DNA from: Chloroflexota bacterium
GTDB taxonomy: Bacteria; Chloroflexota; Anaerolineae; Caldilineales; Caldilineaceae
DNA length: 64,000 nt
Assembly: GCA_016861025.1 (NCBI GenBank)
Contig: BOKO01000006.1
Location: forward strand, 106,839 to 170,838
Reading direction: 5' to 3'
Part shown: one piece after another, positions 1 to 64,000 of the stretch
How the letters are laid out: every line of letters starts with the position of its first letter
Position numbering within the stretch: the stretch's first letter is position 1
Program-made: the position numbers and the translations under genes
Notes under the pieces: generated by a model
Told to the model about the DNA's origin: nothing
The model's database searches: none
Seen by the model: only the letters and a program-made list of their open reading frames with translations

Positions 1-2
1 AT

Positions 3-3000
3 CAGCCAGAGCCAACGACGATCCTCGGCGCTGGCGTCGATATTGGCGTGCTGCCGATCCTGGGTCAGGGAGCGCGTATCGATTGGGGCGTCAAGCCATA
101 CGACGCGACGGGAACACGCGGCGGGCCGCGCAACGGCGGCATCGTCGGCACCGTCTCGTATGACACCACGCGTAACGAGTTGGATCCGCGTTACGCCGCC
201 GTCGAACCTTTCCAACCCGGCATTCCCGACATTCGCGTGAACCTCTATCAACCTGTGCGTTGTGGCGCGAACCCAGGGACGCCCTGCGACGCGCGCCGTC
301 AGTACGAGCTGGCGCCCGACGGCTCCTACGCCTTTGGTCGCCTGCTCGGTTCACAATTGACCGAGACCTGGGAGCATCCGATCGATTGCATCGCCCGCGA
401 CGCCAACGGCGCTCCGCTGCCTTTTGGCAACGGCAATCAGGAGGTGCTGCCCACTGACGGCGCTGGCGGTCAGGCGCTCGGCGGCCGGCGTTGCATCGAG
501 GCGCCGCTGACTGGCACACAGGTGCAGAATGGCTTTGCCACGCTCGACGGCAACTACGGCTTCGCTGAGGGCTGTCTGACCACCGGCTACGACGTAGTGA
601 ACGAGCAGTGCGTTGGCGGCGTTGCTCCGGAGCCACTACCCGCCGCCGACTATCTGGTGCAGGTCGAGATTCCCAACGACACCATCTTTGGCCGTCCGCT
701 CTATCGGGTGACGCGTGAAGAGGACATCAATATCTTCGACGGCGACGAGTTCGTCATGCCGCAGGTGCCGCCGCCCGCCTGCGCCGGCGCGCTGCACACG
801 GTCGATGTCGCCGGCGTCGGCGCGGATGGTCCGAACGCCACCTACAACCCGGCTTTTGCTGAGGCGGGCGGCTCGATCTACGAAGGCCAGCAGCGCCCGC
901 TATGCGATGTGCGGTTGGTGACGCTCAATAACGGCAAGTCGATTGCGCCGACCTTCAACCTTTTCACCGAAGTGCCGATTCCGGGCAAGTGGAAAGGCTA
1001 CATCATCGACGACCTGACCGTCTCCACCGACCCAACCAGCATCAACTTCGGCGAGAAGGCGGGCATCTTCAACATCCCGATCGGCGTCTACGATTTCACC
1101 AACAATCTGGTGACGACGATTACGCCTGACTACAACGGCGTCTATGAAATCCTGCTGCCTTCGACCTACTCGGTGAACTGCCCAATGCCGGCGGGCGTCT
1201 GCGCCGGGATGTATTACATCCTGGGCAACGATCCGGGACAGCCGGGCGCGCTCAACCCGAACTACAACCCACAATACCGTACGATCGGCGCCACCTTCGA
1301 GATCTATCCGGGCCTGATCGTGCCTTCCGATCTGGCGCCAACACAGATCGTGCCGGGCATCCTGGCGGGCGGTTCGCAATACGCCACGCCGCCACAGTGC
1401 TTCCTGGACGACGCCACGCCGCAGTTGTTTGCGGTTTCGCGCCCCTTTGTGCGGCTCAACCAGCCGTCGGACAACCGCCAGTTCACCATCGAGGGGCAAG
1501 GCTTTGGCGCCACGCCCGGTCAGGTGTTGCTGGATGGCGCCCTGCCGCTGCAAATCAATGGCTGGAATGATCGCGCTATCAACGTGACCACACCGACGAG
1601 CATCCCCACCGGCGTGCACCAGCTTGGCATCCGTGCGGCAAATGGCAACGCCACAGTCAATGGCCTGTCCTTCCATGTGATCGGCGGTGGCTATAACCCG
1701 ATGCTCTTTGAGGTCGGACCGGGTCGCGCCTACGCCACGGTGCAGGCAGGCGTCGACGCCGCTGCAGCCGCCAACGGCAACCGCCCGCGCGTCGTCATCG
1801 TCTATCCAGGCGCAACAGAATTGTGGAACCCGAACGGCGCCTACTTTGAGAATGTCGTCATCTACTCGCCGTTGACGCTGCAAGGTGTAGGACCTGGCGG
1901 CGTGCGCAGCGACGCCAGCTATGTTTTGGGCACGCTGATTGACGGGCGCGGCGTGGCTGGCGACACCGATTACGCGGAAGCGTGGCGCGTCTTTGTGCAG
2001 TCGATCAATTTCGACGGCAATCAGGCGCTCTACGAAGGCGCAGTGGTCTACGTCCTGGCGGAAGCCAACGAGATGACGGCGACCCGCTCCGTCGTCATCG
2101 ACGGCATGACAATCCAGGGCGGCGATCAACAGGGTTTCCCGAACAACCTGACGCCTGCCGACCCGACGCAGCGCGAGTTCGCCGCCGTGCAGGGTGGCGG
2201 CATTTTCGCCAACGCCTACGCCCGCTACCTGCGCATCACCAACAACATCTTGCAGAGCAACGGCGGCGCGTATGCTGGCGCCATTCGTCTGGGCACGCCG
2301 CATCTGCCTGGCGCGCTCAACGACAATCAGAACGACAACGTGACGATCCGTTACAACCGCATCATTGCCAACGGCGGCACGAATCTGGCCGGCGCGATCG
2401 GCGTCTTCTCCGGCGCCGAGAATTACGAGATTGCCTACAACGACATCTGCGGCAATTACTCGGCGGAGTATGGCGGCGGCGTCAGCCACTACGGCTACAG
2501 CCCGAACGGCCAGATTCATCACAACCGCGTCTACTTCAACCGCTCCTACGATGAAGGCGGCGGCATTATGATCGCGGGCGAGCTGCCGGCCGACTTCCGC
2601 GTCCTTTCGCCAGGCGCCGGCCCGGTCAGCATCTACAACAACCTGATCCAGGCGAACCTAAGCAACGATGATGGCGGCGGCGTACGCTTCCTGATGGCGG
2701 GCAACTTCGTCTACAACGTTTACAACAACATCATCGTCAACAATGTCTCGACGCATGAAGGCGGCGGCGTCTCGCTGAACGACGCGCCAAACGTGCGCTT
2801 CTTCAACAACACCGTAATGAACAACATCACGACGGCAACGGCGATGACCAGCAACGGCCAGGCGGCGCCGTCCGGCCTGGCGACAGCGCGCAACAGCGCG
2901 CTGTTGCAGGCCACGCTACCCGCCGGAGCGCCCATTTTCAGCAACCCGCTGCTCTTCAACAACATCTTCTGGGGCAACCGCGCCGGCGCCTTCACCGGCG

Positions 3001-4160
3001 GCACGGTCGTCGGCATCGGGCTGGATGGCGATCCCTTCCCGATCAACTATTGGGATATGGGCGTCTCTGACAATGTAGGCATGTTGTCGCCGACAAACAC
3101 GCTGATGCAGACAACGATGGGTGCGCTCCCCGACGCCAGCAACATCGTGGGCAGCGCGCCGCTGGTCGTGAGCGAGTATCAGACCTCGGTGAGTGTGGCG
3201 CCGTGGCGCGGCAACCCGCGCTTTGTGGACACCATCATGGTGACGCCGATGGCGACGCCGAATCTGCTGGGCGACTATCACATCGCCAGCGGTTCGCCGG
3301 CGGTGAATGCAGGCGCTGATGGTCGCAACGGCGTCAGCGCACCCGGCGACGACATCGACGACGAAGCGCGCCCGCGAGATGGCGGCATGGACATCGGCGC
3401 CGATGAGCTCTATGGCGCAGTGATCGCCTTCCCGTACACGCCGGTGCGCGACAACTTCAATCGCGCCAACGGCGCCATCGGCGCCAGCTGGGGTGGGCAA
3501 ACTTCGCGGTTTGCGATCAACAGCAATCAACTCAATGTGACCGCTGCTGGACTTTCTACGGTGCATTGGAGCAACCAGAACTTCGGCCCGAACCAGGAGG
3601 CATTCTTCACCTTCACCAACATCGCCGCCAATGCCGAAGAAGTCGGCTTGCTGCTCAAACTCAACGGTGCAAGCGCAGCCAGCGCCAACATGTCGGCGAT
3701 CAACGTGAACTATGATCGCCGCCCAGGTCAGAACAATATCCAAATCTGGACGCATCAGACCGGGCAGGGCTGGCGGCTACGCGCAACGTTCCCGGGCGTC
3801 GCCTTCAACGTGGGCGATCAGCTTGGCGCACGCACACTGGCGGACGGTACGGTGAATGTCTATCGCAACGGCGCATTGCTCGGTGTAGCCAACGTGCTGG
3901 GTGGTGCGGCGCCGCAGTGGCCGGCGGCATTGGCGGCAGGCGGCGGACGCATCGGCGTCTACTACGTCACGCCGGCGAACAGCGTGCGCGTCGATAACTT
4001 CGGCGGCGGCGACGTGCCGCCAGTCTTCGTCCAGATTGCAGCAGAACAGCCTACAGGTCTGATCCAGCCGGTGATGTCGACGGATTACACGGTGCGTCTC
4101 GAACGTCAGATGTACGTTGAGAATTCAATCTTCTTGCCGGTCATCTCATCGTCCCGTTAG
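3..4160 (+). CDS. Giant secreted/surface protein, 5'-truncated by the window edge: Cys-containing beta-rich region, IPT/TIG-like domain, right-handed beta-helix, choice-of-anchor-Q-like segment, C-terminal beta-sandwich, FLPVI tail
   Basis: Frame of ORF 48..4160 is open from position 3 (QPEPTTILGAGVDIGV...), so the true start is upstream. IPT/TIG-like 'FTIEGQGFGATPGQV', repeated GGG/N-ladder beta-helix turns, 'GDYHIASGSPAVNAG...DIDDEARP...DIGADE', ends ENSIFLPVISSSR. Confidence 0.8.
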   Translation, partial: QPEPTTILGAGVDIGVLPILGQGARIDWGVKPYDATGTRGGPRNGGIVGTVSYDTTRNELDPRYAAVEPFQPGIPDIRVNLYQPVRCGANPGTPCDARRQYELAPDGSYAFGRLLGSQLTETWEHPIDCIARDANGAPLPFGNGNQEVLPTDGAGGQALGGRRCIEAPLTGTQVQNGFATLDGNYGFAEGCLTTGYDVVNEQCVGGVAPEPLPAADYLVQVEIPNDTIFGRPLYRVTREEDINIFDGDEFVMPQVPPPACAGALHTVDVAGVGADGPNATYNPAFAEAGGSIYEGQQRPLCDVRLVTLNNGKSIAPTFNLFTEVPIPGKWKGYIIDDLTVSTDPTSINFGEKAGIFNIPIGVYDFTNNLVTTITPDYNGVYEILLPSTYSVNCPMPAGVCAGMYYILGNDPGQPGALNPNYNPQYRTIGATFEIYPGLIVPSDLAPTQIVPGILAGGSQYATPPQCFLDDATPQLFAVSRPFVRLNQPSDNRQFTIEGQGFGATPGQVLLDGALPLQINGWNDRAINVTTPTSIPTGVHQLGIRAANGNATVNGLSFHVIGGGYNPMLFEVGPGRAYATVQAGVDAAAAANGNRPRVVIVYPGATELWNPNGAYFENVVIYSPLTLQGVGPGGVRSDASYVLGTLIDGRGVAGDTDYAEAWRVFVQSINFDGNQALYEGAVVYVLAEANEMTATRSVVIDGMTIQGGDQQGFPNNLTPADPTQREFAAVQGGGIFANAYARYLRITNNILQSNGGAYAGAIRLGTPHLPGALNDNQNDNVTIRYNRIIANGGTNLAGAIGVFSGAENYEIAYNDICGNYSAEYGGGVSHYGYSPNGQIHHNRVYFNRSYDEGGGIMIAGELPADFRVLSPGAGPVSIYNNLIQANLSNDDGGGVRFLMAGNFVYNVYNNIIVNNVSTHEGGGVSLNDAPNVRFFNNTVMNNITTATAMTSNGQAAPSGLATARNSALLQATLPAGAPIFSNPLLFNNIFWGNRAGAFTGGTVVGIGLDGDPFPINYWDMGVSDNVGMLSPTNTLMQTTMGALPDASNIVGSAPLVVSEYQTSVSVAPWRGNPRFVDTIMVTPMATPNLLGDYHIASGSPAVNAGADGRNGVSAPGDDIDDEARPRDGGMDIGADELYGAVIAFPYTPVRDNFNRANGAIGASWGGQTSRFAINSNQLNVTAAGLSTVHWSNQNFGPNQEAFFTFTNIAANAEEVGLLLKLNGASAASANMSAINVNYDRRPGQNNIQIWTHQTGQGWRLRATFPGVAFNVGDQLGARTLADGTVNVYRNGALLGVANVLGGAAPQWPAALAAGGGRIGVYYVTPANSVRVDNFGGGDVPPVFVQIAAEQPTGLIQPVMSTDYTVRLERQMYVENSIFLPVISSSR

Positions 4161-4169
4161 CGTCATACA

Positions 4170-4210
4170 CTTGCAACGGGCGGCGGTGAAATATCGTCGC
4201 CTGTTGCAAG
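4170..4210 (+). other. Intergenic RNA stem-loop (19-bp stem, 3-nt loop)
   Basis: cttgcaacgggcggcggtg-aaa-tatcgtcgcctgttgcaag; all four non-Watson-Crick positions are G-U on the + strand; no U-tract follows. Confidence 0.75.
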
Positions 4211-4239
4211 CCAGTTCGCACCTATTGAGGAGAACACAG

Positions 4240-5553
4240 ATGCGAAAACCCATCTCTCGACGGAACTTCTTTAGAATTGCTGGCGGGGCGGCATTGGCTG
4301 CGGCGGGGATCAGCGTCCTGCCCGGCATTGTCGGCAAAGGCTGGCTTTCACCTACGCAAAGCGCTGGCGCGCAGGATGTCCCGCCCGATCTCTTCTTCGC
4401 GGCCACCGACGGCTGGATCGGTCTGCCGGCGTCGCCAGCCATGCCGCCATATCACCCCGACAATATGGCGCCGACGCCTTTTACGACCTATGTCTTCGGC
4501 TTCCGCAATGTCACAGGGCTGAACCAGACGCAGGTGATGGCGCAGAAGATGCGGGCGCAACATTCAGCGCCGATGTTCTGGGTGAATCAGGAAACCACCA
4601 TGCGTCTGCAGCTCACCAACCTGGGGCTGGCGATCCGCCCGGACCTGGTCGACGCGCATACGCTGCACTGGCACGGCTTCCGTCACGTTATCCCATTCTT
4701 CGATGGCGAGCCGATGGGATCGGTCTCGGTGCCCATCGAGCGCAGCTTCACCTACGTCTTTCGACCGCACGATCCGGGGACGTATATGTATCATTGCCAC
4801 GTGGAGGACATCGAGCATGTGCACATGGGCATGACCGGCATGGTGATCGTGCGGCCAACGCAAAACGGCAACACGTCGCTCTATCCAAGCGGACGCTATG
4901 TCTACAACGACGGCGACGGCTCAACCGGCTACGACCGTGAGTTTGGTCTGCTTCTTTCCGAGGTCTGGAATGAGGCGCACTGGGATGACTCGCACATCCA
5001 GCTCCCACAGTGGACAGAGTACCGCGTCGACTTCGGGCTGATCAACGGGCGCACCTGGCCCGACACGATTGCGCCGAATGCGCCGTTTGCACCGTCAGCC
5101 TCCAATCCCGATGCGTTCACCTTTGCCGTGGCGCGTGCGGCTGACGGCGATTTGACGCCGCCGCCAGGCTCTCCACATCTGCAATATCAGCCTCAATCAT
5201 CGCTGATCACTTGCAACGCTGGCGAACGGGTGTTGCTGCGCTTCGCCAACCTGGGCTTCACCGAGGCGGCGATGACCGTCACGGGGATCAAGTTGCGGGT
5301 CATCGGGCGCGACGCCACCTTCCTGCGCGGGCGCACCGGCGCCGACACCAGCTACCTGACCAGCACCGTGACCTTCAACGCTGGCGAGAGCGCCGATGTG
5401 ATCTTCACGGCGCCCGCCTATCGCGGTCCCGATCCCTACGACACCTACCTGCTTTACAACCGCGCCTCGACGCACGGCAACGGCGGGCAGATGACCGAGA
5501 TTCGCGTCCACCCGGCGGGCGCGTTGCCGCCGCAGACGCTGCCGAACACCTAG
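4240..5553 (+). CDS. Two-domain cupredoxin / multicopper oxidase subunit A, Tat-exported, 437 aa; type-1 Cu site and half of a trinuclear cluster in domain 1
   Basis: ATG 4240 after gaggag RBS; Tat motif SRRNFF; HTLHWHG (4657-4677) and YHCHVEDIEHVHMGM (HCH 4792-4800). Domain 2 lacks His at both ligand positions (EAAMTVTG, YLLYNRAS). Confidence 0.9.
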   Translation: MRKPISRRNFFRIAGGAALAAAGISVLPGIVGKGWLSPTQSAGAQDVPPDLFFAATDGWIGLPASPAMPPYHPDNMAPTPFTTYVFGFRNVTGLNQTQVMAQKMRAQHSAPMFWVNQETTMRLQLTNLGLAIRPDLVDAHTLHWHGFRHVIPFFDGEPMGSVSVPIERSFTYVFRPHDPGTYMYHCHVEDIEHVHMGMTGMVIVRPTQNGNTSLYPSGRYVYNDGDGSTGYDREFGLLLSEVWNEAHWDDSHIQLPQWTEYRVDFGLINGRTWPDTIAPNAPFAPSASNPDAFTFAVARAADGDLTPPPGSPHLQYQPQSSLITCNAGERVLLRFANLGFTEAAMTVTGIKLRVIGRDATFLRGRTGADTSYLTSTVTFNAGESADVIFTAPAYRGPDPYDTYLLYNRASTHGNGGQMTEIRVHPAGALPPQTLPNT

Positions 5554-5592
5554 TCTGGCCGGAACGTGGGAGAACCCAAAGGAGTGAATGCT

Positions 5593-6900
5593 ATGACCAT
5601 GTTCAAGTTCAAGTGGATGCGTTGGGGGCTGGCGTTGGGGCTGCTGCTAACCTTGCTGAGCACAAATTCAGCAGTGCGCCCGCAAGCGGTCGTCGCCCAA
5701 AGCACACCGACAGATGGCATCGTCTGCACGACGAGCGCCAACGCCACCTTCACCCTGCGCACGGAGACCGGCTATGTCGGCATGTCCGACGACAACACTG
5801 TTTTCATGTGGGGCTTCTCGATCGCCGGCCAGCCTTTCCAGCACCCCAGTCCCGTGCTTTGCGTCAATCAGGGCGATACGGTCACTGTGATTGTGCAGAA
5901 CACGTTGAGCGAAGACATCTCGCTCATCTTCCCCGGTCAGGAGAATGTGTTCGCCAACGGTGCGCCTTCAGCGCCCCAGTTTAGCGGCGGAGCGCTGACT
6001 TCACTGGCGCCGGTGGCAGCGGCGAACGGCGGCGCGATGACCTACAGCTTCGTGGCGACGCGCGCCGGCGCCTTCATCTATCAGAGCGGAACCTCCCCGG
6101 ATCGCCAGGTGCGCATGGGGTTGTTCGGCGCCCTGATCGTCCGCCCAACGCGCAGCACCGGCAACCCGGATACTCGCTATGTCTATGACAGCGGCGACGT
6201 CGTCTATCGCGCCGGTAAGGAGTTTATGGTGCTGCTCTCCGAAGTCGATCCGTTCCTGAACCAGGCGGTTGAGCGCGGCGAGCCGTTCGATATGAGCCTC
6301 TACAAACCGCGCTACTGGCTGATCAACGGGCGCGGCTTCCCGGACAGCATTGCACCGAACTTTGCAGCCTGGCTGCCGTCGCAGCCCTACGGCGCGCTGG
6401 CGCGCATCAACCCGTATGACGCCGTCGCCAACCCATACCCGGCGCTCGTGCGTTATCTCAACGTCGGCACGATCGAGTTTCCGTTCCACCCACACGGCAA
6501 TCACGGGCGCATCGTCGGGCGCGATGGTTTCCCGCTGATCGATGACGGCGGCGCCGATCTCTCCTTCGACAAATTCAGCGTCAACGTTGGGCCTGGTCAA
6601 ACCTGGGACGCCACCTTCGACTGGCGCGACAACGAAGGCTACAGCGAGAACAACCCTGTGCCGATCACGATCCCGAATCTGCAGAACATGGCGTTTGGCA
6701 TGTTCTTCAGCGGCAGTCCTTACCTGGGTTTGAGTGGGACGAAACCGGTCGGCGATACAGCGATGACACAATGCGGCGAGTATTACATCATCGCCCACAA
6801 TCATGCACTCTTCCAGTTGGATTCGTGGGGCGTGCCGATGACCGGCCCGGCGACCTTCACCCGCGTCGATCCGCCGTTGCCCAACACCTGCCCGCAGTAA
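5593..6900 (+). CDS. Two-domain cupredoxin / multicopper oxidase subunit B, Sec-type signal, 435 aa; trinuclear-cluster ligands only in domain 2
   Basis: ATG 5593 after ggag RBS; hydrophobic signal peptide. Domain 1 has no Cu ligands (EDISLIFPG, FIYQSG...RMGLFG). Domain 2 has FHPHGNHG (6487-6495) and IIAHNH (6796-6804). Confidence 0.88.
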   Translation: MTMFKFKWMRWGLALGLLLTLLSTNSAVRPQAVVAQSTPTDGIVCTTSANATFTLRTETGYVGMSDDNTVFMWGFSIAGQPFQHPSPVLCVNQGDTVTVIVQNTLSEDISLIFPGQENVFANGAPSAPQFSGGALTSLAPVAAANGGAMTYSFVATRAGAFIYQSGTSPDRQVRMGLFGALIVRPTRSTGNPDTRYVYDSGDVVYRAGKEFMVLLSEVDPFLNQAVERGEPFDMSLYKPRYWLINGRGFPDSIAPNFAAWLPSQPYGALARINPYDAVANPYPALVRYLNVGTIEFPFHPHGNHGRIVGRDGFPLIDDGGADLSFDKFSVNVGPGQTWDATFDWRDNEGYSENNPVPITIPNLQNMAFGMFFSGSPYLGLSGTKPVGDTAMTQCGEYYIIAHNHALFQLDSWGVPMTGPATFTRVDPPLPNTCPQ

Positions 6901-6912
6901 GGAGCGATCATA

Positions 6913-9834
6913 ATGACCAGGTTCACCAAACACATTTTCTGGATCGTTGTTCTGAGCCTGCTGCTGGCAGTGGCGGTTCTCCCCCAGCCGGCGTTGGCGC
7001 AAAGCACGGTGACAATTGACTTGTGCGCCACAGATGGCAGCATGACGCTGCCCGACGCCACGGTCGCGCCGGTGTGGGGCTTTGCCGCCGGCAATTGCAG
7101 CGGCAGCCCCACTGTGAGCCAACCCGGCGGCCCGCTGATTGTCGCCAACGTCGGCGAGACCGTGCAAGTGACGCTCTTCAATCGTCTGGCAGAGCCGGTC
7201 GCCCTTTTCTTTCATGGGCAGCCCCTTCCGCCGGATCGGGCGGGCGCCGCGCCTGGCGGCAGTGTGACCTACACCTTCACCGCCGCCGAACCGGGCGTCT
7301 TCCTCTATGAGGCAGGCCCGTTGACCAACGCGCTGCATCAGACTGCGATGGGGCTGCATGGCGCCTTGATCGTGCGACCGGCGACAGTGGGGCAGGCGTA
7401 TAACAGCGCTGCAACGGCCTACGACGTGGAAGCCGTGCTCGTCTTGAGTGAACTCGACCCTGCACTCAATGCCAGCGCGTCGCCCGCGACCTTCAACATG
7501 AGTAACTTCGCCCCAGAATATGAACTGATCAACGGCGCCGCCTTCCCGAACGCGGCGGTGATCAACGTGGGGGCAGGCGACCGTGTGCTGCTGCGCTATG
7601 TCAATGCCGGCGCGCTGCACCATTCGATGGGCGTGCTCGGCCTCAATCAGCGGGTGATCGCCACCGACGGCAATGTGCGCCCGAACAGCTACCGCGTTGT
7701 GGCGGAGACCGTGCCGCCTGGCGCAACGCTGGACACGCTGGTCACCATCCCGGCCACTGCACCCGAGGGCGCTCGTTATGCCGTACACGCCGGCAGCCTG
7801 CTGCTGCATAATCGCAGCGCCAACGGCTACGGCGGTATGATGACCTTTCTGACCATCCCGGCGGTTGGACCTGGTTCGCCAGACGACGTAACCGGTCCGG
7901 CAGCAACCAATCTGGCGCTTACGCCAAGCGGCGGCGACATGATCATCAGCGCCACGATCGATGACAGCGCCAGCGGCGCCAGCAACATCATTGCCGCAGA
8001 ATATACACTCGAAAGCACAGCAGGGACGCCGGTCGCCATGAGCGCCATCGACAGCGCCTTCGACGCACCAATAGAGAACGTTGCAGGCGTGATCCCGGCG
8101 GCGATGATCCAGGCGATGAGCGCCGGCAATCACTCTGTCTATGTACGCGGCCAGGATGCCGCCGGCAATTGGGGCGCCTACAATCTGATCATCTTGACCG
8201 TTGATAACGCCGGCCCCTCCACTTCGGCGCTGACGCTCTCACCCAACCCCAGCCAGGGCAATGTCAATGTGGCATTGGGCGGCACCGCCAGCGACGTGGG
8301 ACGCGGCGCCAGCATTATTGCTGCCGCCGAATATTTCATCGACGCCAACCTGAGCACCCCGCCTGCCCCCGGCACAGGCGCTCCGATGGGGTTGAATATG
8401 ACGGCGTCCGTCTCGGCGATCACGGCCACCCTGCCTTCCTCCGTGCTCACTACTCTGACGGAAGGCGTCCACACCGTCGCCGTGCGCAGCCAGGATGCCT
8501 CCGGGCAGTGGGGCGACTTTGCCACCATCGATCTGTTGATCGACCGCACTGGCCCTGCGACCAGCGGCGTAACAGTGGCGCCAAATCCAAACAACGGGAC
8601 AACGCCGATCAACCCCAGCCGGCCGGCGATACGCGTCGATGCAACAGTCAGCGAGCCGGGCGGCGGCCCTGTCACATCGACCATCCAGCGCGTCGAAGGC
8701 TTCATCGATCTGGTGGGCGCCAACGGCACGGGTTTCCCCTTCACGCCGGTGGATGGTCTCTTCGACAACCCAACAGAGAACGCCTACGCCTTTATTCCAC
8801 TCATCAATCTGGCGCAGCTTGCTGAGGGTGAGCATCAGATTTCGGTGCGGGGTCAGGACAGCGCCGGCAACTGGGGGCCTGCGACAACGACCCCACTTAC
8901 CATCGATCGCACGCCACCCACGGTTAGCGGGGTGACAGTGACGCCGAACCCGACCAATTCGGCGCCAAGTGTCACTTTAACCGGCAGCGCCAACGACGCC
9001 CTCACTGCAATCAGCGCCGCCGAGTGGTTCGTCGGCGCCGATCCAGGCGCGGGCAACGGTGCGGCGATGGCGATCACCTCTGGCGGCGGCGGCGCAACGC
9101 TATCCGCAAGCGTCAATGTTTCGACCTGGTTGACCGGAAATTATGTCCTTTCGGTGCGTGCGCGCGATGCAGCAGGCAACTGGAGCGCGCCGGTTAGCGT
9201 GACGCTCACAGTGGACGATCTGATCTTCGCCGACAGCTTCGAGAGCGGCGGCGTGGCGGCCTGGAGCAGTGCAACTGGGGCGGTCAACGTTATCAACGCC
9301 GCGGCGATGAGCAATGACGGCGGCACATGGGGTATGGCCGTAACGTTAGCGGCAGGCGCGCCGGGCTACGTCACCGACGCCACGCCCAACGCGCTGACCA
9401 GCTACGATGCGCGCTTCTACTTCCACCCGAACGACTCGCGTGCACCCACCAGCGGCATAACGATCTTTGCCGGTTTCAACGCAGCGAACAACGCTGTCTT
9501 CACCGTGCAATATCGCCGACCGAACCCAACCAGTCAGCCGCAAATACGCGCCCAGGTGATGCGCGCCGGCGGCACGACCAATACGGCCTGGGTCACACTG
9601 ACGAATGAACCTCATGCTGTCGAAGTGCTCTGGCGCTCCGGCGCAAACGTTCCGTTTGCGCTCTACGTTGACGGCGTGCAGCGTGCAGTCGCCAATAACC
9701 AGAACACCGGCGCCTATACACTCGAGGGCGTGCGCATGGGGCCGTCGTCTGGTCTGGCAGGGACATTGAGCGGGACGCAGTACTTCGACGCCTTCCTGTC
9801 AAAGCGATCAACAACTTCGATCTTCGGGCAGTAG
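6913..9834 (+). CDS. Secreted protein with a degenerate two-domain cupredoxin N-terminus (subunit C), four Ig-like repeats and a C-terminal beta-sandwich, 973 aa
   Basis: ggag RBS at 6901; signal peptide ending ALAQ. Same cupredoxin scaffold as A/B (GSVTYTF.A..PG.FLY, ELINGAAFP, GDRVLLRYVNAG) with incomplete ligands. Four 'G.H.V.VR.QD.AGNW' repeats; final domain starts LIFADSFESG. Confidence 0.85.
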   Translation: MTRFTKHIFWIVVLSLLLAVAVLPQPALAQSTVTIDLCATDGSMTLPDATVAPVWGFAAGNCSGSPTVSQPGGPLIVANVGETVQVTLFNRLAEPVALFFHGQPLPPDRAGAAPGGSVTYTFTAAEPGVFLYEAGPLTNALHQTAMGLHGALIVRPATVGQAYNSAATAYDVEAVLVLSELDPALNASASPATFNMSNFAPEYELINGAAFPNAAVINVGAGDRVLLRYVNAGALHHSMGVLGLNQRVIATDGNVRPNSYRVVAETVPPGATLDTLVTIPATAPEGARYAVHAGSLLLHNRSANGYGGMMTFLTIPAVGPGSPDDVTGPAATNLALTPSGGDMIISATIDDSASGASNIIAAEYTLESTAGTPVAMSAIDSAFDAPIENVAGVIPAAMIQAMSAGNHSVYVRGQDAAGNWGAYNLIILTVDNAGPSTSALTLSPNPSQGNVNVALGGTASDVGRGASIIAAAEYFIDANLSTPPAPGTGAPMGLNMTASVSAITATLPSSVLTTLTEGVHTVAVRSQDASGQWGDFATIDLLIDRTGPATSGVTVAPNPNNGTTPINPSRPAIRVDATVSEPGGGPVTSTIQRVEGFIDLVGANGTGFPFTPVDGLFDNPTENAYAFIPLINLAQLAEGEHQISVRGQDSAGNWGPATTTPLTIDRTPPTVSGVTVTPNPTNSAPSVTLTGSANDALTAISAAEWFVGADPGAGNGAAMAITSGGGGATLSASVNVSTWLTGNYVLSVRARDAAGNWSAPVSVTLTVDDLIFADSFESGGVAAWSSATGAVNVINAAAMSNDGGTWGMAVTLAAGAPGYVTDATPNALTSYDARFYFHPNDSRAPTSGITIFAGFNAANNAVFTVQYRRPNPTSQPQIRAQVMRAGGTTNTAWVTLTNEPHAVEVLWRSGANVPFALYVDGVQRAVANNQNTGAYTLEGVRMGPSSGLAGTLSGTQYFDAFLSKRSTTSIFGQ

Positions 9835-9848
9835 GAAGCGAACAGCGA

Positions 9849-9890
9849 CTCTGGGGTGTGATGGAGGGGAGTAGCCATCACACCCCAGAG
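9849..9890 (+). other. Intergenic perfect 16-bp inverted repeat (stem-loop without U-tract)
   Basis: ctctggggtgtgatgg (9849-9864) / ccatcacaccccagag (9875-9890), 10-nt loop. Confidence 0.8.
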
Positions 9891-9947
9891 AGCGAGATCA
9901 TTTACCGCCCATCTTCAGCCGAAAGAATCATCGTGAGGGGGATACGC

Positions 9948-10517
9948 ATGGCTGAGCTTTTCTCGAACATGAACATAGCGCCAACTGTCAGCCGACGGCT
10001 GCTCGCGATTGTTCTATTTTGCGCAGTGATCACGATTGGCAGCGTCTACGCCTATCTGTGGTGGTTGGCGCCGACGCCAACTGCAGTGGAGACAGCCAAT
10101 GAATTGCTCACCTTCTCGCTCAGCGATTATGCAACGCTGGATGGCGTCTTCTGCAAAGCGCCGGTGACCGGCGTTACGCGCGTCCTCAGCCCATCGGAAT
10201 TTGAGAAAGAGTTCGGTGTGCGCATCCGGCTGCTCGGCGTCACCGCAGGCGGTGGGCTGATCGACTTCCGCTATCGCGTGGTCGATCTCGCCAAAGCGCT
10301 TCCACTGCTCGGAACGCACGAAACGATGCCAGTGTTAGTCGACAAAGCGAGCAAAGCCGAGTTGCGCGCGCCAGAGACGATGATGCACCACGACGCGCTC
10401 AAGCAGGATCGAACCTACTTCATGCACTACCCCAACGCTGGCAACAGCATTCGACCCGGCGCACAGGTCGCCATCGTCATGGGCGACATCCGCGTAGAGT
10501 GGGTGACGGCGCAATGA
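9948..10517 (+). CDS. Membrane-anchored protein of unknown function, 189 aa
   Basis: ATG 9948 after ggggga; one N-terminal TM helix (LLAIVLFCAVITIGSVYAYLWWL); soluble domain 'GGLIDFRYRVVD...TMMHHD...RTYFMHYPN'. Confidence 0.75.
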   Translation: MAELFSNMNIAPTVSRRLLAIVLFCAVITIGSVYAYLWWLAPTPTAVETANELLTFSLSDYATLDGVFCKAPVTGVTRVLSPSEFEKEFGVRIRLLGVTAGGGLIDFRYRVVDLAKALPLLGTHETMPVLVDKASKAELRAPETMMHHDALKQDRTYFMHYPNAGNSIRPGAQVAIVMGDIRVEWVTAQ

Positions 10518-10551
10518 GCAAGGGTGCAATGATCATTGAAAGCAAACCAAC

Positions 10552-13500
10552 ATGAGACGAGCTTTAGTCTTTTTGCTGCTCTTCAGCCTGGCGGCGGCGA
10601 TGGTGCGTGACGTTCACGCCGCTGGTGCAGACGTTCCCGATTCATCGAGAAGCCAGGTCTTGCATAAAGACCTGGCTTTATCACAGGTGGCGCCAACGTT
10701 GACGCAACAGCCTGCCAGCATTAATAACGGGCTATTGAGTGTGCTGACGCAAACAGCGCCAGATGCGCAGATCACGGTAATCGTCACGCTGCGCGAACAG
10801 GCGGCGCCCGTCATTGCCGCAGGAATGGATCGCAGCGAAGCACGCCAGATGACGATTACGGAACGTCAACGCGTCGCCGCCGCAACACAGGCGACCTTGA
10901 CGCCATTGCTGCAGCGACGTATGGCGCAAAACGCCATCAGCAACGTGATTCCATTTTGGATCTTCAATGGCTTTTCCATTACAGCGACGCCAGAGGTGAT
11001 CTTTGAGTTGTCCGGCCATCCCTCGGTGCTGTCAATTGCCCCGAACACGGTCGAGCTTTCCCTGGCGCAGACAAACCCACCCGAAGACAACATCCGCGCA
11101 ATCAACGCGTCGGCGCTATGGTCTTTGGGCTGGCGTGGGCAAGGAGCAGTCGTAGCCAGCCTGGACACAGGCGTCGACCGCTCCCATCCTGACCTCAACA
11201 GTCGATTTCGCGGCGGCGCCAATAGCTGGTTCGATCCATACGGTCAACATCCTGCGCCCTACGACGCCAACGGTCATGGAACCTGGACAATGGGCGTCAT
11301 GGTCGGCGGTGACGCTGGCGGCAACGCAATCGGCGTGGCGCCCGAGGCGCGCTGGATCGCCGCACGCGTCTTCAACGATCGCAACGAATCGACGGCGACA
11401 GCAATCCATCAAGCATTTCAGTGGTTGCTCGACCCGGACGGCAATCCCAGCACCGACGACGCCCCTGATGTGGTCAACAGTTCGTGGACGCTGGCGAACC
11501 CTGGCTGCGATCTTGCCTTTGAACTCGATCTGCAGGCGCTGCGCGCCGCCGGCATCTTGCCCATCTTTGCGGCCGGCAACTATGGGCCGGCGGCGGGCAG
11601 CAGCCGCAGCCCTGCCAACAATCCCTCCGCCTTTGCTGTCGGCGCCATCTCAGACAACGACCAACTCGCCGCTGTCAGCGGTCGCGGCCCCTCGGCGTGC
11701 AGCGGGGGAGGGGCGCACTATCCCGACCTGGTTGCACCAGGCGTCGGCATTCGCACCAGCGACAACGGCGGCGGCTATGTGGATAATGCCAGTGGGACCT
11801 CGCTGGCGGCGCCGCACGTCGCTGGCGGTCTGGCGCTCTTGCTCAGCGCGTTTCCCAATCTTAGCGTCACTCAGCAAGAGGCGGCGCTGCTCAACAGCGC
11901 AGTCGATCTCGGTGCGCCGGGTGCTGACAACGACTTTGGCGCTGGCCGTCTCGACCTCCTGGCAGCCTATCAATGGCTGATTGCGAGCGGCATTGCGCCT
12001 CAAAACGGCGCCCCCATCGTTGTCAACACTGCAGGCGATGGCGTTGCTGATGATGGGCTTTGCTCGCTGCGCGAGGCCGTGATCTCTGCAAACACCGACA
12101 CGGCGGTCGGCGGCTGCACAGCCGGCGACGGCGGCGACACGATTCTTTTCGCCAATTCACTGCCGCGCCCACTCACGATTCAACTGACGGTCGAGGGCGC
12201 TGCGGAGGATTCTGCGCAGACCGGCGATCTTGATATTGTCGGCACATTGACAATCGACGGGCTGGGGAGTTCCGCACGGTCGGGACTTAATACGCCGATC
12301 ATCGTCGATGGCGGCGGGCTCGATCGCATCTTCGATATTCAGCCTGCCGCACATGTCACCATTCAGGGTGTCGCTATCCGCAATGGGAACTCGGTCACAG
12401 CCGAATCGGGCGGCGGCGTGCGCACGCGCGGAGAGTTGACGTTGCGCCAGCTCTCGATCCACAACAATGCGGGCGGCGGTGTGCGCAATGAGGGCGGCAT
12501 CCTGACGCTGAACAATGTGAGCGTTCTCTCCAACACCAACGGGTACGGCGTCACCAATGTTGCACAGGGCGCGCTGACAGTCAACGACAGCGCGATCAAC
12601 GGCAACCAGAGCGGCGGGTTGCACAACACGCTCGCCACAGCCACACTCAATCGCGTTGAGGTGAGCGGCAACACCGGCAGTGGATTGTTCAATGAGGGCG
12701 TCAATACAACCCGACTTACTGTCAACAGTTCCAGCGTGATGAGCAACACCACGAGCGCCAACGGCGGCGGGCTGCGCAATAGCGGCGTCGGCGCCACCGC
12801 TGTGGTGGACTCAACGCGCATCGCCTTCAATATAGCAACGGCGGCGGGCGGCGGCGTCTTCAACGGCGGCGCACAGGTGACGATCAGCAATAGCCTGCTC
12901 GACCATAACCAGGCGCGAGCGGGCGGCGGCATCGACAACGCCGGCAGCGCGCTGACAGTCGCCAACAGCACCATCAGCGCCAACCATGCCAGTGACAACG
13001 GCGGCGGACTCTCCAATCGCACCAGCGGTGTGCTGCGCTTTGTCACATTGTCCGACAACAGCGCCGGCGGCGCCGGCGGCCACATTTTCAACGACGAAGG
13101 GTCGCTCGGCGTCGGCGCCACGATTGTCGCGAACGCTCTATCTGGCGGCGGCTGTGTCAACAGCGCCGGGTTCATCAATTCAGTTGGTTACAACGTCGAG
13201 GACGCCAACACGTGCGGATTTGCCGGCGCTGGCGATCTGGTGAACACCGATCCGTTGCTTGGGCCGTTGCAGGACAATAGCGGTCCGACGCTGACCCATG
13301 CTCTGCGCATCGACAGCCCGGCGATCAACCGCGTCCCTGCAGGCGTACTCAATTGCGGCGGGCTAATCAATCGCGACCAGCGGGGCGTGACCCGTCCAAT
13401 GGCGGACGCCTGCGACGCCGGCGCCTACGAAGCGACAAGCTGGTTGGGTGACATCACACCGATTCACACAATCCAGGGCGCCGGGCACACTTCCGCGCTG

Positions 13501-15210
13501 GTTGGCGCAACTGCCACCACGCGCGGGCTGGTTTCGGTTGTCGCCGACAATGGATTCTTCATGGAGTATGCAACGCCCGACGCCAATCCTGCCACCTCGG
13601 AAGGCATCTTTGTTACAACCAACGGCGCGCCGACAGTGGCTGTTGGCGACGACGTGATTGTGCTCGCCACGGTCGCCGAAATCAAACCAGGCGGCGGCGT
13701 TGACGAGCTAACCGTGACACGGCTGATCAACCCAACAATCATGACGCTCTCGAACAACAACTCGTTGCCGACGCCGGTTATCATCGGGCGCGGCGGGCGC
13801 ATTCCCCCTAATCAAATCATGAGCGACGCCAACCTGGCGAACTTCGACCCGTCAACCGATGGTCTCGATTTCTACGAAAGCCTGGAAGGGATGCGAGTGC
13901 GCATCGACAATGCGCTCGTCGTCGGCGCAACCGGCGCCAACGACGCCATTTGGGTGGTGGCTGACGGCGGTCTCGACGCAACTTCGCGCACGGCGCGCGG
14001 CGGCATGATGGAGACGCCCAACGATGCCAACCCGGAGATTATCCGCCTCAATCGCTCACTCTATCCAACGGCGCACACCTGGCCCCTGGTGCATGTCGGC
14101 GCAGTGTTCACCGCCACACAGCAGGCTGGCTCAGTTCTGGGCGTCATGGATTACCTCGACGCCGCCTATCAGGTGCGCGTGACGGCGCCGCTGAACGCCG
14201 ACCGCTCGGGGGAAGTGCAACCGGAGACGACAATGCTGACGGGCGATGAACATCGGCTGACGATCGGTCAGTTGAATGTAGGCGGTCTTAGCGGCAACGA
14301 TGACGACGCCCGCTTCATAGCAGCAGCCACCGCCATCGTGTCGGCGCTCGCCAACCCGGACATCCTGGTGCTCGAAGAGGTGGGTGACGACGACGGCGCC
14401 ATCGACGACGGCATGACAACCGCAGCGCTCACATTTGGACGACTGCGCAGCGCAGTGCAAACCGCAGGGGGACCGCTGTATGAATTTGCCCAGATCGATC
14501 CGTTTGACGCCGAAGATGGAGGCGCAATCGGGCGCAATCTCCGGCTTGGCATCTTCTATAACCCGGCGCGCGTTCAATTTGCGTCACAGCCGGGCGACGC
14601 ACAGACCGACAACAGCGTGCTTTGCAGCAACCAGCAGGCAACGTTGGCGCTCAACCCAGGGCGCATCGGCGCCGCTGCCAACCACTTCCTGGATGCGCGC
14701 AAGCCGCTGGCCGCCCAATTCACTTTTGACGGGCAAAATCTGTTTGTGATTGCGATCCATCTTGATAGCAAGGAAGCTGACAGCCCGCGCCAGGGTGCGT
14801 TGCAGCCGCCTGTACAACACTCGGCGGCGCGACGACTTGAACAGGCGCAAAGCGTGCAAAACTTTGTACAACAAATTCTGGCGTGCGAACCCGAAGCCGC
14901 CATCATCGTAGCCGGCGCGCCAAACGACGATCCTTTCTCACCTGCGGTTGCGGCGCTGAAAGGCTCAAATTTGATGGGATTGATGGATTTGCTCAGCGCA
15001 GACGCCGCCTACAGCGAAGTGAGTGAAGGAATTAGCCGCGTAGCCGGGCAGATGTTCGTCAGCGCTGCGCTGTGGGGAAGACAGCCAGCCTTTGATGTGG
15101 TTCACATCTTTGCAGAATTTGCCGGCGCGCCGATTGCACTTGATCCAACCATAGCGCAGCTGTCGCTGACGGCCACCTCTGAGCTATTCCTACCTCTTGT
15201 GGTGAGATAG
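10552..15210 (+). CDS. Secreted S8 subtilase with propeptide + CSLREA domain + beta-helix/choice-of-anchor-Q + OB-fold/EEP nuclease-like domain (catalytically degenerate), 1552 aa
   Basis: Triad LDTG / HGTWTMG / GTSLAAPHVAG; literal CSLREA motif; 'DPLLGPLQDNSGPTLTHAL...DQRG...CDAGAYE'; 'ITPIHTIQG' nuclease-type entry; ends LFLPLVVR. Confidence 0.88.
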   Translation: MRRALVFLLLFSLAAAMVRDVHAAGADVPDSSRSQVLHKDLALSQVAPTLTQQPASINNGLLSVLTQTAPDAQITVIVTLREQAAPVIAAGMDRSEARQMTITERQRVAAATQATLTPLLQRRMAQNAISNVIPFWIFNGFSITATPEVIFELSGHPSVLSIAPNTVELSLAQTNPPEDNIRAINASALWSLGWRGQGAVVASLDTGVDRSHPDLNSRFRGGANSWFDPYGQHPAPYDANGHGTWTMGVMVGGDAGGNAIGVAPEARWIAARVFNDRNESTATAIHQAFQWLLDPDGNPSTDDAPDVVNSSWTLANPGCDLAFELDLQALRAAGILPIFAAGNYGPAAGSSRSPANNPSAFAVGAISDNDQLAAVSGRGPSACSGGGAHYPDLVAPGVGIRTSDNGGGYVDNASGTSLAAPHVAGGLALLLSAFPNLSVTQQEAALLNSAVDLGAPGADNDFGAGRLDLLAAYQWLIASGIAPQNGAPIVVNTAGDGVADDGLCSLREAVISANTDTAVGGCTAGDGGDTILFANSLPRPLTIQLTVEGAAEDSAQTGDLDIVGTLTIDGLGSSARSGLNTPIIVDGGGLDRIFDIQPAAHVTIQGVAIRNGNSVTAESGGGVRTRGELTLRQLSIHNNAGGGVRNEGGILTLNNVSVLSNTNGYGVTNVAQGALTVNDSAINGNQSGGLHNTLATATLNRVEVSGNTGSGLFNEGVNTTRLTVNSSSVMSNTTSANGGGLRNSGVGATAVVDSTRIAFNIATAAGGGVFNGGAQVTISNSLLDHNQARAGGGIDNAGSALTVANSTISANHASDNGGGLSNRTSGVLRFVTLSDNSAGGAGGHIFNDEGSLGVGATIVANALSGGGCVNSAGFINSVGYNVEDANTCGFAGAGDLVNTDPLLGPLQDNSGPTLTHALRIDSPAINRVPAGVLNCGGLINRDQRGVTRPMADACDAGAYEATSWLGDITPIHTIQGAGHTSALVGATATTRGLVSVVADNGFFMEYATPDANPATSEGIFVTTNGAPTVAVGDDVIVLATVAEIKPGGGVDELTVTRLINPTIMTLSNNNSLPTPVIIGRGGRIPPNQIMSDANLANFDPSTDGLDFYESLEGMRVRIDNALVVGATGANDAIWVVADGGLDATSRTARGGMMETPNDANPEIIRLNRSLYPTAHTWPLVHVGAVFTATQQAGSVLGVMDYLDAAYQVRVTAPLNADRSGEVQPETTMLTGDEHRLTIGQLNVGGLSGNDDDARFIAAATAIVSALANPDILVLEEVGDDDGAIDDGMTTAALTFGRLRSAVQTAGGPLYEFAQIDPFDAEDGGAIGRNLRLGIFYNPARVQFASQPGDAQTDNSVLCSNQQATLALNPGRIGAAANHFLDARKPLAAQFTFDGQNLFVIAIHLDSKEADSPRQGALQPPVQHSAARRLEQAQSVQNFVQQILACEPEAAIIVAGAPNDDPFSPAVAALKGSNLMGLMDLLSADAAYSEVSEGISRVAGQMFVSAALWGRQPAFDVVHIFAEFAGAPIALDPTIAQLSLTATSELFLPLVVR

Positions 15211-15251
15211 CAAGAGTTGTTCCGATAGAGCAGGTCGCGCGGAAGATGGTT

Positions 15252-16097
15252 CTATTGATTGTTCAACCGCCGCTCGATCTGCTCCAGCCGGGTGCGCAGC
15301 TCGGCAAGCGCGGTTTGATCAGCGTTCGCCTTGTCTTCAATCGCCTGGCGCATGGCGATCAGCATAGCATAGAGATCGTCGGAGTCATTCACGGTGGGTT
15401 GGGTTGAAGGTGCAACCATGCGTGGGCGACGGAACCATTCGCTCAAGAAGCCAGTGAGCGTCGAGAAGAGCGCCACCCCAAGCGTAATCACCACAGCGCC
15501 GGTGATGCGGCCGCCGATGGTTACCGGGTAGCGGTCGCCATAGCCAACCGTGGCAATCGTGACATAGCTCCACCACAGCGCATCGCTGGCATTCTGGATG
15601 TTGGCTTCGGGATTTGCATCCTCGACCAACAAAATGGTGATCCCAGCCAGCTCAAGACCGATAATGGCGAACAGCAACACACCAAGCAGCGTACTCTGCG
15701 CTCGCTTTGCACGAATCGTTACCCCAGCGTTGAGGATATCGATGCGCCGCAATTTGCGGATCGACAATACGGCGCGCAACAAACGCGCAACGCCAAAAAA
15801 AGGCAAGGGTATGCTGCCCAGAAACACAAGCCATCCACCGCCGTGCACCAGCCAGCGCACGCCAAAACCGCGCCAGAAGAGACGCATCACGGCGTCGAAC
15901 AGTAGAAAGGAAACCAAGATCGCATTCATGCTGTTGGCAACGGCGGTGATCTCGCTATCGATGGCGAGCATCTCCAGCAGATCGTTGACAAGCGCGATCA
16001 CGACAATGCCTAACACGAACAGCTCGTAGTTGGCATGAAGCAGATACCGATTGACTTCAGCTTGCCGGATTGTGGTCGATGACTTGGTCAACAGCAC
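15252..16097 (-). CDS. Potassium channel (ion transporter, 6TM-like)
   Basis: Selectivity filter TIATVGYGD, 'DALWWSYVT', S4-like RLLRAVLSIRKLRR. Start may be TTG at 16091 given GGAGG spacing. Confidence 0.9.
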   Translation of the reverse strand: MLLTKSSTTIRQAEVNRYLLHANYELFVLGIVVIALVNDLLEMLAIDSEITAVANSMNAILVSFLLFDAVMRLFWRGFGVRWLVHGGGWLVFLGSIPLPFFGVARLLRAVLSIRKLRRIDILNAGVTIRAKRAQSTLLGVLLFAIIGLELAGITILLVEDANPEANIQNASDALWWSYVTIATVGYGDRYPVTIGGRITGAVVITLGVALFSTLTGFLSEWFRRPRMVAPSTQPTVNDSDDLYAMLIAMRQAIEDKANADQTALAELRTRLEQIERRLNNQ

Positions 16098-16134
16098 CTC
16101 CAGTAATCAGCATACACGCACTGAGCGACGCGCC

Positions 16135-19286
<3,152 letters not shown>

Positions 19287-19690
19287 AAGTTCTACTCCTT
19301 TTTGTGATGCAGTTTGTGATGCAGCCGACTGATTCCACTAGAAGCCACGTCGTGCTGATGAGGACGGATGTAAATCTGGTTTCTCCCGAAGTACGCCGTG
19401 CAAAGTGTACCAAAGAGCAATCAATCAGTCTATTTCCGGCGGCATTTGCAGACAGTTTGCCCTGGCGCTTCATCGCTATGTTTTACAGGAACGACCAACC
19501 AAGACAAGGCGAAATCGGTGCATTTCTTTTATCAACGATTGTGAATTTTCTAACATATATAGACTTCCAGGTTTTGTATGATAATACTTTGGTTTGTTTG
19601 AAGGTGTACAAACCTATTAAAAATGGAGGTCGCTGCGGTGGAACCGCAAAGCAAAAAAGAGCGTTCTCCAATATGAAAGGATGATAGTGT

Positions 19691-19933
19691 ATGTTTGACT
19701 ATAACTTTTTAATGATGTCACGACACGAATACGAAGAGCGGATTCGCAAAGCGGAGCAGGAGATCCTGGCGCAGCAATCACGGCCACAACAGCCCACCGC
19801 CTGGGATCGATTGCTCTTTGCGATTGGGCAACGGCTTGAACGCTTTGGCGCCTATCTGAAGGCGCAGCATCAACCGGAGCGACGCTACCAGCCTGCGCCC
19901 ATGCACCAGAGCTACCGCGGGCGCGCCAGCTAA
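19691..19933 (+). CDS. Small protein (80 aa) of unknown function, 'ERIRKAEQE...GQRLERFG' type
   Basis: aaagga RBS; resembles the small ORF at 52146-52370. Confidence 0.7.
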   Translation: MFDYNFLMMSRHEYEERIRKAEQEILAQQSRPQQPTAWDRLLFAIGQRLERFGAYLKAQHQPERRYQPAPMHQSYRGRAS

Positions 19934-20005
19934 GCGATGACCGCCAGCGCAGATACAATGACGCATCTGCGTCGCACAAAATTTAATATGCAAAAGTAGC
20001 GCCGT

Positions 20006-22126
20006 TCAAATGAGCGGCGCTTCGCTTTGTGTAGCTGTTGCAACGTTCGAGAAAGAAGCCGGCGGTTCGATGAACAGGGATCGCTTCTGCGCAGCTACTT
20101 CCTGTTGCAGATAGCTGCGTTGCACTTTATCGAGCGCGGCGCACAGATATGTTCGATAGAGATGGTGGCGAAAGCGATAGCGTGCGACTTTCCTGTCACC
20201 CAGGTGTGCCATATCCATGGCGGTGACCATCTGATAATGATGCGTGAGAGCGCCGCTCAAATGCTCAATCGCCGTTTTGAGATCAAGGTCGCAGACAGCA
20301 GCGGCAATTTCGGCGGTGAACTCATCGCCTTCGACACAGGCGGCATCGAGAAGAGCGCGGTCGATCTCTGGCAAGCGATCGACTCGACGACGGATGAGCG
20401 CTTCGACGCGTGGCGGCAATAACTCCCAATTGATGCTGTCGGTCGCCCGCCACCCAGCCGGATCGCGTCTACACTGGCCGGATTCACACAGCGCTCGCAG
20501 CATCTCTACAGTGAACAGAGCGTGACCCTCGGTGTGCAGGAAAAGCTCTCTGCGAAAGCGATCGTCGAACAGATTCGGTTCACAGTCGAGCAGTGCATCA
20601 ATAAACTCACGCCCATCCACCTGGTCAAGATCGATCAAACAAACCTCGGCGTGTTGGCGCGACTCCTGGACAAGCTCGTTCAACCAGTGAGCGGATTCAT
20701 CTCGATTCGCAAAATAGGGGCGGTATGCGCCGATCAAAAGAAGGCGGCTCTCATTTAGTCGCTGCACCAAATCAAACAGCATTGCAAGTGTGGCGATGTC
20801 CGCCCATTGCAGGTCGTCCAGCGCCAGGAGAACCGGTTGACACAGCGCCTTACGCTTTAGCTCATGAGCGAGTTGGATGTGAAGCGAAGAGAATGGCGGG
20901 GCAAGCCGGTGCGTAGTGGCATAGCCATAGCTCGATGCAAATTCCGCCGAGCCAGGATCTCGATTCAACAGGAAAGAGGCTGCGGTCGGCGGGGGCGCCG
21001 CGTCGATCCAACGCTGAATTTCAGCCCCGCCGCCAAAGATCGACAACAGACAGTCAATCAGCGGCTGGCAGGGAATCCCAATCCCAGCCAGCTTTGTACA
21101 GGCGGCGACGCCGATCAGCCACGGCTGATCGCTGCATCTGATCTGGTGGACAAACGCATCAAGCAGAGCGCTCTTGCCGCTGCCAGATTCACCTGCTATG
21201 AACACGACGCAGCCGCGGTTTCGCTCCGTCTGCTGCGCGCATTCAGACAGCAAGGCGATCTGTTTTGTACGGGTGCGGGCAACAGATTCAACGTTGCACT
21301 CATGTCCTAGCCATTCAATGTGTGAAGGGTTGGCTTCCACGAACCCCTTGGAGTCGCCAACGGCAACCAGACGCCCTGCCCGAATGGCGTCAGCCAGCTC
21401 GGCTGTCTGTGGTTCCGGTTCTGCGTCAAGTTCGTCCAATATATGCCGGCGAAACGCCGAGTAGTGGAGCAGAGCGGCCGATCGCTCGCCATGATCGACC
21501 AGCAACCGCATCAGCCCGCGATGCGCCGCCTCATGGTAAGGGTCGATGAGAAGACAACGACGATAGAGCGCCAGCGCCGCATCATCATCGGCGTGGAGAT
21601 AGCGGTACTCGGCCAGCGCACAAAATAGTGCAGCAGCGGACAATGCCACCTCGCTGCGAATTGCTGTTGTCCACTGCTCGAACTCCGGGCAGGCATCCAA
21701 CTCGAAACCATCGAGAAACGGCCCGCGATACAATGCCGCCGCCTGGGCGAGATGTTCGGCCCAATCGGATTCGGTCTTTGGCGTTTTGGCGAGGGACAAA
21801 AAATGGATCAAGTCGACGAATACGTCGCTCGCTATGTTGAATTGCACCGTTTCGCGGGTGATCAGCAGACATGGCGGCTGTCTGTTCCTGTCGTCAATCA
21901 CCGCACGCAGATTAGCCAATATGCGCCGGAAGTTGCCGCACACAACGTCGAGCGGCTGCGCCGACCAAAGCAGCTCCGCCAATCGTTCGCGTGGATGAGG
22001 GGCGTCATGCTCGACCGCCAGATACGCCAACAGCGCGCGCGCCTTATTAGACTCGAAGCGGGCGTCCACTTTGTGGTCAAGAAGCAATTGAAACGAACCC
22101 AAGAGGTTGAGCGTGAGTCGGTTCAT
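20006..22126 (-). CDS. SARP/AfsR-like transcriptional regulator (wHTH + BTAD + AAA ATPase), 706 aa
   Basis: ATG 22126 after ggagg; 'LLGSFQL..KARALLAYL..RERLAELLW', BTAD 'DPYHEAAHRGLMRLL', Walker A GESGSGKS, Walker B LDDLQWAD. Confidence 0.92.
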   Translation of the reverse strand: MNRLTLNLLGSFQLLLDHKVDARFESNKARALLAYLAVEHDAPHPRERLAELLWSAQPLDVVCGNFRRILANLRAVIDDRNRQPPCLLITRETVQFNIASDVFVDLIHFLSLAKTPKTESDWAEHLAQAAALYRGPFLDGFELDACPEFEQWTTAIRSEVALSAAALFCALAEYRYLHADDDAALALYRRCLLIDPYHEAAHRGLMRLLVDHGERSAALLHYSAFRRHILDELDAEPEPQTAELADAIRAGRLVAVGDSKGFVEANPSHIEWLGHECNVESVARTRTKQIALLSECAQQTERNRGCVVFIAGESGSGKSALLDAFVHQIRCSDQPWLIGVAACTKLAGIGIPCQPLIDCLLSIFGGGAEIQRWIDAAPPPTAASFLLNRDPGSAEFASSYGYATTHRLAPPFSSLHIQLAHELKRKALCQPVLLALDDLQWADIATLAMLFDLVQRLNESRLLLIGAYRPYFANRDESAHWLNELVQESRQHAEVCLIDLDQVDGREFIDALLDCEPNLFDDRFRRELFLHTEGHALFTVEMLRALCESGQCRRDPAGWRATDSINWELLPPRVEALIRRRVDRLPEIDRALLDAACVEGDEFTAEIAAAVCDLDLKTAIEHLSGALTHHYQMVTAMDMAHLGDRKVARYRFRHHLYRTYLCAALDKVQRSYLQQEVAAQKRSLFIEPPASFSNVATATQSEAPLI

Positions 22127-22219
22127 AGACGCCTCCAACTTGCGACGATGCCAGCAAGAGCGCTCCCCCAACTATTTCCAGTATAGCACGATTTAGGGCC
22201 GCCCGCGCCTGACAGTTTA

Positions 22220-22251
22220 CGCGCGGTCTCCGCGCGCTCCTCCGCTATGAT
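22220..22251 (+). promoter_or_regulatory. Candidate SARP-type direct repeats (11-bp period) abutting a -10-like TATGAT
   Basis: cgcgcggtctc (22220-22230) and cgcgcgctcct (22231-22241), then tatgat (22246-22251), in the divergent SARP/protease spacer. Confidence 0.3.
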
Positions 22252-22308
22252 GAAAACAGTCGGAGCTTGTCTTTACTGTGACAATCGAAATAGAAAGGAG
22301 AACAGGTT

Positions 22309-24531
22309 ATGCGGATCCAAGCAAAAGGCTGGCGATCGGTGCGTGCATGGGCGCGATGGCTATCGCTGCTGATAACAATTGCGATGTTCTGCAACATGGC
22401 GCTGCCAGCGGCTGCGTTGGCTGCAACGCCTGCAAATGTCGCTCCCCCTGATTCTCAGCAGGAGGCGTCCATTGCCGACCAGGAAGCCGGGTGCAACAAT
22501 GTGCGCACGGTCGCCATGCACCAAACGTTGACAAGGAGCGTGGCTCAGCAATCGGCTGGACCGGAGTGGATTAAGTTTTCGGCGCAGGCGAACGCCCGCT
22601 ATCGACTGCAGGTGACAAGCGGTGAAGCGCTGCAATTGTCGCTGCGGGCAGGGTGCGCGCAGAATGCGCCCACCGTTCCCCTGCGCAATGGTCAGTTGGA
22701 ATTTACTGCGCTGCGCGATGGCGACTTCTATCTTCTAGTCGACGCCAGCGGAGTGACTGGCGCCTTTAGCTACGCGGTCGCACTCGAACCAGCAGCGCCC
22801 TTCCGTCCCAATGCGGCGACATTGGCTGAGGTGCCAGAAGCTGTCCTGCGCCGCGCGACAGAGTTTCTGGAGGAGCTGCGCGGCAGCGACCTGGCGCCTG
22901 AGTGGAGAGACGCTCGCATCAATCCCGAGGCGCACATCTTCTATCGTCCCGACATCCAGGCGGCAGCCTACTATGAGTTCACTGTCGAAAAACCTGTGGC
23001 GCAGGGCTTTGAGCCGGCCGGATACATCGAACTGTCTTCGGGCGAACATGATTATCCGGTGACAAGTTGGGGCGTCACCGGCATCTCGCCAGCCGGTGAG
23101 CTTGTCGAACTTGCGCCGCTCAATGTAAGGCTGACTGAATTCTACCGGCTCGATATGCAGTCCTACGCCGCTGAATATGAAGAACTGAGTGCAGTCGGCG
23201 TGGCGACGCTGTCAGATGATGTGGTCACGCTCGGCTCGATGCCCGACCGCATTGAGGGACTTGACGCAGTTCCCGATGAGCCTTTTGACCTTGTGACAGA
23301 AAGCGCCGACACCGAAGGCAACAAGGAATATGAGGGGCCGACCGAACTGCCGCTGCTCGAAGAAAGCCCCTTCGATACGTGGGCTGACCTGAAAGCCGAG
23401 TACAAAGATGTCTTTGCGCCAATGAATCGGTCGCTGAAACAGCGTGCAAGCAGCGCCTGGGAACTCGACAACAATCTTCGCAGATATGGCGAGTCGTTGG
23501 TCAAAGATGATGTCCGCACCGTCTATGGGCTGGCGGGCCAGACGATCGATGCGCTGAGCGTAACCGGTGTGGGAGCGTCGGCGCAGTATCTGCAACAAGA
23601 AGAAGTGCGCAACGAAGGCGTGTTGGCAGGCGTCAGGCTGACCGTTCTCGACGAGCCAGCCGACAAGGACGTCCTCCTACCTTTCGAGGTCTCCTTGAAG
23701 TACACCAGCGGCATGACGGAGAGCATCAAATTTGCGATCGTCGCAGCCGCGGCGCTGCGGAGCGGCAATGTCTATCTGCCTTTGATCTCCACAAGCGGTG
23801 GAAACTTTGCCAACGCCGCCTCTGTTCAGGCGCCCGAAACAGTCGCTTCGTGGGGACCCTGGAGCTACTGGTGGGCGGATGGCGATGCGGGCGCAATCCT
23901 ATACAACCAGTTCCCATCGGGGTCGGCGCCCAACACATCGGCGTGCTGGAGCGGCTGCGGCGCCACTGCCTGGGCCATGATCTTCGGTTGGGTTGACCGT
24001 CGCGCAGCAGAAAACCATTGGCGCTGGATCAACCATTGGGGCATCTATCGGATCAATGGCGGCCTGGGCGCCAATGCCGTGGCGCCGCTGCCGATGGACA
24101 CCGGCGTCCGAAACATGACCTGGGAAATCCGCAATCGCATGGGAACCTATTGCAGCGGCAGCGGGGGCGCAACCTCGTTTTCGCGCATGATCGATGCGAT
24201 TGAGTATGTGCGGCCGCGCGCAACGGCAGCCGCTGTCATGACCACGCGCTACGATCCAACCAAGCTCTGTTGGTTTGGCGCCTGCAACGACGCCCGCAAC
24301 CTTGCCAAAGATTCGATCGTGGTGCGCCAGACGCCAGCCATCGTTGGGTACAACAACCACTATGCCATGGCGTACGGCTATGCCCATCGCAGCAAGACAA
24401 GTTGCTTCCTGTTCTGGTGCTGGACAGACTGGTCGCGCTGGTTCTACGTCAATCAGGGCTGGGGCGGGTCTGGCAACGACTGGATCAACTGGGACGACGT
24501 CCATTTTGGTGCAGTGTACAGGAATCCATGA
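22309..24531 (+). CDS. Secreted protein with PPC-like module, acidic propeptide-like region and C-terminal papain-fold (C10/streptopain-like) cysteine protease domain, 740 aa
   Basis: aaggag RBS; signal peptide; SGCGATAWAM (Cys), NNHYAMAYGY (His), YVNQGWGG (Asn); internal GNVYLPLIS motif. Confidence 0.8.
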   Translation: MRIQAKGWRSVRAWARWLSLLITIAMFCNMALPAAALAATPANVAPPDSQQEASIADQEAGCNNVRTVAMHQTLTRSVAQQSAGPEWIKFSAQANARYRLQVTSGEALQLSLRAGCAQNAPTVPLRNGQLEFTALRDGDFYLLVDASGVTGAFSYAVALEPAAPFRPNAATLAEVPEAVLRRATEFLEELRGSDLAPEWRDARINPEAHIFYRPDIQAAAYYEFTVEKPVAQGFEPAGYIELSSGEHDYPVTSWGVTGISPAGELVELAPLNVRLTEFYRLDMQSYAAEYEELSAVGVATLSDDVVTLGSMPDRIEGLDAVPDEPFDLVTESADTEGNKEYEGPTELPLLEESPFDTWADLKAEYKDVFAPMNRSLKQRASSAWELDNNLRRYGESLVKDDVRTVYGLAGQTIDALSVTGVGASAQYLQQEEVRNEGVLAGVRLTVLDEPADKDVLLPFEVSLKYTSGMTESIKFAIVAAAALRSGNVYLPLISTSGGNFANAASVQAPETVASWGPWSYWWADGDAGAILYNQFPSGSAPNTSACWSGCGATAWAMIFGWVDRRAAENHWRWINHWGIYRINGGLGANAVAPLPMDTGVRNMTWEIRNRMGTYCSGSGGATSFSRMIDAIEYVRPRATAAAVMTTRYDPTKLCWFGACNDARNLAKDSIVVRQTPAIVGYNNHYAMAYGYAHRSKTSCFLFWCWTDWSRWFYVNQGWGGSGNDWINWDDVHFGAVYRNP

Positions 24532-25355
24532 TGAAGCAATGGATTGGCGTCGATTGTAGAGTCGTGATGGGTGCGTTCCTTCTGCTGCTTTTTGCGGCAG
24601 TGGGATGCGCACCCATTGCGACCGCGCCAGGTCAATATCGATTGCTCGTTGTCGACGCCGAGAGCCGAGAGCCGCTTTCCGGCGTCGTTGTGATGTTGCA
24701 CGCCTTTCCAGCGTCTCCTGACGCGCCCGACCCGAACGCAGTGCATGTGAAAGGGAACGATCAGGGAGAAGTTTTGGCGCCCAGATATCATGAAGGGCCT
24801 GTGCTCTGGCAGGTGCAGGCCCCCGGCTACATCGAGCAGCGTATGTCATCGACCAAAGGCGGCGTCCCAGCGCGCTATGCTGCGCTGGCGGATGAGAAGT
24901 ATGACGGCGTCATCCCCTTATATCGCCTGCCGGAGCCGAAGTTGATCGTATTGCTCGACGACGCCTACACAGGGCCGCTGACGATCAATCTGCATCCTGC
25001 GCCGGGCTTTGCGTACCGGACGGTTGGCGAGATCAGCAAAGTGTTCGCACCGGTGGGAGCGGAAGCAAGTTTTGTTCAGGGTGTGTCAGGGGAGCGCACC
25101 TTCACTACAACAGCGTCGCGAGAAGGTCAAGTCGATGTAACAGTGACGCCCCTTCTCTTTGATATTCAAACACACCAACTGCAGGTGGTCGATGAGAGCG
25201 GCGCGCTGCCCTATCGAGACATCGCCGACGCAGAGAACAGTGGCCGGGGAGTGTGGGGCGTTGTCACGGAAGACGACAAATTGCTCCACGAGCAAATACG
25301 TCTTTTTATTGGAAGCCGCGACGCCTATCTTGAGTTTTTGCAGACCCGTCCCTGA
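24528..25355 (+). CDS. Putative lipoprotein, 275 aa
   Basis: ATGA overlap with upstream stop; lipobox LLLFAAVGC; prealbumin-like 'VVDAESREPLSGVVV'. Confidence 0.7.
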   Translation: MMKQWIGVDCRVVMGAFLLLLFAAVGCAPIATAPGQYRLLVVDAESREPLSGVVVMLHAFPASPDAPDPNAVHVKGNDQGEVLAPRYHEGPVLWQVQAPGYIEQRMSSTKGGVPARYAALADEKYDGVIPLYRLPEPKLIVLLDDAYTGPLTINLHPAPGFAYRTVGEISKVFAPVGAEASFVQGVSGERTFTTTASREGQVDVTVTPLLFDIQTHQLQVVDESGALPYRDIADAENSGRGVWGVVTEDDKLLHEQIRLFIGSRDAYLEFLQTRP

Positions 25356-25492
25356 GATGCGCCTGCTGTCCTTTCTGTTATGAAAGTGAATATGAAAGTG
25401 AACGAAAAGATTCGGTGAAGCGAGGAGACCGACCACCTTGCGAAGGCGTGGGATTGCCATGTCTCCTGAGGCTGAAAGGGGGAGACGGAATT

Positions 25493-28400
25493 ATGTCTTG
25501 CAACCTATCAGTACGACGGTCGTGCATCGGGTGTTGTACACAGCAGATATTTCAGAGGCTGGGCAATGGTTTGACGATTGCATCGACGCCAACGCTGCGC
25601 AAGGTGAACGGGATGCAAGTCACCTGGCTTACTCTTCTGCTGCTTGCAAGTCTGACGATAAGTGGGGCGGTGCTGTCGGCTGATCAGCCCGATGCGTTGG
25701 CAAGTCCGCAGCAAGCACAACCCTTTCCACAAGCAGCGGCGCCGGACCTGGTGGTCACCGGCATTACGCTCACACCTGCCAATCCTGGCGCAGGGGGGAC
25801 TGCAGATATCGAAGTGGTGGTGAAGAACCAGGGGGATGCGGGGACCACGACAGGGTTCAATTTGTATCTGTACGTCGAACCCGCCGATGAACCGCCAACG
25901 CAAAGCACGGCTTACACAATCTTCGCCGGCTATGCACTGCCGCTGCCGCCGGGCGGGAGTTTCAAATATACACGCACAGGCCAGGTTTTTGCTCACTCCC
26001 CGCCCAAAGTCTATGCCTGGGTTGACCCGCCGTGGGAGAATCGGGTTGTCGAGTCGAACGAAGAGAACAATCTATACCCGCCAACCGCAAGCCAGGGCGA
26101 CGCCTACGAAGACGACGATATCTGCACCAATGCAAAGTCGATCACGCCGGACGGCGCCGTGCAAGATCGCAATCTGTATCGAGACCCGGACAGCGACGTG
26201 GACTGGATCAAGTTCAACGGGACAGGCGGCGTAACCTACGTGGCCGAAGCGAGCGCAGTCGGTGCAGACGCTTCGCTGGTGATCGAGTTGATGGATCGGT
26301 GCGACGGGCCGCCAAGCTTTGGGAGCGGCGCCAAACTGGAGTTCACCGCACCGGCGGACAACACATACTATGTCAAAGTGTCGCATGTCAGCCCGACCTA
26401 TGGCCCGGACAACGCCTATCAGTTTCGAGTCACCAGCGACGCCGGCTGCACAAATGCCTTTGAACCCAACAACTCTTGCGAACTCGCCAGCGACCTGCCA
26501 CTCGACACAGCGCAGACGCACACCTTTTGTGAGGCTGGGGATGTCGACTGGATGCGCATCGCTGTCAGCGCCGGATCGCGCTATACGGTGACAGCGACGA
26601 ATGTCGGTCAGCAAGCTGGCGCGCACCTGGGGCTATACATGACCTGCGCCGACGCCGCTCCCGCCGCCACAGGCGGCGCCCTTCAGTTCACCGCTGCACA
26701 AGCTGGCTATGCCTATATCAAGGCGGCGCATCAAAACACTGCAGCACATGGTCCGGCCACCAACTACACAGTGAAAGCGGAATTGATGGGCCAGGCTGGC
26801 TGCACGCGAGATAGTTTCGAGGCGGACGACAATGCCGCCGATGCCAAACCGATCGGCACGACGGGTTCGATACAGAGCCGAAATTTTTGTCCTGCCGGCG
26901 ATGGCGATTGGGTCAGATTTGCCGCGGTCACGGGCGTCACCTATAACATCGAGACGCTCAACCTGGCTGCGGCGGCTGACACTGTTCTTTGTCTGCATTC
27001 AATCAATGGCAATCAACTTGTCTGTGATGACGACAGCGGTGCAGGAAAAGGCTCCCGTCTTATCTGGACGCCGCCTGCCGCCGCCGACTATCTGCTCCAC
27101 ATTAAGGACCTCTCACCCAGTGTGGCGGGTGAAGAGACAAGATACGATCTACGCATCTCTCGCGGCCTTTGTCAGAAGGACGGTCAGGAAGATGACAATT
27201 CTCGCGACCAGGCGAAGGTGATCCTCCCGAATAGCCCGGCGACAGCTCACAACTTCTGTCCTGGCGATGACCAGGATTGGGTGGTATTCGCCGCAGCGCC
27301 CGGCGTCTCCTACATCATCGAGACAATCGACCCCGGCCCTGATGCGGATACGGTGATCGAACTCTACAACGCCGGAGGTTCACTCCTGGCGCAGAACGAT
27401 GACCATACGCCGGGAACCGTCTCGCGGGTCGTATATGTCCCAACCGGCGCGCTCAATCTTTTTGTCAAGGTGCGGCAATACAACCCCAGTTATTTTGGCG
27501 CCGGCGCCGAATATTCGCTGCGCATTGCTCAGGGCGTCCCCACACCCACGCCCACGCCCGTCGTCACGCCCACGCCGACGCCCACGCCTACGCCCAATCC
27601 GTCGACGGTGCGCACGCTGATCCTGGTCAATCGCGCCCGGCTCGTGCAGTTGCATGGCGAGACCGAAGTGGCGCCGCTGATGAGTAAGCTGGCGGAGCTG
27701 GCGCAGCACGAGCGGGTGCGCGGTGAGATCATCCGGCTGGATAACAATACGGAAGTGAGTGCAGCCTACGCTGTCTGGCAGAGCGATCTTGGCAATGCTG
27801 AGAAAGCAAATCAACTGACGAGCGCAATTCGCAATGTGGTGGTGAACTATCTCGCAGAGCGCAGCGGCGTCGAGTATCTGATCCTGGTCGGCGATGACCG
27901 CGCCTTGCCGATGCGCCGCATCCTGGATCAGACGCCGCGCGTGTCAGAGGCAAGCTACAAACACACAGACGTCGGCAACCCAACCGGCGCGGCGCTGAAG
28001 GCAAATCACTTTCTTTCCGATGATTATTTCAGCGACCGCGAGCCGACGCTCCTGCAAGGACGCGAGCTCTACATTCCCGACCTGGCGACGGGGCGTCTGA
28101 TCGAAACGCCTGCCGAGATGATTGTGCAGATCAACGCTTTCCTGGCGAGACCGGTCACCGTCGTCGACAATATTTTGATCACCGGTTACGACTTCGTGCA
28201 GGATTTGGCGGCTGAAGATTGCACCGACTGGTCGAATGACTTCGGTGCATCGAAAGTCGACTGCACGCTGATTGGCGATTCGTGGACCGGACAATCCTTC
28301 CGTGCGCTGCAGTTGCGCACAACTGCGCCCTTCACAGTGCAATCGATCAACGGCCACGCTTCGCACTACGCCGAAGGCGCGCCTGTCGGCAATGCGATCC

Positions 28401-29671
28401 AGGCGCAGGAAGTCATCAACGCCACGCTGACCCTCAGCGGAGGCGTGCTCTACACCCCTGGCTGCCACGCCGGGCTGAACGTTCCGCCAGAAAACACAGT
28501 CAATCCCGCCGATCTGCCACAGGCGTTTGTCGGCAAAGGAATGAATTATGTCGGCAACACCGGCTACGGTTGGGGAATGCGAAGCGCCATCGGCCTTACA
28601 GAGAAAGTGATGCATCTTTACAGTCGGGCATTGCTGCAAGGGACGAAATCCAACATGGGCAAGGCGCTGGTCACCGCCAAGACGCTTTACTACGAACAGG
28701 ACACGGACTTTTCCGCGTATGACGAGAAAGTGATGCAGCAGGTCGTTTTCTATGGATTGCCGATGTACGAGCTGGAGAGCGGCGGCGCGCTCTCCGATGA
28801 AAACCCCTTCCCAGGCGTCGCCTTTGTCCCAACGATTCCAGATAAGCCGTTGAGCGGAAGCGATGTCGTGACCGGCGCTGTCACAATTGATTTTCGGCAG
28901 GCTCAAAATCTGGCGCTGTTGGAAACCGACGAGGGCGGCTATTTCAACCTCAACGGCTCGATTCACACAGTGCCGGATCAGCCGATTCAGCCACTGCACT
29001 TTGGCGATGTAAGCGCATCTCAGCTGCCTGCGCGCGGCGTTGTGCTGCGCGGCGCCTCCTTTGAGAGCAGATCGGGTTTTGATCCGGTGATTGCAGCGCC
29101 CTACAACGAATATGACGACATTCTCAGCGAGCCTGCACTGCCGAATCCGCTCGCCTTGTATCCGCCCATGCCCGTTTCTATCCAACACAGCCAAAATCGT
29201 TCGAGCCTGGTGACGCAACTTGGTCAGTACGACGCTGCGCAACGCGACCTGCGTTTGTTCCAGGATATAGCGGTGGAAATCTACTATAGCACCGACGCCG
29301 ATATGCTGGCGCCACAAGCGACCGTGATCGATGGCGTCACGCCGATCGGCAGCAACCGGGTCGACGTCAAGGTCGGGGCTGTCGATATGTCGGGCATCGA
29401 GCGCGCTGTTGTTTCCTATATCACCGACATTACGCAAAGCACAAATGAGCTGCGTTCTATCGACCTTCGTTTCGACGCTGCGTCGCAGAAATGGTATGGC
29501 TCCTTTCCCGGCAACACCAACTCGCGCTATCTGGTGCAAGTCGTCGATAGGGCCGGAAATGTAACCACAGCAACCAACAAAGGACAATACTATAAGCCAG
29601 GACAGGTGGAGGCGGCGGCAGGCGGAGGTTGCACAGGTCATTGTGCATACCTGCCTGTGATTGCACGGTAG
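25493..29671 (+). CDS. Secreted C25 (gingipain-like) cysteine protease with CARDB domain, tandem PPC-like repeats and Pro-Thr linker
   Basis: ATG 25493 after ggag (25613 is an alternative start); CARDB 'PDLVVTGITL...VKNQG...VESNEENN'; repeated 'YE.DD.C..AK.I...DW..F' modules; 'YLILVGDD..LP', INGH, GCH; ends AYLPVIAR. Confidence 0.82.
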   Translation: MSCNLSVRRSCIGCCTQQIFQRLGNGLTIASTPTLRKVNGMQVTWLTLLLLASLTISGAVLSADQPDALASPQQAQPFPQAAAPDLVVTGITLTPANPGAGGTADIEVVVKNQGDAGTTTGFNLYLYVEPADEPPTQSTAYTIFAGYALPLPPGGSFKYTRTGQVFAHSPPKVYAWVDPPWENRVVESNEENNLYPPTASQGDAYEDDDICTNAKSITPDGAVQDRNLYRDPDSDVDWIKFNGTGGVTYVAEASAVGADASLVIELMDRCDGPPSFGSGAKLEFTAPADNTYYVKVSHVSPTYGPDNAYQFRVTSDAGCTNAFEPNNSCELASDLPLDTAQTHTFCEAGDVDWMRIAVSAGSRYTVTATNVGQQAGAHLGLYMTCADAAPAATGGALQFTAAQAGYAYIKAAHQNTAAHGPATNYTVKAELMGQAGCTRDSFEADDNAADAKPIGTTGSIQSRNFCPAGDGDWVRFAAVTGVTYNIETLNLAAAADTVLCLHSINGNQLVCDDDSGAGKGSRLIWTPPAAADYLLHIKDLSPSVAGEETRYDLRISRGLCQKDGQEDDNSRDQAKVILPNSPATAHNFCPGDDQDWVVFAAAPGVSYIIETIDPGPDADTVIELYNAGGSLLAQNDDHTPGTVSRVVYVPTGALNLFVKVRQYNPSYFGAGAEYSLRIAQGVPTPTPTPVVTPTPTPTPTPNPSTVRTLILVNRARLVQLHGETEVAPLMSKLAELAQHERVRGEIIRLDNNTEVSAAYAVWQSDLGNAEKANQLTSAIRNVVVNYLAERSGVEYLILVGDDRALPMRRILDQTPRVSEASYKHTDVGNPTGAALKANHFLSDDYFSDREPTLLQGRELYIPDLATGRLIETPAEMIVQINAFLARPVTVVDNILITGYDFVQDLAAEDCTDWSNDFGASKVDCTLIGDSWTGQSFRALQLRTTAPFTVQSINGHASHYAEGAPVGNAIQAQEVINATLTLSGGVLYTPGCHAGLNVPPENTVNPADLPQAFVGKGMNYVGNTGYGWGMRSAIGLTEKVMHLYSRALLQGTKSNMGKALVTAKTLYYEQDTDFSAYDEKVMQQVVFYGLPMYELESGGALSDENPFPGVAFVPTIPDKPLSGSDVVTGAVTIDFRQAQNLALLETDEGGYFNLNGSIHTVPDQPIQPLHFGDVSASQLPARGVVLRGASFESRSGFDPVIAAPYNEYDDILSEPALPNPLALYPPMPVSIQHSQNRSSLVTQLGQYDAAQRDLRLFQDIAVEIYYSTDADMLAPQATVIDGVTPIGSNRVDVKVGAVDMSGIERAVVSYITDITQSTNELRSIDLRFDAASQKWYGSFPGNTNSRYLVQVVDRAGNVTTATNKGQYYKPGQVEAAAGGGCTGHCAYLPVIAR
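27537..27602 (+). repeat. Pro-Thr coding linker (PTPTPTPVVTPTPTPTPTPNP)
   Basis: Tandem acgccc-type hexamers inside the C25-like CDS. Confidence 0.85.
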
Positions 29672-29722
29672 GAAGCAGACAGAATTGGTGCGGCTCAACA
29701 GTGCAGCACACAGGAGGTGAAT

Positions 29723-32700
29723 ATGTCTGCCATGGACAGCAAACACACAACAAAAGGGCGCCGTCTTCTCCTCGTGCTCATAGTGCTGGCTGCACTTGCA
29801 CTGGCGGCGCCTGGCGCTGCGCCGGCGCGCGCACAAAGCCTGAACGACGCCTATGTGGCGATTGGCGGCAATGACGCCAATACCTGCGCCACTCCCCAAA
29901 CCCCATGTCGAACCATTCAGGCGGCGATCGACAAGAGCGCAACCGGCGGCGTGGTGCACGTCGGCCCCGGCGTGTACACTGAGAACATCCAGATGAAGAG
30001 CGGCGTGAGCGTGATCGGCGCCGGGCCGACCAACACGAGCATTGTCGGCGTCGCCTCCGTGTCGGGCGTAGTGTCGTTCGCCAACGTGACCAACACATCA
30101 CTGCAAGGCTTTCGTATCAGCGTCAGTGCGCCAACGCCGGGAGTGGATCGCGGCGTCGTCTTCAGCGGAAGCACGGACAGAACAGCGCTGCTGCGCAACA
30201 ATATCATCCAGTATGTTCAGTACGGCATCTTCGTATGGTCTCCCTCCGCGCCGACGATTGAAAACAACACCATCGTGGGCGAACCGGACGAACAAGGCGT
30301 TTACATCGGCAACAGCGCTACCTCGCCCTTGATCCGCAACAACATCATCACCGGCTTCTATTACGGCATCCACGTCGTGGCGGGTGCGAGCGCGCCGACG
30401 CCTGTCATTCTTTACAACGACCTCTGGAACAATACGGAGAACTACCGCAACTATCCGAGCCAGACCGGCGTGAATGGCAACATCTCGGCGGACCCGGCTT
30501 TTGTCAATGCGGCTGTACAGGATTTCCATCTTCGCAACACTGCGCCTGCATCGCCGGCCATCGATGCAGGCGACCCCGGTTCAGCCTACAACCGTGAGCC
30601 TGGCCCACATGGAAATCGCATCAACATGGGCGCTTATGGCAACACAGTCGAGGCTGCCACCACGCCAGGCGATACGAAGTTGATCACCTTTGAGTCGCCC
30701 TCATTAGGCGCCGATTCGAGTCGCGTCATCAATCCCTACGTAGACTCGGTCACCGGCGTGACATTTCAACGCGACGGCGCTTCGAGCTTAAATTACGTGG
30801 TGGGGTTGGTCAAGAACAACGGAACCAGCGCCTGCGTGGACCCCGCTGACTCGAATCAGAAACTGGGGGTCGGCATCGATAATGGCGCAGTTGGCTTCTC
30901 TTCCACCGCAGTCAGAGCCACTTTTCCAACGACGCTGAACCCGCCCGTGGTTGTCTCCGCCATCTTTCAGACCGGCGCCGGACAACCTCTGCGGATTCGT
31001 CTGTTTGGACCGACCGGGAATCAGGTGGCCGCCAATACCGAGACCTCCTGGCCTGCCAATGGAACGTGCGGCCTGCCTGGCGATCCACGCGCACGCACGG
31101 CGGTGACAGCGATCTCTGCACAGCCGGTTGCCTACGCTGTGATCGACATGGAAGCGGCCACAGACAGCCGCGTCTTTGTCATCGACGATTTTCGCTTCAT
31201 AAGTTCGGGAACGCACACGATCAGCAACATCAGTCTTTCTCCGGCTTCACCCGCCAATCTTCTCTTCAATCAAGATGTGAACATCACGTTCGACTATTCG
31301 ACCTCCTGGTCCGCTGGCGTGCGCATCTGGGCGCGCCCCATGAGCGGCGGCGCCCCCACGCCCAATTATGCGGCGCACGGCTCGCCGCTCTACCCAGCCG
31401 GCAGCGGCAGCGGCGCCGGATTCTTTACGATCAGCGCTGGCAACGCCATCGTCGATAGCATCCGATTTCAGATGTGGACACCCGACCAAAGTCAATTGCT
31501 TCTGGAGATGTTTGTTCCGGTCGACTATCGGTTTTCCAATGGCTGTTATGTATTGACGCGCACACACACCGGCTCTGGCGCTGACCCAACTGCAACGCCG
31601 ACGAAATCCAACTACTGCATCAGCGATGGTCAATATCTGGCTGGCGGCTTCATCAACCTGAGCGCAAGCCCAGCTGCCGGATGGAGCGTTGGCGGTTGGA
31701 GCGGCGCCGCCAATGACGCCAGCACCTCAACCAGCAACAGCCTGGTGATGCCCGCCCGAAACCACACGGTGAGCGTGGACTATACGCCCATCTGCTACAC
31801 GCTCACGTTGGCGCACACTGGCTCCGGCAGCGATCCGGTTGCAACGCCGACAAACTCACGCGGCTGTCCTACGGGTCGATACCGGGAAGGTGAGTCGATC
31901 AGCTTGAGCGCTGCAGCTGCGCCCGGCTGGTGGATCAGCGGCTGGATCGGCGCGAACAACGACGCGTCTACATCCTCCGCGAATACGCTCACCATGCCGG
32001 GCGCCGACCATCGGGTGATTGTCAAGTATGTGACAACCTGCCACCAATTGACGGTCACTCATGACGGTGCGGGCGATGATCCAGCGGCAACGCCAGCGCA
32101 GTCCGCCGCCTGCGCACCTGGCCGCTACATCGCTGGCGAGGCGATCTCGCTGCATGCTGCGCCTGCGTCAGGTTGGCGAGTCGCACGCTGGAGCGGTGTG
32201 ACAGAAACATCCAGTGCATCGACCGATAATTCGCTCGTGATGCCCGCCAACGACCATGCGGTGAATGTCGTCTACGAACAGACGCCAATCACGGTTGCGG
32301 GTGACGCCTACGAAGAGGACAACCAGTGCACCCAGGCGCGCACGATCAACACAGATGGCGTCGGGCAGGAGCACACGTTTCATCAGGCTGGCGACATTGA
32401 CTGGGTCCGTTTCACTGCGACGGCGAGCGCGCCCTATCGGATCGAAGTCAGCATTCCGAGCGGCTCGCCTGCGGACGTGAACCTGATGCTCTACGACCAG
32501 TGCGAAGGGGCGCCGGTCGACCAATTTGACGCTGCCTTCACGGCGGGTGCGCGCCTTGACTTCACGCCTGCCGCCACAGGCCCGATCTACGTCCAGTTGA
32601 ACAACAAGGATGCACAGACAGCGGGCGCCGGCGTTGCATACAGGGTCTCCGTCCGCAGCCTGCAGGCGGAGATGGGACGCACCAACCGGGTGTTGATCCT

Positions 32701-33745
32701 GGTTGGCGGCAGCCTGACGACGCCCGATCGTCTGCAGAACAACATCAACAACGTCACGCAGGCGGTCTACACGCATTTCCGCAATGACGGCCTTGACGCG
32801 GAGAACATCGTCTATTTGACGAACGCCGCTGGGCTTGCCGGGCGCACCGGCCCTGCAACAGTGGGGGCTTTGCAAGACGCTATTACAGGCTGGGCGAAAC
32901 AACGGCTCACCGTCGGCGGAACGCTCACGCTTTACCTGATGGATCACGGTGATGACGATATCTTCTACCTGGATAATGCCAATGGGCACCGGTTGTCCCC
33001 AACGCAACTCGACAGTTGGCTCGACGAGTTGGAGGAGGCCGTTCCTGAGATCAAGATTACTGTGCTCATCGAGGCGTGCTACTCTGGCAGTTTCATCGAG
33101 GGTGCACAGAGCATCAGCAAGGATGAGCCAGGGCGTCTGGTGATCACCTCCACCAGCCATCGACTGCTCGCCTACGCCTCTTCCAACGGCGCTTACTTCT
33201 CCGACTTTATGCTGGCGAGCCTGGGACAGGGATACAGCCTGCAAAACAGCTTCAAAGCCACCTATGCGGTTGTGCGCGAAATGTCGAATCTGCGCCAGGA
33301 TCCGCAGCTAGACGCCAACGGCAACGGCGTCGCCAATGAAAGCGCCGATGTCGTTCTAGCCAGTCGCAATGTCTCCAGCAGCAGCCAGGGCTGGGCGCCT
33401 TACATCGTCAGCGCCGAAGGCCCCAAAACGATTGCGAATCAGAGCGGTGCGTTGCAGGCGATTGTCCTTGACGACAAAAAGGTGCAGCGCGTGTGGGCCG
33501 TAATTACGCCGCCTTCCTACCAGCCGCCGGAAACCAGCGCCGAGCTTGTGCCGGAGACGCTCCCAACGCTCACCTTGCAGGGACAGGGAAACGATGTGTT
33601 CTCGGCAACGTACACCGGTTTCGATGAGATTGGACTGTATCGGATCGCAGTCTATGCCGAAGACGAGGACAAGCTGGTCTCGTTGCCCAAATTCGTGGAG
33701 GTGCTGAACGGCGGTCGTATATACGCGCCGCTGATTGCACGTTGA
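29723..33745 (+). CDS. Secreted C13 (legumain/caspase-fold, clan CD) peptidase with N-terminal beta-helix, three InlB-B-like repeats and a PPC-like module
   Basis: aggagg RBS; signal peptide; 'CRTIQAAID..VHVGPGVYTE' beta-helix start; dyad LYLMDHG and IEACYSG; ends RIYAPLIAR. Confidence 0.82.
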   Translation: MSAMDSKHTTKGRRLLLVLIVLAALALAAPGAAPARAQSLNDAYVAIGGNDANTCATPQTPCRTIQAAIDKSATGGVVHVGPGVYTENIQMKSGVSVIGAGPTNTSIVGVASVSGVVSFANVTNTSLQGFRISVSAPTPGVDRGVVFSGSTDRTALLRNNIIQYVQYGIFVWSPSAPTIENNTIVGEPDEQGVYIGNSATSPLIRNNIITGFYYGIHVVAGASAPTPVILYNDLWNNTENYRNYPSQTGVNGNISADPAFVNAAVQDFHLRNTAPASPAIDAGDPGSAYNREPGPHGNRINMGAYGNTVEAATTPGDTKLITFESPSLGADSSRVINPYVDSVTGVTFQRDGASSLNYVVGLVKNNGTSACVDPADSNQKLGVGIDNGAVGFSSTAVRATFPTTLNPPVVVSAIFQTGAGQPLRIRLFGPTGNQVAANTETSWPANGTCGLPGDPRARTAVTAISAQPVAYAVIDMEAATDSRVFVIDDFRFISSGTHTISNISLSPASPANLLFNQDVNITFDYSTSWSAGVRIWARPMSGGAPTPNYAAHGSPLYPAGSGSGAGFFTISAGNAIVDSIRFQMWTPDQSQLLLEMFVPVDYRFSNGCYVLTRTHTGSGADPTATPTKSNYCISDGQYLAGGFINLSASPAAGWSVGGWSGAANDASTSTSNSLVMPARNHTVSVDYTPICYTLTLAHTGSGSDPVATPTNSRGCPTGRYREGESISLSAAAAPGWWISGWIGANNDASTSSANTLTMPGADHRVIVKYVTTCHQLTVTHDGAGDDPAATPAQSAACAPGRYIAGEAISLHAAPASGWRVARWSGVTETSSASTDNSLVMPANDHAVNVVYEQTPITVAGDAYEEDNQCTQARTINTDGVGQEHTFHQAGDIDWVRFTATASAPYRIEVSIPSGSPADVNLMLYDQCEGAPVDQFDAAFTAGARLDFTPAATGPIYVQLNNKDAQTAGAGVAYRVSVRSLQAEMGRTNRVLILVGGSLTTPDRLQNNINNVTQAVYTHFRNDGLDAENIVYLTNAAGLAGRTGPATVGALQDAITGWAKQRLTVGGTLTLYLMDHGDDDIFYLDNANGHRLSPTQLDSWLDELEEAVPEIKITVLIEACYSGSFIEGAQSISKDEPGRLVITSTSHRLLAYASSNGAYFSDFMLASLGQGYSLQNSFKATYAVVREMSNLRQDPQLDANGNGVANESADVVLASRNVSSSSQGWAPYIVSAEGPKTIANQSGALQAIVLDDKKVQRVWAVITPPSYQPPETSAELVPETLPTLTLQGQGNDVFSATYTGFDEIGLYRIAVYAEDEDKLVSLPKFVEVLNGGRIYAPLIAR
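31544..32283 (+). repeat. Three ~82-aa tandem InlB-B/Listeria-Bacteroides-like coding repeats
   Basis: Each unit: C..LT..H.G.G.DP.ATP..S..C..G.Y..G..I.L.A....GW....W.G........N.L.MP...H.V.V.Y. Confidence 0.75.
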
Positions 33746-33826
33746 GGGCATTTTATGGAGTCTAGTGTAACACCAAGAATGCTTGATGTGGTCGTATATA
33801 CGCGCCGCTGATTGCACGTTGAGGGC
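33713..33826 (+). repeat. Perfect 37-bp direct repeat (33713-33749 and 33790-33826) with 40-bp spacer; duplicates the last codons and stop of the C13 gene
   Basis: ggtcgtatatacgcgccgctgattgcacgttgagggc occurs twice. Confidence 0.95.
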
Positions 33827-33896
33827 GCTGGACAGGCCGGCTCACCCTTGTCTAATCGTCACCCTACTTTACATCCCAATGTCTGTGTAAAACAAC

Positions 33897-33926
33897 AAAG
33901 ACCTGCGACACAAGTCACAGGTCTTT
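33897..33926 (-). terminator. Intrinsic terminator downstream of tRNA-Glu
   Basis: aaagacctgcgac-acaa-gtcacaggtcttt (13-bp stem, one mismatch), followed by a U-rich run on the minus strand. Confidence 0.7.
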
Positions 33927-33942
33927 GCACGATTCATACTAT

Positions 33943-34017
<75 letters not shown>

Positions 34018-34038
34018 AAGCCATCGAGAACATAAGGC

Positions 34039-34067
34039 ATTGTAGCCGCTCTTGCCCATGCCGTCAA
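34039..34067 (-). promoter_or_regulatory. Sigma70-type promoter of tRNA-Glu
   Basis: TTGACG (34067-34062), 17-nt spacer, TACAAT (34044-34039). Confidence 0.75.
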
Positions 34068-34221
34068 ATCAGAGAGGATTGGGGAGGCCTTTTGACATTG
34101 TTGCGCGTCGGCCCATTATGGTAGACTGTGAACGGTTGTCAATCGAGCATGGCTCATCAGCCAAGCCCAGCCGTCTGCTGGGCAGTGCGGCGGGGCTGAA
34201 CTAATAAGAGGGAATCAGCCA

Positions 34222-35544
34222 TTGGAACGCTATACAGTTGCCTGTGTACAACAACGACTCCGGCTTTTTCTGACGCTCGACGAGTATGAGGAGAGCGTGC
34301 GCCGCTTTCTGCGCGCCGCCCAGAACAAACAGGCGCGGCTGGTGATCTTTCCTGAATTGGGCGGGCTGATGTTGATCCCACCGCTGTTGGGCGATTTTCG
34401 CTCGTCGCTGCTCAAGCGCGCTGACCTGGGGCGGCGGCGCAGCGCCTCGCTCTGGCAGAAGCTGGTCGGCTCGCTGGCAAACAGCGCGGCGGGGGTGATG
34501 AAGGCGGACTTTCGCACCGGCATGGCTGGCCTGCTCGACGTCGCCTCAGCCTCGTTGTGGGAACGGTACACCGATATCTTTGGCAACCTGGCGCGCGAAT
34601 TCAACCTTACGCTTGTGGCGCCAGGCGCGTATTTGCCCGACCCGCTCGACGGCGTGATCCGCAACCTGACTGCCGTCTTTGGGCCGGATGGGACGCTGTT
34701 GGGCGCACAGGCAAAGGTCATGCTCTCGCCGGAGGACGAGCAATTCTGCCAGCCTGGCTCAAGCTGGAGCGTGATTCACAGCGAAATCGGCGCGCTCGGT
34801 GTGATGGTCGGCGCCGATGTTCTCTTCCCCGAAGTGGGACGGCTCCTCTCGTTTCAAGGCGCCGAGGCGTTGGTCGTGGTTGCAACCAGCGGCAACCAGG
34901 CGCAATACAACAAGCTGCGCGCAGGCGCGCTGGCGCGAATGCAGGACAACCAGCTCTTTGCGGCATGCTCCTTCTTAATCGGCGCCAATCTGTTCGGCGC
35001 AAAACAAAATGAACCGCTTATCGGCAAATCCGCCATCTTTGCGCCGCAAGAGTTAACACCGCGCTTCAACGGCGTGCTGGTCGAAATGGGAACGACCAAC
35101 AGCGAAGGCGTTCTCACCGCCGAATGGGATTTTGCCGGGCTGCGCGCCCTGTGGGAGAAAAGCGAGCTGCGCGCGCGTGACCAGTTGAACGCATCACAGG
35201 CGAGCCAGCTCCTGACCGCAATCTACCGCCAACTACAGGCGATGCCACAGCTCGAAGCACGCAACGACGCAGAACAAAGTGGGGGAGAAATCGCTGTCGC
35301 CAGTGCTCATGACGCGGAAGTGTTGTCACTAGACGACCTGCCCGTGATCGCCTCTGTCACCAGCCGCTGGCCCCCGCACAGCGCTTCGCATGTCGATGCA
35401 CCGCCCACCGAGGAGACCGTACTCTGGACAACGCCTGATCTGCCTGCTGCGTCCGCTTCGAGCAGCCAGGTGCGCTATGAGGATGAAACCGACGAGATGG
35501 ATGCACTCAGTGAACGTGAACGCACGCAGCGCAGCGAAAACTGA
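34222..35544 (+). CDS. Carbon-nitrogen hydrolase (nitrilase-fold) protein, nucleophile Cys absent
   Basis: TTG start after gaggga; IFPE (Glu) and QAKVML (Lys) present; [12 protein letters not shown] replaces the usual GxxICxDxxFPE. Confidence 0.8.
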
Positions 35545-35625
35545 GCATCCTCATAAGTTGGTTCGTGTTGCGCCGCCGCGCATTTCACATTTGATGAATG
35601 CAAACATCCACGCAACACGCAACAC

Positions 35626-36837
35626 TCAATGCGCAGCACGCTCCAAATACATCGCCGCAGCGCCTGCCAACAACGCCACGCCGGTTGAAAGCATTCGCTC
35701 ATCGAAGTCAAAGGTGGGGCTGTGGTGAGGGCTGTTGGGTGGCCCGTCAGGATCGGCGGCGCCCACGAGCACGAAACAGCCAGGTGCACGCGCCAGAAAC
35801 TCTGACATATCTTCCCCCACCATCATCGGTTTCATGGCGGCAAGCTTCTCGGGACCAAAGAGAGCGGCAGCGACGTTGCGCACCAGCTCAGCGCCTGTTT
35901 CCGAGTTAACTGTCGGCAGCACGCCAGCGGTGAAAGTGAGCAGGCAACGCGCGCCATGTGCAGCGCAGACGCCCTCCGCCACCTCGCGCATACGCCGCAC
36001 CAGAAAATCGCGCGTCTCCAGATCAAAGGACCGAATCGAGCAAGCCAGTTCGGCGCGTTCAGCAATCACATTCGCCGCTGAACCGGCGTGAAAACTCCCC
36101 ACCGTGATGACTGCCGGGGTCATCGGGTCGACGCTGCGCGCCACAATTGTCTGCCAGGCGACCACGATCTGGCTGGCAACCACAATGGCGTCGATGGTTT
36201 CGTGCGGCATGGCGCCGTGCCCGCCCACGCCTTCGACGACCAGGGTCACCTTGTCGGCGCCAGCCATCAACGGCCCCGGCTGCACCACGATCTGGTCGAG
36301 CGGCAGGCGGCTCCATAGGTGCAAGCCAAAGGACGCCGTCGGCCTGGGCGAGTCAAGTGCGCCGTCGGCAATCATCGCCAGCGCGCCCCCCAGCCCCTCC
36401 TCCGCCGGCTGGAAGACGAGTTTGACGCGTCCCGCCAACTCGTTGCGATGCTGCGCCAGCACCTGCGCCACGCCCATGCCGATCGCAGTGTGACCGTCAT
36501 GTCCGCACGCGTGCATCACGCCGGGCGTCTGCGAGCGATAGGGGGCGTCGTTCTCCTCCTCGATGGGCAACGCATCCATGTCAAAGCGCAACATCACCGT
36601 CGGCGCTTCGGCGGGCAGGCTGTCCGGCTCCACCAGCGCTACAACGCCGGTCTTGCCAATGCCGGTTGCGATCTCCAACCCCAACGAACGCAGATGATCA
36701 GCAACAACGCCCGCTGTGCGCACCTCCTGAAAGCCAAGCTCCGGGTGCATGTGAAAATCGCGGCGCCACGCCACAAGCTGTGGCTGCAATGCGTTCGCCG
36801 CGGCTTTGAATTGTTCGAGCAGCGGTGCGTTGCTCAT
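35626..36837 (-). CDS. M20D amidohydrolase
   Basis: RRDFHMHPELGFQE, RFDMDALP, MHACGHDGH, FQPAEEG, GGHGAMPH, GEDMS, HHSPTFDFDE. Confidence 0.95.
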   Translation of the reverse strand: MSNAPLLEQFKAAANALQPQLVAWRRDFHMHPELGFQEVRTAGVVADHLRSLGLEIATGIGKTGVVALVEPDSLPAEAPTVMLRFDMDALPIEEENDAPYRSQTPGVMHACGHDGHTAIGMGVAQVLAQHRNELAGRVKLVFQPAEEGLGGALAMIADGALDSPRPTASFGLHLWSRLPLDQIVVQPGPLMAGADKVTLVVEGVGGHGAMPHETIDAIVVASQIVVAWQTIVARSVDPMTPAVITVGSFHAGSAANVIAERAELACSIRSFDLETRDFLVRRMREVAEGVCAAHGARCLLTFTAGVLPTVNSETGAELVRNVAAALFGPEKLAAMKPMMVGEDMSEFLARAPGCFVLVGAADPDGPPNSPHHSPTFDFDERMLSTGVALLAGAAAMYLERAAH

Positions 36838-38558
36838 GCGGTCACCGGCTCCAGCGCGTCGTAGATATGATGCACTTCTTCGCCGTGAAAGCGCGCCGTC
36901 TGGTTGGTGGGCGGCAGGCTCTCCTCGTAGAAGAAGCGCGGCAGTTCGTCATCGGCGGCGGTGAAGCCGGCCTGGCGGTTGAATTCGCGCTCGTAGTAGA
37001 GCGTCTGGCGCCCCAATTCCTCGAAGAAATCGGTCGTCAGGTCGGCGTTGTGTGCAGCATTGAGCGCGTCGGTCAAAAACTCAAGGTTGGTGTTGGTGAC
37101 AGTCTGCCCGAAGATGCACAGGCCGAGCGAATCATTGGCGGCGACCTTGATCTGCTGCTTGAGGCTCAGATCGAGCAGCGTTTCCAGATCCATCTCGCGC
37201 GTCTTGAGGCGCGGCAGATTGCCGGCGGTGTGGTCGGCGCCCTGTGCGGTCGCCATCATGGTGATGCCCGTCGCCTCGATCACACGCGGGTCGTAGGCGC
37301 TGATCGCCTGCTTTTTGATCACCGGCACGCGCGCCACATTGTAATGCGCGCCGACGCGCGCTGTGCCCTGCGCCCACAGTTTCCCCTGCTCTGTGCCGCG
37401 CCCGATCTCCGCCAGCGCCTCGACCATCCATTTCACATCGCCGAACTCGGCAAATCCGGCTTCCATCAGCACCGCCAGCGTGGCGCCCGTCTCGATCGTA
37501 TCAACGCCGAGGTCGTTGGCGATGTAGTTGAGCTGCGCCAGGTCGTCTGGGTCGCTGACACCGCAGTTTGTACCCAGCAATCCGAGCGTCTCGTACTCAA
37601 CCGGCGAGACGACCTCCTTGCCGTTGGCGTCGAAGTAGACGTTGCTACACTGGATGGCGCAGCCCGGCATACAGGGATGGGTTTGTTCGCCGCCGCGGCT
37701 GGTGTTGAGTTCGCCGATGTAGTCGCCGCCCATCTTGAAGACCTCGCCGGCGGAGACATCGGCAAGCTGACCTGCGGTGAAGTTGCGCACGGGCAGACCG
37801 CCGACGTAGTTCTGATAGTCCGCCATACCCATCGTGCCAACTTTGTTGTAGAAGTTCATGACGATCGAGTCCTCGCGCAGCATCTTGGTGTAATCCTTGA
37901 TGCTGGCCGCAACCTTCTTGGGATCGCCAAAGGGCGGCGTTTTGTCGAGATCGACGACAATCGCTTTGACGCGCTTACTGCCCATCACTGCGCCGACGCC
38001 GCCGCGCGCCGCCAGCCGCGAAGGGCGCAGATCCTTGTCGCTGAAGGCGATGCCGGCAAGCAGCCCCTGATATTCGCCGACGGGACCGCACAGCGCAATC
38101 GCCACCTTGCGGCCGTAGCGTTCATAGAGCATCTCGGCGGCGGCAAAGTTGCCTTTGCCGAGATAGGGTGTTGCGTCGTCGAAGTCGATTCCGCCGTCTT
38201 TGCGGAAGTGGATCACCACCCAATCCGGCGATGCGCCCCAAAGCGTGAAGCCAGCGATGCGAAGCTGCCCTAGCCCATAGCTGAACGTGCCCCCGCCATT
38301 GGCTTCTTTGACGCCGCCGGTCAGGGGGCTTTTGCAGCCGACGCTGGTGCGGTTGGCATTGGAAAAGGTGGAGCCAGCCAACGGCCCCGCCGAGAAGATC
38401 AACGGATTCTCCGGCGCCAGCGGATCAACGCCGGCAAGCCCGCGTTCGACCAGCGTTTTGGCGATCAAGTAGCGTCCCGCCCAGACAATCTCCTTACCGT
38501 GCAACTCACGACTGGCGATTGACCTTCCGTTCAAATCAATATCATAATAGATTCGCAT
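36834..38558 (-). CDS. Aldehyde:ferredoxin oxidoreductase family (W/Mo-bis-pterin) protein, 574 aa
   Basis: ENPLIFSAGPL, KSPLTGGVKEANGGG, RGGVGAVMGSKRVKAI, CMPGCAIQC, EYET, DLGVDTI, DSLGLC. Confidence 0.92.
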   Translation of the reverse strand: MRIYYDIDLNGRSIASRELHGKEIVWAGRYLIAKTLVERGLAGVDPLAPENPLIFSAGPLAGSTFSNANRTSVGCKSPLTGGVKEANGGGTFSYGLGQLRIAGFTLWGASPDWVVIHFRKDGGIDFDDATPYLGKGNFAAAEMLYERYGRKVAIALCGPVGEYQGLLAGIAFSDKDLRPSRLAARGGVGAVMGSKRVKAIVVDLDKTPPFGDPKKVAASIKDYTKMLREDSIVMNFYNKVGTMGMADYQNYVGGLPVRNFTAGQLADVSAGEVFKMGGDYIGELNTSRGGEQTHPCMPGCAIQCSNVYFDANGKEVVSPVEYETLGLLGTNCGVSDPDDLAQLNYIANDLGVDTIETGATLAVLMEAGFAEFGDVKWMVEALAEIGRGTEQGKLWAQGTARVGAHYNVARVPVIKKQAISAYDPRVIEATGITMMATAQGADHTAGNLPRLKTREMDLETLLDLSLKQQIKVAANDSLGLCIFGQTVTNTNLEFLTDALNAAHNADLTTDFFEELGRQTLYYEREFNRQAGFTAADDELPRFFYEESLPPTNQTARFHGEEVHHIYDALEPVTA

Positions 38559-38666
38559 CGTGACTTCTCCTGATTGTGTAACGAAGCCAAAGCACTTTTG
38601 TGCAAACCGTAAAGGTTGCGTCGACTTCAGGCAGTCACCAAGATTACCATGCAGTGAGGAAGTTGA

Positions 38667-39959
38667 TCAACTTATTTTCGGGCTATCGGCGGTTTTGCGT
38701 TCAAGCTCTTGCAGCAACTGCTGAACGCGCCGGCCGTTGTCCGGCAGCGAGTTGCGCATCGACCATGCCTTTTGCAGCAGCGTCCTGGCTTCGGCGTATT
38801 CGCCCTGCTGAATCAAGATTGCACCCAGGTTTGCCATGACGTTCACCGCCAGCGGATTCTTCGCCAGACGCTGACGCAGCTTCTCTTCCTCCACATCAAG
38901 CTTGGATTCCCCGCGCAGTTTGACGCCCAGATCAAAGATGATCGACGGCAGCACTTCTGGTCGATAGAACTCGGCGCGGTGACGCACCACGCAGCGCGTA
39001 CGCGGCACGATCATGTCTAGCTCACGCACGATGCGGAAGTTGAGCACAGCGCACGGGCATTCGTGTTCGACATCGACCTCGATGCGTTCACCGCCGCCGA
39101 TCACAGCGTTCACCGGCTCCTTCCAGTCATCAGCAGTGATGCTCTGAAAGAGCACGATCTGGTCGCTGCGGTTGGCGACGGTGAGCTTGCGACCGTTGAG
39201 CGTCGCCTCGATCTGTTCGGCGACGACGGCGCGCTCACGCTCGACCGACATCACTTGCTTCTGCGGAAACTGGACGTCAAGAATCTCGAAGAAATCGGGC
39301 GAGTAGGCGGCAAAGACGCCGACATGCTCGTGCACTTCGTCATCCTCCATCATCTCGAAGACCATCTTCTGACCGATGAAGCGTTCGAGCAGAGGATCGT
39401 AGCCGCCGCCGACGCTGCCGATCACGGTCGTGCCCAATTGACGCAGATGCACTTCGCCAGTCTCGCTGATGTAGCGCCCCGCCGGTTTGCGCAGCCCGCC
39501 GATGATCAGCCCGATCACCTCGCTCAAGGACTCGGAAGCAAGCGAAATGAAGTTGCGCAGATGCCGAACCATGCGCCGGATGGGGCCGGGGTGCAGCGCC
39601 CACTGCAGGTCATTACGGCGACGGTTGCGCGTTTTGTCGTCAAGTTCATCCGTGTAGCGATAGATCGCCTCAATGCGGCTGAACTCGTCGGCGTACATGA
39701 TGTAGCTCGACTCGACGTGGTTTTCGTCCTGCACGGCGTCGGTGTAGCGCAGCTCTAGCCCACTTGACGCCAATTCAAGCTTGCCCCACACCACTTTGTC
39801 ATCGGTGCATTCGATGGTCACGACATAGTTCGTGAACGCCTTGAGACATGGGTCACGACGGCGCGCGCGCAGATAGGCGCCGACCAGCGTAGCGAGAAAG
39901 ATCAAACCAATTGTCGCCAGCAGCGTCACATCGAACGCTTCAGAAAACCAGGAAAACAT
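38667..39959 (-). CDS. Hypothetical protein with N-terminal membrane anchor and C-terminal TPR, 430 aa
   Basis: N-terminal TM helix; C-terminal 'MANLGAILIQQGEYAEARTLLQKA' TPR-like. Confidence 0.75.
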   Translation of the reverse strand: MFSWFSEAFDVTLLATIGLIFLATLVGAYLRARRRDPCLKAFTNYVVTIECTDDKVVWGKLELASSGLELRYTDAVQDENHVESSYIMYADEFSRIEAIYRYTDELDDKTRNRRRNDLQWALHPGPIRRMVRHLRNFISLASESLSEVIGLIIGGLRKPAGRYISETGEVHLRQLGTTVIGSVGGGYDPLLERFIGQKMVFEMMEDDEVHEHVGVFAAYSPDFFEILDVQFPQKQVMSVERERAVVAEQIEATLNGRKLTVANRSDQIVLFQSITADDWKEPVNAVIGGGERIEVDVEHECPCAVLNFRIVRELDMIVPRTRCVVRHRAEFYRPEVLPSIIFDLGVKLRGESKLDVEEEKLRQRLAKNPLAVNVMANLGAILIQQGEYAEARTLLQKAWSMRNSLPDNGRRVQQLLQELERKTADSPKIS

Positions 39960-40205
39960 CGATTATCCCAGAAATCATTATGTCATGTTTATGAATGAAG
40001 CTGATAAACCTGATGAGGCGATTTGTCCTGAGCAGGTGTGTCGGACGACTGTTAGTCTGAAAAACATGTTGCATTCTATGCGAAACCTATCTCCAACGCA
40101 ACCGAGCGGACATGTTTCCAACATTCCACATATGCAATTCGGACATAACGGCGCGATAATGATTGAAGGTTCGCAGAAACGGCTGCGAATAGAATGGACG
40201 TTGAT

Positions 40206-40874
40206 ATGAAACGTATTGAAGGTGAAGTGCCGTTCGGCGATACATTGGCGTGGTGGTTGGAAGAACTTTGGCTACAAAAGGGCGTGCCCGCTTCACAACG
40301 TTCCCATCGGTTTGATCGCCCCTATCTTGCCTGGGAGTCGGTGCGTCTGGTGCGCAACCCATTTTTTGAAAACGGCACCGGCTTTGAAGGCTACTGGGTC
40401 GGTCAAGCCAATTCAGCCGAGGAAGTGCTCGATGCATTGCTGCGCGTCGGTCGCGATGCACTGGATAGCCAGACGCGGCTCTATCGTTATCAACAGAGTT
40501 TCCGCCGTCGATTGATCAACGCGCTGCACGGCGAGAAAGTGGATTTCGACGTGCTGGCTGAATGGGCGATTACGCTAGGCGCCATCCTCGGCCGGTTGCG
40601 CTGCAACATCCACCGCAATCCACAGGCGGACACCTTCCGCCGTGAAACCTACCGTCAGGTCGAAGGACTGCCGTTGATCGAATACCACGAGGTCGGCGAC
40701 GATCTACAACAAGTCTACGAAATCCGCGACAGCGAACACCCGGAGCGTCCGCGCCTCTATGTCGATCCGAACCACCTGCGCACGACCGACCAGGAAGCCT
40801 GGCAGGTGGCCGCTGCGCTTGGCAAATTCGGCCATCCGCTCGTGCGCGAGGTGTTGATGGCAAAGCCGAAGTAG
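40206..40874 (+). CDS. Hypothetical protein, ~222 aa
   Basis: Protein-like ORF filling the space between two minus-strand genes; no recognisable motif. Confidence 0.7.
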   Translation: MKRIEGEVPFGDTLAWWLEELWLQKGVPASQRSHRFDRPYLAWESVRLVRNPFFENGTGFEGYWVGQANSAEEVLDALLRVGRDALDSQTRLYRYQQSFRRRLINALHGEKVDFDVLAEWAITLGAILGRLRCNIHRNPQADTFRRETYRQVEGLPLIEYHEVGDDLQQVYEIRDSEHPERPRLYVDPNHLRTTDQEAWQVAAALGKFGHPLVREVLMAKPK

Positions 40875-40927
40875 GATTGTGGGATAGGATGATTGTGAAT
40901 CGTGAATGACAGAGCGGCTCGCCCCTT

Positions 40928-42892
40928 TTATCGCTCGCTCAGCGCCCAGTCGAGCAGCTGATTTGCCTCGCGCACGCGTTCGTATTCGCGGCGCGCTTTG
41001 ACCAGCACGTCGCCGAGCGCGTCGATGCGTTGCAACAGATCGTCCTCGCTGGACGCCGATTCCCACGCCTCGCGCAGCAGATCCTCGAACGATTTGGCGC
41101 CGTCGACATTGCCCAAGATCATGTCCAGTTCGCCGATCACCAGCTCGAACATGCGAATCTTGCGCGCCAGCAGGTCAAGCACGTGCGCCTCGATCGTCTC
41201 GTTGCAGCTCAAATTGAAGATCGTCACGTCATGCTGCTGCCCAAGCCGGTGCAGACGACCGATGCGCTGCTCGACGCGCATTGGGTTCCACGGCAGGTCA
41301 TAGTTGATCAACTGGTGGCAGAACTGTAGATTGCGTCCTTCAGCGCCGCTCTCCGTGCTGACCAGAACGCGCGCGCCGCCCTCCGCTTCGGGCTTGCGGA
41401 ATTGGGCGATTGCCGCTTCCTTCTGCTGGATGTCCAACCCACCATGAAAGCCCACCGCCGGCACATTGCGTTGCATCAACCCAACCAGAATGCTCTCCTG
41501 CGTTCGCCGATATTCGGTGAAGATGAGGAACTTGCCCGGAAAACGATCCAGAATTTCCAGCACAGCCGCCAGTTTGCGACTTTGCGGGATTGCCTCCGCC
41601 AGCGCCAGAAAACGCTGTAGCTCAGCGCGCACCTTCTCGCCGTGGGCCGCGTCCGCCAGCATCTTGCGCAGCGTCGTTGCCAGCGCCTGCGGGCTGCTGC
41701 TCAGCTCCTTTTGCAGCGTCAACAGCGTCAGGCGCAGATGTTTGGTGCTGTCGGCGTCGTTGAATCGCCGGCGGATGTATTCGGTGACCTCGCGATAAAG
41801 CCTCCACTCCGCCTCGCTCAGCTCCAGATGATAGATGGCGGCCTGGCGCCGCGGAAACTGTACGTTGACTTTGCTGCGGCGGTTGCGGATCATCACATCG
41901 TTGAGCAGGCGACGCAGCGAGGAGGCGTTGCGCGGCTGGCGCGGGTCGTAGCCGTCGAGAAAGTGGCGGCGGAAGGCGCGCACCGTACCCAATTGCCCTG
42001 GCGCCAGAATCGTGATCAGGCTGTACAGCTCCATCAGGTCATTCTGCACCGGCGTGGCCGTCAGCATCAGCACATAGCGCTTGCGAATCTGGTTGACGAA
42101 CTCCCACGCCAGCGTGCTGCGATTCTTGAGCTTGTGCGCCTCATCGACGATCAGCAGATCATAGTCGCGCGCCAGGATCGCAGCGCGCTGATGGGCGAGC
42201 TTGGCGCGATCGAGGCTGGCGATCCAGCGCCCATGCTCCGCTTGCTGCACAGCCTGCCACGCAGCGGGCTGCTCCATCACGCTGAACTCCTCGTAGAACT
42301 TGGTCTGCAGCTCCTCGCGCCACTGTTCGGTCAGCGAGGCGGGGGTCAGCACCAACACCGTGCGCACCAGGCCGCGGTGGATCAGCTCCTTCATGATGAT
42401 GCCGGCTTCGATAGTCTTGCCCAGCCCCACTTCGTCGGCAAGCAGAGCGCGCCCGCGCATCTCGCGCAGTGCACGCAGCGCCGCCTCCAGTTGATGTTCA
42501 TAATGCTCGACCACGATCTCGTCGAGGCAGATCAGACGGTCGAAGCCGCGGCTCAGACGCAGCGCCTCCGCTTGCAGACGAAGCTGGTAGACAGGCAGCG
42601 ACTCCGGTGCGCGGGCGCGCCCATGCGCCCGGAAAAAATTCTCCAGATTCTGTGGCGTCTCGATCAGGCGCGGCGGCAGCGTCACCCCCAACTGCGCAAT
42701 GCGCTCCGCCATCGAGTGATCGACGTTGTAACGATAGCCGCAGCGGAAGCACTGCAACGCAGTCTCTTCGTCCAGCCAACCGCACTGCGGGCAACGCTTG
42801 CCGACGACCGCCTCTGCAGGCTGCTGCTTCTTCTTCACCGGTTGGGTTGGCTGTTCTGGAATCTCCAGCCACTCGAATCGTTCGGTTGTCAT
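40928..42892 (-). CDS. SNF2-family helicase with N-terminal zinc ribbon
   Basis: CPQCG...CFRCG; ALLADEVGLGKTIE, IVDEAH, LTATPVQN, STESGAEGRNLQ, WNPMRVEQRIGR. Confidence 0.92.
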   Translation of the reverse strand: MTTERFEWLEIPEQPTQPVKKKQQPAEAVVGKRCPQCGWLDEETALQCFRCGYRYNVDHSMAERIAQLGVTLPPRLIETPQNLENFFRAHGRARAPESLPVYQLRLQAEALRLSRGFDRLICLDEIVVEHYEHQLEAALRALREMRGRALLADEVGLGKTIEAGIIMKELIHRGLVRTVLVLTPASLTEQWREELQTKFYEEFSVMEQPAAWQAVQQAEHGRWIASLDRAKLAHQRAAILARDYDLLIVDEAHKLKNRSTLAWEFVNQIRKRYVLMLTATPVQNDLMELYSLITILAPGQLGTVRAFRRHFLDGYDPRQPRNASSLRRLLNDVMIRNRRSKVNVQFPRRQAAIYHLELSEAEWRLYREVTEYIRRRFNDADSTKHLRLTLLTLQKELSSSPQALATTLRKMLADAAHGEKVRAELQRFLALAEAIPQSRKLAAVLEILDRFPGKFLIFTEYRRTQESILVGLMQRNVPAVGFHGGLDIQQKEAAIAQFRKPEAEGGARVLVSTESGAEGRNLQFCHQLINYDLPWNPMRVEQRIGRLHRLGQQHDVTIFNLSCNETIEAHVLDLLARKIRMFELVIGELDMILGNVDGAKSFEDLLREAWESASSEDDLLQRIDALGDVLVKARREYERVREANQLLDWALSER

Positions 42893-42953
42893 GAGGGTGG
42901 ATCGTAGCGTCAGCGATGGGGGATTGGCAAATTATTTTCTTCTCGAAAGGGTA

Positions 42954-43002
42954 TTGACAATCATTTTCACAAATGGTACAATTGTGAAAATAAATTTCAC
43001 AA
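42954..43002 (+). promoter_or_regulatory. Sigma70 promoter of the rpiR operon with overlapping palindromic operator
   Basis: TTGACA (42954-42959), 17 nt, TGnTACAAT (-10 at 42977-42982); ttgtgaaa-ataaa-tttcacaa (42982-43002); extra half-site tttcacaa at 42965-42972. Confidence 0.8.
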
Positions 43003-43019
43003 CTCAATATTGATAATCC

Positions 43020-43883
43020 ATGGACAACCAGAACAACCACGATCGCGGTGCGCTGGCAATCATCTCTGATGCGCTGCCAAAGCTGACCGGCTCAGCTCAA
43101 AAGGTGGCGCATTACATTCTGAATGCGCCGCGCGAGACGATCAACCTGACCATTACAGAACTTGCCATCAAGGCGAATGTAAGCGAAGCAAGCATCGTTC
43201 GTTTTGCTCAGTCGCTAGGCTATAGCGGTTTCCACGCGCTGAAGATCAGCCTCGCCGAAGACATCGTTTCGCCCATGTTGCTTGTTCATGAAGACCTGAG
43301 TCCAGAGGATAGCCTCGGTGTTTCCGTGCAAAAAGCCATCACGGCGGGTATGCGCTCCCTGGAAGACACACTGCGCATTCTGAATGTGTCTGTACTGGAA
43401 TCGGTGATTCAGGCATTATGCAACGCCCGCCAAATCGAGCTGTTTGCGTCGGGCAACTCGATTCCGCTGGCAATGGATCTGAACTTCCGGTTGACCAAGA
43501 TTGGGCTGCGCAGTCGGTTTTCCATTGATCCGACCATGCAGGAAATGTATGCCAGTCTGACGTCTCCTGAAGATGTAGCCGTAGGAATTTCACACACGGG
43601 CAGTTCAATCGACACGGTTCATGCATTGGAGCTGGCAAAACAGCGCGGCGCGACTGCGGTCTGCATCACAAACCACTCAGACTCGCCGCTTACGCGCCAT
43701 AGTCATTATTGCTTGTTCACATCGACGCGGGTCAGCCAATTTCGCGAAGAAGAGATGGCCTCCAATCTGGCGATGCTGGCGCTCACAGAAGCAATTTATG
43801 TAGGCATCTGTGTACGGCGCTCTGATGCATCGATTCAGGCGGTCTCTAAAACAATGCGGGCGACCCGACATCGCAAGTATTGA
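43020..43883 (+). CDS. MurR/RpiR-family transcriptional regulator (HTH + SIS)
   Basis: 'KVAHYIL...TITELA...VSEASIVRF..LGYSGF..LK'; SIS 'VGISHTGSS..A..AK..GA..VCITN...SPL'. Confidence 0.95.
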   Translation: MDNQNNHDRGALAIISDALPKLTGSAQKVAHYILNAPRETINLTITELAIKANVSEASIVRFAQSLGYSGFHALKISLAEDIVSPMLLVHEDLSPEDSLGVSVQKAITAGMRSLEDTLRILNVSVLESVIQALCNARQIELFASGNSIPLAMDLNFRLTKIGLRSRFSIDPTMQEMYASLTSPEDVAVGISHTGSSIDTVHALELAKQRGATAVCITNHSDSPLTRHSHYCLFTSTRVSQFREEEMASNLAMLALTEAIYVGICVRRSDASIQAVSKTMRATRHRKY

Positions 43884-44129
43884 ATGCAAAGGACAAGAGA
43901 GGAAATAACAGAGGAGGTGAAGGCTGCAGATCGAGGAGAAAGTTTGAAGTTGTAACGCAAGAAAAGGAGGAGAGGGGATGCCGGTTGTCCTGGCCGGCGA
44001 ACGGCATCCCCTCAAGCAACGTCATAGGGAAACGTTCCAGTGCGCTGCACTGGAGGTGAACTCCCTTTGCCGCTGTTGGGCTATTCTACCGCACAATGTC
44101 CATTTTGTTTACCGAGGAAACGCGAGAAA

Positions 44130-45410
44130 ATGAACAAGAGAGTCATCAGTCTGTTTCTGGTCTTGACTTTGCTCGTCGCTGCCGTCAGTGGGTGCACCAT
44201 TGTTGCACCACAAGCTGCACCCGCGGCGCCTGGCGACGGAACCGTAACGCTAGAGTTCACACAATGGTGGGAGCCAGAACTGCCGGCTGGCGCGTTCCGT
44301 GCGCTGATGGATGAGTTCGAAGCGCAGAATCCCGGCATCAAAGTTCAGTTGATCAGCGGCCCCTATTCCACCACCCGTGAGCAGGTGGTGGCAGGCGCCG
44401 CAGCGGGCACAATGTCAGATGTGGTTGGATTGGATGGCGCCTGGGTCAATGACTTCGTCAAACAAGGATCGTTGGCAAACTTGAGCGATCTGATGGCGCA
44501 GGCAGGCTACGACGACAGTGAATTGGCGGCGCAAATTCAATTGAACGGCGCCACCTACATGATCCCGGTGGTCAACTTCGTCTATCCTGTGTTTGTCAAT
44601 CTGGATTTGATGGAGGCGGCGGGCATCTCTAACCCGCCTGCCACGCGCAGCGAATTTGCCGCTGCCGCCGCCGCATTGGTGGATCCGGCCAACAATCGCT
44701 ATGGTTGGGTGTTGCCATTGTCGTTGGAACAGCCGAACGGCATCCAAAACGACGTCATGTCTTGGGTGTGGGCGTCTGGCGGCAGCATGATGGCGGATGG
44801 ACAGCCGGACCTGACCAACGATGCCGTGCGCAGTGTCGCGGAGTTCATCAAGGGTCTGTACGACGCTGGCGTCATTGCCCCTGGCGCCTTCTCGATGCGT
44901 GAACAGGACAAGGTTGAGGAGTTTGTCAACGGCCGCGTCGGCATGATGATCAGCAGCCTGGCGCACATCAACATGATCCGTGAGCGCAATCCTGAACTGA
45001 ACTTTGCCATCACGGCGATCCCGGCAGAAGACGGCTACACCGGCAGGCGCGGCTTACCGTACGCTTCCTGGGGCATCGGCGTCGCCGCCAATAGTCCGCA
45101 TCAGGCCGAGGCGTGGAAACTGGTCGAATTCCTGATGAGCGCAGAGACCAACTCCAGACTTTCCTCGATTGCCAATGCCTTCCCTGGCAATATCAACTCA
45201 ACGCCTGATTTCGTACAGACAGATGAACTGTTTGGCGCAGCGTTTGAGGTTTTCCAGGCCGGCTATCTCGCCAACGAGTTTGTCGGTTTGCCAGTAGCTG
45301 AAGAGCTGATGCGCCTCTTCTCCGAACAGTTCCAATTGTACCTGGACGGCAGCCAATCACTCGATGATGCGCTCAACAATGCACAGGAAGCCTGGATGGC
45401 GTATTTCTAG
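44130..45410 (+). CDS. Sugar ABC transporter substrate-binding lipoprotein
   Basis: Lipobox VAAVSGC; 'FEAQNPGIKVQL', SBP_bac_1-type features, 'EAWKLVEFL'. Confidence 0.92.
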   Translation: MNKRVISLFLVLTLLVAAVSGCTIVAPQAAPAAPGDGTVTLEFTQWWEPELPAGAFRALMDEFEAQNPGIKVQLISGPYSTTREQVVAGAAAGTMSDVVGLDGAWVNDFVKQGSLANLSDLMAQAGYDDSELAAQIQLNGATYMIPVVNFVYPVFVNLDLMEAAGISNPPATRSEFAAAAAALVDPANNRYGWVLPLSLEQPNGIQNDVMSWVWASGGSMMADGQPDLTNDAVRSVAEFIKGLYDAGVIAPGAFSMREQDKVEEFVNGRVGMMISSLAHINMIRERNPELNFAITAIPAEDGYTGRRGLPYASWGIGVAANSPHQAEAWKLVEFLMSAETNSRLSSIANAFPGNINSTPDFVQTDELFGAAFEVFQAGYLANEFVGLPVAEELMRLFSEQFQLYLDGSQSLDDALNNAQEAWMAYF

Positions 45411-45467
45411 GCAATAAAATTTCGGAGGTCAACAGTGCAGCATACGCGGCGCCGTTGACCAAACCCA

Positions 45468-45522
45468 GGTTTGCTGGAGGCTGTGCAGGCAGTAGTTTGA
45501 TCCTTGCAGCCTCCGGCAAACC
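45468..45522 (+). other. Stem-loop after the SBP gene (likely mRNA stabiliser)
   Basis: ggtttgctggaggctg (45468-45483) / cagcctccggcaaacc (45507-45522), one G-U pair. Confidence 0.65.
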
Positions 45523-45601
45523 CCATGCGGCAGAGATACTGGTTTCTCCCTCGTCTTGGCGTTCTGCGTCGATGGTTGAGGAAGATCGAGGAAACGCGTT
45601 C

Positions 45602-46483
45602 ATGCAGAAAGTCATTAGAAAATCCACCCCGTTTCTCTATCTTTCACCCACGATCCTATTGCTGACGATTCTGTCGCTCATTCCCATCGCGATGGTTTTC
45701 ACCTACTCGCTCATGGACAATGTCGTCATGAATCGGAACCCGGTGTTTGTTGGCATCGCGAATTATGTGGAAATCCTTACCAATAGCGTCTTTCAGCAGG
45801 CGTTTTCCAACACGATGTACTTCACAGTAATGAGTGTTGTCTTTCACCTGATTCTCGGCCTCTCATTCGCCATGTTGTTGAACGCCAGGATGCTCAGCCC
45901 GATCGTCAAGGCATTCTTTCGGACGATCTATATCTTGCCCTGGGTGTTTACTGCGACCATCATAGCGATCCTGTGGCGGCTGATGCTGAATCCGAACGGC
46001 GTGGTCAATTATCTGCTCGCCACTGTCGGATTGATCGACAGCCCGGTTGAGTGGCTCAGTTCCAGGCAACTTGCCTTACACTCCGTCACCTTTATCAATA
46101 TTTGGGCGGGCTACCCCTTCTATATGGTCAGTTTGTTGGCCGGTTTACAAGGAATTCCCGAAGAGCTATACGAGGCAGGCACAATCGACGGCGCCGATCG
46201 GCGACAGCTTTTTTGGTACATCACAATCCCACAGTTGAAACCGATTATTGTCAGTTTAGCGATGCTGGATTTCATCTGGACAATGCATCAATTCACCTTG
46301 ATTTGGATGACCACTGGGGGCGGACCGATTCGCGCCACCGAGATGTTGAGCACTTACACCTATAAGCTGGCATTCAGTTCGTACCAGTTTTCACATGCGT
46401 CGGCAAGCGCGTTCATCATTCTCGCTTTGTCGGCGTTTGTGGCGCTCTTCTATGTCCGACAACAAAGGGCGACCGATGAATAA
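45602..46483 (+). CDS. Sugar ABC transporter permease (MalF/UgpA-like)
   Basis: FVGIANY; EAA motif LQGIPEELYEAGTIDGA...ITIPQLKP. Confidence 0.93.
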   Translation: MQKVIRKSTPFLYLSPTILLLTILSLIPIAMVFTYSLMDNVVMNRNPVFVGIANYVEILTNSVFQQAFSNTMYFTVMSVVFHLILGLSFAMLLNARMLSPIVKAFFRTIYILPWVFTATIIAILWRLMLNPNGVVNYLLATVGLIDSPVEWLSSRQLALHSVTFINIWAGYPFYMVSLLAGLQGIPEELYEAGTIDGADRRQLFWYITIPQLKPIIVSLAMLDFIWTMHQFTLIWMTTGGGPIRATEMLSTYTYKLAFSSYQFSHASASAFIILALSAFVALFYVRQQRATDE

Positions 46484-47327
46484 TACACTTTCCAAACCTG
46501 TAAAAAGCGGCGTCACCCGCGCTTTGCTGCTGCTGGCGCTGCTGGCTGGCGCGCTATATGCGGGGTTTCCGGTTCTGTGGATGATCTCATCCTCATTCAA
46601 ATCGAACACAGAAATTTTCGCCTATCCGCCGCGCCTCATCACCGATTCCTTTTCCCTACGCACCTATGCGTCGGTGCTCTCCAATCCTGAAAAAGTGCGC
46701 TTCTTTCTCAACAGCTACCTGGTTTCCATACTGGTGACCATCTGCACATTGATTGTCGGCGTCTTTGCCGGGTACAGTTTCAGCCGCTACAACTTTAGAT
46801 TCAAAAAGCCGCTGAATATGATCATCATTAGCATCCAGGCTGTGCCGCCGATTACGCTGCTAATCCCATATTTTAGTCTGATCGTGGCGCTTCAATTGTA
46901 TAACACCTATACTGCCCTGGTGCTCACCTACATGGTCTTCACCCTCTCCTACGCCATCATCATGATGACCGGTTACTTCAACACCTTGCCGCGTGAATTA
47001 GATGAGGCCGTGATGATCGACGGCGGCAGTTCCCTTGTCGCCCTCTGGCGGGTGCTCGTCCCGATCTCTCTGCCCGGCATCGTATCGGTGGGCGTCTATA
47101 CCTTTATGATCGCCTGGAACGAGTTCCTGTTTGCCTTGACGCTGACAAAGACAAACGACATGCGCACAGTTCCTGTCGGGATTCAATTGTTGATGGGGCA
47201 ACACTCCTACGAATGGAATGAGATGATGGCAATGAGTGTGCTCGGCTCTTTGCCCGTCTTGCTTCTCTTCCTGTTCTTCCAGCGTTACTTTATCGCCGGA
47301 ATGACCGCAGGATCGGTCAAAGGATAG
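46476..47327 (+). CDS. Sugar ABC transporter permease (MalG/UgpE-like)
   Basis: EAA motif LPRELDEAVMIDG; AWNEFLFAL; FQRYFIAGMTAGSVKG. Confidence 0.93.
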   Translation: MNNTLSKPVKSGVTRALLLLALLAGALYAGFPVLWMISSSFKSNTEIFAYPPRLITDSFSLRTYASVLSNPEKVRFFLNSYLVSILVTICTLIVGVFAGYSFSRYNFRFKKPLNMIIISIQAVPPITLLIPYFSLIVALQLYNTYTALVLTYMVFTLSYAIIMMTGYFNTLPRELDEAVMIDGGSSLVALWRVLVPISLPGIVSVGVYTFMIAWNEFLFALTLTKTNDMRTVPVGIQLLMGQHSYEWNEMMAMSVLGSLPVLLLFLFFQRYFIAGMTAGSVKG

Positions 47328-47431
47328 TAGTGACCGATTCTGTGTTATCAGATAGTTGTTGTTCATCGGTTTGTTTTTTCGATAGTTCGTTTACTTTTAT
47401 GTCATAAAAAGGTTATGGGGGTATATTTCTT

Positions 47432-48295
47432 ATGTTGATGAACATGAAAGATTTGTTGGCTGTGGCGCGCGCACATGACTTCGCGGTTCCAGCCTTCAAT
47501 ATCAGCAGCAATATGTTGCTGACCGGGGTTATGGAAGCTTCGGAAGAAAAACAGTCGCCTGTCATCCTGGCAATCCATCCGGATGAACTGCATTTCGTCC
47601 GCATTTCTTTTGTCAAGGCAGCCATTGAGGAAGCCATCAACGCGTCTATTCCGGTTTGCATTCATCTAGACCATGGCGCATCGGTGGCGCATGTCATAGA
47701 AGCCATTCGCTGCGGCTTCACCTCCGTGATGATCGACGCCTCGGCATATCCACTGGAAGAGAACATTGCAATCTGCAAAAAAGTCGTTGAAATTGCCCAT
47801 GCCGTTAACGTCTCCGTTGAAGGTGAGTTGGGCACCATTGGCACAACCGGCCCAGAAGCGGAAGCTGGTGCAGAAGAAATTATCTACACGAACCCAGATG
47901 ATGTTGTGACCTTTGTAAATGCCACCGGCGTCGATACGCTGGCTGTCGCCATTGGCACCTCCCACGGCATCTACCCAAAGGATAAAAAACCAGAACTTAA
48001 ACTCGAATTGCTGAAGGAAATCCGTTCTCGCGTGGATATCCCGCTAGTCCTGCATGGCGGCTCTGCCAACCCCGATGAAGAAATCGCCGCCGCAGTCAAG
48101 CTCGGCATCAATAAAATCAATATTTCCAGCGACATCAAGGACGCCTTCTATCAGAAATGCCGCGAGGTGTTGGCTAACCCTGTCTTGCGCGAGCCGAATT
48201 CGATCTACCCACCCTGTATCGAGGCGATGAAAAAGGTCGCCCGCTTCAAAATTGACCTGTTCGACGCCACAGGCAAGGCCGCGCTCTACAAATAA
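47432..48295 (+). CDS. Class II ketose-(bis)phosphate aldolase
   Basis: AVPAFN, HLDHG, SVMIDAS, VEGELG, AVAIGTSHG, LVLHGGS, KINI. Confidence 0.93.
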   Translation: MLMNMKDLLAVARAHDFAVPAFNISSNMLLTGVMEASEEKQSPVILAIHPDELHFVRISFVKAAIEEAINASIPVCIHLDHGASVAHVIEAIRCGFTSVMIDASAYPLEENIAICKKVVEIAHAVNVSVEGELGTIGTTGPEAEAGAEEIIYTNPDDVVTFVNATGVDTLAVAIGTSHGIYPKDKKPELKLELLKEIRSRVDIPLVLHGGSANPDEEIAAAVKLGINKINISSDIKDAFYQKCREVLANPVLREPNSIYPPCIEAMKKVARFKIDLFDATGKAALYK

Positions 48296-48333
48296 TAACC
48301 CCGGTCAGCCTTGATTACAGACTAACGGGTATG

Positions 48334-48363
48334 CTTCCAGGAAGTGCAGGAGCTTCCTGGAAG
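48334..48363. repeat. Paired near-palindromes forming an 11-bp hairpin (REP-like)
   Basis: cttccaggaag (48334-48344) and cttcctggaag (48353-48363). Confidence 0.6.
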
Positions 48364-48406
48364 TTGTCACACCCACTCTACGCTTGCAATAGATGACAAA
48401 CGCTTT

Positions 48407-49609
48407 ATGTCAGAACAAATTGCCCTGGGTTTCGGCAACAATGTAGATTACGAGATACTCTGGGATTCCCGCGTCGTGGAAGACTTGATCGTCCGCCACG
48501 ATATCCATGCCAACGAACTGAACCAGGAGCGAGAGATTGATTCAGAGCGCGACCTCGTCATTTCGATTCTATGCTTCTTGCGCTCTGGGAACGGCGGCGA
48601 ACGCTTTGTTGCTTCGTCGGATATTATCGAACGCTTTTCACAACGATTTACAAAGAAAATCACCCTGGGCGGAACGTCGGTGCGCGCTGCGGTGGCGATG
48701 CGCACGCTCGGCTATCGTTCGGCGCTCCATCTCGTCACCATCAACGACCACGTGCGCAGGCTCATTCCAGCCGACAGCTTTTATGTGTGCAGCAATTCAC
48801 AAGACACCCTCTACCCACATCTGATTGTGCAGTTCGACGAAGGAACGCGGGTGTGCGCCAACGATATCGACATTCGCAGCAATCGCGCCAACCGCATTAT
48901 CTATCACAACGACACCGACAACATTCGTATGCACCTGAACGAGGAGTTCGCACAGCTAGTCACGAACGCAAAGGTGCTGCTGGTTGCCGGTTTCAATGCG
49001 ATGCAAGACCGCACCCTCCTGCTCGACAGACTGCACACTGTGTTGCGCATCATGCAACACCTGCCCAAAGACGCCCTGGTCTATTGTGAAGATGCCGGTT
49101 TCTATGACCCGAGCTTCCGAAAGCTGATCTATACCACCTTAGCCGGTCGCATCAACATCTACGGCTTGAACGAGGACGAGCTTCAGTCACATCTGGGTAG
49201 AAATCTGAATCTGCTAGATGCTGAGCAGATGAAAACGGCGTTGGAAGATCTGCACCAACTGATTGGCGTCCCACACATCGTCGTGCATTCCATGCACTGG
49301 GCGCTCGCCTATGGCGAAAACGCAGAAAACATGACAAACGCACTCAAAGGCGGTGTGACAATGGCGACCACACGGTTTCGCTACGGCGATGACTTCACAC
49401 CAGAGAATTACAGGGAAGTGGAGGAGCTGCCGCCCAACCCCAAAGGCTTTGCCTTTAGCAGAGCGATCAAACTGCTCCTGGGCAGTAAAATTTGCTGCAC
49501 CCCAGTCGCACAGGTTGACCAGACAAACGCAACGACGGTGGGTCTCGGCGACGCGTTTGTTGGCGGCTTTTTGCCCGGGCTATTACCCTCAGCAGCCAGA
49601 TCATGGTAA
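48407..49609 (+). CDS. ADP-dependent glucokinase/phosphofructokinase-family kinase
   Basis: IALGFGNNVD, LGGTSVRAA, YGLNEDEL, C-terminal TTVGLGDAFVGG anion-hole motif. Confidence 0.85.
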   Translation: MSEQIALGFGNNVDYEILWDSRVVEDLIVRHDIHANELNQEREIDSERDLVISILCFLRSGNGGERFVASSDIIERFSQRFTKKITLGGTSVRAAVAMRTLGYRSALHLVTINDHVRRLIPADSFYVCSNSQDTLYPHLIVQFDEGTRVCANDIDIRSNRANRIIYHNDTDNIRMHLNEEFAQLVTNAKVLLVAGFNAMQDRTLLLDRLHTVLRIMQHLPKDALVYCEDAGFYDPSFRKLIYTTLAGRINIYGLNEDELQSHLGRNLNLLDAEQMKTALEDLHQLIGVPHIVVHSMHWALAYGENAENMTNALKGGVTMATTRFRYGDDFTPENYREVEELPPNPKGFAFSRAIKLLLGSKICCTPVAQVDQTNATTVGLGDAFVGGFLPGLLPSAARSW

Positions 49610-49858
49610 ACTGCTGCCGACTGGCTGCGCACAAAATTTTCGTCCAAGGAGGAAATGCCGATGGCGCACCGCCTTTACCGCAAGGTTGACGCCGCCCTCC
49701 TCTTGATTTCCACATTGTGCGATTGTAGCCAACCCGACGACAAACGATTTCAACCGAAGCCGCGGTTGCGTGCACTCCTCTCTTGTGCTACCTTTGACCA
49801 CCAGAAAATGACACGCGTAGACCACTAACACTAAAGAGACGAAGATGGAGAATGATTG

Positions 49859-51106
49859 ATGGCAGTTTCGCCTGCGCCGCAGCCCAAGCTGAACTACGCC
49901 GCCTGGCCCGATGAATCTGGTCACTTCGGCCCCTATGGCGGCAAATTCGTGCCGGAAACATTGATGCCCGCCCTCGACGAGCTAGAGGAGGTCTACCTCA
50001 AGTCGCGGCTTGACAAAGAGTTTCAAGCCGAGCTTGACCATCTGTTGCGCACCTTTGTAGGTCGTCCAACGCCGATCACCTATGCGCAACGTCTGACTCG
50101 ATATTTTGGCGGGCCGCGTATCTACATCAAGCGCGAAGACCTGGCGCACACCGGCGCACACAAAATCAACAATGCATTGGGCCAGGCGCTGCTGATGAAA
50201 CGCAAGATGAACAAAACGCGCATCGTTGCCGAAACCGGCGCCGGTCAGCACGGCGTCGCCACCGCCACTGCCGCCGCGATGCTCGGCATTGAGTGCGTGG
50301 TCTACATGGGCGCCGTTGATATGGCGCGGCAGGAGCCAAATGTCTACCGGATGCGGCTGTTGGGTGCAGAGGTGCGCAAGGTCGATTCAGGCAGCAAGAC
50401 GCTCAAGGACGCCATCAACGACGCCATCCGCGATTGGGTCACCAATGTACGCAACACCCATTATTTGCTCGGCAGCGCGCTTGGCCCACATCCCTACCCG
50501 ACGATGGTGCGCGACTTCCAGAGCGTCATCGGACGTGAGGCGCTGCGCCAGATGCTCGACCCGGAGATCGGACCGGGACGTCTGCCCGATGCAATTGTGG
50601 CGTGCGTCGGCGGCGGCTCCAACGCCATCGGAATCTTCCATCCATTTCTCGAATACGAAAGCGTGCGACTGATCGGCGTGGAAGCCGGTGGGCGCGGCAT
50701 TGAGGGCGGTGAACACGCCGCACGCTTCGCCGATCCCAAACTGGGGCGGCTTGGCGTGCTGCAGGGCACAAAGAGTTACGTCTTGCAGGACGAAGACGGC
50801 CAGATCGCACTCACGCACAGCATCAGCGCAGGTCTCGACTACGCCAGCGTCGGGCCGGAGCATGCCTGGCTACGCGACCAGGGGCGCACCGAATACACCT
50901 ACGCCACCGACGAAGCTGCACTGGAGGGCGTTAAACTGCTCAGTCGCTTCGAGGGCATCATCCCTGCGCTGGAAAGCGCCCACGCCGTCGCCCATCTTGT
51001 CGAACTGACGCCGCAGATGAGCAAAGATCAGGTGATCCTGGTCAACCTCAGCGGTCGCGGCGACAAAGATTTGAGCACGATTATGAAGGAGTTAGGTTCG
51101 TTATGA
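49859..51106 (+). CDS. trpB: Tryptophan synthase beta subunit
   Basis: [51 protein letters not shown]. Confidence 0.98.
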
Positions 51107-51912
51107 CCGGCGTCGAACGGATTGAAGCAGTCTTTGCCAAAGCCAGAGCGGAGCAGCGCGCCGTCTTTATGCCTTATCAAGCGATGGGCTATCCCGACCG
51201 CGCCCGAACGCTGGAAATAATTCGCACGTTGGGCGATGTCGGCGCCGAACTTTTCGAGATCGGCATCCCACACAGCGACCCCCTGGCGGACGGCCCCACG
51301 ATCCAGACCGCCACCTACACCGCATTGATGCAGGGCGCCACCGTCAAGGATTGCCTGGCGATGACGCGCGAGTTACGCGCCGCAGGCATGACGCAACCCT
51401 TCTGTGCAATGACCTATTACAACCCGCTCTTCGCCTACGGCGTGCAGCGTTTTGTCGAGGACGCCGTCGCCGCCGGGATCGATGGCTTGATTGTGCCCGA
51501 TCTCCCACCGGAGGAGGCTGAAGAGCTGGAGATTGCCTGTCGTCACGCCGGGCTGGCGACGATCTACCTGCTGGCGCCAACCAGCACCGACGAACGCATT
51601 CGCTATGTCGCCAGCCACTGCACCGGCTTCATCTATCTGGTGAGCGTCACCGGCATCACCGGCGCACGCAGCGAGCTGCCGCCCGACCTCGCCGATTTTG
51701 TGATGCGCGTGCGCAAACACACTTCTTTGCCGCTGGCCGTCGGGTTTGGCATTGCAACGGGCGAACAAGCTGCAGCGGTGGCGGGAATGGCCGACGGCGT
51801 GATCGTCGGCTCCGCGCTGGTGAAGGCAGCTTCCCATGAAGATGGCGTGACGCGCGTCGCTGCGCTTGCATCGGAACTGGTCAGGGGAACGCGCGCTCCA
51901 GCCCTTGCATGA
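51103..51912 (+). CDS. trpA: Tryptophan synthase alpha subunit
   Basis: [51 protein letters not shown]; ATGA overlap with trpB. Confidence 0.97.
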
Positions 51913-51934
51913 ATCTTTACCCACGCACCTCAAA

Positions 51935-51980
51935 AACAAGGACGCCGCTCCAGGAGTGCCTCTGGAGCGGCGTCCTTGTT
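51935..51980. terminator. Probable bidirectional intrinsic terminator
   Basis: Perfect 19-bp stem aacaaggacgccgctccag / ctggagcggcgtccttgtt between trpA and a convergent small gene. Confidence 0.8.
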
Positions 51981-52145
51981 ATTTGATTATCAACGGCCAG
52001 CGCGCCAGGTGCGCCGGCGTTCCCATTCAGGACTATCGAAACCGTCCGTGCTGTCCTCTGCATAGAACCAGACAAGAAGCTCAAACACAAGCACAGCAAG
52101 CACCCAAATCGCCACAGTCGTCATCGCAGCCCCCTTTTTTACCTG

Positions 52146-52370
52146 CTAACCAGCCCCTTCGACGCAATCCACAGCCGGCTTTCCAAAAGATTCCAGCCTG
52201 ACGCCCGTCCACACCATCGCTCGCCCTGTCGCCCGCATCATCGCAAACACGACGTCTGAGCCAATCCCTCCATACGCTCTTGTCCGTCTGAGAGTGCGCA
52301 GAAGTCGTTCATTCTCCGCCTCGCGCAGCAAATCCTTGCGCCGTTCCAGATAATACTCCCACTCCCACAT
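52146..52370 (-). CDS. Small protein (74 aa), 'DLLREAENERLL...GVRLESFG' type
   Basis: ATG 52370; resembles ORF 19691-19933; divergent from the CGNR regulator. Confidence 0.7.
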   Translation of the reverse strand: MWEWEYYLERRKDLLREAENERLLRTLRRTRAYGGIGSDVVFAMMRATGRAMVWTGVRLESFGKPAVDCVEGAG

Positions 52371-52424
52371 CTGCCGCCCCCTGTGATAATCTGCCACCCC
52401 GAAGAACACCGTCAAAAATTAGTT

Positions 52425-52485
52425 TTGATAGTTACAATTGTATCACACCAATCGTAACCTGTCAATGCATATATTGATAGTTACA
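52425..52485. promoter_or_regulatory. Candidate operator repeats between the small gene and the CGNR regulator
   Basis: ttgatagttaca at 52425-52436 and 52474-52485; inverted variant gtaacctgtcaa at 52454-52465. Confidence 0.55.
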
Positions 52486-52685
52486 TCATTTTGATGTATG
52501 CTGAGTGTCAAGAAAAGATCGCCTTTATGGTTCGACCTTTTTGCGTTCGATGCTAGGTCGATTCTGATGGATGGAGGCCGGGAAGTCACTCAAAATCTTG
52601 CGCCGCAATGTGGCGCAACACGCAGCAATTGCAAAATCAACACAAAAAAACAGTGTACGGAAAGCTAAGAGGATGTTGCCTGACA

Positions 52686-53327
52686 ATGGTGGAAAGTGAA
52701 CTAAATAATGATGCCCACAATCATTTCAAGCATCTAAAAACTGTGGGGGGCGCACTATGTCTTGATTTTGTGAACACAGTCGGCGCCCGCGACACTCCAA
52801 CGCCAACCGAGCGTCTCCACACCTATGAGGAGCTGGCGGCTTGGGCGGAGCGAGTGGCAATTCTTTCGCCCGAACAGGGGGCTCAGCTTCGGGCTGACGC
52901 TGCACATCGAGCAACAGAGGCGGAGGAGACGCTGCGGCGTGCGCTTTCGCTGCGCGAGGCGTTGTTTCGCATTTTTGCGGCTGTGGCGGAAGGCGCCGAC
53001 GCCGACGCCGATGACCTGGCGCTGCTCAACGACAACATCGCGGCAAGTTACTCCAATTTACGCCTGATGTCGGCGGATGGGGCGCGGTTCACTTGGGGGT
53101 GGCGGCAAGACGCTGGCGAGTTTGCCTGCGTGCTGTGGCCCATCGTGTGGTCGGCTGCCGAATTGCTCACAACGGGTGATCTGGCGCGCGTGCGTATGTG
53201 TCAGCATGAGCACTGTGGCTGGATGTTCATCGATCGCAGCAAAAACCGCAGCCGGCGCTGGTGCGACATGAAAGAGTGCGGAAACGTAGAAAAAGTGCGC
53301 CGATATCGGCGCAAACAGAAGCCATAA
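52686..53327 (+). CDS. ABATE + CGNR zinc-finger regulator
   Basis: GGALCLDFVNT; C-terminal C...C.WMFIDRSKNRSRRWCDMKECGNVEK. Confidence 0.93.
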   Translation: MVESELNNDAHNHFKHLKTVGGALCLDFVNTVGARDTPTPTERLHTYEELAAWAERVAILSPEQGAQLRADAAHRATEAEETLRRALSLREALFRIFAAVAEGADADADDLALLNDNIAASYSNLRLMSADGARFTWGWRQDAGEFACVLWPIVWSAAELLTTGDLARVRMCQHEHCGWMFIDRSKNRSRRWCDMKECGNVEKVRRYRRKQKP

Positions 53328-53377
53328 CGAAAGTGTCCGTCTCGCCAGACCAGCGCAATAGAAAACGCCAGGGATCG

Positions 53378-54418
53378 TCAGCCGATCACAGCCTGCAGCA
53401 CGCGCAGCCAGTTGCGATATAACACCTTCTCGATCTCTTCGTCGTGAAAGCCGCGTTCGATCAGGCGTCGCGTCAGGTTTCTGGCGTGGCTGTGATTGGT
53501 CAAGCCAGGCGGCTGGTGCGTCTGGATCATGGCGGCGGCGACGGCAGCCTGTTGCTCCGGCGTCCAGTGACGGAAGAGAAACTCGATGAAGTCGAAACCG
53601 ATGCCCACAGCGTCGATGCCGGCCAGATCGGCAATGTAGATGATGTGATCGACGTAGTGATCGATGGTCGCCATCTCTTTTTGTGAAGAAAGCAGCACGG
53701 CGTTGACGCCGATCACGCCGCCGCGTTCGCCCACAGCGCGTAAATGCGCGTCGCTGGTGTTGCGTTCGATGTCGTGAAAGCGGCGCGGGTTGGTGTGCGA
53801 AATGATCAGGGGACCGTCCGTCAGCGCCAGCACATCGTCTGTGCCTGCTGGATTGAGATGCGCCAGGTCGAGAAGGATGCCAAGCCGCTGACACTCCTGC
53901 ACAACGGCCTTGCCAAAAGGACTCAAGCCGGCCGGTGAAGAGCCTGACGGCGCAAAGACGCCGCCGTCGCCAGCCGCATTGCGCCGCGCGTGGGTCAATC
54001 CGAGGCTGCGCACGGCAAGTTCATAAAAAACGCGCAGCAGATGCAAGTCTGTTCCCAGCGGCTCGACGCCTTCCATTGTGATCAGCACACCGATCTTGCC
54101 TGCAGCGCGCGCCTGAACGATGTCGGCGTAGCTGCGGCAGATCGTCACGTCATCGACTGCCAGCGCTGCTTCCTCATAGAGCCGGGCGATCTGATCAAGC
54201 GCAACGCGTAGCCCCATCTCGGGCAGGTGTCTGTCTTCGATAAACAACGCAGCGCCGATCAGCCCGACGCCGCCAGCGCGCAATTCTGGCACGAACTCGT
54301 TGCGCAGCAACCCGCGCTGGTGACGCCGGTCATACAGATCGAGCGGGAGGTCGAAGTGCATATCGACGATGCCGGATGCGTGAAATCGATCTATCCGCAA
54401 ATCAACTGAACTTTCCAT
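53378..54418 (-). CDS. Membrane dipeptidase (M19) family protein
   Basis: VDMHFD, ITMEG, LTHARRN, DLAHL, ISHTN, GIGFDF, IEKVLYRNWLRV. Confidence 0.9.
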   Translation of the reverse strand: MESSVDLRIDRFHASGIVDMHFDLPLDLYDRRHQRGLLRNEFVPELRAGGVGLIGAALFIEDRHLPEMGLRVALDQIARLYEEAALAVDDVTICRSYADIVQARAAGKIGVLITMEGVEPLGTDLHLLRVFYELAVRSLGLTHARRNAAGDGGVFAPSGSSPAGLSPFGKAVVQECQRLGILLDLAHLNPAGTDDVLALTDGPLIISHTNPRRFHDIERNTSDAHLRAVGERGGVIGVNAVLLSSQKEMATIDHYVDHIIYIADLAGIDAVGIGFDFIEFLFRHWTPEQQAAVAAAMIQTHQPPGLTNHSHARNLTRRLIERGFHDEEIEKVLYRNWLRVLQAVIG

Positions 54419-54694
54419 CGTTGCGCCTTCTCATGTAGTTGAGAACAGCCAAAGCGCTGTTTGCTTTCTATCATTTCTAATTGCATTGGCAACATACGCC
54501 ATCCGGCGATAAATTTGCTCCGTAAGAATACATCGAACAGCCGACATAGTTACAATCAGGCGCTGCATGTTACAATGTTTTTTCTTGATCAAAATCAAAT
54601 AGAGATTTCTAGTGTGCGGCGTCAAATTTTCTGGAAAGCGAGCCGCTTTTCAATGTTCGGCCAAAATGCCGGACATCATCTTACAAACAGGCAA

Positions 54695-55642
54695 ATGCTC
54701 ATGTCTTCAACACGCACCGGATTGCAGGCCCGTTTCACCGGCTGGACGCAATCACAGCCGCAGATTCGCATCGGATGGGCGCTGGCGATTTTCGCCACAA
54801 TCTCGTTCAGCATGGCGCCGCCGCTCGTGCGCTTTGCGATTGTCGACGGCTTCGACCCAACGACCTTGCTCCTCCTGCGCATGCTCATTGCGTCGACGAT
54901 GCTCGGTCTCACGCTGGCGGCGATGGATTGGCGGAAGTTGCAGATGCCGCGCCACGGTGTTGCATCCAGCGCGTTGGTCGGCGCCATCAACGCCGCCGGT
55001 ATGATGATCTTCTTCACCGCGCTCGGTCTGCTGGAGGCTTCGTTAGCCTCGATGATTCTGGCGCTCAGCCCGCCGATCGTGCTTAGTTTGTTGGCTTTAC
55101 GTGGCGAGCGGTTGACGCAACGCCATCTTGTACGGCTGGCGCTGGCGCTGGTTGGCGTCTATCTGCTGGTTGGGCCGACGGGCGAGGTCAACTGGCTGGG
55201 GGCGGGACTGGCTCTGCTGGCGACGCTTCTCTTTTCGCTGCAAATGGCGTTGACTCAATGGACGCTGGTCAGCTACCCGACGCGCACCGTGGCCTTCTAT
55301 GTCACTTTGTCGATGACGGTCTGTGTGGCGGTATGGTGGTTGCTGCGCGGCGCGCCCTGGAGTGCGCCGTCAGTCAGCGGCTGGATCGTCGTGATCGTGC
55401 TTGCCGTGGTCAGCACCTACATCGCACGTCTGACCTTCTTCGCCGCCATAGGACGCATCGGCGGCGCACAGGTTTCGCTGCTCGGACCGCTGGAAACGTT
55501 GCTCAGCGTCATCTGGTCGATCCTTTTCTTGCATGAACGACTGGCGCCAGCGCAGTTTGTCGGCGGCGCCCTGATTCTCGCCAGTGCGCTGTTGGCGGTG
55601 CAACGGCTGGGGCGGGTCAACCTGCGCCTGCCGCGCCGCTGA
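54695..55642 (+). CDS. EamA/DMT-family transporter
   Basis: About 10 TM helices in two repeats; LEPL-like '[19 protein letters not shown]'. The longer upstream extension in the ORF track is unlikely. Confidence 0.9.
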
Positions 55643-55661
55643 GCGCCTGCAAGCCAGAGAG

Positions 55662-56024
55662 CTACAAAAGAAACGAAGCGACCATTCCCAACACGATCAG
55701 GTGCATCGTCTGGTCGACGACGATGCGCACATAGTCGGTCTGGGTCTGGTTAATAAATCGTCCCCACAGATCGGCAAGATTGAATCCGTCGATCAACCAG
55801 TGAGAAATGAGAATCGTGACGAAAACGAGCCCAAGCTGCGACGGCGAAATCACGCTGTGGCCGACGAACCAGGCGACCGACGCCACTGCGACTGTGTAAA
55901 CGAGGCAATGCACAACACATTCAAGGCTCCACCACCGACCGCGCTTGTTGCGCGCCATCCAATCAGTCTGGAGCATCCAATCCCCAATCAGGTGGCCTAG
56001 CAACAGCCACGGGAAAATTAACAT
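55662..56024 (-). CDS. DUF3307-like small membrane protein
   Basis: [30 protein letters not shown]. Confidence 0.85.
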
Positions 56025-56210
56025 GAACACCTTTGTTTCTCGCTCCGGTGACGCACCCCTCACGATGACGCACAAACGTCAGCGCACCCATTGCTACGCT
56101 TTAAGATGTCAAATGTTGCGCCGTCAGGATTGCAGAACGTCGCACATTGCACCATAATCGAGTCTGACAACAAAGCTGACAGGCTGCCGCATGAAAATAC
56201 ACAAACAGGC

Positions 56211-56226
56211 TGTGAAGTTCTGCACA
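56211..56226. promoter_or_regulatory. CRP-box-like site
   Basis: TGTGA-agttct-GCACA, a 9/10 match to TGTGA-N6-TCACA, 64 nt upstream of the Crp/Fnr gene. Confidence 0.55.
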
Positions 56227-56289
56227 ACACTGTAGCTGATTGCGCCATCGTACTATTTATGAAGAATTCGTATCCTTTGGGAGGCAAAC

Positions 56290-57030
56290 GTGCGCGAAGA
56301 GGCACTGGCCCGGCGAATCGCTCTTTTGCAAAGTATGCCATTGTTTGGCGCTTTACCAGAAAAAGAGATCGAAACGATTGTTTACGATCTACGTCTACGT
56401 GAGTATGAACGTGATGACATTATTTTTCGACAAGGCGACGAAAGCCGCGAAGTCTACTTTGTGCTTAAGGGCAAAGTGCGGATTTTTACGACCAGCCCAT
56501 CCGGGGCTGAAACATCCATTGCGATCTTTTCGACCAACGACGTGATCGGCGAGCTGGCTGCTGTAGATTACGAGCCACGTTCGGCCACGGCCAAGGCAAT
56601 CACAGCGGTGTCGCTGTTGAGCATGACGCAAGAGCGCTTTCTCTATCACCTGGAGACGATGCCGCGCTTTGCGATGGCTTTCATCCGGCTGCTGGCGGGC
56701 AAACTGCGTTGGACAGCGGCTTACGCCGAATCGATCGCCCAATATGACGCCGCCGGCAGGCTGCTGCATATTATTTTGCAAGCCAACGCACACTATGGTC
56801 GTGAGGTGACGCCAAACAAGGAGTACATCGTCGATCTCAGCCTGAATCAGACCGACCTGGCATCGATGATCGGCGCCCGCCGCGAGTGGGTCAACCGCAT
56901 TCTGAACGACTGGCGACGCCGCGGCTTGCTGGAGTTCGACAACGGCGTCATTCATATCCTTGACCTGCCGCGCGCGGTGGCGGAGCGCGACAGCCGCATC
57001 GAAGCTTATCGCAGCAACGCCGACTGGTAG
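56290..57030 (+). CDS. Crp/Fnr-family transcriptional regulator
   Basis: GTG after ggagg; cNMP domain IFRQGD...IGELAA...PRSATA; HTH '[20 protein letters not shown]'. Confidence 0.95.
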
Positions 57031-57084
57031 AAAGTGCGAGGATTCGCCCCCTTTCCTCGCCGGATTTCGCTTGAGGGGGGAACC

Positions 57085-59838
57085 ATGAAAGAACAATTCA
57101 TGAAGATAGGGCGGCGGCAAGACAATCGACCGAAACGTATGTACTGGCTCACCTTAATCCTGGTTTTTGTGGCGCTGATGACAAAAACGACCAGCGCACT
57201 TGCACAGGAAGACAACGCAGTTGAACCGGCGGGCGGCAACGCAGCAGACTTCTCGACGCAAATCTTCCGCCCGATCGCCGACACTTATGTCGATTCAGCC
57301 AATCCGAATGATTCATTCGCCGACGCCGATGTCCTGAATGTCGTCCGGATCAATCTTGGCAATGGAAGCATTCTGCAACGCAGCTATCTACGCTTTGATC
57401 TCTCAACGATCCGACGTGGCGCGCCGGTGCAGGCAGCCACCCTCTTGCTCTTCCAAACAACCGGCAGCATCAACCCGCTGCAAATCAACCGGGTGACGGC
57501 AGACTGGAACGCCGCCGCCTTGAATTGGGTGAATCAGCCGCAGTTCATCGGCGTCGACGCCTGGACAGCGCCAGGGAATAGCGGCGAGTATATCGCGTAC
57601 AGCGGCGCTCCTCTGGTTGAACTGGTGCAGAGTTGGGTGAACGATCCTGCGCGCAATTTTGGCCTCATGCTTGGCAGCGGCGGCGGGGCACAGGGCGATG
57701 CGCGCCAATTCTACAGCGTAGATTTCGCACAGAATCTCCCTCCACTCCTTCAACTCGACTTTGCGCCAATCCGCGTCTGCTACGACGCCGATTGCCTGAA
57801 ACCAGCAAGCGACGTTGAAGTCTACAACCGCACAACCGGCAACGCATTTTCAACCGATGAAGCGGGGTATGTCGTGCATGATGGCGAAATCGCTGTCGGC
57901 GACCAGCTCTGGGCGCGGCGTCTCGACGAACGTTTGCCTCGGGCGCAACGCTTCCTGACATCGGGCGAGCCGCAAACAGTAACGCCTGATTCCTTTGTCT
58001 TGTATCCAGGATACAATCGGCCGGAGATGCGGCTGGTCTTGTACAAACCTTTGCTCGTGCGCGATCTACAAGTCTCGGCGCAATGGAATCTGGAAGGCGA
58101 TCCTGCCTACAAGAACGCGCTTGCGCGGCGCATCATCGACGCATCCGACCATTTCTACCGCATCACAGATGGCCAGTTTGCGCTCGGGCGCGTGACGGTC
58201 CACCAAAACTACGAACGCTGGCATGACCCAGACACCGATCTCTGGCTGCATGCCAGCAACACAATGCGTCCGCTTTCCTATATCAAGGGCGATGTCATCA
58301 CACCGACGGTCGATCCAGCGCCGGGCATCGACTTTGTCTACGAGCCGGGCAACATGTATATCGGCAGCCACTGGAATCGTTACGGCGCGCCTCCGACGCA
58401 ACCGCTGCCGCCCGGCGTCGACGTCAGCCGCGATTGGGCCGCCGCGCTCGCCCACGAACTCGGCCATTATCTGCTCGGTCAGTTCGACGCGTACATCGCT
58501 GTGCAGCCCGATGGCGTCGTGATCGAAACCTTTGCCTGCACAGGCAGCGCCATGGGCTACGTCTACCATGCCTCCAACCAGGCGTTCATCTGGGATGAAG
58601 AGCACTGGGCGGACGCCTGCGGCAACACGCTAGGTGCATACAATGTCAAGCGCACCGAATGGCAGACCATCCGCACCTGGTTCGATTGGGTGCAGACGCC
58701 GGAGAGTGTTGTGCCCTTCACCGGAACGTTGCCAATCGGGCTGACCAGTGTGACCTTCATTGCGCCCGCCGGCCCGGCGCCGCTCGTCAACCAAATCTTC
58801 GATCTCGACTATCAGAACGGCGAGTTGCCTTCAGGAGAAGCGCGCGCGTTTCTGCTGCGCGATATGGACAACAACGGCGTTTTTGATCGCGTCCTCGACC
58901 AGGGACGGCCGCCGCAGAATGTGGCGCCGCCGCAGGTGACGCTGACCGGTGCACAGGCGGGCGACCGGCTCTGCGTGATTGACATTGATCCCCACGCCGA
59001 CTCGCCGGAGACGCCGCGCCATCAGTTTGGTTGCCAGGTCATCCAGCCTGGCGACAGCGTGCTGCCGATGCGGCGAGAGCCGACATGGGCGCCGATCATC
59101 CATATCACGCCGCAGACAGTGACGGAGATCCGCATCAATGTGGAGCAGCCCATCGCCGCTGGCGCCCTGCGCGCCGTTCTCTACCCCGAACACGCCGTTA
59201 CACCGACCGTCGCGTTGGAACTGACGCCCGGCGATGATGGCTGGTCAGGCGTCTTCACCGTGCCCGGGTTGACTCCGTCAGCCTTTGTGCAGGTGTGGGT
59301 GGAAGGAGACGACCAGCCGCTGCGGCGTGAGGCGATTGTCGACTACGGCATCGGCGGCGGCGCCGTACCCGGGCCAAAGCAAAAGATCGGCTTTGCGCCG
59401 GTGACTTCGTCGGATGGCAAGGCGTTCTTCCTGTTGCCGGCGCAGATGAGTCTGGCGGCGGACGAATTTGTCGCCATCCAGTCGATGGCTGGTGCGCCGC
59501 CGCTGCCGGCGGGCCTGCGCATCTTGGGGCAGAGTTATCGGTTGATTGCGTTGCCACCCTCGCTGGTCGAACAGGGTTCGATCAATATCTATCTGGGCGA
59601 AGGTTCGCCAGGGTTGGCGGCGCAGGCGGCGCAAGCGGGCGCCGTGCAGGAGAGTGCACGCTCGCTCTACTTCTGGAACGGCGAGACCTGGGAAGAGTTG
59701 CCAACCACCTTCAGCACCGCGGACCATGGCGCCGGCGAGAGCGAAGTGCTGGCTTCGGCGGCGAGTCGGGGCATCGGCGTCTATGCCATATTGACCGAAG
59801 CCTCTACGCGTATCTATCTACCTACGATTGCGCGTTGA
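57085..59838 (+). CDS. Secreted protein with DNRLRE/CBM96-like domain and HExxH metalloprotease domain (CLCA-N-like), YLPTI tail, 917 aa
   Basis: ATG 57085 after gagggggg; signal peptide; 'ADTYV...RSYLRFDLS...ATLLL'; '[11 protein letters not shown]', [15 protein letters not shown]; ends RIYLPTIAR. Confidence 0.8.
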
Positions 59839-59911
59839 TCGGTTCATTGTTGCGACGAAGGTTCGCAAGACAAAGCGCGTGTGAGTGCGGCGTTTTGAAA
59901 GCAGCACTCTG

Positions 59912-61252
59912 TCACGGATTGTAGACTTGAATTCGCCGCTCTGGCACGCGCTGCGCCAGACGCGCCATGTTTTTGCTCACCTGCGCAATAATTTCTGCCT
60001 TATCAAGCGTGCGTAGCTTGCGATCTTGCATTACGATCCGACCATCGACGATTACTGTGTGTACGTCGGCGGCCTGCAGGCTATAAACGAGCGCCGCCGC
60101 CACGTTGTGCAATGGCTGGTTGTGCACGCCGTGAAGGTCGATCAACGCAATGTCGGCGAAATAGCCCGGCGCCAGCCTGCCCAATTCACCCATCATCCCG
60201 ATTGCCGCCGCGCTGCCCACAAACGCAATGTCGAGCGCGGCGTGCACCGGCATCACCTCCGGGTCATTGGCGACAAACTTCTGCGTCAGCGCCATTAGCC
60301 GCAGGCTCTCCCAAATGTTAAGCGTGTTGTTGCTGGCTGCGCCATCGCTGCCCAAGCCAATCGCTACGCCAGCCCCCTGCAACGGTCGGATCGGCGTCAA
60401 GCCGGACGCCAGTTTAAGATAGGTCTTGGGACAATGCGCTACGCCGACATGTCCTCCGTAGCGGCGCAGCAGTTCGACATCCTCCGGCAGAATCCCACAC
60501 CCGTGAGCGATCAATGTCGGCAGTTCGAGAATGCCGGTCTGCTCCAACACCTGAATCGGCGTGACGCCGCGCTTCGCCAGGCTGGAGGTGGTCTGCGCCG
60601 GGTCTTCGGCGGCGTGAATGTGGATGCCGACATGCAACCGCCGCGCGTGGGCGACCGTGGCGCGCAGAAAGTCATCATCGCAGGTGTAGGGCGCGTGCGG
60701 CGCCATCCACGTGCGGATGCGCCCGCCTGCGCCGCCCTGCCAGCGTTCGACAAAGGCGGCGGTGGCGTCGAGCGCGTCGTAGCCTTGACTGGCGAACACG
60801 GCCCATCCCAGCAGTGCACGCGTGCCCGCCTCGCTCACAGCGCGCGCCGCCTCGTCCATGAAAAAGTAGTGGTCGGCGACTGTCGTCACGCCAGCTTCGA
60901 TCATCTCGACCAGCCCCAGCAGCATTCCCCAATACACGTCCTCGGCGGTCAGGTTGCTCTCCACAGGCCAGATAAATTCGTTGAACCAGCGGTTGACCGA
61001 CACATCCTCGGCGATGCCGCGAAAGAGCACCATTGGTGTATGCGCGTGTGTGTTGATCAAGCCCGGCGTCGCCAGCAGCCCATCCGCCGCCACGACTTGG
61101 CGTGCGTCGAGCAGCTCGACCGGCTGCGTCGGCTCGATCGCCGCGATGCGGCTACCCTGCACATGGATGTCGTAATTGGGCAGCGTGACATACACGCCGT
61201 CGTCGCTGCGTGCGAGCACAGAGCAGTTGTGGATGAGAAGATCAATTGGCAT
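59912..61252 (-). CDS. Metal-dependent amidohydrolase (MTA/SAH-deaminase/chlorohydrolase family)
   Basis: PGLINTHAH, APHAPYT, HIHAAE, AHGC, HCPKTY, GSDG, LGRLAPGYFAD. Confidence 0.92.
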   Translation of the reverse strand: MPIDLLIHNCSVLARSDDGVYVTLPNYDIHVQGSRIAAIEPTQPVELLDARQVVAADGLLATPGLINTHAHTPMVLFRGIAEDVSVNRWFNEFIWPVESNLTAEDVYWGMLLGLVEMIEAGVTTVADHYFFMDEAARAVSEAGTRALLGWAVFASQGYDALDATAAFVERWQGGAGGRIRTWMAPHAPYTCDDDFLRATVAHARRLHVGIHIHAAEDPAQTTSSLAKRGVTPIQVLEQTGILELPTLIAHGCGILPEDVELLRRYGGHVGVAHCPKTYLKLASGLTPIRPLQGAGVAIGLGSDGAASNNTLNIWESLRLMALTQKFVANDPEVMPVHAALDIAFVGSAAAIGMMGELGRLAPGYFADIALIDLHGVHNQPLHNVAAALVYSLQAADVHTVIVDGRIVMQDRKLRTLDKAEIIAQVSKNMARLAQRVPERRIQVYNP

Positions 61253-61330
61253 TAGTGGGATCGCCTTTTTGAGTAATGCATGGCAGCATTTCAACTCGCC
61301 CCTATCTCGAATCGAAGGATCGTAACATCT

Positions 61331-62167
61331 TCAATTCACGCCATACGCCGCGTCCGGCAGCGCGCGCCGCCAGGTTGTCGCCAGCGCACCACCCTGCTTG
61401 CCACGCGCAAGCGCATTATCCAGGTTGCAACTACGCCAGTACTCGTCCAGGAAATAGCTGATGAAGGCGTCGCCGCAGCCGTTGGTGCTGCCGGTGACCG
61501 ACACAGCCTCGATGCGCTCAAGCCGCGGCGCGCGCTGCGGCTCGCATACCAGAACACCGCGTTCACCCAACGTGAAGACGCCCAGCGCGTCGGCTGCCTG
61601 CACTGCGCGCACCAACTCCTGCAAGAGCGGGGCTTCGAGCGCACCCTGCCATCCAACAAAAGCCACATCAACGCAACCTACGGTCTCAGAAAAACTCGCC
61701 GCATCGAAATCATACAGAGCGAGAAAATCTGCGGAAACCAGCGGGCGATTCAGCGTTTTTAGCGCGCACAGACGCCGAAACTCGCCAAGCACCGGCGCTG
61801 TGAGCACGATGTGCAGATGCTGCGCCGCTGCAAGACAAAGCTCCTGCGCGGGCGTCAGACGGTAGTCAGCCCATACACCGGGCGTGAAGTCGTAGACGCG
61901 CGCTTCGCCGGAGGCGTCGACTGCAACTTCAATGCGTGCACAAGACCCAGGCGTAAGCAGTTGGTCGGGATGCACGGCGATGTGATGGCGGTTCAGAAAT
62001 TGTTCGATCACTGCGCCGTCGTCGCTGCCCAGGCGGGTGATAAGCAAAGGAGCCGCGCCAAGCTGCTGCAAGTGATAGGCGTTGTGAAGGATGCCACAGC
62101 CGGGCAGCAATTGATCGGTGTCCGTGTAGTGGTCGAGACAGACCACACCCCACAACATGTTGCTCAC
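61331..62167 (-). CDS. PfkB-family carbohydrate/nucleoside kinase
   Basis: VFTLGERG, GSTNGCGDAF, ARGKQGGA; GTGA overlap with upstream stop. Confidence 0.85.
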   Translation of the reverse strand: MSNMLWGVVCLDHYTDTDQLLPGCGILHNAYHLQQLGAAPLLITRLGSDDGAVIEQFLNRHHIAVHPDQLLTPGSCARIEVAVDASGEARVYDFTPGVWADYRLTPAQELCLAAAQHLHIVLTAPVLGEFRRLCALKTLNRPLVSADFLALYDFDAASFSETVGCVDVAFVGWQGALEAPLLQELVRAVQAADALGVFTLGERGVLVCEPQRAPRLERIEAVSVTGSTNGCGDAFISYFLDEYWRSCNLDNALARGKQGGALATTWRRALPDAAYGVN

Positions 62168-62940
62168 GTCGTGTCGCTTTCCAGGCCGGCAAGCGGGTTG
62201 CGTCGCGCCGCGCCTGCCGCCAGAAAGCGATCATAGCGCACCATGATCACCTTGCTCATCTGCCAGAACGACTCGACGGAGAGATGCTGGCAACCTTCGT
62301 TCAACCACCAACCCGTCATCAGCGGGTGCACTGTGATCAACTTCGGATCATGCACCGGCACAACGGCCGGGCTGAGGAAAAAGCCGGGAGATTCGGGCGT
62401 GCGAATTTGCAATAGATAATGGCCGCGCATCCCTCGCGCACGCGGCGCGTGATAAATCGCGCCGTCGTTGAGATCGACCAGATCGCACTCTTCCACCGGC
62501 GTCTCGACAATGTGCGGCCAGTCGGGGTCATCGACCAGCTCGGCGATCACGCGACGGACGGCGATGTCCTGATAGTGATTCTGGCGCGTATGTGGTTGCA
62601 GATACTCGTCGTCATAGACGTTGCTGCGATCATCATCGTAAACATTGCCGCACCATGCTGCAACCCACTCGGCTATCTCAGGATGATTGTGTAGATAGAC
62701 GCGGTAGCTTTGTTCATATTCAGCAATTGCCTGGTTGAAAGGCACAATCTGTCCACGCACATAGTGGTCGATGCGCCAGCCATCGACGCCAAAGCGTTCA
62801 TTGAGCAGCGCCTGCCAGGCATGTTTTCGGGCGCCGGCGTAGCCGGGCAGCCCTATTGGGATCAACATCCCCGCCAGCGCTGCACCCGCCAGCGGTTCGA
62901 TCTGCTTCCACCAGTTGGTGTAGTCGATAGCCATGCTCAC
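62164..62940 (-). CDS. Protein of unknown function, ~256-258 aa
   Basis: Translationally coupled on both sides (GTGA overlaps); no recognisable family motif. Confidence 0.75.
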   Translation of the reverse strand: MSMAIDYTNWWKQIEPLAGAALAGMLIPIGLPGYAGARKHAWQALLNERFGVDGWRIDHYVRGQIVPFNQAIAEYEQSYRVYLHNHPEIAEWVAAWCGNVYDDDRSNVYDDEYLQPHTRQNHYQDIAVRRVIAELVDDPDWPHIVETPVEECDLVDLNDGAIYHAPRARGMRGHYLLQIRTPESPGFFLSPAVVPVHDPKLITVHPLMTGWWLNEGCQHLSVESFWQMSKVIMVRYDRFLAAGAARRNPLAGLESDTT

Positions 62941-63938
62941 CCTGCCTCAGCCTGCTCCTGGAACCGGCGTGCGGCGGCGTTGATGCGGGCGCGGCGGCGG
63001 ATGTTGTAGATTACCAGCGCCGCAATCGTGACCACCGGCGGGATCATTTCGATGATCTGCGGCGGGATCGCCATCGTGCCGAGCTGCGCGCCCAACGCCG
63101 TCGCTGTTCCAAAGATCAGCGCAGCGATCAGCACGCCGATAGGGTTGCGGTTGCCGAGATAGACGACAGCCAGCGCAATGAAACCGCGCCCGGCGGTCAT
63201 GTTCGCCTGGAAGATGCTCAGGTAACCCATGCTCAGATAGAGGCCGCCCAGCGACGCACAGAAGCCGCTGGCGATCAGCGCCCAGTAGCGCGTGCGCCGC
63301 ACATCGATGCCAACCGACTGCGCCGCATCCGGCATTTCGCCCGTTGCGCGCAGATGCGCGCCCGCAGGCATGCGATAGAGAAAAACCCAGACCACCGCCA
63401 CGAGCAAGAAGGCCAGGTAGCTCATGATGTTGTAGCCCGCGCCGTTTTCGCCGTTGAGCAGCGTGCCCACGACCGGGATATTGTTGACAAAGGGAATTTG
63501 CAGCGCCGGCAACCGCGCGCTGGCGAGCGTGGAGGTGCTGCCCTTGTCGCCCGTAAACGAGAACATCAGAAAAACGGTTGCACCCGCCGCCAGGATGTTC
63601 ATGGCGAGCCCCGTGAGGATGATGTCGGTCTTGAGTTCGAGGTGGAAAAAGGCGATCATCCAGCCCATCGCCATACCGACGAGGACGCCCGCCAGCGCAC
63701 CTATGCCCGCATACGCCCATGCCGGCGCGCCGGGAAACCACTGCGGCGCAAAACCACTGACGATTACGCCGGTGAAGGCCGCCGCCAGCATAATGCCTTC
63801 GAGCGCAATATTGATCGCGCCGCCCAACTCCGAGAGCAGCCCGCCCATTGCAGGTAGGATCAGCGGCGTAGAGACGCGGATCACGGTGGCGATGAACGCC
63901 GCCGAAAAGATAGATTGCAAGACGACTTCAAAGGACAT
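62937..63938 (-). CDS. Nucleoside/simple-sugar ABC transporter permease (BPD_transp_2 type)
   Basis: SELGGAINIALEG, GAHLRATGE.PDAAQSVGI, MTAGRGFIALA, G.RNP.G. Confidence 0.92.
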   Translation of the reverse strand: MSFEVVLQSIFSAAFIATVIRVSTPLILPAMGGLLSELGGAINIALEGIMLAAAFTGVIVSGFAPQWFPGAPAWAYAGIGALAGVLVGMAMGWMIAFFHLELKTDIILTGLAMNILAAGATVFLMFSFTGDKGSTSTLASARLPALQIPFVNNIPVVGTLLNGENGAGYNIMSYLAFLLVAVVWVFLYRMPAGAHLRATGEMPDAAQSVGIDVRRTRYWALIASGFCASLGGLYLSMGYLSIFQANMTAGRGFIALAVVYLGNRNPIGVLIAALIFGTATALGAQLGTMAIPPQIIEMIPPVVTIAALVIYNIRRRARINAAARRFQEQAEAG

Positions 63939-64000
63939 TGGAGTTCCTTGATTTCCCAAAAAAATAGAACGCGGATGACGTAGATTGGGTGGATTTTTGC

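What the first reader, a model, noticed from the sequence alone, without database searches (positions are those of the whole stretch)
4131..59838. Shared C-terminal [FY]-[LA]-P-x-[IV]-x-R/S tail on five unrelated secreted proteins: candidate surface-sorting signal
Seen: IFLPVISSSR (4131-4160), LFLPLVVR (15187-15210), AYLPVIAR (29648-29671), IYAPLIAR (33722-33745), IYLPTIAR (59815-59838). All are on large multidomain extracellular proteins, and no cytoplasmic protein in the window has it. There is no following TM helix, so it is not LPxTG/sortase- or PEP-CTERM-like. Inference: a lineage-specific anchoring or assembly signal, for example beta-strand addition to an S-layer or envelope receptor. 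I recall similar tails being common in Chloroflexota proteins but know of no characterised machinery.
Basis: partly seen in the sequence, partly recalled or inferred. Interest (0 to 1): 0.7.

Follow-up and report, generated by a model that had tools for sequence, protein, structure and literature searches.

The report
Short C-terminal sorting tag of Chloroflexota
Five large secreted proteins in this Caldilinea-like genome end in the same eight-residue peptide (hydrophobic-Tyr-Leu-Pro-x-Ile-x-Arg); this tag recurs on dozens of unrelated exported proteins of filamentous Chloroflexota and almost nowhere else, so it looks like an undescribed protein-sorting signal for their poorly understood cell envelope.

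Summary
All five ORFs end in [IVL]-[YF]-[LA]-P-x-[IV]-x(1-3)-R, and chance would give about 0.002 such ends in this window.

The tag is general and lineage-specific. A DNA scan of 185,579 species genomes for Y-L-P-hydrophobic-I-x-R-TGA stopped at 120 loci, 50 of them Chloroflexota (Anaerolineae in the broad sense, Chloroflexia). There, 44 of 51 matches close a long ORF. Outside the phylum 2 of 70 do, and in viral contigs 2 of 60.

Tail-bearing proteins are mutually unrelated (58 Pfam families, all extracellular types). About 90% carry a signal peptide, against 28% of neighbouring ORFs. None has a C-terminal transmembrane helix. Homologues keep the tail while the linker before it drifts. AlphaFold2 leaves the tail unstructured.

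It is not LPXTG, PEP-CTERM or a T9SS domain.

One new finding: the motif also occurs internally, conserved in a flexible linker of a papain-fold cysteine peptidase encoded at 22309-24531. That gene heads a conserved operon with tail proteins 3 and 4.

Best reading (about 0.55): a post-Sec sorting signal read briefly as an exposed linear peptide. The reading machinery is unidentified, and no described precedent was found. Localisation itself is untested.

The parts
3..4160 (+). Tail protein 1. It is cut by the 5' end of the window; 1385 aa are visible. It has a beta-helix with a weak choice-of-anchor-Q match, then a lectin-like 'domain X' (residues 1160-1339), a 46-aa linker and the tail.
4128..4157 (+). 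Tail 1, IFLPVISSSR. A variant with three residues between Ile and Arg. Orthologues keep it (VFLPVISSSR, IYLPAISNSR).
10552..15210 (+). Tail protein 2. Signal peptide, S8 subtilase, CSLREA and choice-of-anchor-Q domains, and an ExeM/NucH-type nuclease module.
15184..15207 (+). Tail 2, LFLPLVVR.
25613..29671 (+). Tail protein 3. The ORF opens at 25415; the likely start is 25613 (MQVTWLTLLLL...). CARDB and PPC repeats. Third gene of the conserved operon.
29645..29668 (+). Tail 3, AYLPVIAR, preceded by CTGHC. Orthologues end in LLPLIKH, FLPLVSR and FLPVVVR.
29717..33745 (+). Tail protein 4. Signal peptide, right-handed beta-helix, InlB-B-type repeats and a Peptidase_C13-like region. Fourth gene of the conserved operon.
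33719..33742 (+). Tail 4, IYAPLIAR. Ala replaces the usual Leu. Orthologues end in FLPMVKR, YLPLTIR and FLPFITR.
57085..59838 (+). Tail protein 5. Signal peptide, DNRLRE/CBM96 module, a region with an HELGH motif, and Ig-like domains. In the AlphaFold2 model the last strand is residues 898-905 and the tail is coil.
59812..59835 (+). Tail 5, IYLPTIAR. 63 of 72 homologues, down to about 35% identity, keep a tail. Most of the other nine are annotated as partial or are much shorter than the family; two are distant hits (E about 1e-12).
22309..24531 (+). Secreted 740-aa protein, first gene of the conserved operon. It has a conserved N-terminal part, a flexible linker that carries the tail core internally, and a C-terminal papain-fold (clan CA, C10/C66-like) cysteine peptidase domain with invariant Cys550, His684 and Asn715.
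23770..23787 (+). Internal copy of the motif core, VYLPLI (residues 488-493). Pro491 is invariant and Leu490 is kept in more than 90% of 36 family members. It lies inside the pLDDT<50 stretch 486-513.
24528..25355 (+). Small lipoprotein gene (lipobox AAVGC). Its start overlaps the preceding stop codon (ATGA). Second gene of the conserved operon; included as context.

Best explanation
The tail is a modular sorting tag. Its consensus is polar/basic, [VIL], [YF], [LM], P, hydrophobic, [IV], x, [RK], placed at or within a few residues of the C-terminus. It is specific to the filamentous Chloroflexota: Anaerolineae including Caldilineales, Ardenticatenales and Thermoflexales, and Chloroflexia.

Proposed sequence of events:
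1. The protein crosses the cytoplasmic membrane by Sec, using its N-terminal signal peptide.
2. The tail hangs free on a variable linker.
3. An envelope component reads the tail transiently as an exposed linear peptide.
4. That component directs the protein to its final place: retention on, attachment to, or passage through the shared 'outer layer' that encloses these filaments.

In logic it resembles LPXTG with sortase, or the T9SS C-terminal domain with PorU. In build it differs, because it has no membrane-spanning segment and no folded domain.

Shown: the motif, its position, its selection at the protein level, its restriction to exported proteins and to this lineage, its modular gain and loss within families, and its predicted disorder.

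Inferred: that it controls localisation, that recognition is transient, and what reads it. Whether recognition is followed by cleavage or covalent attachment is open.
For: - Lineage restriction. 50 of the first 120 genome loci matching the DNA pattern are Chloroflexota. 44 of 51 matches there close a long ORF, against 2 of 70 elsewhere (p = 5e-23) and 2 of 60 in viral contigs.
- Exported proteins. By a crude signal-peptide test, 20 of 22 complete tail ORFs are positive, against 59 of 214 other ORFs (p = 6e-9).
- Unrelated carriers. All-against-all BLASTP gives clusters of at most 3. In an alignment of 41 carriers only the tail columns are invariant. The carriers hold 58 Pfam families of extracellular type: C25, M14 and S8 peptidases, PKD, FG-GAP, CARDB, SpaA, beta-helix, CAP.
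- Selection on the peptide, not the DNA. Synonymous sites vary freely. Position -8, which the scan did not fix, is V/I/L in 32 of 41. 63 of 72 homologues of protein 5 keep the tail while the linker before it varies.
- Terminal position. 43 terminal against 1 internal strict match, where about 1 internal match is expected by chance.
- Modular 'choice of anchor'. The same nuclease module ends bare, with the tail, or with LPLTG plus a transmembrane helix plus RARTR. Domain X ends bare in an Anaeromyxobacter protein, carries a linker plus tail in Chloroflexota, or follows the motif. Proteins 1 and 2 hit NCBIfam 'choice-of-anchor Q'.
- Exposed peptide. In the AlphaFold2 model of protein 5, residues 906-917 are coil and pLDDT falls from about 70 to about 50 across them. 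The internal copy in the peptidase lies in a pLDDT<50 linker.
- A plausible destination exists. Caldilineae and Chloroflexales filaments have a shared outer layer of unknown composition, with protein lattices or fibrils on it, and lack BAM and LPS genes (PMC13319060; PMC7332563).
Against: - There are no localisation data of any kind.
- No reader was found. No gene family recurs next to tail genes.
- The one candidate enzyme family is too narrow, with about 39 clusters.
- Many exported proteins lack the tail, including five in this window. In unbiased flanking ORFs only about 1% carry it, so it is not a general export requirement.
- A tag of about eight residues with no membrane tether has no characterised precedent in bacterial envelope sorting.
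- The signal-peptide test used here is a crude heuristic.
Confidence: 0.55

Rival explanations
1. Permanent non-covalent anchor. The tail stays on the mature protein and holds it on the surface. It would do this by adding a strand to an S-layer or envelope receptor protein, or by dipping its seven hydrophobic residues, flanked by basic residues, into a lipidic outer layer.
For: The core is hydrophobic and beta-prone and is flanked by polar/basic residues at positions -9 and -1. It is exposed on a flexible linker. Protein lattices and an outer layer exist in these bacteria. No lipoprotein signal was seen among 20 tail proteins, against 7 of 59 other exported proteins (not significant).
Against: Known stable surface anchors are covalent, multivalent or folded domains; single short peptides usually bind weakly (general knowledge). 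The invariant Pro sits in the middle of the would-be strand. The motif also works in internal positions, followed by 37-250 residues, so a terminal strand is not required.
Confidence: 0.2
2. Protease recognition site for maturation or shedding, not localisation. The motif marks where a secreted peptidase cuts, separating domains or releasing or activating proteins. One candidate is the papain-fold enzyme at 22309-24531. The terminal copies would be the minimal form of the same site.
For: The motif is conserved in all 36 members of a clan-CA peptidase family. It sits exactly in the disordered linker between the N-terminal part and the catalytic domain, where zymogens are usually cut. The peptidase assignment rests on a weak Pfam C10 match (E = 0.098) that spans nearly the whole profile, on invariant Cys/His/Asn, and on a Foldseek match to the E64-inhibited C0362. 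The peptidase gene is syntenic with tail proteins in five genomes. Internal copies lie at domain junctions in P0085, P0090, P0095 and P0103, and one protein has a tandem double tail.
Against: Cutting off two to four terminal residues has no obvious maturation purpose. The peptidase family is far narrower than the tail's distribution. The AlphaFold2 model does not place the motif confidently on the enzyme.
Confidence: 0.12
3. A role before or during export. The tail would act in the cytoplasm or at the ribosome, for example as a binding site for an export chaperone, or as a tag that degrades copies that fail to be exported.
For: The tail is restricted to signal-peptide proteins, and mostly to very large ones: median 657 aa against 385 aa for other exported proteins.
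Against: The C-terminus is the last part made and exported, so it is badly placed for targeting. Most exported proteins lack the tail. In homologous families from other phyla the same position holds classical post-export anchors.
Confidence: 0.04
4. Chance, or a DNA-level element (a repeat, terminator or mobile-element end) that happens to be translated.
For: None beyond the shortness of the motif.
Against: Expected about 0.002 per window against 5 observed. Synonymous codon positions vary freely. Matched controls in other phyla and in viral contigs hit only short out-of-frame ORFs. The tail is conserved across homologues at 35-90% identity.
Confidence: 0.01

Closest known systems
LPXTG signal and sortase (Gram-positive cell-wall sorting)
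   Same: A C-terminal tag on Sec-exported, otherwise unrelated surface proteins. It has a conserved Leu-Pro core and a basic residue at the end. It occupies the same position as a true LPLTG signal in a homologous nuclease (P0206).
   Different: There is no Thr-Gly, no membrane-spanning segment and no cluster of basic residues after one. No sortase could be linked to it.
PEP-CTERM with exosortase, and relatives (GlyGly-CTERM with rhombosortase, MYXO-CTERM with myxosortase, PGF-CTERM with archaeosortase)
   Same: A lineage-restricted C-terminal tag carried by many proteins that a single reader would serve. It is found on 'choice-of-anchor' and DNRLRE-type domain families.
   Different: All of those are tripartite: a signature motif, a transmembrane helix and a basic cluster, cut by a membrane-embedded protease. 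This tail has only the short motif.
T9SS C-terminal domain with the PorU sortase (Bacteroidota)
   Same: A two-step logic: Sec first, then a C-terminal signal. The cargo list is very similar: large hydrolases, C25 and M14 peptidases, PKD, FG-GAP, CarboxypepD_reg. The envelope has a second layer to cross or to be attached to.
   Different: The T9SS signal is a folded beta-sandwich of about 70-100 aa. Here only about 8 residues are shared and the sequence upstream is unrelated. Chloroflexota lack a classical outer membrane.
Very short C-terminal signals read by soluble receptors or transamidases (PTS1 -SKL, KDEL; Asn-His-Val for butelase/legumain C13)
   Same: A handful of residues at the extreme C-terminus, exposed on a flexible end, is enough for recognition. 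In the transamidase case only a tiny leaving group is released.
   Different: Those are eukaryotic systems with different chemistry. No conserved Asn/Asp is present here, and the terminal carboxylate is not needed. The resemblance is recalled from general knowledge and was not tested.
C-terminal beta-signal of outer-membrane proteins, and PDZ ligands
   Same: A hydrophobic, aromatic-containing peptide at the C-terminus.
   Different: Those need a terminal aromatic or hydrophobic residue with a free carboxylate. This tail ends in Arg, Lys or Gln and tolerates added residues. Its carriers are soluble multidomain proteins, not beta-barrels.

Membership tests
LPXTG / sortase signal | LPXTG (or close variant) pentapeptide | tested here: not met
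   Consensus is [YF]-L-P-x-[IV]-x-[RK]. Thr-Gly is absent in 41 of 41 carriers and in the 5 window tails.
LPXTG / sortase signal | Hydrophobic membrane-spanning segment, then a positively charged tail after the motif | tested here: not met
   The stop codon follows within 0-7 residues. The highest hydrophobic count in any 15-aa window of the last 35 aa is 10, and that includes the tail itself.
PEP-CTERM / exosortase and related tripartite signals (GlyGly-, MYXO-, PGF-CTERM) | Signature motif (PEP, GG, invariant Cys, PGF), transmembrane helix and Arg-rich end | tested here: not met
   None of the signatures is present and there is no transmembrane helix. NCBIfam, which holds these models, gives no C-terminal hit.
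T9SS C-terminal domain | Conserved folded domain of about 70-100 aa at the C-terminus | tested here: not met
   Only the last ~8 columns are shared among 41 carriers. There are no Pfam or NCBIfam CTD hits. The tail is modelled as coil.
PDZ ligand / OMP beta-signal | Terminal hydrophobic or aromatic residue with a free carboxylate at a fixed distance | tested here: not met
   The last residue is R, K, Q or H. Extensions of 1-7 aa and internal copies occur.
C-terminal protein-sorting signal (generic class) | Carried by proteins with an N-terminal signal peptide and not by cytoplasmic proteins | tested here: met
   20 of 22 tail ORFs are signal-peptide positive against 59 of 214 others, by a heuristic predictor. 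No cytoplasmic carrier is present in the window.
C-terminal protein-sorting signal (generic class) | Shared by many unrelated protein families within a genome or lineage, and swapped for other anchors in homologues | tested here: met
   58 Pfam families; bare, tail or LPXTG alternatives on one domain.
C-terminal protein-sorting signal (generic class) | Restricted phyletic distribution | tested here: met
   The 50 loci include Anaerolineae-type (Anaerolineales, Caldilineales, Ardenticatenaceae, Thermoflexus), Chloroflexia-type and 11 labelled only Chloroflexota/Chloroflexi. None is labelled Dehalococcoidia, Ktedonobacteria or Thermomicrobia.
C-terminal protein-sorting signal (generic class) | A cognate processing or recognition protein with a matching phyletic profile | tested here: inconclusive
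   No family recurs next to tail genes. The clan-CA peptidase family occurs in the right classes and carries the motif, but it has only about 39 clusters. Whole-genome profiling is not possible with these tools.
C-terminal protein-sorting signal (generic class) | The tag is necessary and sufficient for localisation | not testable with these tools
   Needs experiments.
Clan CA (papain-fold) cysteine peptidase, C10/C66-like (for ORF 22309-24531) | Cys...His...Asn catalytic order on a papain fold | tested here: met
   Cys550, His684 and Asn715 are invariant in 36 sequences. The Pfam C10 match spans profile positions 7-193 of 194, but with E = 0.098, below the curated cut-off. Foldseek gives probability 0.99 to the E64-inhibited C0362, entries 9arc and 9mdk, which is a papain-superfamily enzyme with a Cys/His/Asn triad (PMC11833123). 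Activity is untested.

The most novel reading that the evidence does not exclude
Filamentous Chloroflexota have their own, so far unknown, second-step protein-sorting pathway for their atypical shared outer layer. Its signal is this membrane-anchor-less peptide of about eight residues. Its reader is a secreted cysteine peptidase or transpeptidase acting as a 'sortase'. The clan-CA enzyme at 22309-24531, which carries the motif as its own processing site, or the C13-like domain of the operon partner, would be the first examples.
Probability: 0.12. Interest if true: 0.9.

Novelty: new variant of a known kind. Interest (0 to 1): 0.7.

Why it matters
Chloroflexota are abundant in soils, sediments, hot springs and wastewater plants. 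Their envelope is a long-standing puzzle: a shared outer layer without BAM or LPS genes and of unknown composition.

A simple, easily searched tag gives three things.
- It would mark the subset of exported proteins destined for that envelope or surface: large proteases, nucleases, adhesin-like repeat proteins and polysaccharide binders.
- It gives a direct handle for finding the sorting machinery, by phylogenetic profiling and by peptide pull-downs.
- It allows better localisation prediction in thousands of metagenome-assembled genomes.

If recognition needs only about eight residues and no membrane tether, the tag would also broaden the known repertoire of bacterial sorting signals. It could then be useful as a small display or ligation tag.

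Tried and rejected
- Known C-terminal models: Pfam and NCBIfam scans of the five proteins gave nothing at the C-terminus.
- Literature: searches for the motif strings, Chloroflexota with CTERM or sortase, and C-terminal motif with cell surface found no description.
- Machinery encoded nearby: all-against-all comparison of neighbours of 50 tail loci found no recurrent family. The window's other unknown genes are multicopper-oxidase-like proteins, an ion channel, an amylase-family enzyme and a STAND regulator.
- DNA-level element: rejected, because synonymous sites vary.
- Intramolecular strand that completes the last domain: rejected, because the carriers have unrelated last domains and the tail is modelled as coil.
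- PDZ-type recognition of the free C-terminus: rejected, because of extensions and internal copies.
- The clan-CA peptidase as universal reader: judged unlikely, because the family has only about 39 clusters with no low-identity hits beyond them, while the tail is widespread. It is kept only as the novel case.
- Sequence searches of PDB with the peptidase family profile and with the C13-like end of protein 4 found nothing useful.
- Mutual exclusion of tail and lipobox: the trend is in the expected direction (0 of 20 against 7 of 59) but is not significant.
- The first look-up of protein 5 failed because the GTG at 57034 is not the called start. The source was identified through TrpA instead.
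- Tails per genome could not be counted.

Full report
**The observation**

Translating the five stated places gives IFLPVISSSR*, LFLPLVVR*, AYLPVIAR*, IYAPLIAR* and IYLPTIAR*. The exact codon ranges are 4128-4160, 15184-15210, 29645-29671, 33719-33745 and 59812-59838.

Of 509 stop-to-stop ORFs of at least 60 aa in six frames, only these five large ORFs carry the motif. Three short junk ORFs also match, under a loose pattern only. From amino-acid composition, about 0.002 of roughly 50 genes would end this way; P(>=4) = 4e-13.

The domain contents differ:
- Protein 1: beta-helix with a weak choice-of-anchor-Q match.
- Protein 2: S8 subtilase, choice-of-anchor Q and an ExeM/NucH nuclease module.
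- Protein 3: CARDB and PPC repeats.
- Protein 4: beta-helix, InlB-B repeats and a C13-like region.
- Protein 5: DNRLRE/CBM96 plus a region with an HELGH motif.

The only pairwise similarities are PPC-like repeats shared by proteins 3 and 4 and a weak beta-helix match between proteins 1 and 2. Neither reaches the C-terminus. Four proteins have clear signal peptides; protein 1 is cut by the window edge. Five other exported proteins in the window have no tail.

**Source**

The window is near-identical to a contig of MAG GCA_023384435.1. Homologues are labelled Caldilinea or Caldilineaceae.

**Is the tail under selection?**

Of 72 homologues of protein 5, down to about 35% identity, 63 end in [LIVF]-[YF]-[LIM]-P-x-[IVLM]-x-[RKQ], sometimes with one to three extra residues. 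Most of the other nine are annotated as partial or are much shorter than the family, and two are distant hits with E about 1e-12. In the family alignment the tail Pro is invariant, while the linker before it is variable. Orthologues of protein 1 keep its unusual longer tail.

Synonymous positions of the Tyr, Pro, Ile and Arg codons vary freely. Selection therefore acts on the peptide, not on the DNA.

**Generality and lineage**

One scan of 185,579 species genomes for TAYCTNCCNNTNATYNNNCGNTGA (Y-L-P-hydrophobic-I-x-R-stop) stopped at its 120-locus limit. Fifty of the loci are Chloroflexota: Anaerolineae, Anaerolineales, Caldilineaceae, Ardenticatenaceae, Thermoflexus, Chloroflexales and Chloroflexia. 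None is labelled Dehalococcoidia, Ktedonobacteria or Thermomicrobia.

| Collection | Pattern matches | Matches that close a long ORF |
|---|---|---|
| Chloroflexota loci | 51 | 44 |
| Non-Chloroflexota loci | 70 | 2 |
| Viral contigs (same pattern) | 60 | 2 |

The contrast between Chloroflexota and other phyla gives p = 5e-23. The two exceptions outside the phylum are a Planctomycetota exported protein whose own family ends in that way, and a Streptomyces TetR-like regulator. Neither of the two viral long ORFs resembles a tail.

Position -8, which the scan did not fix, is V/I/L in 32 of 41 carriers, and -9 is mostly polar or basic.

**Who carries it**

- By a crude signal-peptide test on complete ORFs, 20 of 22 tail ORFs are positive, against 59 of 214 other ORFs in the same loci (p = 6e-9).
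- The carriers are mutually unrelated: BLASTP clusters have at most 3 members. In an alignment of 41 carriers, only the tail columns are invariant.
- They hold 58 Pfam families, all typical of extracellular proteins.
- No carrier has a C-terminal membrane-spanning segment.
- The strict motif occurs 43 times at the end and once internally. About one internal match is expected by chance, and that one lies 4 residues from the stop codon, 11 counting from the motif's first residue.

**Modularity**

An exhaustive search with the nuclease module of protein 2 was run. Among the best 150 representatives:
- About 25 carry the tail directly after the conserved ...SDHDPxVARF end.
- Others stop right at that end.
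- One carries a classical LPLTG signal with a transmembrane helix and RARTR.
- One carries a transmembrane helix followed by KRRKP.

In the family of protein 1, a 180-aa lectin-like 'domain X' shows three arrangements:
- It is the bare C-terminus in an Anaeromyxobacter protein.
- It is followed by an acidic linker and the tail in Chloroflexota proteins, including protein 1.
- In P0090 and P0095 it comes after the motif.

This is the 'choice of anchor' pattern that gives the NCBIfam domain found in proteins 1 and 2 its name. The meaning of that name is my own knowledge of NCBIfam naming; the hits are.

**Structure**

The AlphaFold2 model of protein 5 has mean pLDDT 86.9. It ends its last domain with strand 898-905. 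It leaves [12 protein letters not shown] (906-917) as coil, and pLDDT falls from about 70 to about 50 across this stretch. The tail is therefore a free peptide, not part of a fold.

**Internal copies and a conserved operon**

ORF 22309-24531 encodes a 740-aa protein with a signal peptide and no Pfam hit at standard thresholds. It contains ...SGNVYLPLISTSGG... in its middle.

Its family has 39 clusters. They are 50-75% identical across Caldilineaceae, Anaerolineae and Chloroflexia, the last represented by Ca. Chloroploca and Oscillochloridaceae. All 36 aligned members keep [VIL]-[YF]-L-P-hydrophobic-[IV] at this place: Pro491 is invariant and Leu490 is above 90%. A variable low-complexity linker follows, and then a very conserved 230-aa domain with invariant Cys550, His684 and Asn715.

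Three lines identify that domain as a papain-fold cysteine peptidase:
- It matches Pfam Peptidase_C10 across nearly the whole profile, though weakly (E = 0.098).
- The model matches the E64-inhibited Treponema denticola protease C0362 with probability 0.99.
- C0362 is a papain-superfamily enzyme with a Cys/His/Asn triad (PMC11833123).

In the AlphaFold2 model (pLDDT 82), residues 486-513, which include the motif, fall below pLDDT 50, between two well-folded parts.

The gene heads an operon: peptidase, small lipoprotein (its start overlaps the preceding stop, ATGA), CARDB/PPC giant (protein 3), then beta-helix/C13-like giant (protein 4). The same gene order occurs in four other genomes of both classes, although one of those contigs ends inside the third gene. 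Every large neighbour that is complete there ends in a tail, one with seven added residues. A VWA/fn3 protein next to the Chloroploca copy ends in two motifs in tandem.

Further internal copies are in P0085, P0090, P0095 and P0103 (about 188 aa follow) and in P0301 and P0319 (37-54 aa follow).

**What it most likely is**

The shown facts fit a sorting tag for a subset of Sec-exported proteins. It is lineage-specific, signal-peptide-linked, modular, positionally constrained, exposed and under peptide-level selection. It also occupies the place that classical anchors take in homologues.

I think it most likely (about 0.55) that it is read transiently after export, as a linear peptide, by an envelope component. 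That component would decide retention on, attachment to or passage through the shared outer layer. This layer has been seen by cryo-tomography in Caldilineae and Chloroflexales, and its composition is unknown (PMC13319060; PMC7332563).

The free carboxylate is not needed, which argues against PDZ-like recognition. The motif also functions inside linkers. Both points fit a reader that binds the core and may cut next to it.

Rival readings:

| Reading | Confidence |
|---|---|
| Maturation or shedding site for a secreted peptidase, such as the operon's clan-CA enzyme | 0.12 |
| A role before or during export | 0.04 |
| Chance or a DNA-level element | 0.01 |

**Comparison with known systems**

In logic the tail works like LPXTG with sortase, PEP-CTERM with exosortase, or the T9SS C-terminal domain with PorU. 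It is not a member of any of these. It has no Thr-Gly, no signature motifs, no transmembrane helix, no basic cluster after one, and no folded domain.

I found no description of it in curated family libraries or in the searchable literature. That does not exclude a mention in papers outside the library.

**Limits**

- There is no experimental localisation.
- The signal-peptide calls are heuristic.
- The genome scan is a truncated sample of one codon pattern.
- Tails per genome could not be counted. In unbiased flanking ORFs only about 1% carry one, so this window, with five, is a local concentration.
- The peptidase family is too narrow to serve all tail-bearing lineages.

Noticed in passing
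window 22309-33745 (+); also L137, L138, L139, L140: A conserved four-gene operon: a secreted papain-fold (C10/C66-like) cysteine peptidase, a small lipoprotein, a CARDB/PPC giant, and a beta-helix/C13-like giant. The gene order is kept from Caldilineae to Chloroflexales (the L140 contig ends inside the third gene). It may be an envelope or surface-structure module.
   Followed up: partly
window 23770-23787 (residues 488-493 of ORF 22309-24531): The tail core VYLPLI occurs internally, in a disordered inter-domain linker. It is conserved in all 36 family members, while the rest of the linker is variable.
   Followed up: yes
L138 1-2482: A VWA/fn3 protein of a Ca. Chloroploca genome ends with two tail motifs in tandem: AIFLPMLRVPAQGIPNAVHAVYLPLTLR*.
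   Followed up: no
P0085, P0090, P0095, P0103; window protein 1 residues 1160-1339: A lectin-like domain of about 180 aa that ends in DNFGGGT[LM]P. It sits before the tail in some homologues and after the motif in others. In an Anaeromyxobacter protein it is the bare C-terminus.
   Followed up: partly
P0099, P0109, P0111, P0113, P0144, P0153, P0159: In one choice-of-anchor-Q subfamily a second semi-conserved element precedes the tail by 5-12 residues: two hydrophobic residues, [IV], then P-G. This may be a longer form of the signal, or only homology within the subfamily.
   Followed up: no
window 4240-9834 (+): Three adjacent multicopper-oxidase-like exported proteins, the first with a twin-arginine signal. 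None has the tail. The third (6913-9834) has a homologue in L046 that does carry one.
   Followed up: partly
window 57085-59838: Protein 5 combines a CBM96-type polysaccharide-binding module (best structural matches are chondroitin- and alginate-binding CBMs) with a conserved HELGH motif. It is possibly a polysaccharide-targeted metallopeptidase. The HELGH region has no good PDB match.
   Followed up: partly
window 29630-29644; L137 13237-17358; L138 12291-16445: The CARDB/PPC giants have C-T-G-[HR]-C immediately before the tail. The L139 orthologue lacks it.
   Followed up: no
window 20006-22171 (-); L138 8385-9731: A STAND-type regulator (BTAD or Trans_reg_C with AAA_16) lies just upstream of the operon, both in the window and in the Chloroploca genome.
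   Followed up: no
L021 1501-2913: A Planctomycetota exported protein ends in RYLPIIQR. Its sequence (e.g. ...GGWRYK..., ...DGSWSCD...) looked to me like the repeats of an alpha/alpha-toroid protein, but no fold, domain or family search was run on it. The ending may be a family-specific C-terminus rather than the modular tail, which was not checked. It would be a false positive for any simple tail search.
   Followed up: no
window 9858-10517 (+): A 219-aa single-pass membrane protein with no family match, directly upstream of the tailed S8 peptidase gene.
   Followed up: no

Follow-up and report, generated by a model that had tools for sequence, protein, structure and literature searches.

In mammalian fructolysis (ketohexokinase and aldolase B) and in engineered xylulose-1-phosphate routes, a ketose is converted to its 1-phosphate, which is then split into DHAP and an unphosphorylated aldehyde. 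Ketohexokinase is an ATP-dependent enzyme of the PfkB type; aldolase B belongs to the class I, or Schiff-base, aldolases. The E. coli proteins YdjH and YdjI carry the RefSeq names of L-glycero-L-galacto-octuluronate kinase and L-glycero-L-galacto-octuluronate-1-phosphate aldolase, respectively. In the sulfo-EMP2 pathway (SqvD, SqiK, SqiA), the aldolase acts on a fructose 1-phosphate that is substituted at position 6, yielding DHAP and an aldehyde (PMC9594981), and frz is a carbohydrate operon (PMC12928451).

The window analyzed here, a 64,000-nucleotide stretch of a Caldilineaceae (Chloroflexota) genome, contains a cassette that is fairly likely to be an inducible catabolic route of this kind, leading from a neutral ketose through its 1-phosphate to DHAP and an aldehyde. 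The cassette occupies positions 43020-49609 of the + strand and consists of six genes, which code for an RpiR-type regulator, a CUT1-type substrate-binding protein (SBP), two permeases, a class II aldolase, and a PF04587 kinase (Table 1). All six had been named in the sequence-only reading, and searches of Pfam, in agreement with NCBIfam, recovered each of them in place and identified no enzymes in this interval besides the aldolase and the kinase. That reading had also listed no isomerase, dehydrogenase, glycosidase, or ABC ATPase, and none was found within the operon in the ORF list, Pfam, or NCBIfam. The operon is flanked downstream by trpB and trpA and upstream by an SNF2 helicase gene on the opposite strand. 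The cassette is a real, self-contained sugar operon.

Table 1. Features of the cassette and its upstream region (window coordinates)
Feature	Position	Strand	Basis
Promoter-like site TTGACA-17-TACAAT with TG extension	42954..42982	+	Consensus scan, 11/12 matches
Candidate RpiR operator, inverted repeat TTTCACAA-N9-TTGTGAAA	42965..43002		Pattern search; overlaps promoter
RpiR/MurR-family regulator, HTH_6 + SIS (sugar-phosphate-binding)	43020..43883	+	Pfam HTH_6 77.8 bits, SIS 66.9 bits
CUT1-type substrate-binding lipoprotein (SBP)	44130..45410	+	SBP_bac_1 120.5 bits
ABC permease 1 (MalF/UgpA-like)	45455..46483	+	BPD_transp_1 57.5 bits
ABC permease 2 (MalG/UgpE-like)	46395..47327	+	BPD_transp_1 63.5 bits
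Class II (zinc) aldolase, PRK08185 subfamily	47432..48295	+	PF01116 (F_bP_aldolase) 318 bits; NF006042 436 bits, cut-off 405
ADP-dependent sugar kinase family member	48407..49609	+	PF04587 (ADP_PFK_GK) 122.6 bits, cut-off 27

The arrangement of these genes is far from chance. The SBP-permease-permease-aldolase-kinase set is seen in about 65 to 70 of the 77 related genome loci, representing at least five phyla, and also in an actinobacteria-like metagenome branch; counted with the kinase, the SBP, the two permeases, and the aldolase are each present in 63 to 70 of the 77 loci. The SBPs of cassettes from other phyla are 60 to 85% identical to the one in the window. The aldolase gene lies upstream of the kinase gene, at a median distance of 64 bases, in 70 of the 77 loci. 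In tblastn searches, the two adjoined each other in 79 of 80 loci from genomes and in 73 of 80 from metagenomes. The 77 genome loci have no further conserved enzyme beside the cassette. Kinases of the cassette type form a separate bacterial clade of ∼475 clusters at 50% identity and show a patchy distribution, being found in 7 of the 15 other searched genomes of the genus and in only 2 of the 201 sampled genomes of the phylum.

The aldolase retains all zinc, catalytic, and DHAP-site residues (D80, H81, E130, E132, H178, H208, K228, and N230 are invariant), and its zinc/catalytic motif IHLDHG is standard. However, it has HPDE where true FBAs have SEGA or SQGA and EPxS where they have DPRK, and neither replacement brings in a basic residue. 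The SEGA and DPRK motifs are what we take to be the distal-phosphate site, an assignment that reportedly goes back to Ser61 and Arg331 in studies of the E. coli and Mycobacterium tuberculosis FBAs. The nonstandard IHPDE and NISSD motifs, remarked upon in the sequence-only reading, are indeed present and are no chance effect: HP[DES]E is found in 72 of the 78 aldolase matches of genome loci and in all 47 metagenome loci where the site was matched, and NIS[SA]D is nearly invariant across the aldolase matches. Given that the motifs common to bisphosphate aldolases are missing, FBP is an improbable substrate, and the protein is predicted to be a ketose-1-phosphate (monophosphate) aldolase. Members of the same subfamily are rare in Bacillota, where the PRK08185 cut-off is reached in only 4 of 401 genomes. 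The over-cut-off Bacillota aldolases outside the cassette are encoded in operons that comprise genes for an Mga/PRD regulator, the PTS components EIIA_2, IIB, and EIIC, and the aldolase, with no kinase among the neighboring ORFs scanned, which comprised all but some small ones. The ABC importer and the kinase thus seem to give way to a transporter that supplies a monophosphate.

The kinase ORF is open from a GTG at 48344, and its start is most likely the ATG at 48407, giving a protein of 400 aa, as in its relatives and in the 99%-identical protein P0004. Its AF2 model (pLDDT 95.7) has the fold of the archaeal ADP-dependent kinases: in Foldseek comparisons, it matches ADP-GK/PFK structures with TM scores of 0.71 to 0.84 and E values of 5e-24 to 3e-17, versus TM scores of 0.39 to 0.51 for the ATP-dependent ribokinase-type kinases. 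Dependence on ADP is suggested by family membership. Functional residues were mapped through profile alignments to ancMT and to the Pyrococcus furiosus ADP-GK, with residue roles taken from the literature (PMC7948494). The family-wide Asp and Arg (D14 and R163) and the NEDE and GLGD motifs are retained, and N12 occupies the Asn position of the family both in the window protein and in the consensus. The invariant E65 aligns with the residue mutated in the ancMT E72A crystal form, a position at which Glu is restricted to the glucokinases and the bifunctional enzymes (PMC7948494), and the invariant H138 is likewise of the glucokinase type, replaced by Asn in PFKs. The Lys179 and Arg212 residues that in PFKs bind the phosphate of fructose-6-phosphate (PMC7948494) correspond to Tyr or a variable residue and to Asp169, respectively. 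Two glucose-contacting positions of ADP-GKs are consistently changed in this family, from Gln to Thr90 and from Gln to Asn, and there are two extra invariant arginines, R93 and R323. On the basis of these alignments, the protein is predicted to be a ketose 1-kinase acting on a neutral sugar, although R93 and R323 could bind an acidic group, which counts against neutrality.

These residues bear on two readings that would connect the pair to glycolysis. Automatic names such as “ADP-dependent glucokinase/phosphofructokinase” and the 277 to 283 bits that the aldolase scores on FBA equivalog models would fit an ADP-dependent phosphofructokinase and an FBP aldolase that came to lie beside a sugar importer by accident. 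This is extremely unlikely, as those scores are under every FBA equivalog cut-off in NCBIfam, the aldolase has neither SEGA nor DPRK, the kinase lacks the PFK-type Lys and Arg, its patchy distribution is that of an accessory rather than a core gene, and it occurs together with an importer and with a regulator that senses sugar phosphates. Besides, the genome encodes four PfkA-family matches elsewhere, which argues that the cassette pair is not the glycolytic pair; on the favored reading, the cassette is not part of F6P/FBP glycolysis. A second reading, in which the kinase is an ADP-dependent gluco-, manno-, or glucosamine kinase that phosphorylates position 6 of an aldose and feeds glycolysis, with the aldolase acting in a separate step or downstream of an isomerase and another kinase whose genes lie elsewhere, agrees with the glucokinase-type Glu and His and the catalytic set of the family, and a PMI-like fusion in one branch (see below) could provide a path from mannose to M6P and F6P. 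It is nevertheless distinctly unlikely, as the kinase and aldolase genes are hardly ever separated, the loss of bisphosphate-aldolase motifs speaks against FBP, the glucose contacts of true ADP-GKs are altered, and the PTS-linked sister aldolases function without a further kinase. The proposal of the sequence-only reading that a single kinase step precedes aldol cleavage of a ketose monophosphate is supported by three independent lines of evidence: the absence from the aldolase of both distal-phosphate-site motifs, the glucokinase-type rather than phosphofructokinase-type sugar motif of the kinase, and the occurrence of the same aldolase subfamily behind a kinase-free, fructose-type PTS.

The SBP ORF is open from 44040, with Pfam SBP_bac_1/SBP_bac_8 matches over 44040-45410, and its start is most likely the ATG at 44130, which yields a predicted lipoprotein signal with a lipobox ending in AAVSGC. 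Permease 1 probably starts at the ATG at 45572 or 45602 (its relatives have ∼307 to 310 aa) and permease 2 at the ATG at 46476, overlapping the permease 1 stop (relatives of ∼279 to 283 aa). The absence of an ATPase is ordinary for CUT1 systems, and several MalK-like ATPases are encoded elsewhere in the genome. The AF2 model of the SBP (pLDDT 79) resembles CUT1 proteins of a generic kind that bind sucrose, maltose, or trehalose; its closest structural neighbors are disaccharide binders, which counts against a monosaccharide ketose. The usual CUT1 cargo is di- and oligosaccharides, the distal pocket of the aldolase is remodeled, and some loci have glycoside-active neighbors, such as a GH65-HAD fusion (L047) or CBM35/ricin-domain proteins (L045). 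All this would suit a glycosylated ketose (isomaltulose, leucrose, turanose, or trehalulose) that is phosphorylated at the C1 hydroxyl and cleaved in its ketose part to leave a glycosyl-aldehyde. Still, such a substrate is very unlikely: across the 77 loci, the cassette has no conserved glycosidase or phosphorylase partner, the glycoside genes nearby vary between loci, the PTS-linked sister aldolases suggest that an ordinary phosphorylated monosaccharide is cleaved, and aldolases are not known to split glycosylated ketose phosphates. Some CUT1 proteins also bind monosaccharides or polyols; one is the tagatose binder 5ci5, which is only a distant match to the SBP of the cassette.

In one Spirochaetales locus (L072), the CUT1 importer is replaced by an SBP_bac_6 protein, a fused permease, and an ATPase, an architecture that resembles that of the sugar-phosphate importer AfuABC. 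Together with the invariant R93 and R323 and the existence of CUT1 binders of sulfoquinovosyl glycerol and glycerol-3-phosphate, this would accord with a substrate that carries a charged tail, such as sulfofructose (in a sulfo-EMP-like route), a sugar phosphate taken up as such, or a keto-uronic or deoxy-keto-aldonic acid. The kinase would then phosphorylate an already anionic ketose or keto acid next to its keto group, and the products would be DHAP and an acidic aldehyde. Pairs of a kinase with a PF01116 aldolase are indeed known for such compounds, namely, SqiK/SqiA (PMC9594981) and, by RefSeq names, YdjH/YdjI, with IolC/IolJ as a further keto-acid precedent. However, their kinases belong to other families (PF00365 in SqiK, PfkB in YdjH and IolC), genes for sulfoquinovosidase, SQ isomerase, sulfolactaldehyde enzymes, exporters, or dehydrogenases are not conserved beside the cassette in the 77 loci, the aldolase motifs HPDE and EPxS bring no basic residue, and the kinase combines the glucokinase-type Glu and His with the loss of the F6P-phosphate Lys and Arg. 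A charged-tail route is thus unlikely, and sulfo-, phospho-, and acid sugars are improbable substrates. Of the 6-substituted ketoses suggested in the sequence-only reading, the phospho- and sulfo-sugars are disfavored on the same grounds, and a 6-deoxy ketose remains a candidate.

For the neutral ketose, some lineages provide a hint of configuration in the form of manno/lyxo-type aldose-ketose isomerases. In 7 of 80 genome loci, the gene after the cassette codes for a D-lyxose isomerase (PF07385). In the actinobacteria-like branch, 28 of 80 loci have a PMI-like cupin domain of class I, either fused to the kinase or next to it; the Jiangella gansuensis protein P0274 is one example. The description of the operon as minimal is therefore accurate for the Caldilineaceae genome but not for these lineages. 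No D-lyxose isomerase was found in this genome or in two of the five other carrier genomes checked. The most likely substrate class is a fructose-configured ketose (D-threo at C3/C4), with D-fructose as the leading single candidate. The isomerases are present in only a minority of loci, which counts against this configuration, and fructokinase is the normal, cheaper route for free fructose, which counts against D-fructose itself. The lack of an aldehyde-handling gene in the cassette likewise counts against a ketose 1-phosphate; in two metagenome loci, a glycerate kinase gene comes next after the kinase, which would fit a glyceraldehyde product and lends it weak support.

The best promoter-like site of the region, putative in function, precedes the RpiR gene. 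The candidate operator has a third half-site, TTTCACAA, at 42995-43002, and either arrangement has no other perfect match in the 6.39-Mb genome, where the reversed control pattern also gave no matches. The only near match that keeps the 9-base spacing is found on contig C8, ahead of a small lipoprotein gene. RpiR is predicted to bind at 42965..43002. Every NCBIfam match of the regulator is under its equivalog cut-off. An RpiR gene is found alongside the cassette in 35 of the 77 loci; in 16 more, its position is taken by a separate cluster of ∼286-aa proteins with no Pfam identification. In the proposed route, the free sugar would enter through the CUT1 importer, energized by a MalK-type ATPase encoded elsewhere, and the kinase would phosphorylate the primary hydroxyl beside the keto carbon, probably with ADP as the donor. 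The aldolase would then split the ketose 1-phosphate into DHAP and an unphosphorylated aldehyde, which for a hexulose would be glyceraldehyde, left to general metabolism. The SIS domain of RpiR probably senses the phosphorylated intermediate, upon which the operator over the promoter would be released.

Compared with known systems, the cassette kinase has the same fold as the archaeal and eukaryotic ADP-dependent kinases (PF04587; e.g., PDB 1ua4, 3drw, 5k27, and 6xio) and keeps their conserved Asp, Arg, NXXE, and GXGD, as well as the glucokinase-type Glu and His. It differs from them in its low identity (only 14 to 21%), its length (∼395 versus ∼450 to 470 aa), the two changed glucose-contacting Gln residues, the missing PFK phosphate-binding Lys and Arg, and its place in a catabolic operon beside an aldolase rather than in central glycolysis. 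Sulfo-EMP2 also pairs a kinase with a PF01116 class II aldolase, but SqiK is a PfkA-family kinase, and the clusters of that pathway also encode sulfoquinovosidase, SQ isomerase, and sulfolactaldehyde enzymes, none of which is present in the window cassette or conserved in the cassette loci. YdjH/YdjI, judged by the RefSeq names, similarly combines a kinase with a PF01116 class II aldolase for a ketose monophosphate rather than a bisphosphate, and YdjI, named a ketose-1-phosphate aldolase, also lacks the SEGA-type and DPRK motifs. YdjI shares only 37% identity with the window aldolase and reaches 218 bits for PRK08185, below the cut-off of 405; YdjH, unlike the PF04587 kinase, belongs to the PfkB family, and the ydj operon, unlike the cassette, includes dehydrogenases, a reductase, and MFS transporters and acts on a sugar acid. 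The cassette shares with fructolysis and the xylulose-1-phosphate routes the logic of a single phosphorylation ahead of cleavage, whereas ketohexokinase and aldolase B are not family-level homologues of its enzymes and are encoded outside any importer operon. The Bacillota PTS operons (L217-L220) encode PRK08185 aldolases (412 to 509 bits) that are 54 to 57% identical to that of the cassette and share its HP[DTN]E, NISSD, and (D/E)PNxIYP motifs. These operons, which by gene content are probably akin to the frz operon of extraintestinal E. coli, are just as minimal, with the aldolase as the sole enzyme among the ORFs scanned, but their PTS phosphorylates the sugar at uptake, and they have an Mga/PRD regulator in place of RpiR and neither an ABC importer nor a kinase.

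Searches with Pfam and NCBIfam resolved window positions 43020-49609 into six consecutive genes on the plus strand, which confirms the six-gene sugar operon proposed in the sequence-only reading. Its flanks are unrelated to it, with a SNF2 helicase gene on the opposite strand upstream and trpB and trpA downstream. The helicase has partial NCBIfam matches to DISARM DrmD, DpdE and RapA, all of them far under the respective cut-offs. Two CTTCC[A/T]GGAAG palindromes, which lie after the aldolase stop and ahead of the likely start of the kinase, could form a hairpin that affects either translation of the kinase or stability of the transcript; they fall inside an over-long open reading frame (ORF) that begins at GTG 48344.

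Coordinates of the sugar cassette, its surroundings and related features (C numbers, contigs of the same genome; L numbers, fetched loci from this or other genomes and metagenomes)
Feature	Coordinates	Strand	Domains and remarks
SNF2 helicase	window 40928-42892	-	
Promoter-like site	window 42954-42982		
RpiR-type regulator		+	N-terminal HTH_6, C-terminal SIS (Pfam)
Family-1 solute-binding protein (SBP)	likely true start ATG 44130	+	lipoprotein signal ...VSGC
Permease 1	likely start about 45572-45602	+	BPD_transp_1
Permease 2	likely start 46476	+	BPD_transp_1
Class II aldolase	47432-48295	+	PF01116, 318 bits
Two palindromes	window 48334-48363		
Kinase	48407-49609, likely start ATG 48407	+	PF04587 (ADP_PFK_GK); 400 aa as in relatives
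Operator-like site	C8:36815-36839 (L091:1501-1525)		
Second PF01116 aldolase, contig C20	L085:1399-2262 (L085 = C20:3934-7680)	-	ILDHG for HLDHG
Sugar-kinase-like ORF, contig C20	L085:2361-3734	-	457 aa
SBP-like ORF, contig C20	L085:3-1220	-	
PfkA-family cluster	C1:29565-35861 (L086, L185)		three PF00365 matches
Glycerate kinase, metagenome locus	L138:12342-13466		PF02595, 364 bits
Glycerate kinase, metagenome locus	L152:11343-12467		PF02595, 364 bits
Alternative importer, Spirochaetales bin	L072:1079-4976		SBP_bac_6, fused double permease (568 aa), MalK-like ATPase

The first gene encodes a regulator of the RpiR/MurR type that reached no NCBIfam equivalog model. The promoter-like site is near-consensus, with a TG extension and matches at 11 of 12 positions. 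It overlaps an inverted repeat, TTTCACAA-N9-TTGTGAAA, which is accompanied by a third half-site (42965-43002 for repeat and half-site together). Neither arrangement has a perfect match anywhere else in the 6.39-Mb genome, and the promoter together with the inverted repeat is a plausible candidate for the RpiR operator. A regulon search with the operator pattern across the same genome returned no second convincing site. The sole other operator-like sequence, TTTCACAA-N9-TTTTGAAA on contig C8, has one mismatch and the same spacing and is located 18 bases ahead of a gene for a predicted 161-aa lipoprotein; it may mark a member of the regulon or may be a chance occurrence.

CUT1 importers were recognized as combinations of an SBP_bac_1 protein, two BPD_transp_1 permeases and a MalK-type ATPase. 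The binding protein and both permeases were identified in the operon by Pfam, with no ABC ATPase within it; elsewhere in the genome, MalK-like open frames (365-391 aa) number at least six, and a separately encoded ATPase is usual for CUT1 importers that share one. Sequence and fold searches with the SBP returned only generic CUT1 binders at about 16-21% identity, so this protein is uninformative as to the sugar. In a Spirochaetales bin, the genes beside the kinase, aldolase and DeoR genes encode an alternative importer in place of the CUT1 system, with an architecture that resembles that of the AfuABC sugar-phosphate importers.

ADP-dependent sugar kinases are known as archaeal glycolytic enzymes and as the animal ADPGK. 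The PF04587 kinases of this cassette are a distinct bacterial clade, which comprises 475 representatives at 50% identity with E values up to 0.001, or 171 with E values up to 1e-30. The window kinase scores 122.6 bits against PF04587 (cut-off 27) and only 27.1 bits against the PfkB model. By sequence alone, it is distant from solved structures (1ua4, E value of 7e-7). Its AF2 model (pLDDT of 95.7, from a 59-sequence alignment) has the ADP-GK/PFK fold, which is defined by a ribokinase-like large domain and an enlarged small domain; Foldseek matched it to enzymes of this group (3drw, 5od2, 5k27, 1ua4, 4b8r and 5ccf) with TM scores of 0.71-0.84 and E values of 5e-24 to 3e-17, whereas ATP-dependent ribokinase-type kinases gave TM scores of only 0.39-0.51.

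Kinase residues were mapped by profile alignments to ancMT, its E72A mutant and P. furiosus ADP-GK, with residue roles taken from the ancestral ADP-PFK with bound fructose 6-phosphate (F6P). In that protein, the F6P phosphate is bound by Lys179, Asn181 and Arg212 (AncMsPFK numbering); Lys179 and Arg212 are conserved only in PFKs and bifunctional enzymes, position 181 is Asn in PFKs and His in glucokinases, and a Glu residue (E90/E72) is conserved only in glucokinases and bifunctional enzymes, while the family-wide set consists of the NxD Asn and Asp, the Arg contacting the ADP beta-phosphate, the NXXE motif and the catalytic Asp of GXGD (PMC7948494). All the family-wide residues are aligned and present in the window kinase, with NXXE as NEDE and GXGD as GLGD. 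Among the cassette kinases, D14, R163, E258 and G379-L380-G381-D382 show no variation and N255 and E256 almost none, and N12 is both the window and the consensus residue at the family's Asn position. Judging from the family, the conserved Arg163 and the modeled fold, ADP is the likely phosphoryl donor.

With respect to the sugar pocket, both glucokinase-type residues are invariant: E65, aligned with the position at which ancMT and ancMT-E72A differ, and H138, at the position that is Asn in PFKs. None of the residues corresponding to the F6P-phosphate-binding Lys179, Asn181 and Arg212 of ADP-PFKs is found at the aligned positions; that of Lys179 is Tyr or variable, and that of Arg212 is the near-invariant Asp169. 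The pocket thus looks built for an unphosphorylated sugar and not for F6P. It is glucokinase-like without being identical, since the two glucose-contacting Gln positions of ADP-GK are occupied by Thr90 and Asn, and the enzyme does not look like a plain glucokinase. Further invariant residues of the family are R93, Q142, H294, W298, R323 and D328. The ESM Atlas returned only automatic "ADP-dependent GK/PFK" names, apart from one low-ranked "Khk" cluster at 0.91, which can serve as a lead only. The 702-aa protein P0273 was considered as an aldolase-kinase fusion and set aside; it contains only the first 166 aldolase residues and is therefore probably a frameshifted gene call.

The aldolase is a member of class II, as indicated by its PF01116 match, catalytic Asp, three zinc-binding His residues and DHAP-phosphate loops. 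The residues D80, H81 (HLDHG), E130, E132, H178 (GTSHG), H208 (LHGGS), K228 and N230 are invariant in the cassette aldolases; with the catalytic, zinc and DHAP-site positions all retained, the enzyme is predicted to form or cleave the C3-C4 bond of a C1-phosphorylated ketose. Its scores exceed the cut-off for just two models of NCBIfam, NF006042 (a class II aldolase subfamily, PRK08185, that carries no name; 436.2 bits versus 405) and TIGR00167 (cbbA, ketose-bisphosphate aldolase, a broad subfamily model; 268.7 bits versus 215.6), and fall under the cut-off in every NCBIfam model, equivalog or subfamily, for fructose-bisphosphate aldolase (FBA) and tagatose-bisphosphate aldolase.

The IHPDE and NISSD motifs, described as non-standard in the sequence-only reading, turned out to be genuine signatures of the subfamily. 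In alignments with the FBAs of Thermus, Bacillus and Staphylococcus, the cassette aldolases have HPDE in place of SEGA, SVGA or SQGA, NIS(S/A)D in place of N(V/I/T)(D/N)T(D/E), and EP(N/S)S in place of DPRK, and the DPR motif is absent from all 138 cassette aldolase matches. For the class II FBAs of E. coli and M. tuberculosis, the distal phosphate is reported to be held by two residues, Ser in the first of these motifs and Arg in DPRK; in the E. coli enzyme we take Ser61 (S-x-G-A) and Arg331 (DPR(K)) to be this C6-phosphate site. The cassette aldolase has neither the Ser nor the Arg that mark ketose 1,6-bisphosphate aldolases such as FBA and GatY/KbaY. The same two motifs are missing from E. 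coli YdjI, whose RefSeq name is ketose-1-phosphate aldolase, which is consistent with their forming the distal-phosphate site. The possibility that PRK08185 was built around YdjI was rejected; the E. coli control genome contains a match to NF006042 over the cut-off, whereas the K-12 YdjI reaches only 218 bits.

These replacements also bear on the alternative that the substrate is an already substituted ketose, such as a phospho- or sulfo-sugar. It is disfavored, because the replacement residues (His, Pro, Asp and Glu) argue against an acidic tail, whether sulfonate, carboxylate or phosphate. The markers of the sulfo-EMP2 pathway, namely the PfkA-type SqiK, the SqvD isomerase, sulfoquinovosidase, and sulfolactaldehyde reductase or dehydrogenase (PMC9594981), are all missing from the operon, and none is conserved across 77 related loci.

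A profile search of 401 Bacillota genomes with NF006042 detected members over the cut-off in only four; many of the matches below it are ordinary FBAs with SQGA, NIDTD and DPRK. One of the four genomes is that of Clostridium sediminicola, with an ABC-kinase cassette. The other copies (loci L217-L220 in genomes G394, G430 and G468) are found in small operons that encode an Mga/PRD-type PTS regulator, EIIA_2, IIB, EIIC and the aldolase. No kinase was detected among the scanned ORFs near these aldolases, the scan having bypassed some small ORFs, and the scanned neighbors are unrelated genes, such as those for a phosphate ABC system and an ABC-F protein. The PTS-linked aldolases score 412-509 bits on NF006042, are 54-57% identical to the window aldolase and share with it the HP(D/T/N)E, NISSD and (D/E)PNxIYP motifs. 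Locus L220 contains a second, more divergent PF01116 gene. The PTS delivers sugars that are already monophosphorylated, in the fructose-family systems at C1. With the same subfamily standing behind a PTS and no kinase, the simplest common reading would be that the aldolase cleaves a sugar monophosphate and that, in the window cassette, the ABC importer and the kinase do the job of the PTS. The L217-L220 operons look like an uncharacterized PTS-fed route of ketose-1-phosphate cleavage and are possibly akin to the frz operon of E. coli.

The central proposal of the sequence-only reading, that a single kinase step would feed a class II aldolase specific for monophosphates, is thus supported by the kinase pocket residues, the lost aldolase motifs and the PTS parallel. 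A more specific version, in which the kinase would be the first ADP-dependent ketose 1-kinase ("ADP-ketohexokinase") and PRK08185 a dedicated family of class II ketose-1-phosphate aldolases, is offered tentatively and rated at somewhat short of an even chance.

The gene content of related loci is consistent across phyla. Eighty loci from species-representative genomes were compared by calling and clustering ORFs, and a kinase ORF was called in 77 of them, the calling procedure being naive, above all for high-GC metagenome loci. Of these 77 loci, 70 have the aldolase together with the kinase, at a median distance of 64 bases on its upstream side; the two permeases are present in 70 and 68 and the SBP in 63. 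An RpiR gene is present in 35, and another cluster occupies the same position in 16. No other enzyme is conserved beside the cassette in the 77 genome loci, and the remaining recurrent neighbors are opposite-strand genes confined to closely related Aggregatilineales/Phototrophicaceae genomes. The carriers comprise 60 rows from Chloroflexota (including bins that, judging by their names, are sponge-derived), 10 from Bacillota (including C. sediminicola, Ruminiclostridium cellobioparum subsp. termitidis and a Lachnospiraceae isolate), 4 from Spirochaetota, one Trueperaceae bin and one Latescibacterota bin. A second branch, recovered in a metagenome scan seeded with fused kinases, is actinobacteria-like; its gene order is likewise SBP-permease-permease-aldolase-kinase, but the regulator is usually a divergent DeoR protein.

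Between phyla, the cassette proteins differ strikingly little: the aldolase shares 79-80% identity with its Ruminiclostridium and Eubacterium counterparts, and the SBP shares 60-85% with those of other cassettes. The closest relatives of the kinase come from Caldilinea, Litorilinea and other Anaerolineae bins, and the host most likely belongs to Caldilineaceae. The kinase has a patchy distribution: of 15 further genomes searched in the genus, 7 encode it, with an identity of only 62-69%, as do 2 of 201 evenly sampled genomes of the phylum. In a tree constructed with FastTree only, the window kinase falls within a Caldilineaceae group, and the Chloroflexota rows enclose some of those from Bacillota as well as the one from Trueperaceae, which suggests some cross-phylum transfer. 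The pattern fits an accessory cassette that would occasionally have moved between phyla. Recent horizontal arrival in this genome, raised by the patchiness and by the GC content (0.53 in the cassette versus 0.60 in the rest of the window), gains no support from the tree, in which the kinase groups with other Caldilineaceae.

Isomerases attached to the cassette in some lineages help to narrow the choice of sugar. A D-lyxose isomerase (PF07385, 315 bits) is encoded directly after the cassette in five Bacillota loci, and a shorter, weaker relative is found at two more. Within the actinobacteria-like branch, 28 of 80 loci, that of Jiangella gansuensis among them, have a domain similar to class I mannose-6-phosphate isomerase (PMI) fused or adjacent to the kinase. 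These are two different cupin isomerases, added in different lineages. D-Lyxose isomerases and class I PMIs interconvert manno- or lyxo-configured aldoses (or their phosphates) and fructose- or xylulose-configured ketoses, so an aldose of this kind is probably the starting point in the lineages with an added isomerase. Searches detected no PF07385 match in the 97%-complete genome studied here, nor in 2 of 5 further carrier genomes. Cassettes that lack the isomerase, such as that of the window, probably take the ketose itself as their starting sugar. The isomerase pattern points to D-threo ketoses, with D-fructose, D-xylulose, L-sorbose, sedoheptulose and 6-deoxy-fructose as candidates; D-fructose, the most abundant in nature, is the leading single one, perhaps still unlikely when taken by itself. 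In two related metagenome loci, L138 and L152, a glycerate kinase gene lies on the same strand shortly after the cassette kinase, which lends weak support to glyceraldehyde as the aldehyde product and hints at its oxidation to glycerate.

The genome contains four PfkA-family matches outside the cassette, which argues that the cassette pair is not its glycolytic PFK and FBA. Three of the PfkA-family matches are clustered within about 5 kb on contig C1, two of them in one 766-aa open frame, and adjoin a 666-aa open frame with a weak match to PF01116 (46 bits); such a tandem of phosphofructokinase-like genes is unusual. The second PF01116 gene, on contig C20, was considered as the housekeeping FBA and rejected, as it is itself atypical and its best models stay under cut-off, with no NCBIfam cut-off reached. 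It is located between a sugar-kinase-like and an SBP-like ORF, and the locus may represent another kinase-plus-aldolase sugar cluster.

If the ketose 1-kinase proposal is true, the cassette would be a bacterial counterpart of liver fructolysis in which a single ADP-derived phosphate is spent before cleavage, and the route would span Chloroflexota, Clostridia, Spirochaetota and Actinomycetota, with a PTS-fed twin in Bacillota. A large bacterial clade of ADP-dependent kinases that serves a catabolic operon would extend the family to a new sugar specificity and a new role in physiology, and the PRK08185 subfamily is labeled only "hypothetical protein" in NCBIfam. Annotation pipelines give both genes glycolytic names (PFK/GK and FBA), and metabolic reconstructions for uncultured groups, Chloroflexota among them, are distorted as a result. 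The vague notion of an unknown sugar is narrowed to neutral ketoses, 1-phosphorylation, and DHAP plus an aldehyde. Cultured carriers are available in C. sediminicola, R. cellobioparum subsp. termitidis and J. gansuensis, and a class II aldolase that takes unphosphorylated aldehydes could help in making rare ketoses.

Literature searches of limited extent returned no paper on the cassette or on a bacterial ADP-dependent ketose kinase. Its logic, a kinase followed by a DHAP-releasing aldolase, is that of liver fructolysis, YdjH/YdjI, IolC/IolJ and sulfo-EMP2. However, YdjH, IolC and ketohexokinase are PfkB proteins and the SqiK of sulfo-EMP2 is a PfkA protein, whereas the cassette kinase comes from a different family; its aldolase belongs to a different subfamily from YdjI, as the low score of the latter on PRK08185 indicates; and the accessory enzymes of these pathways are absent. 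The cassette is thus an uncharacterized and widespread variant of a known pathway design.
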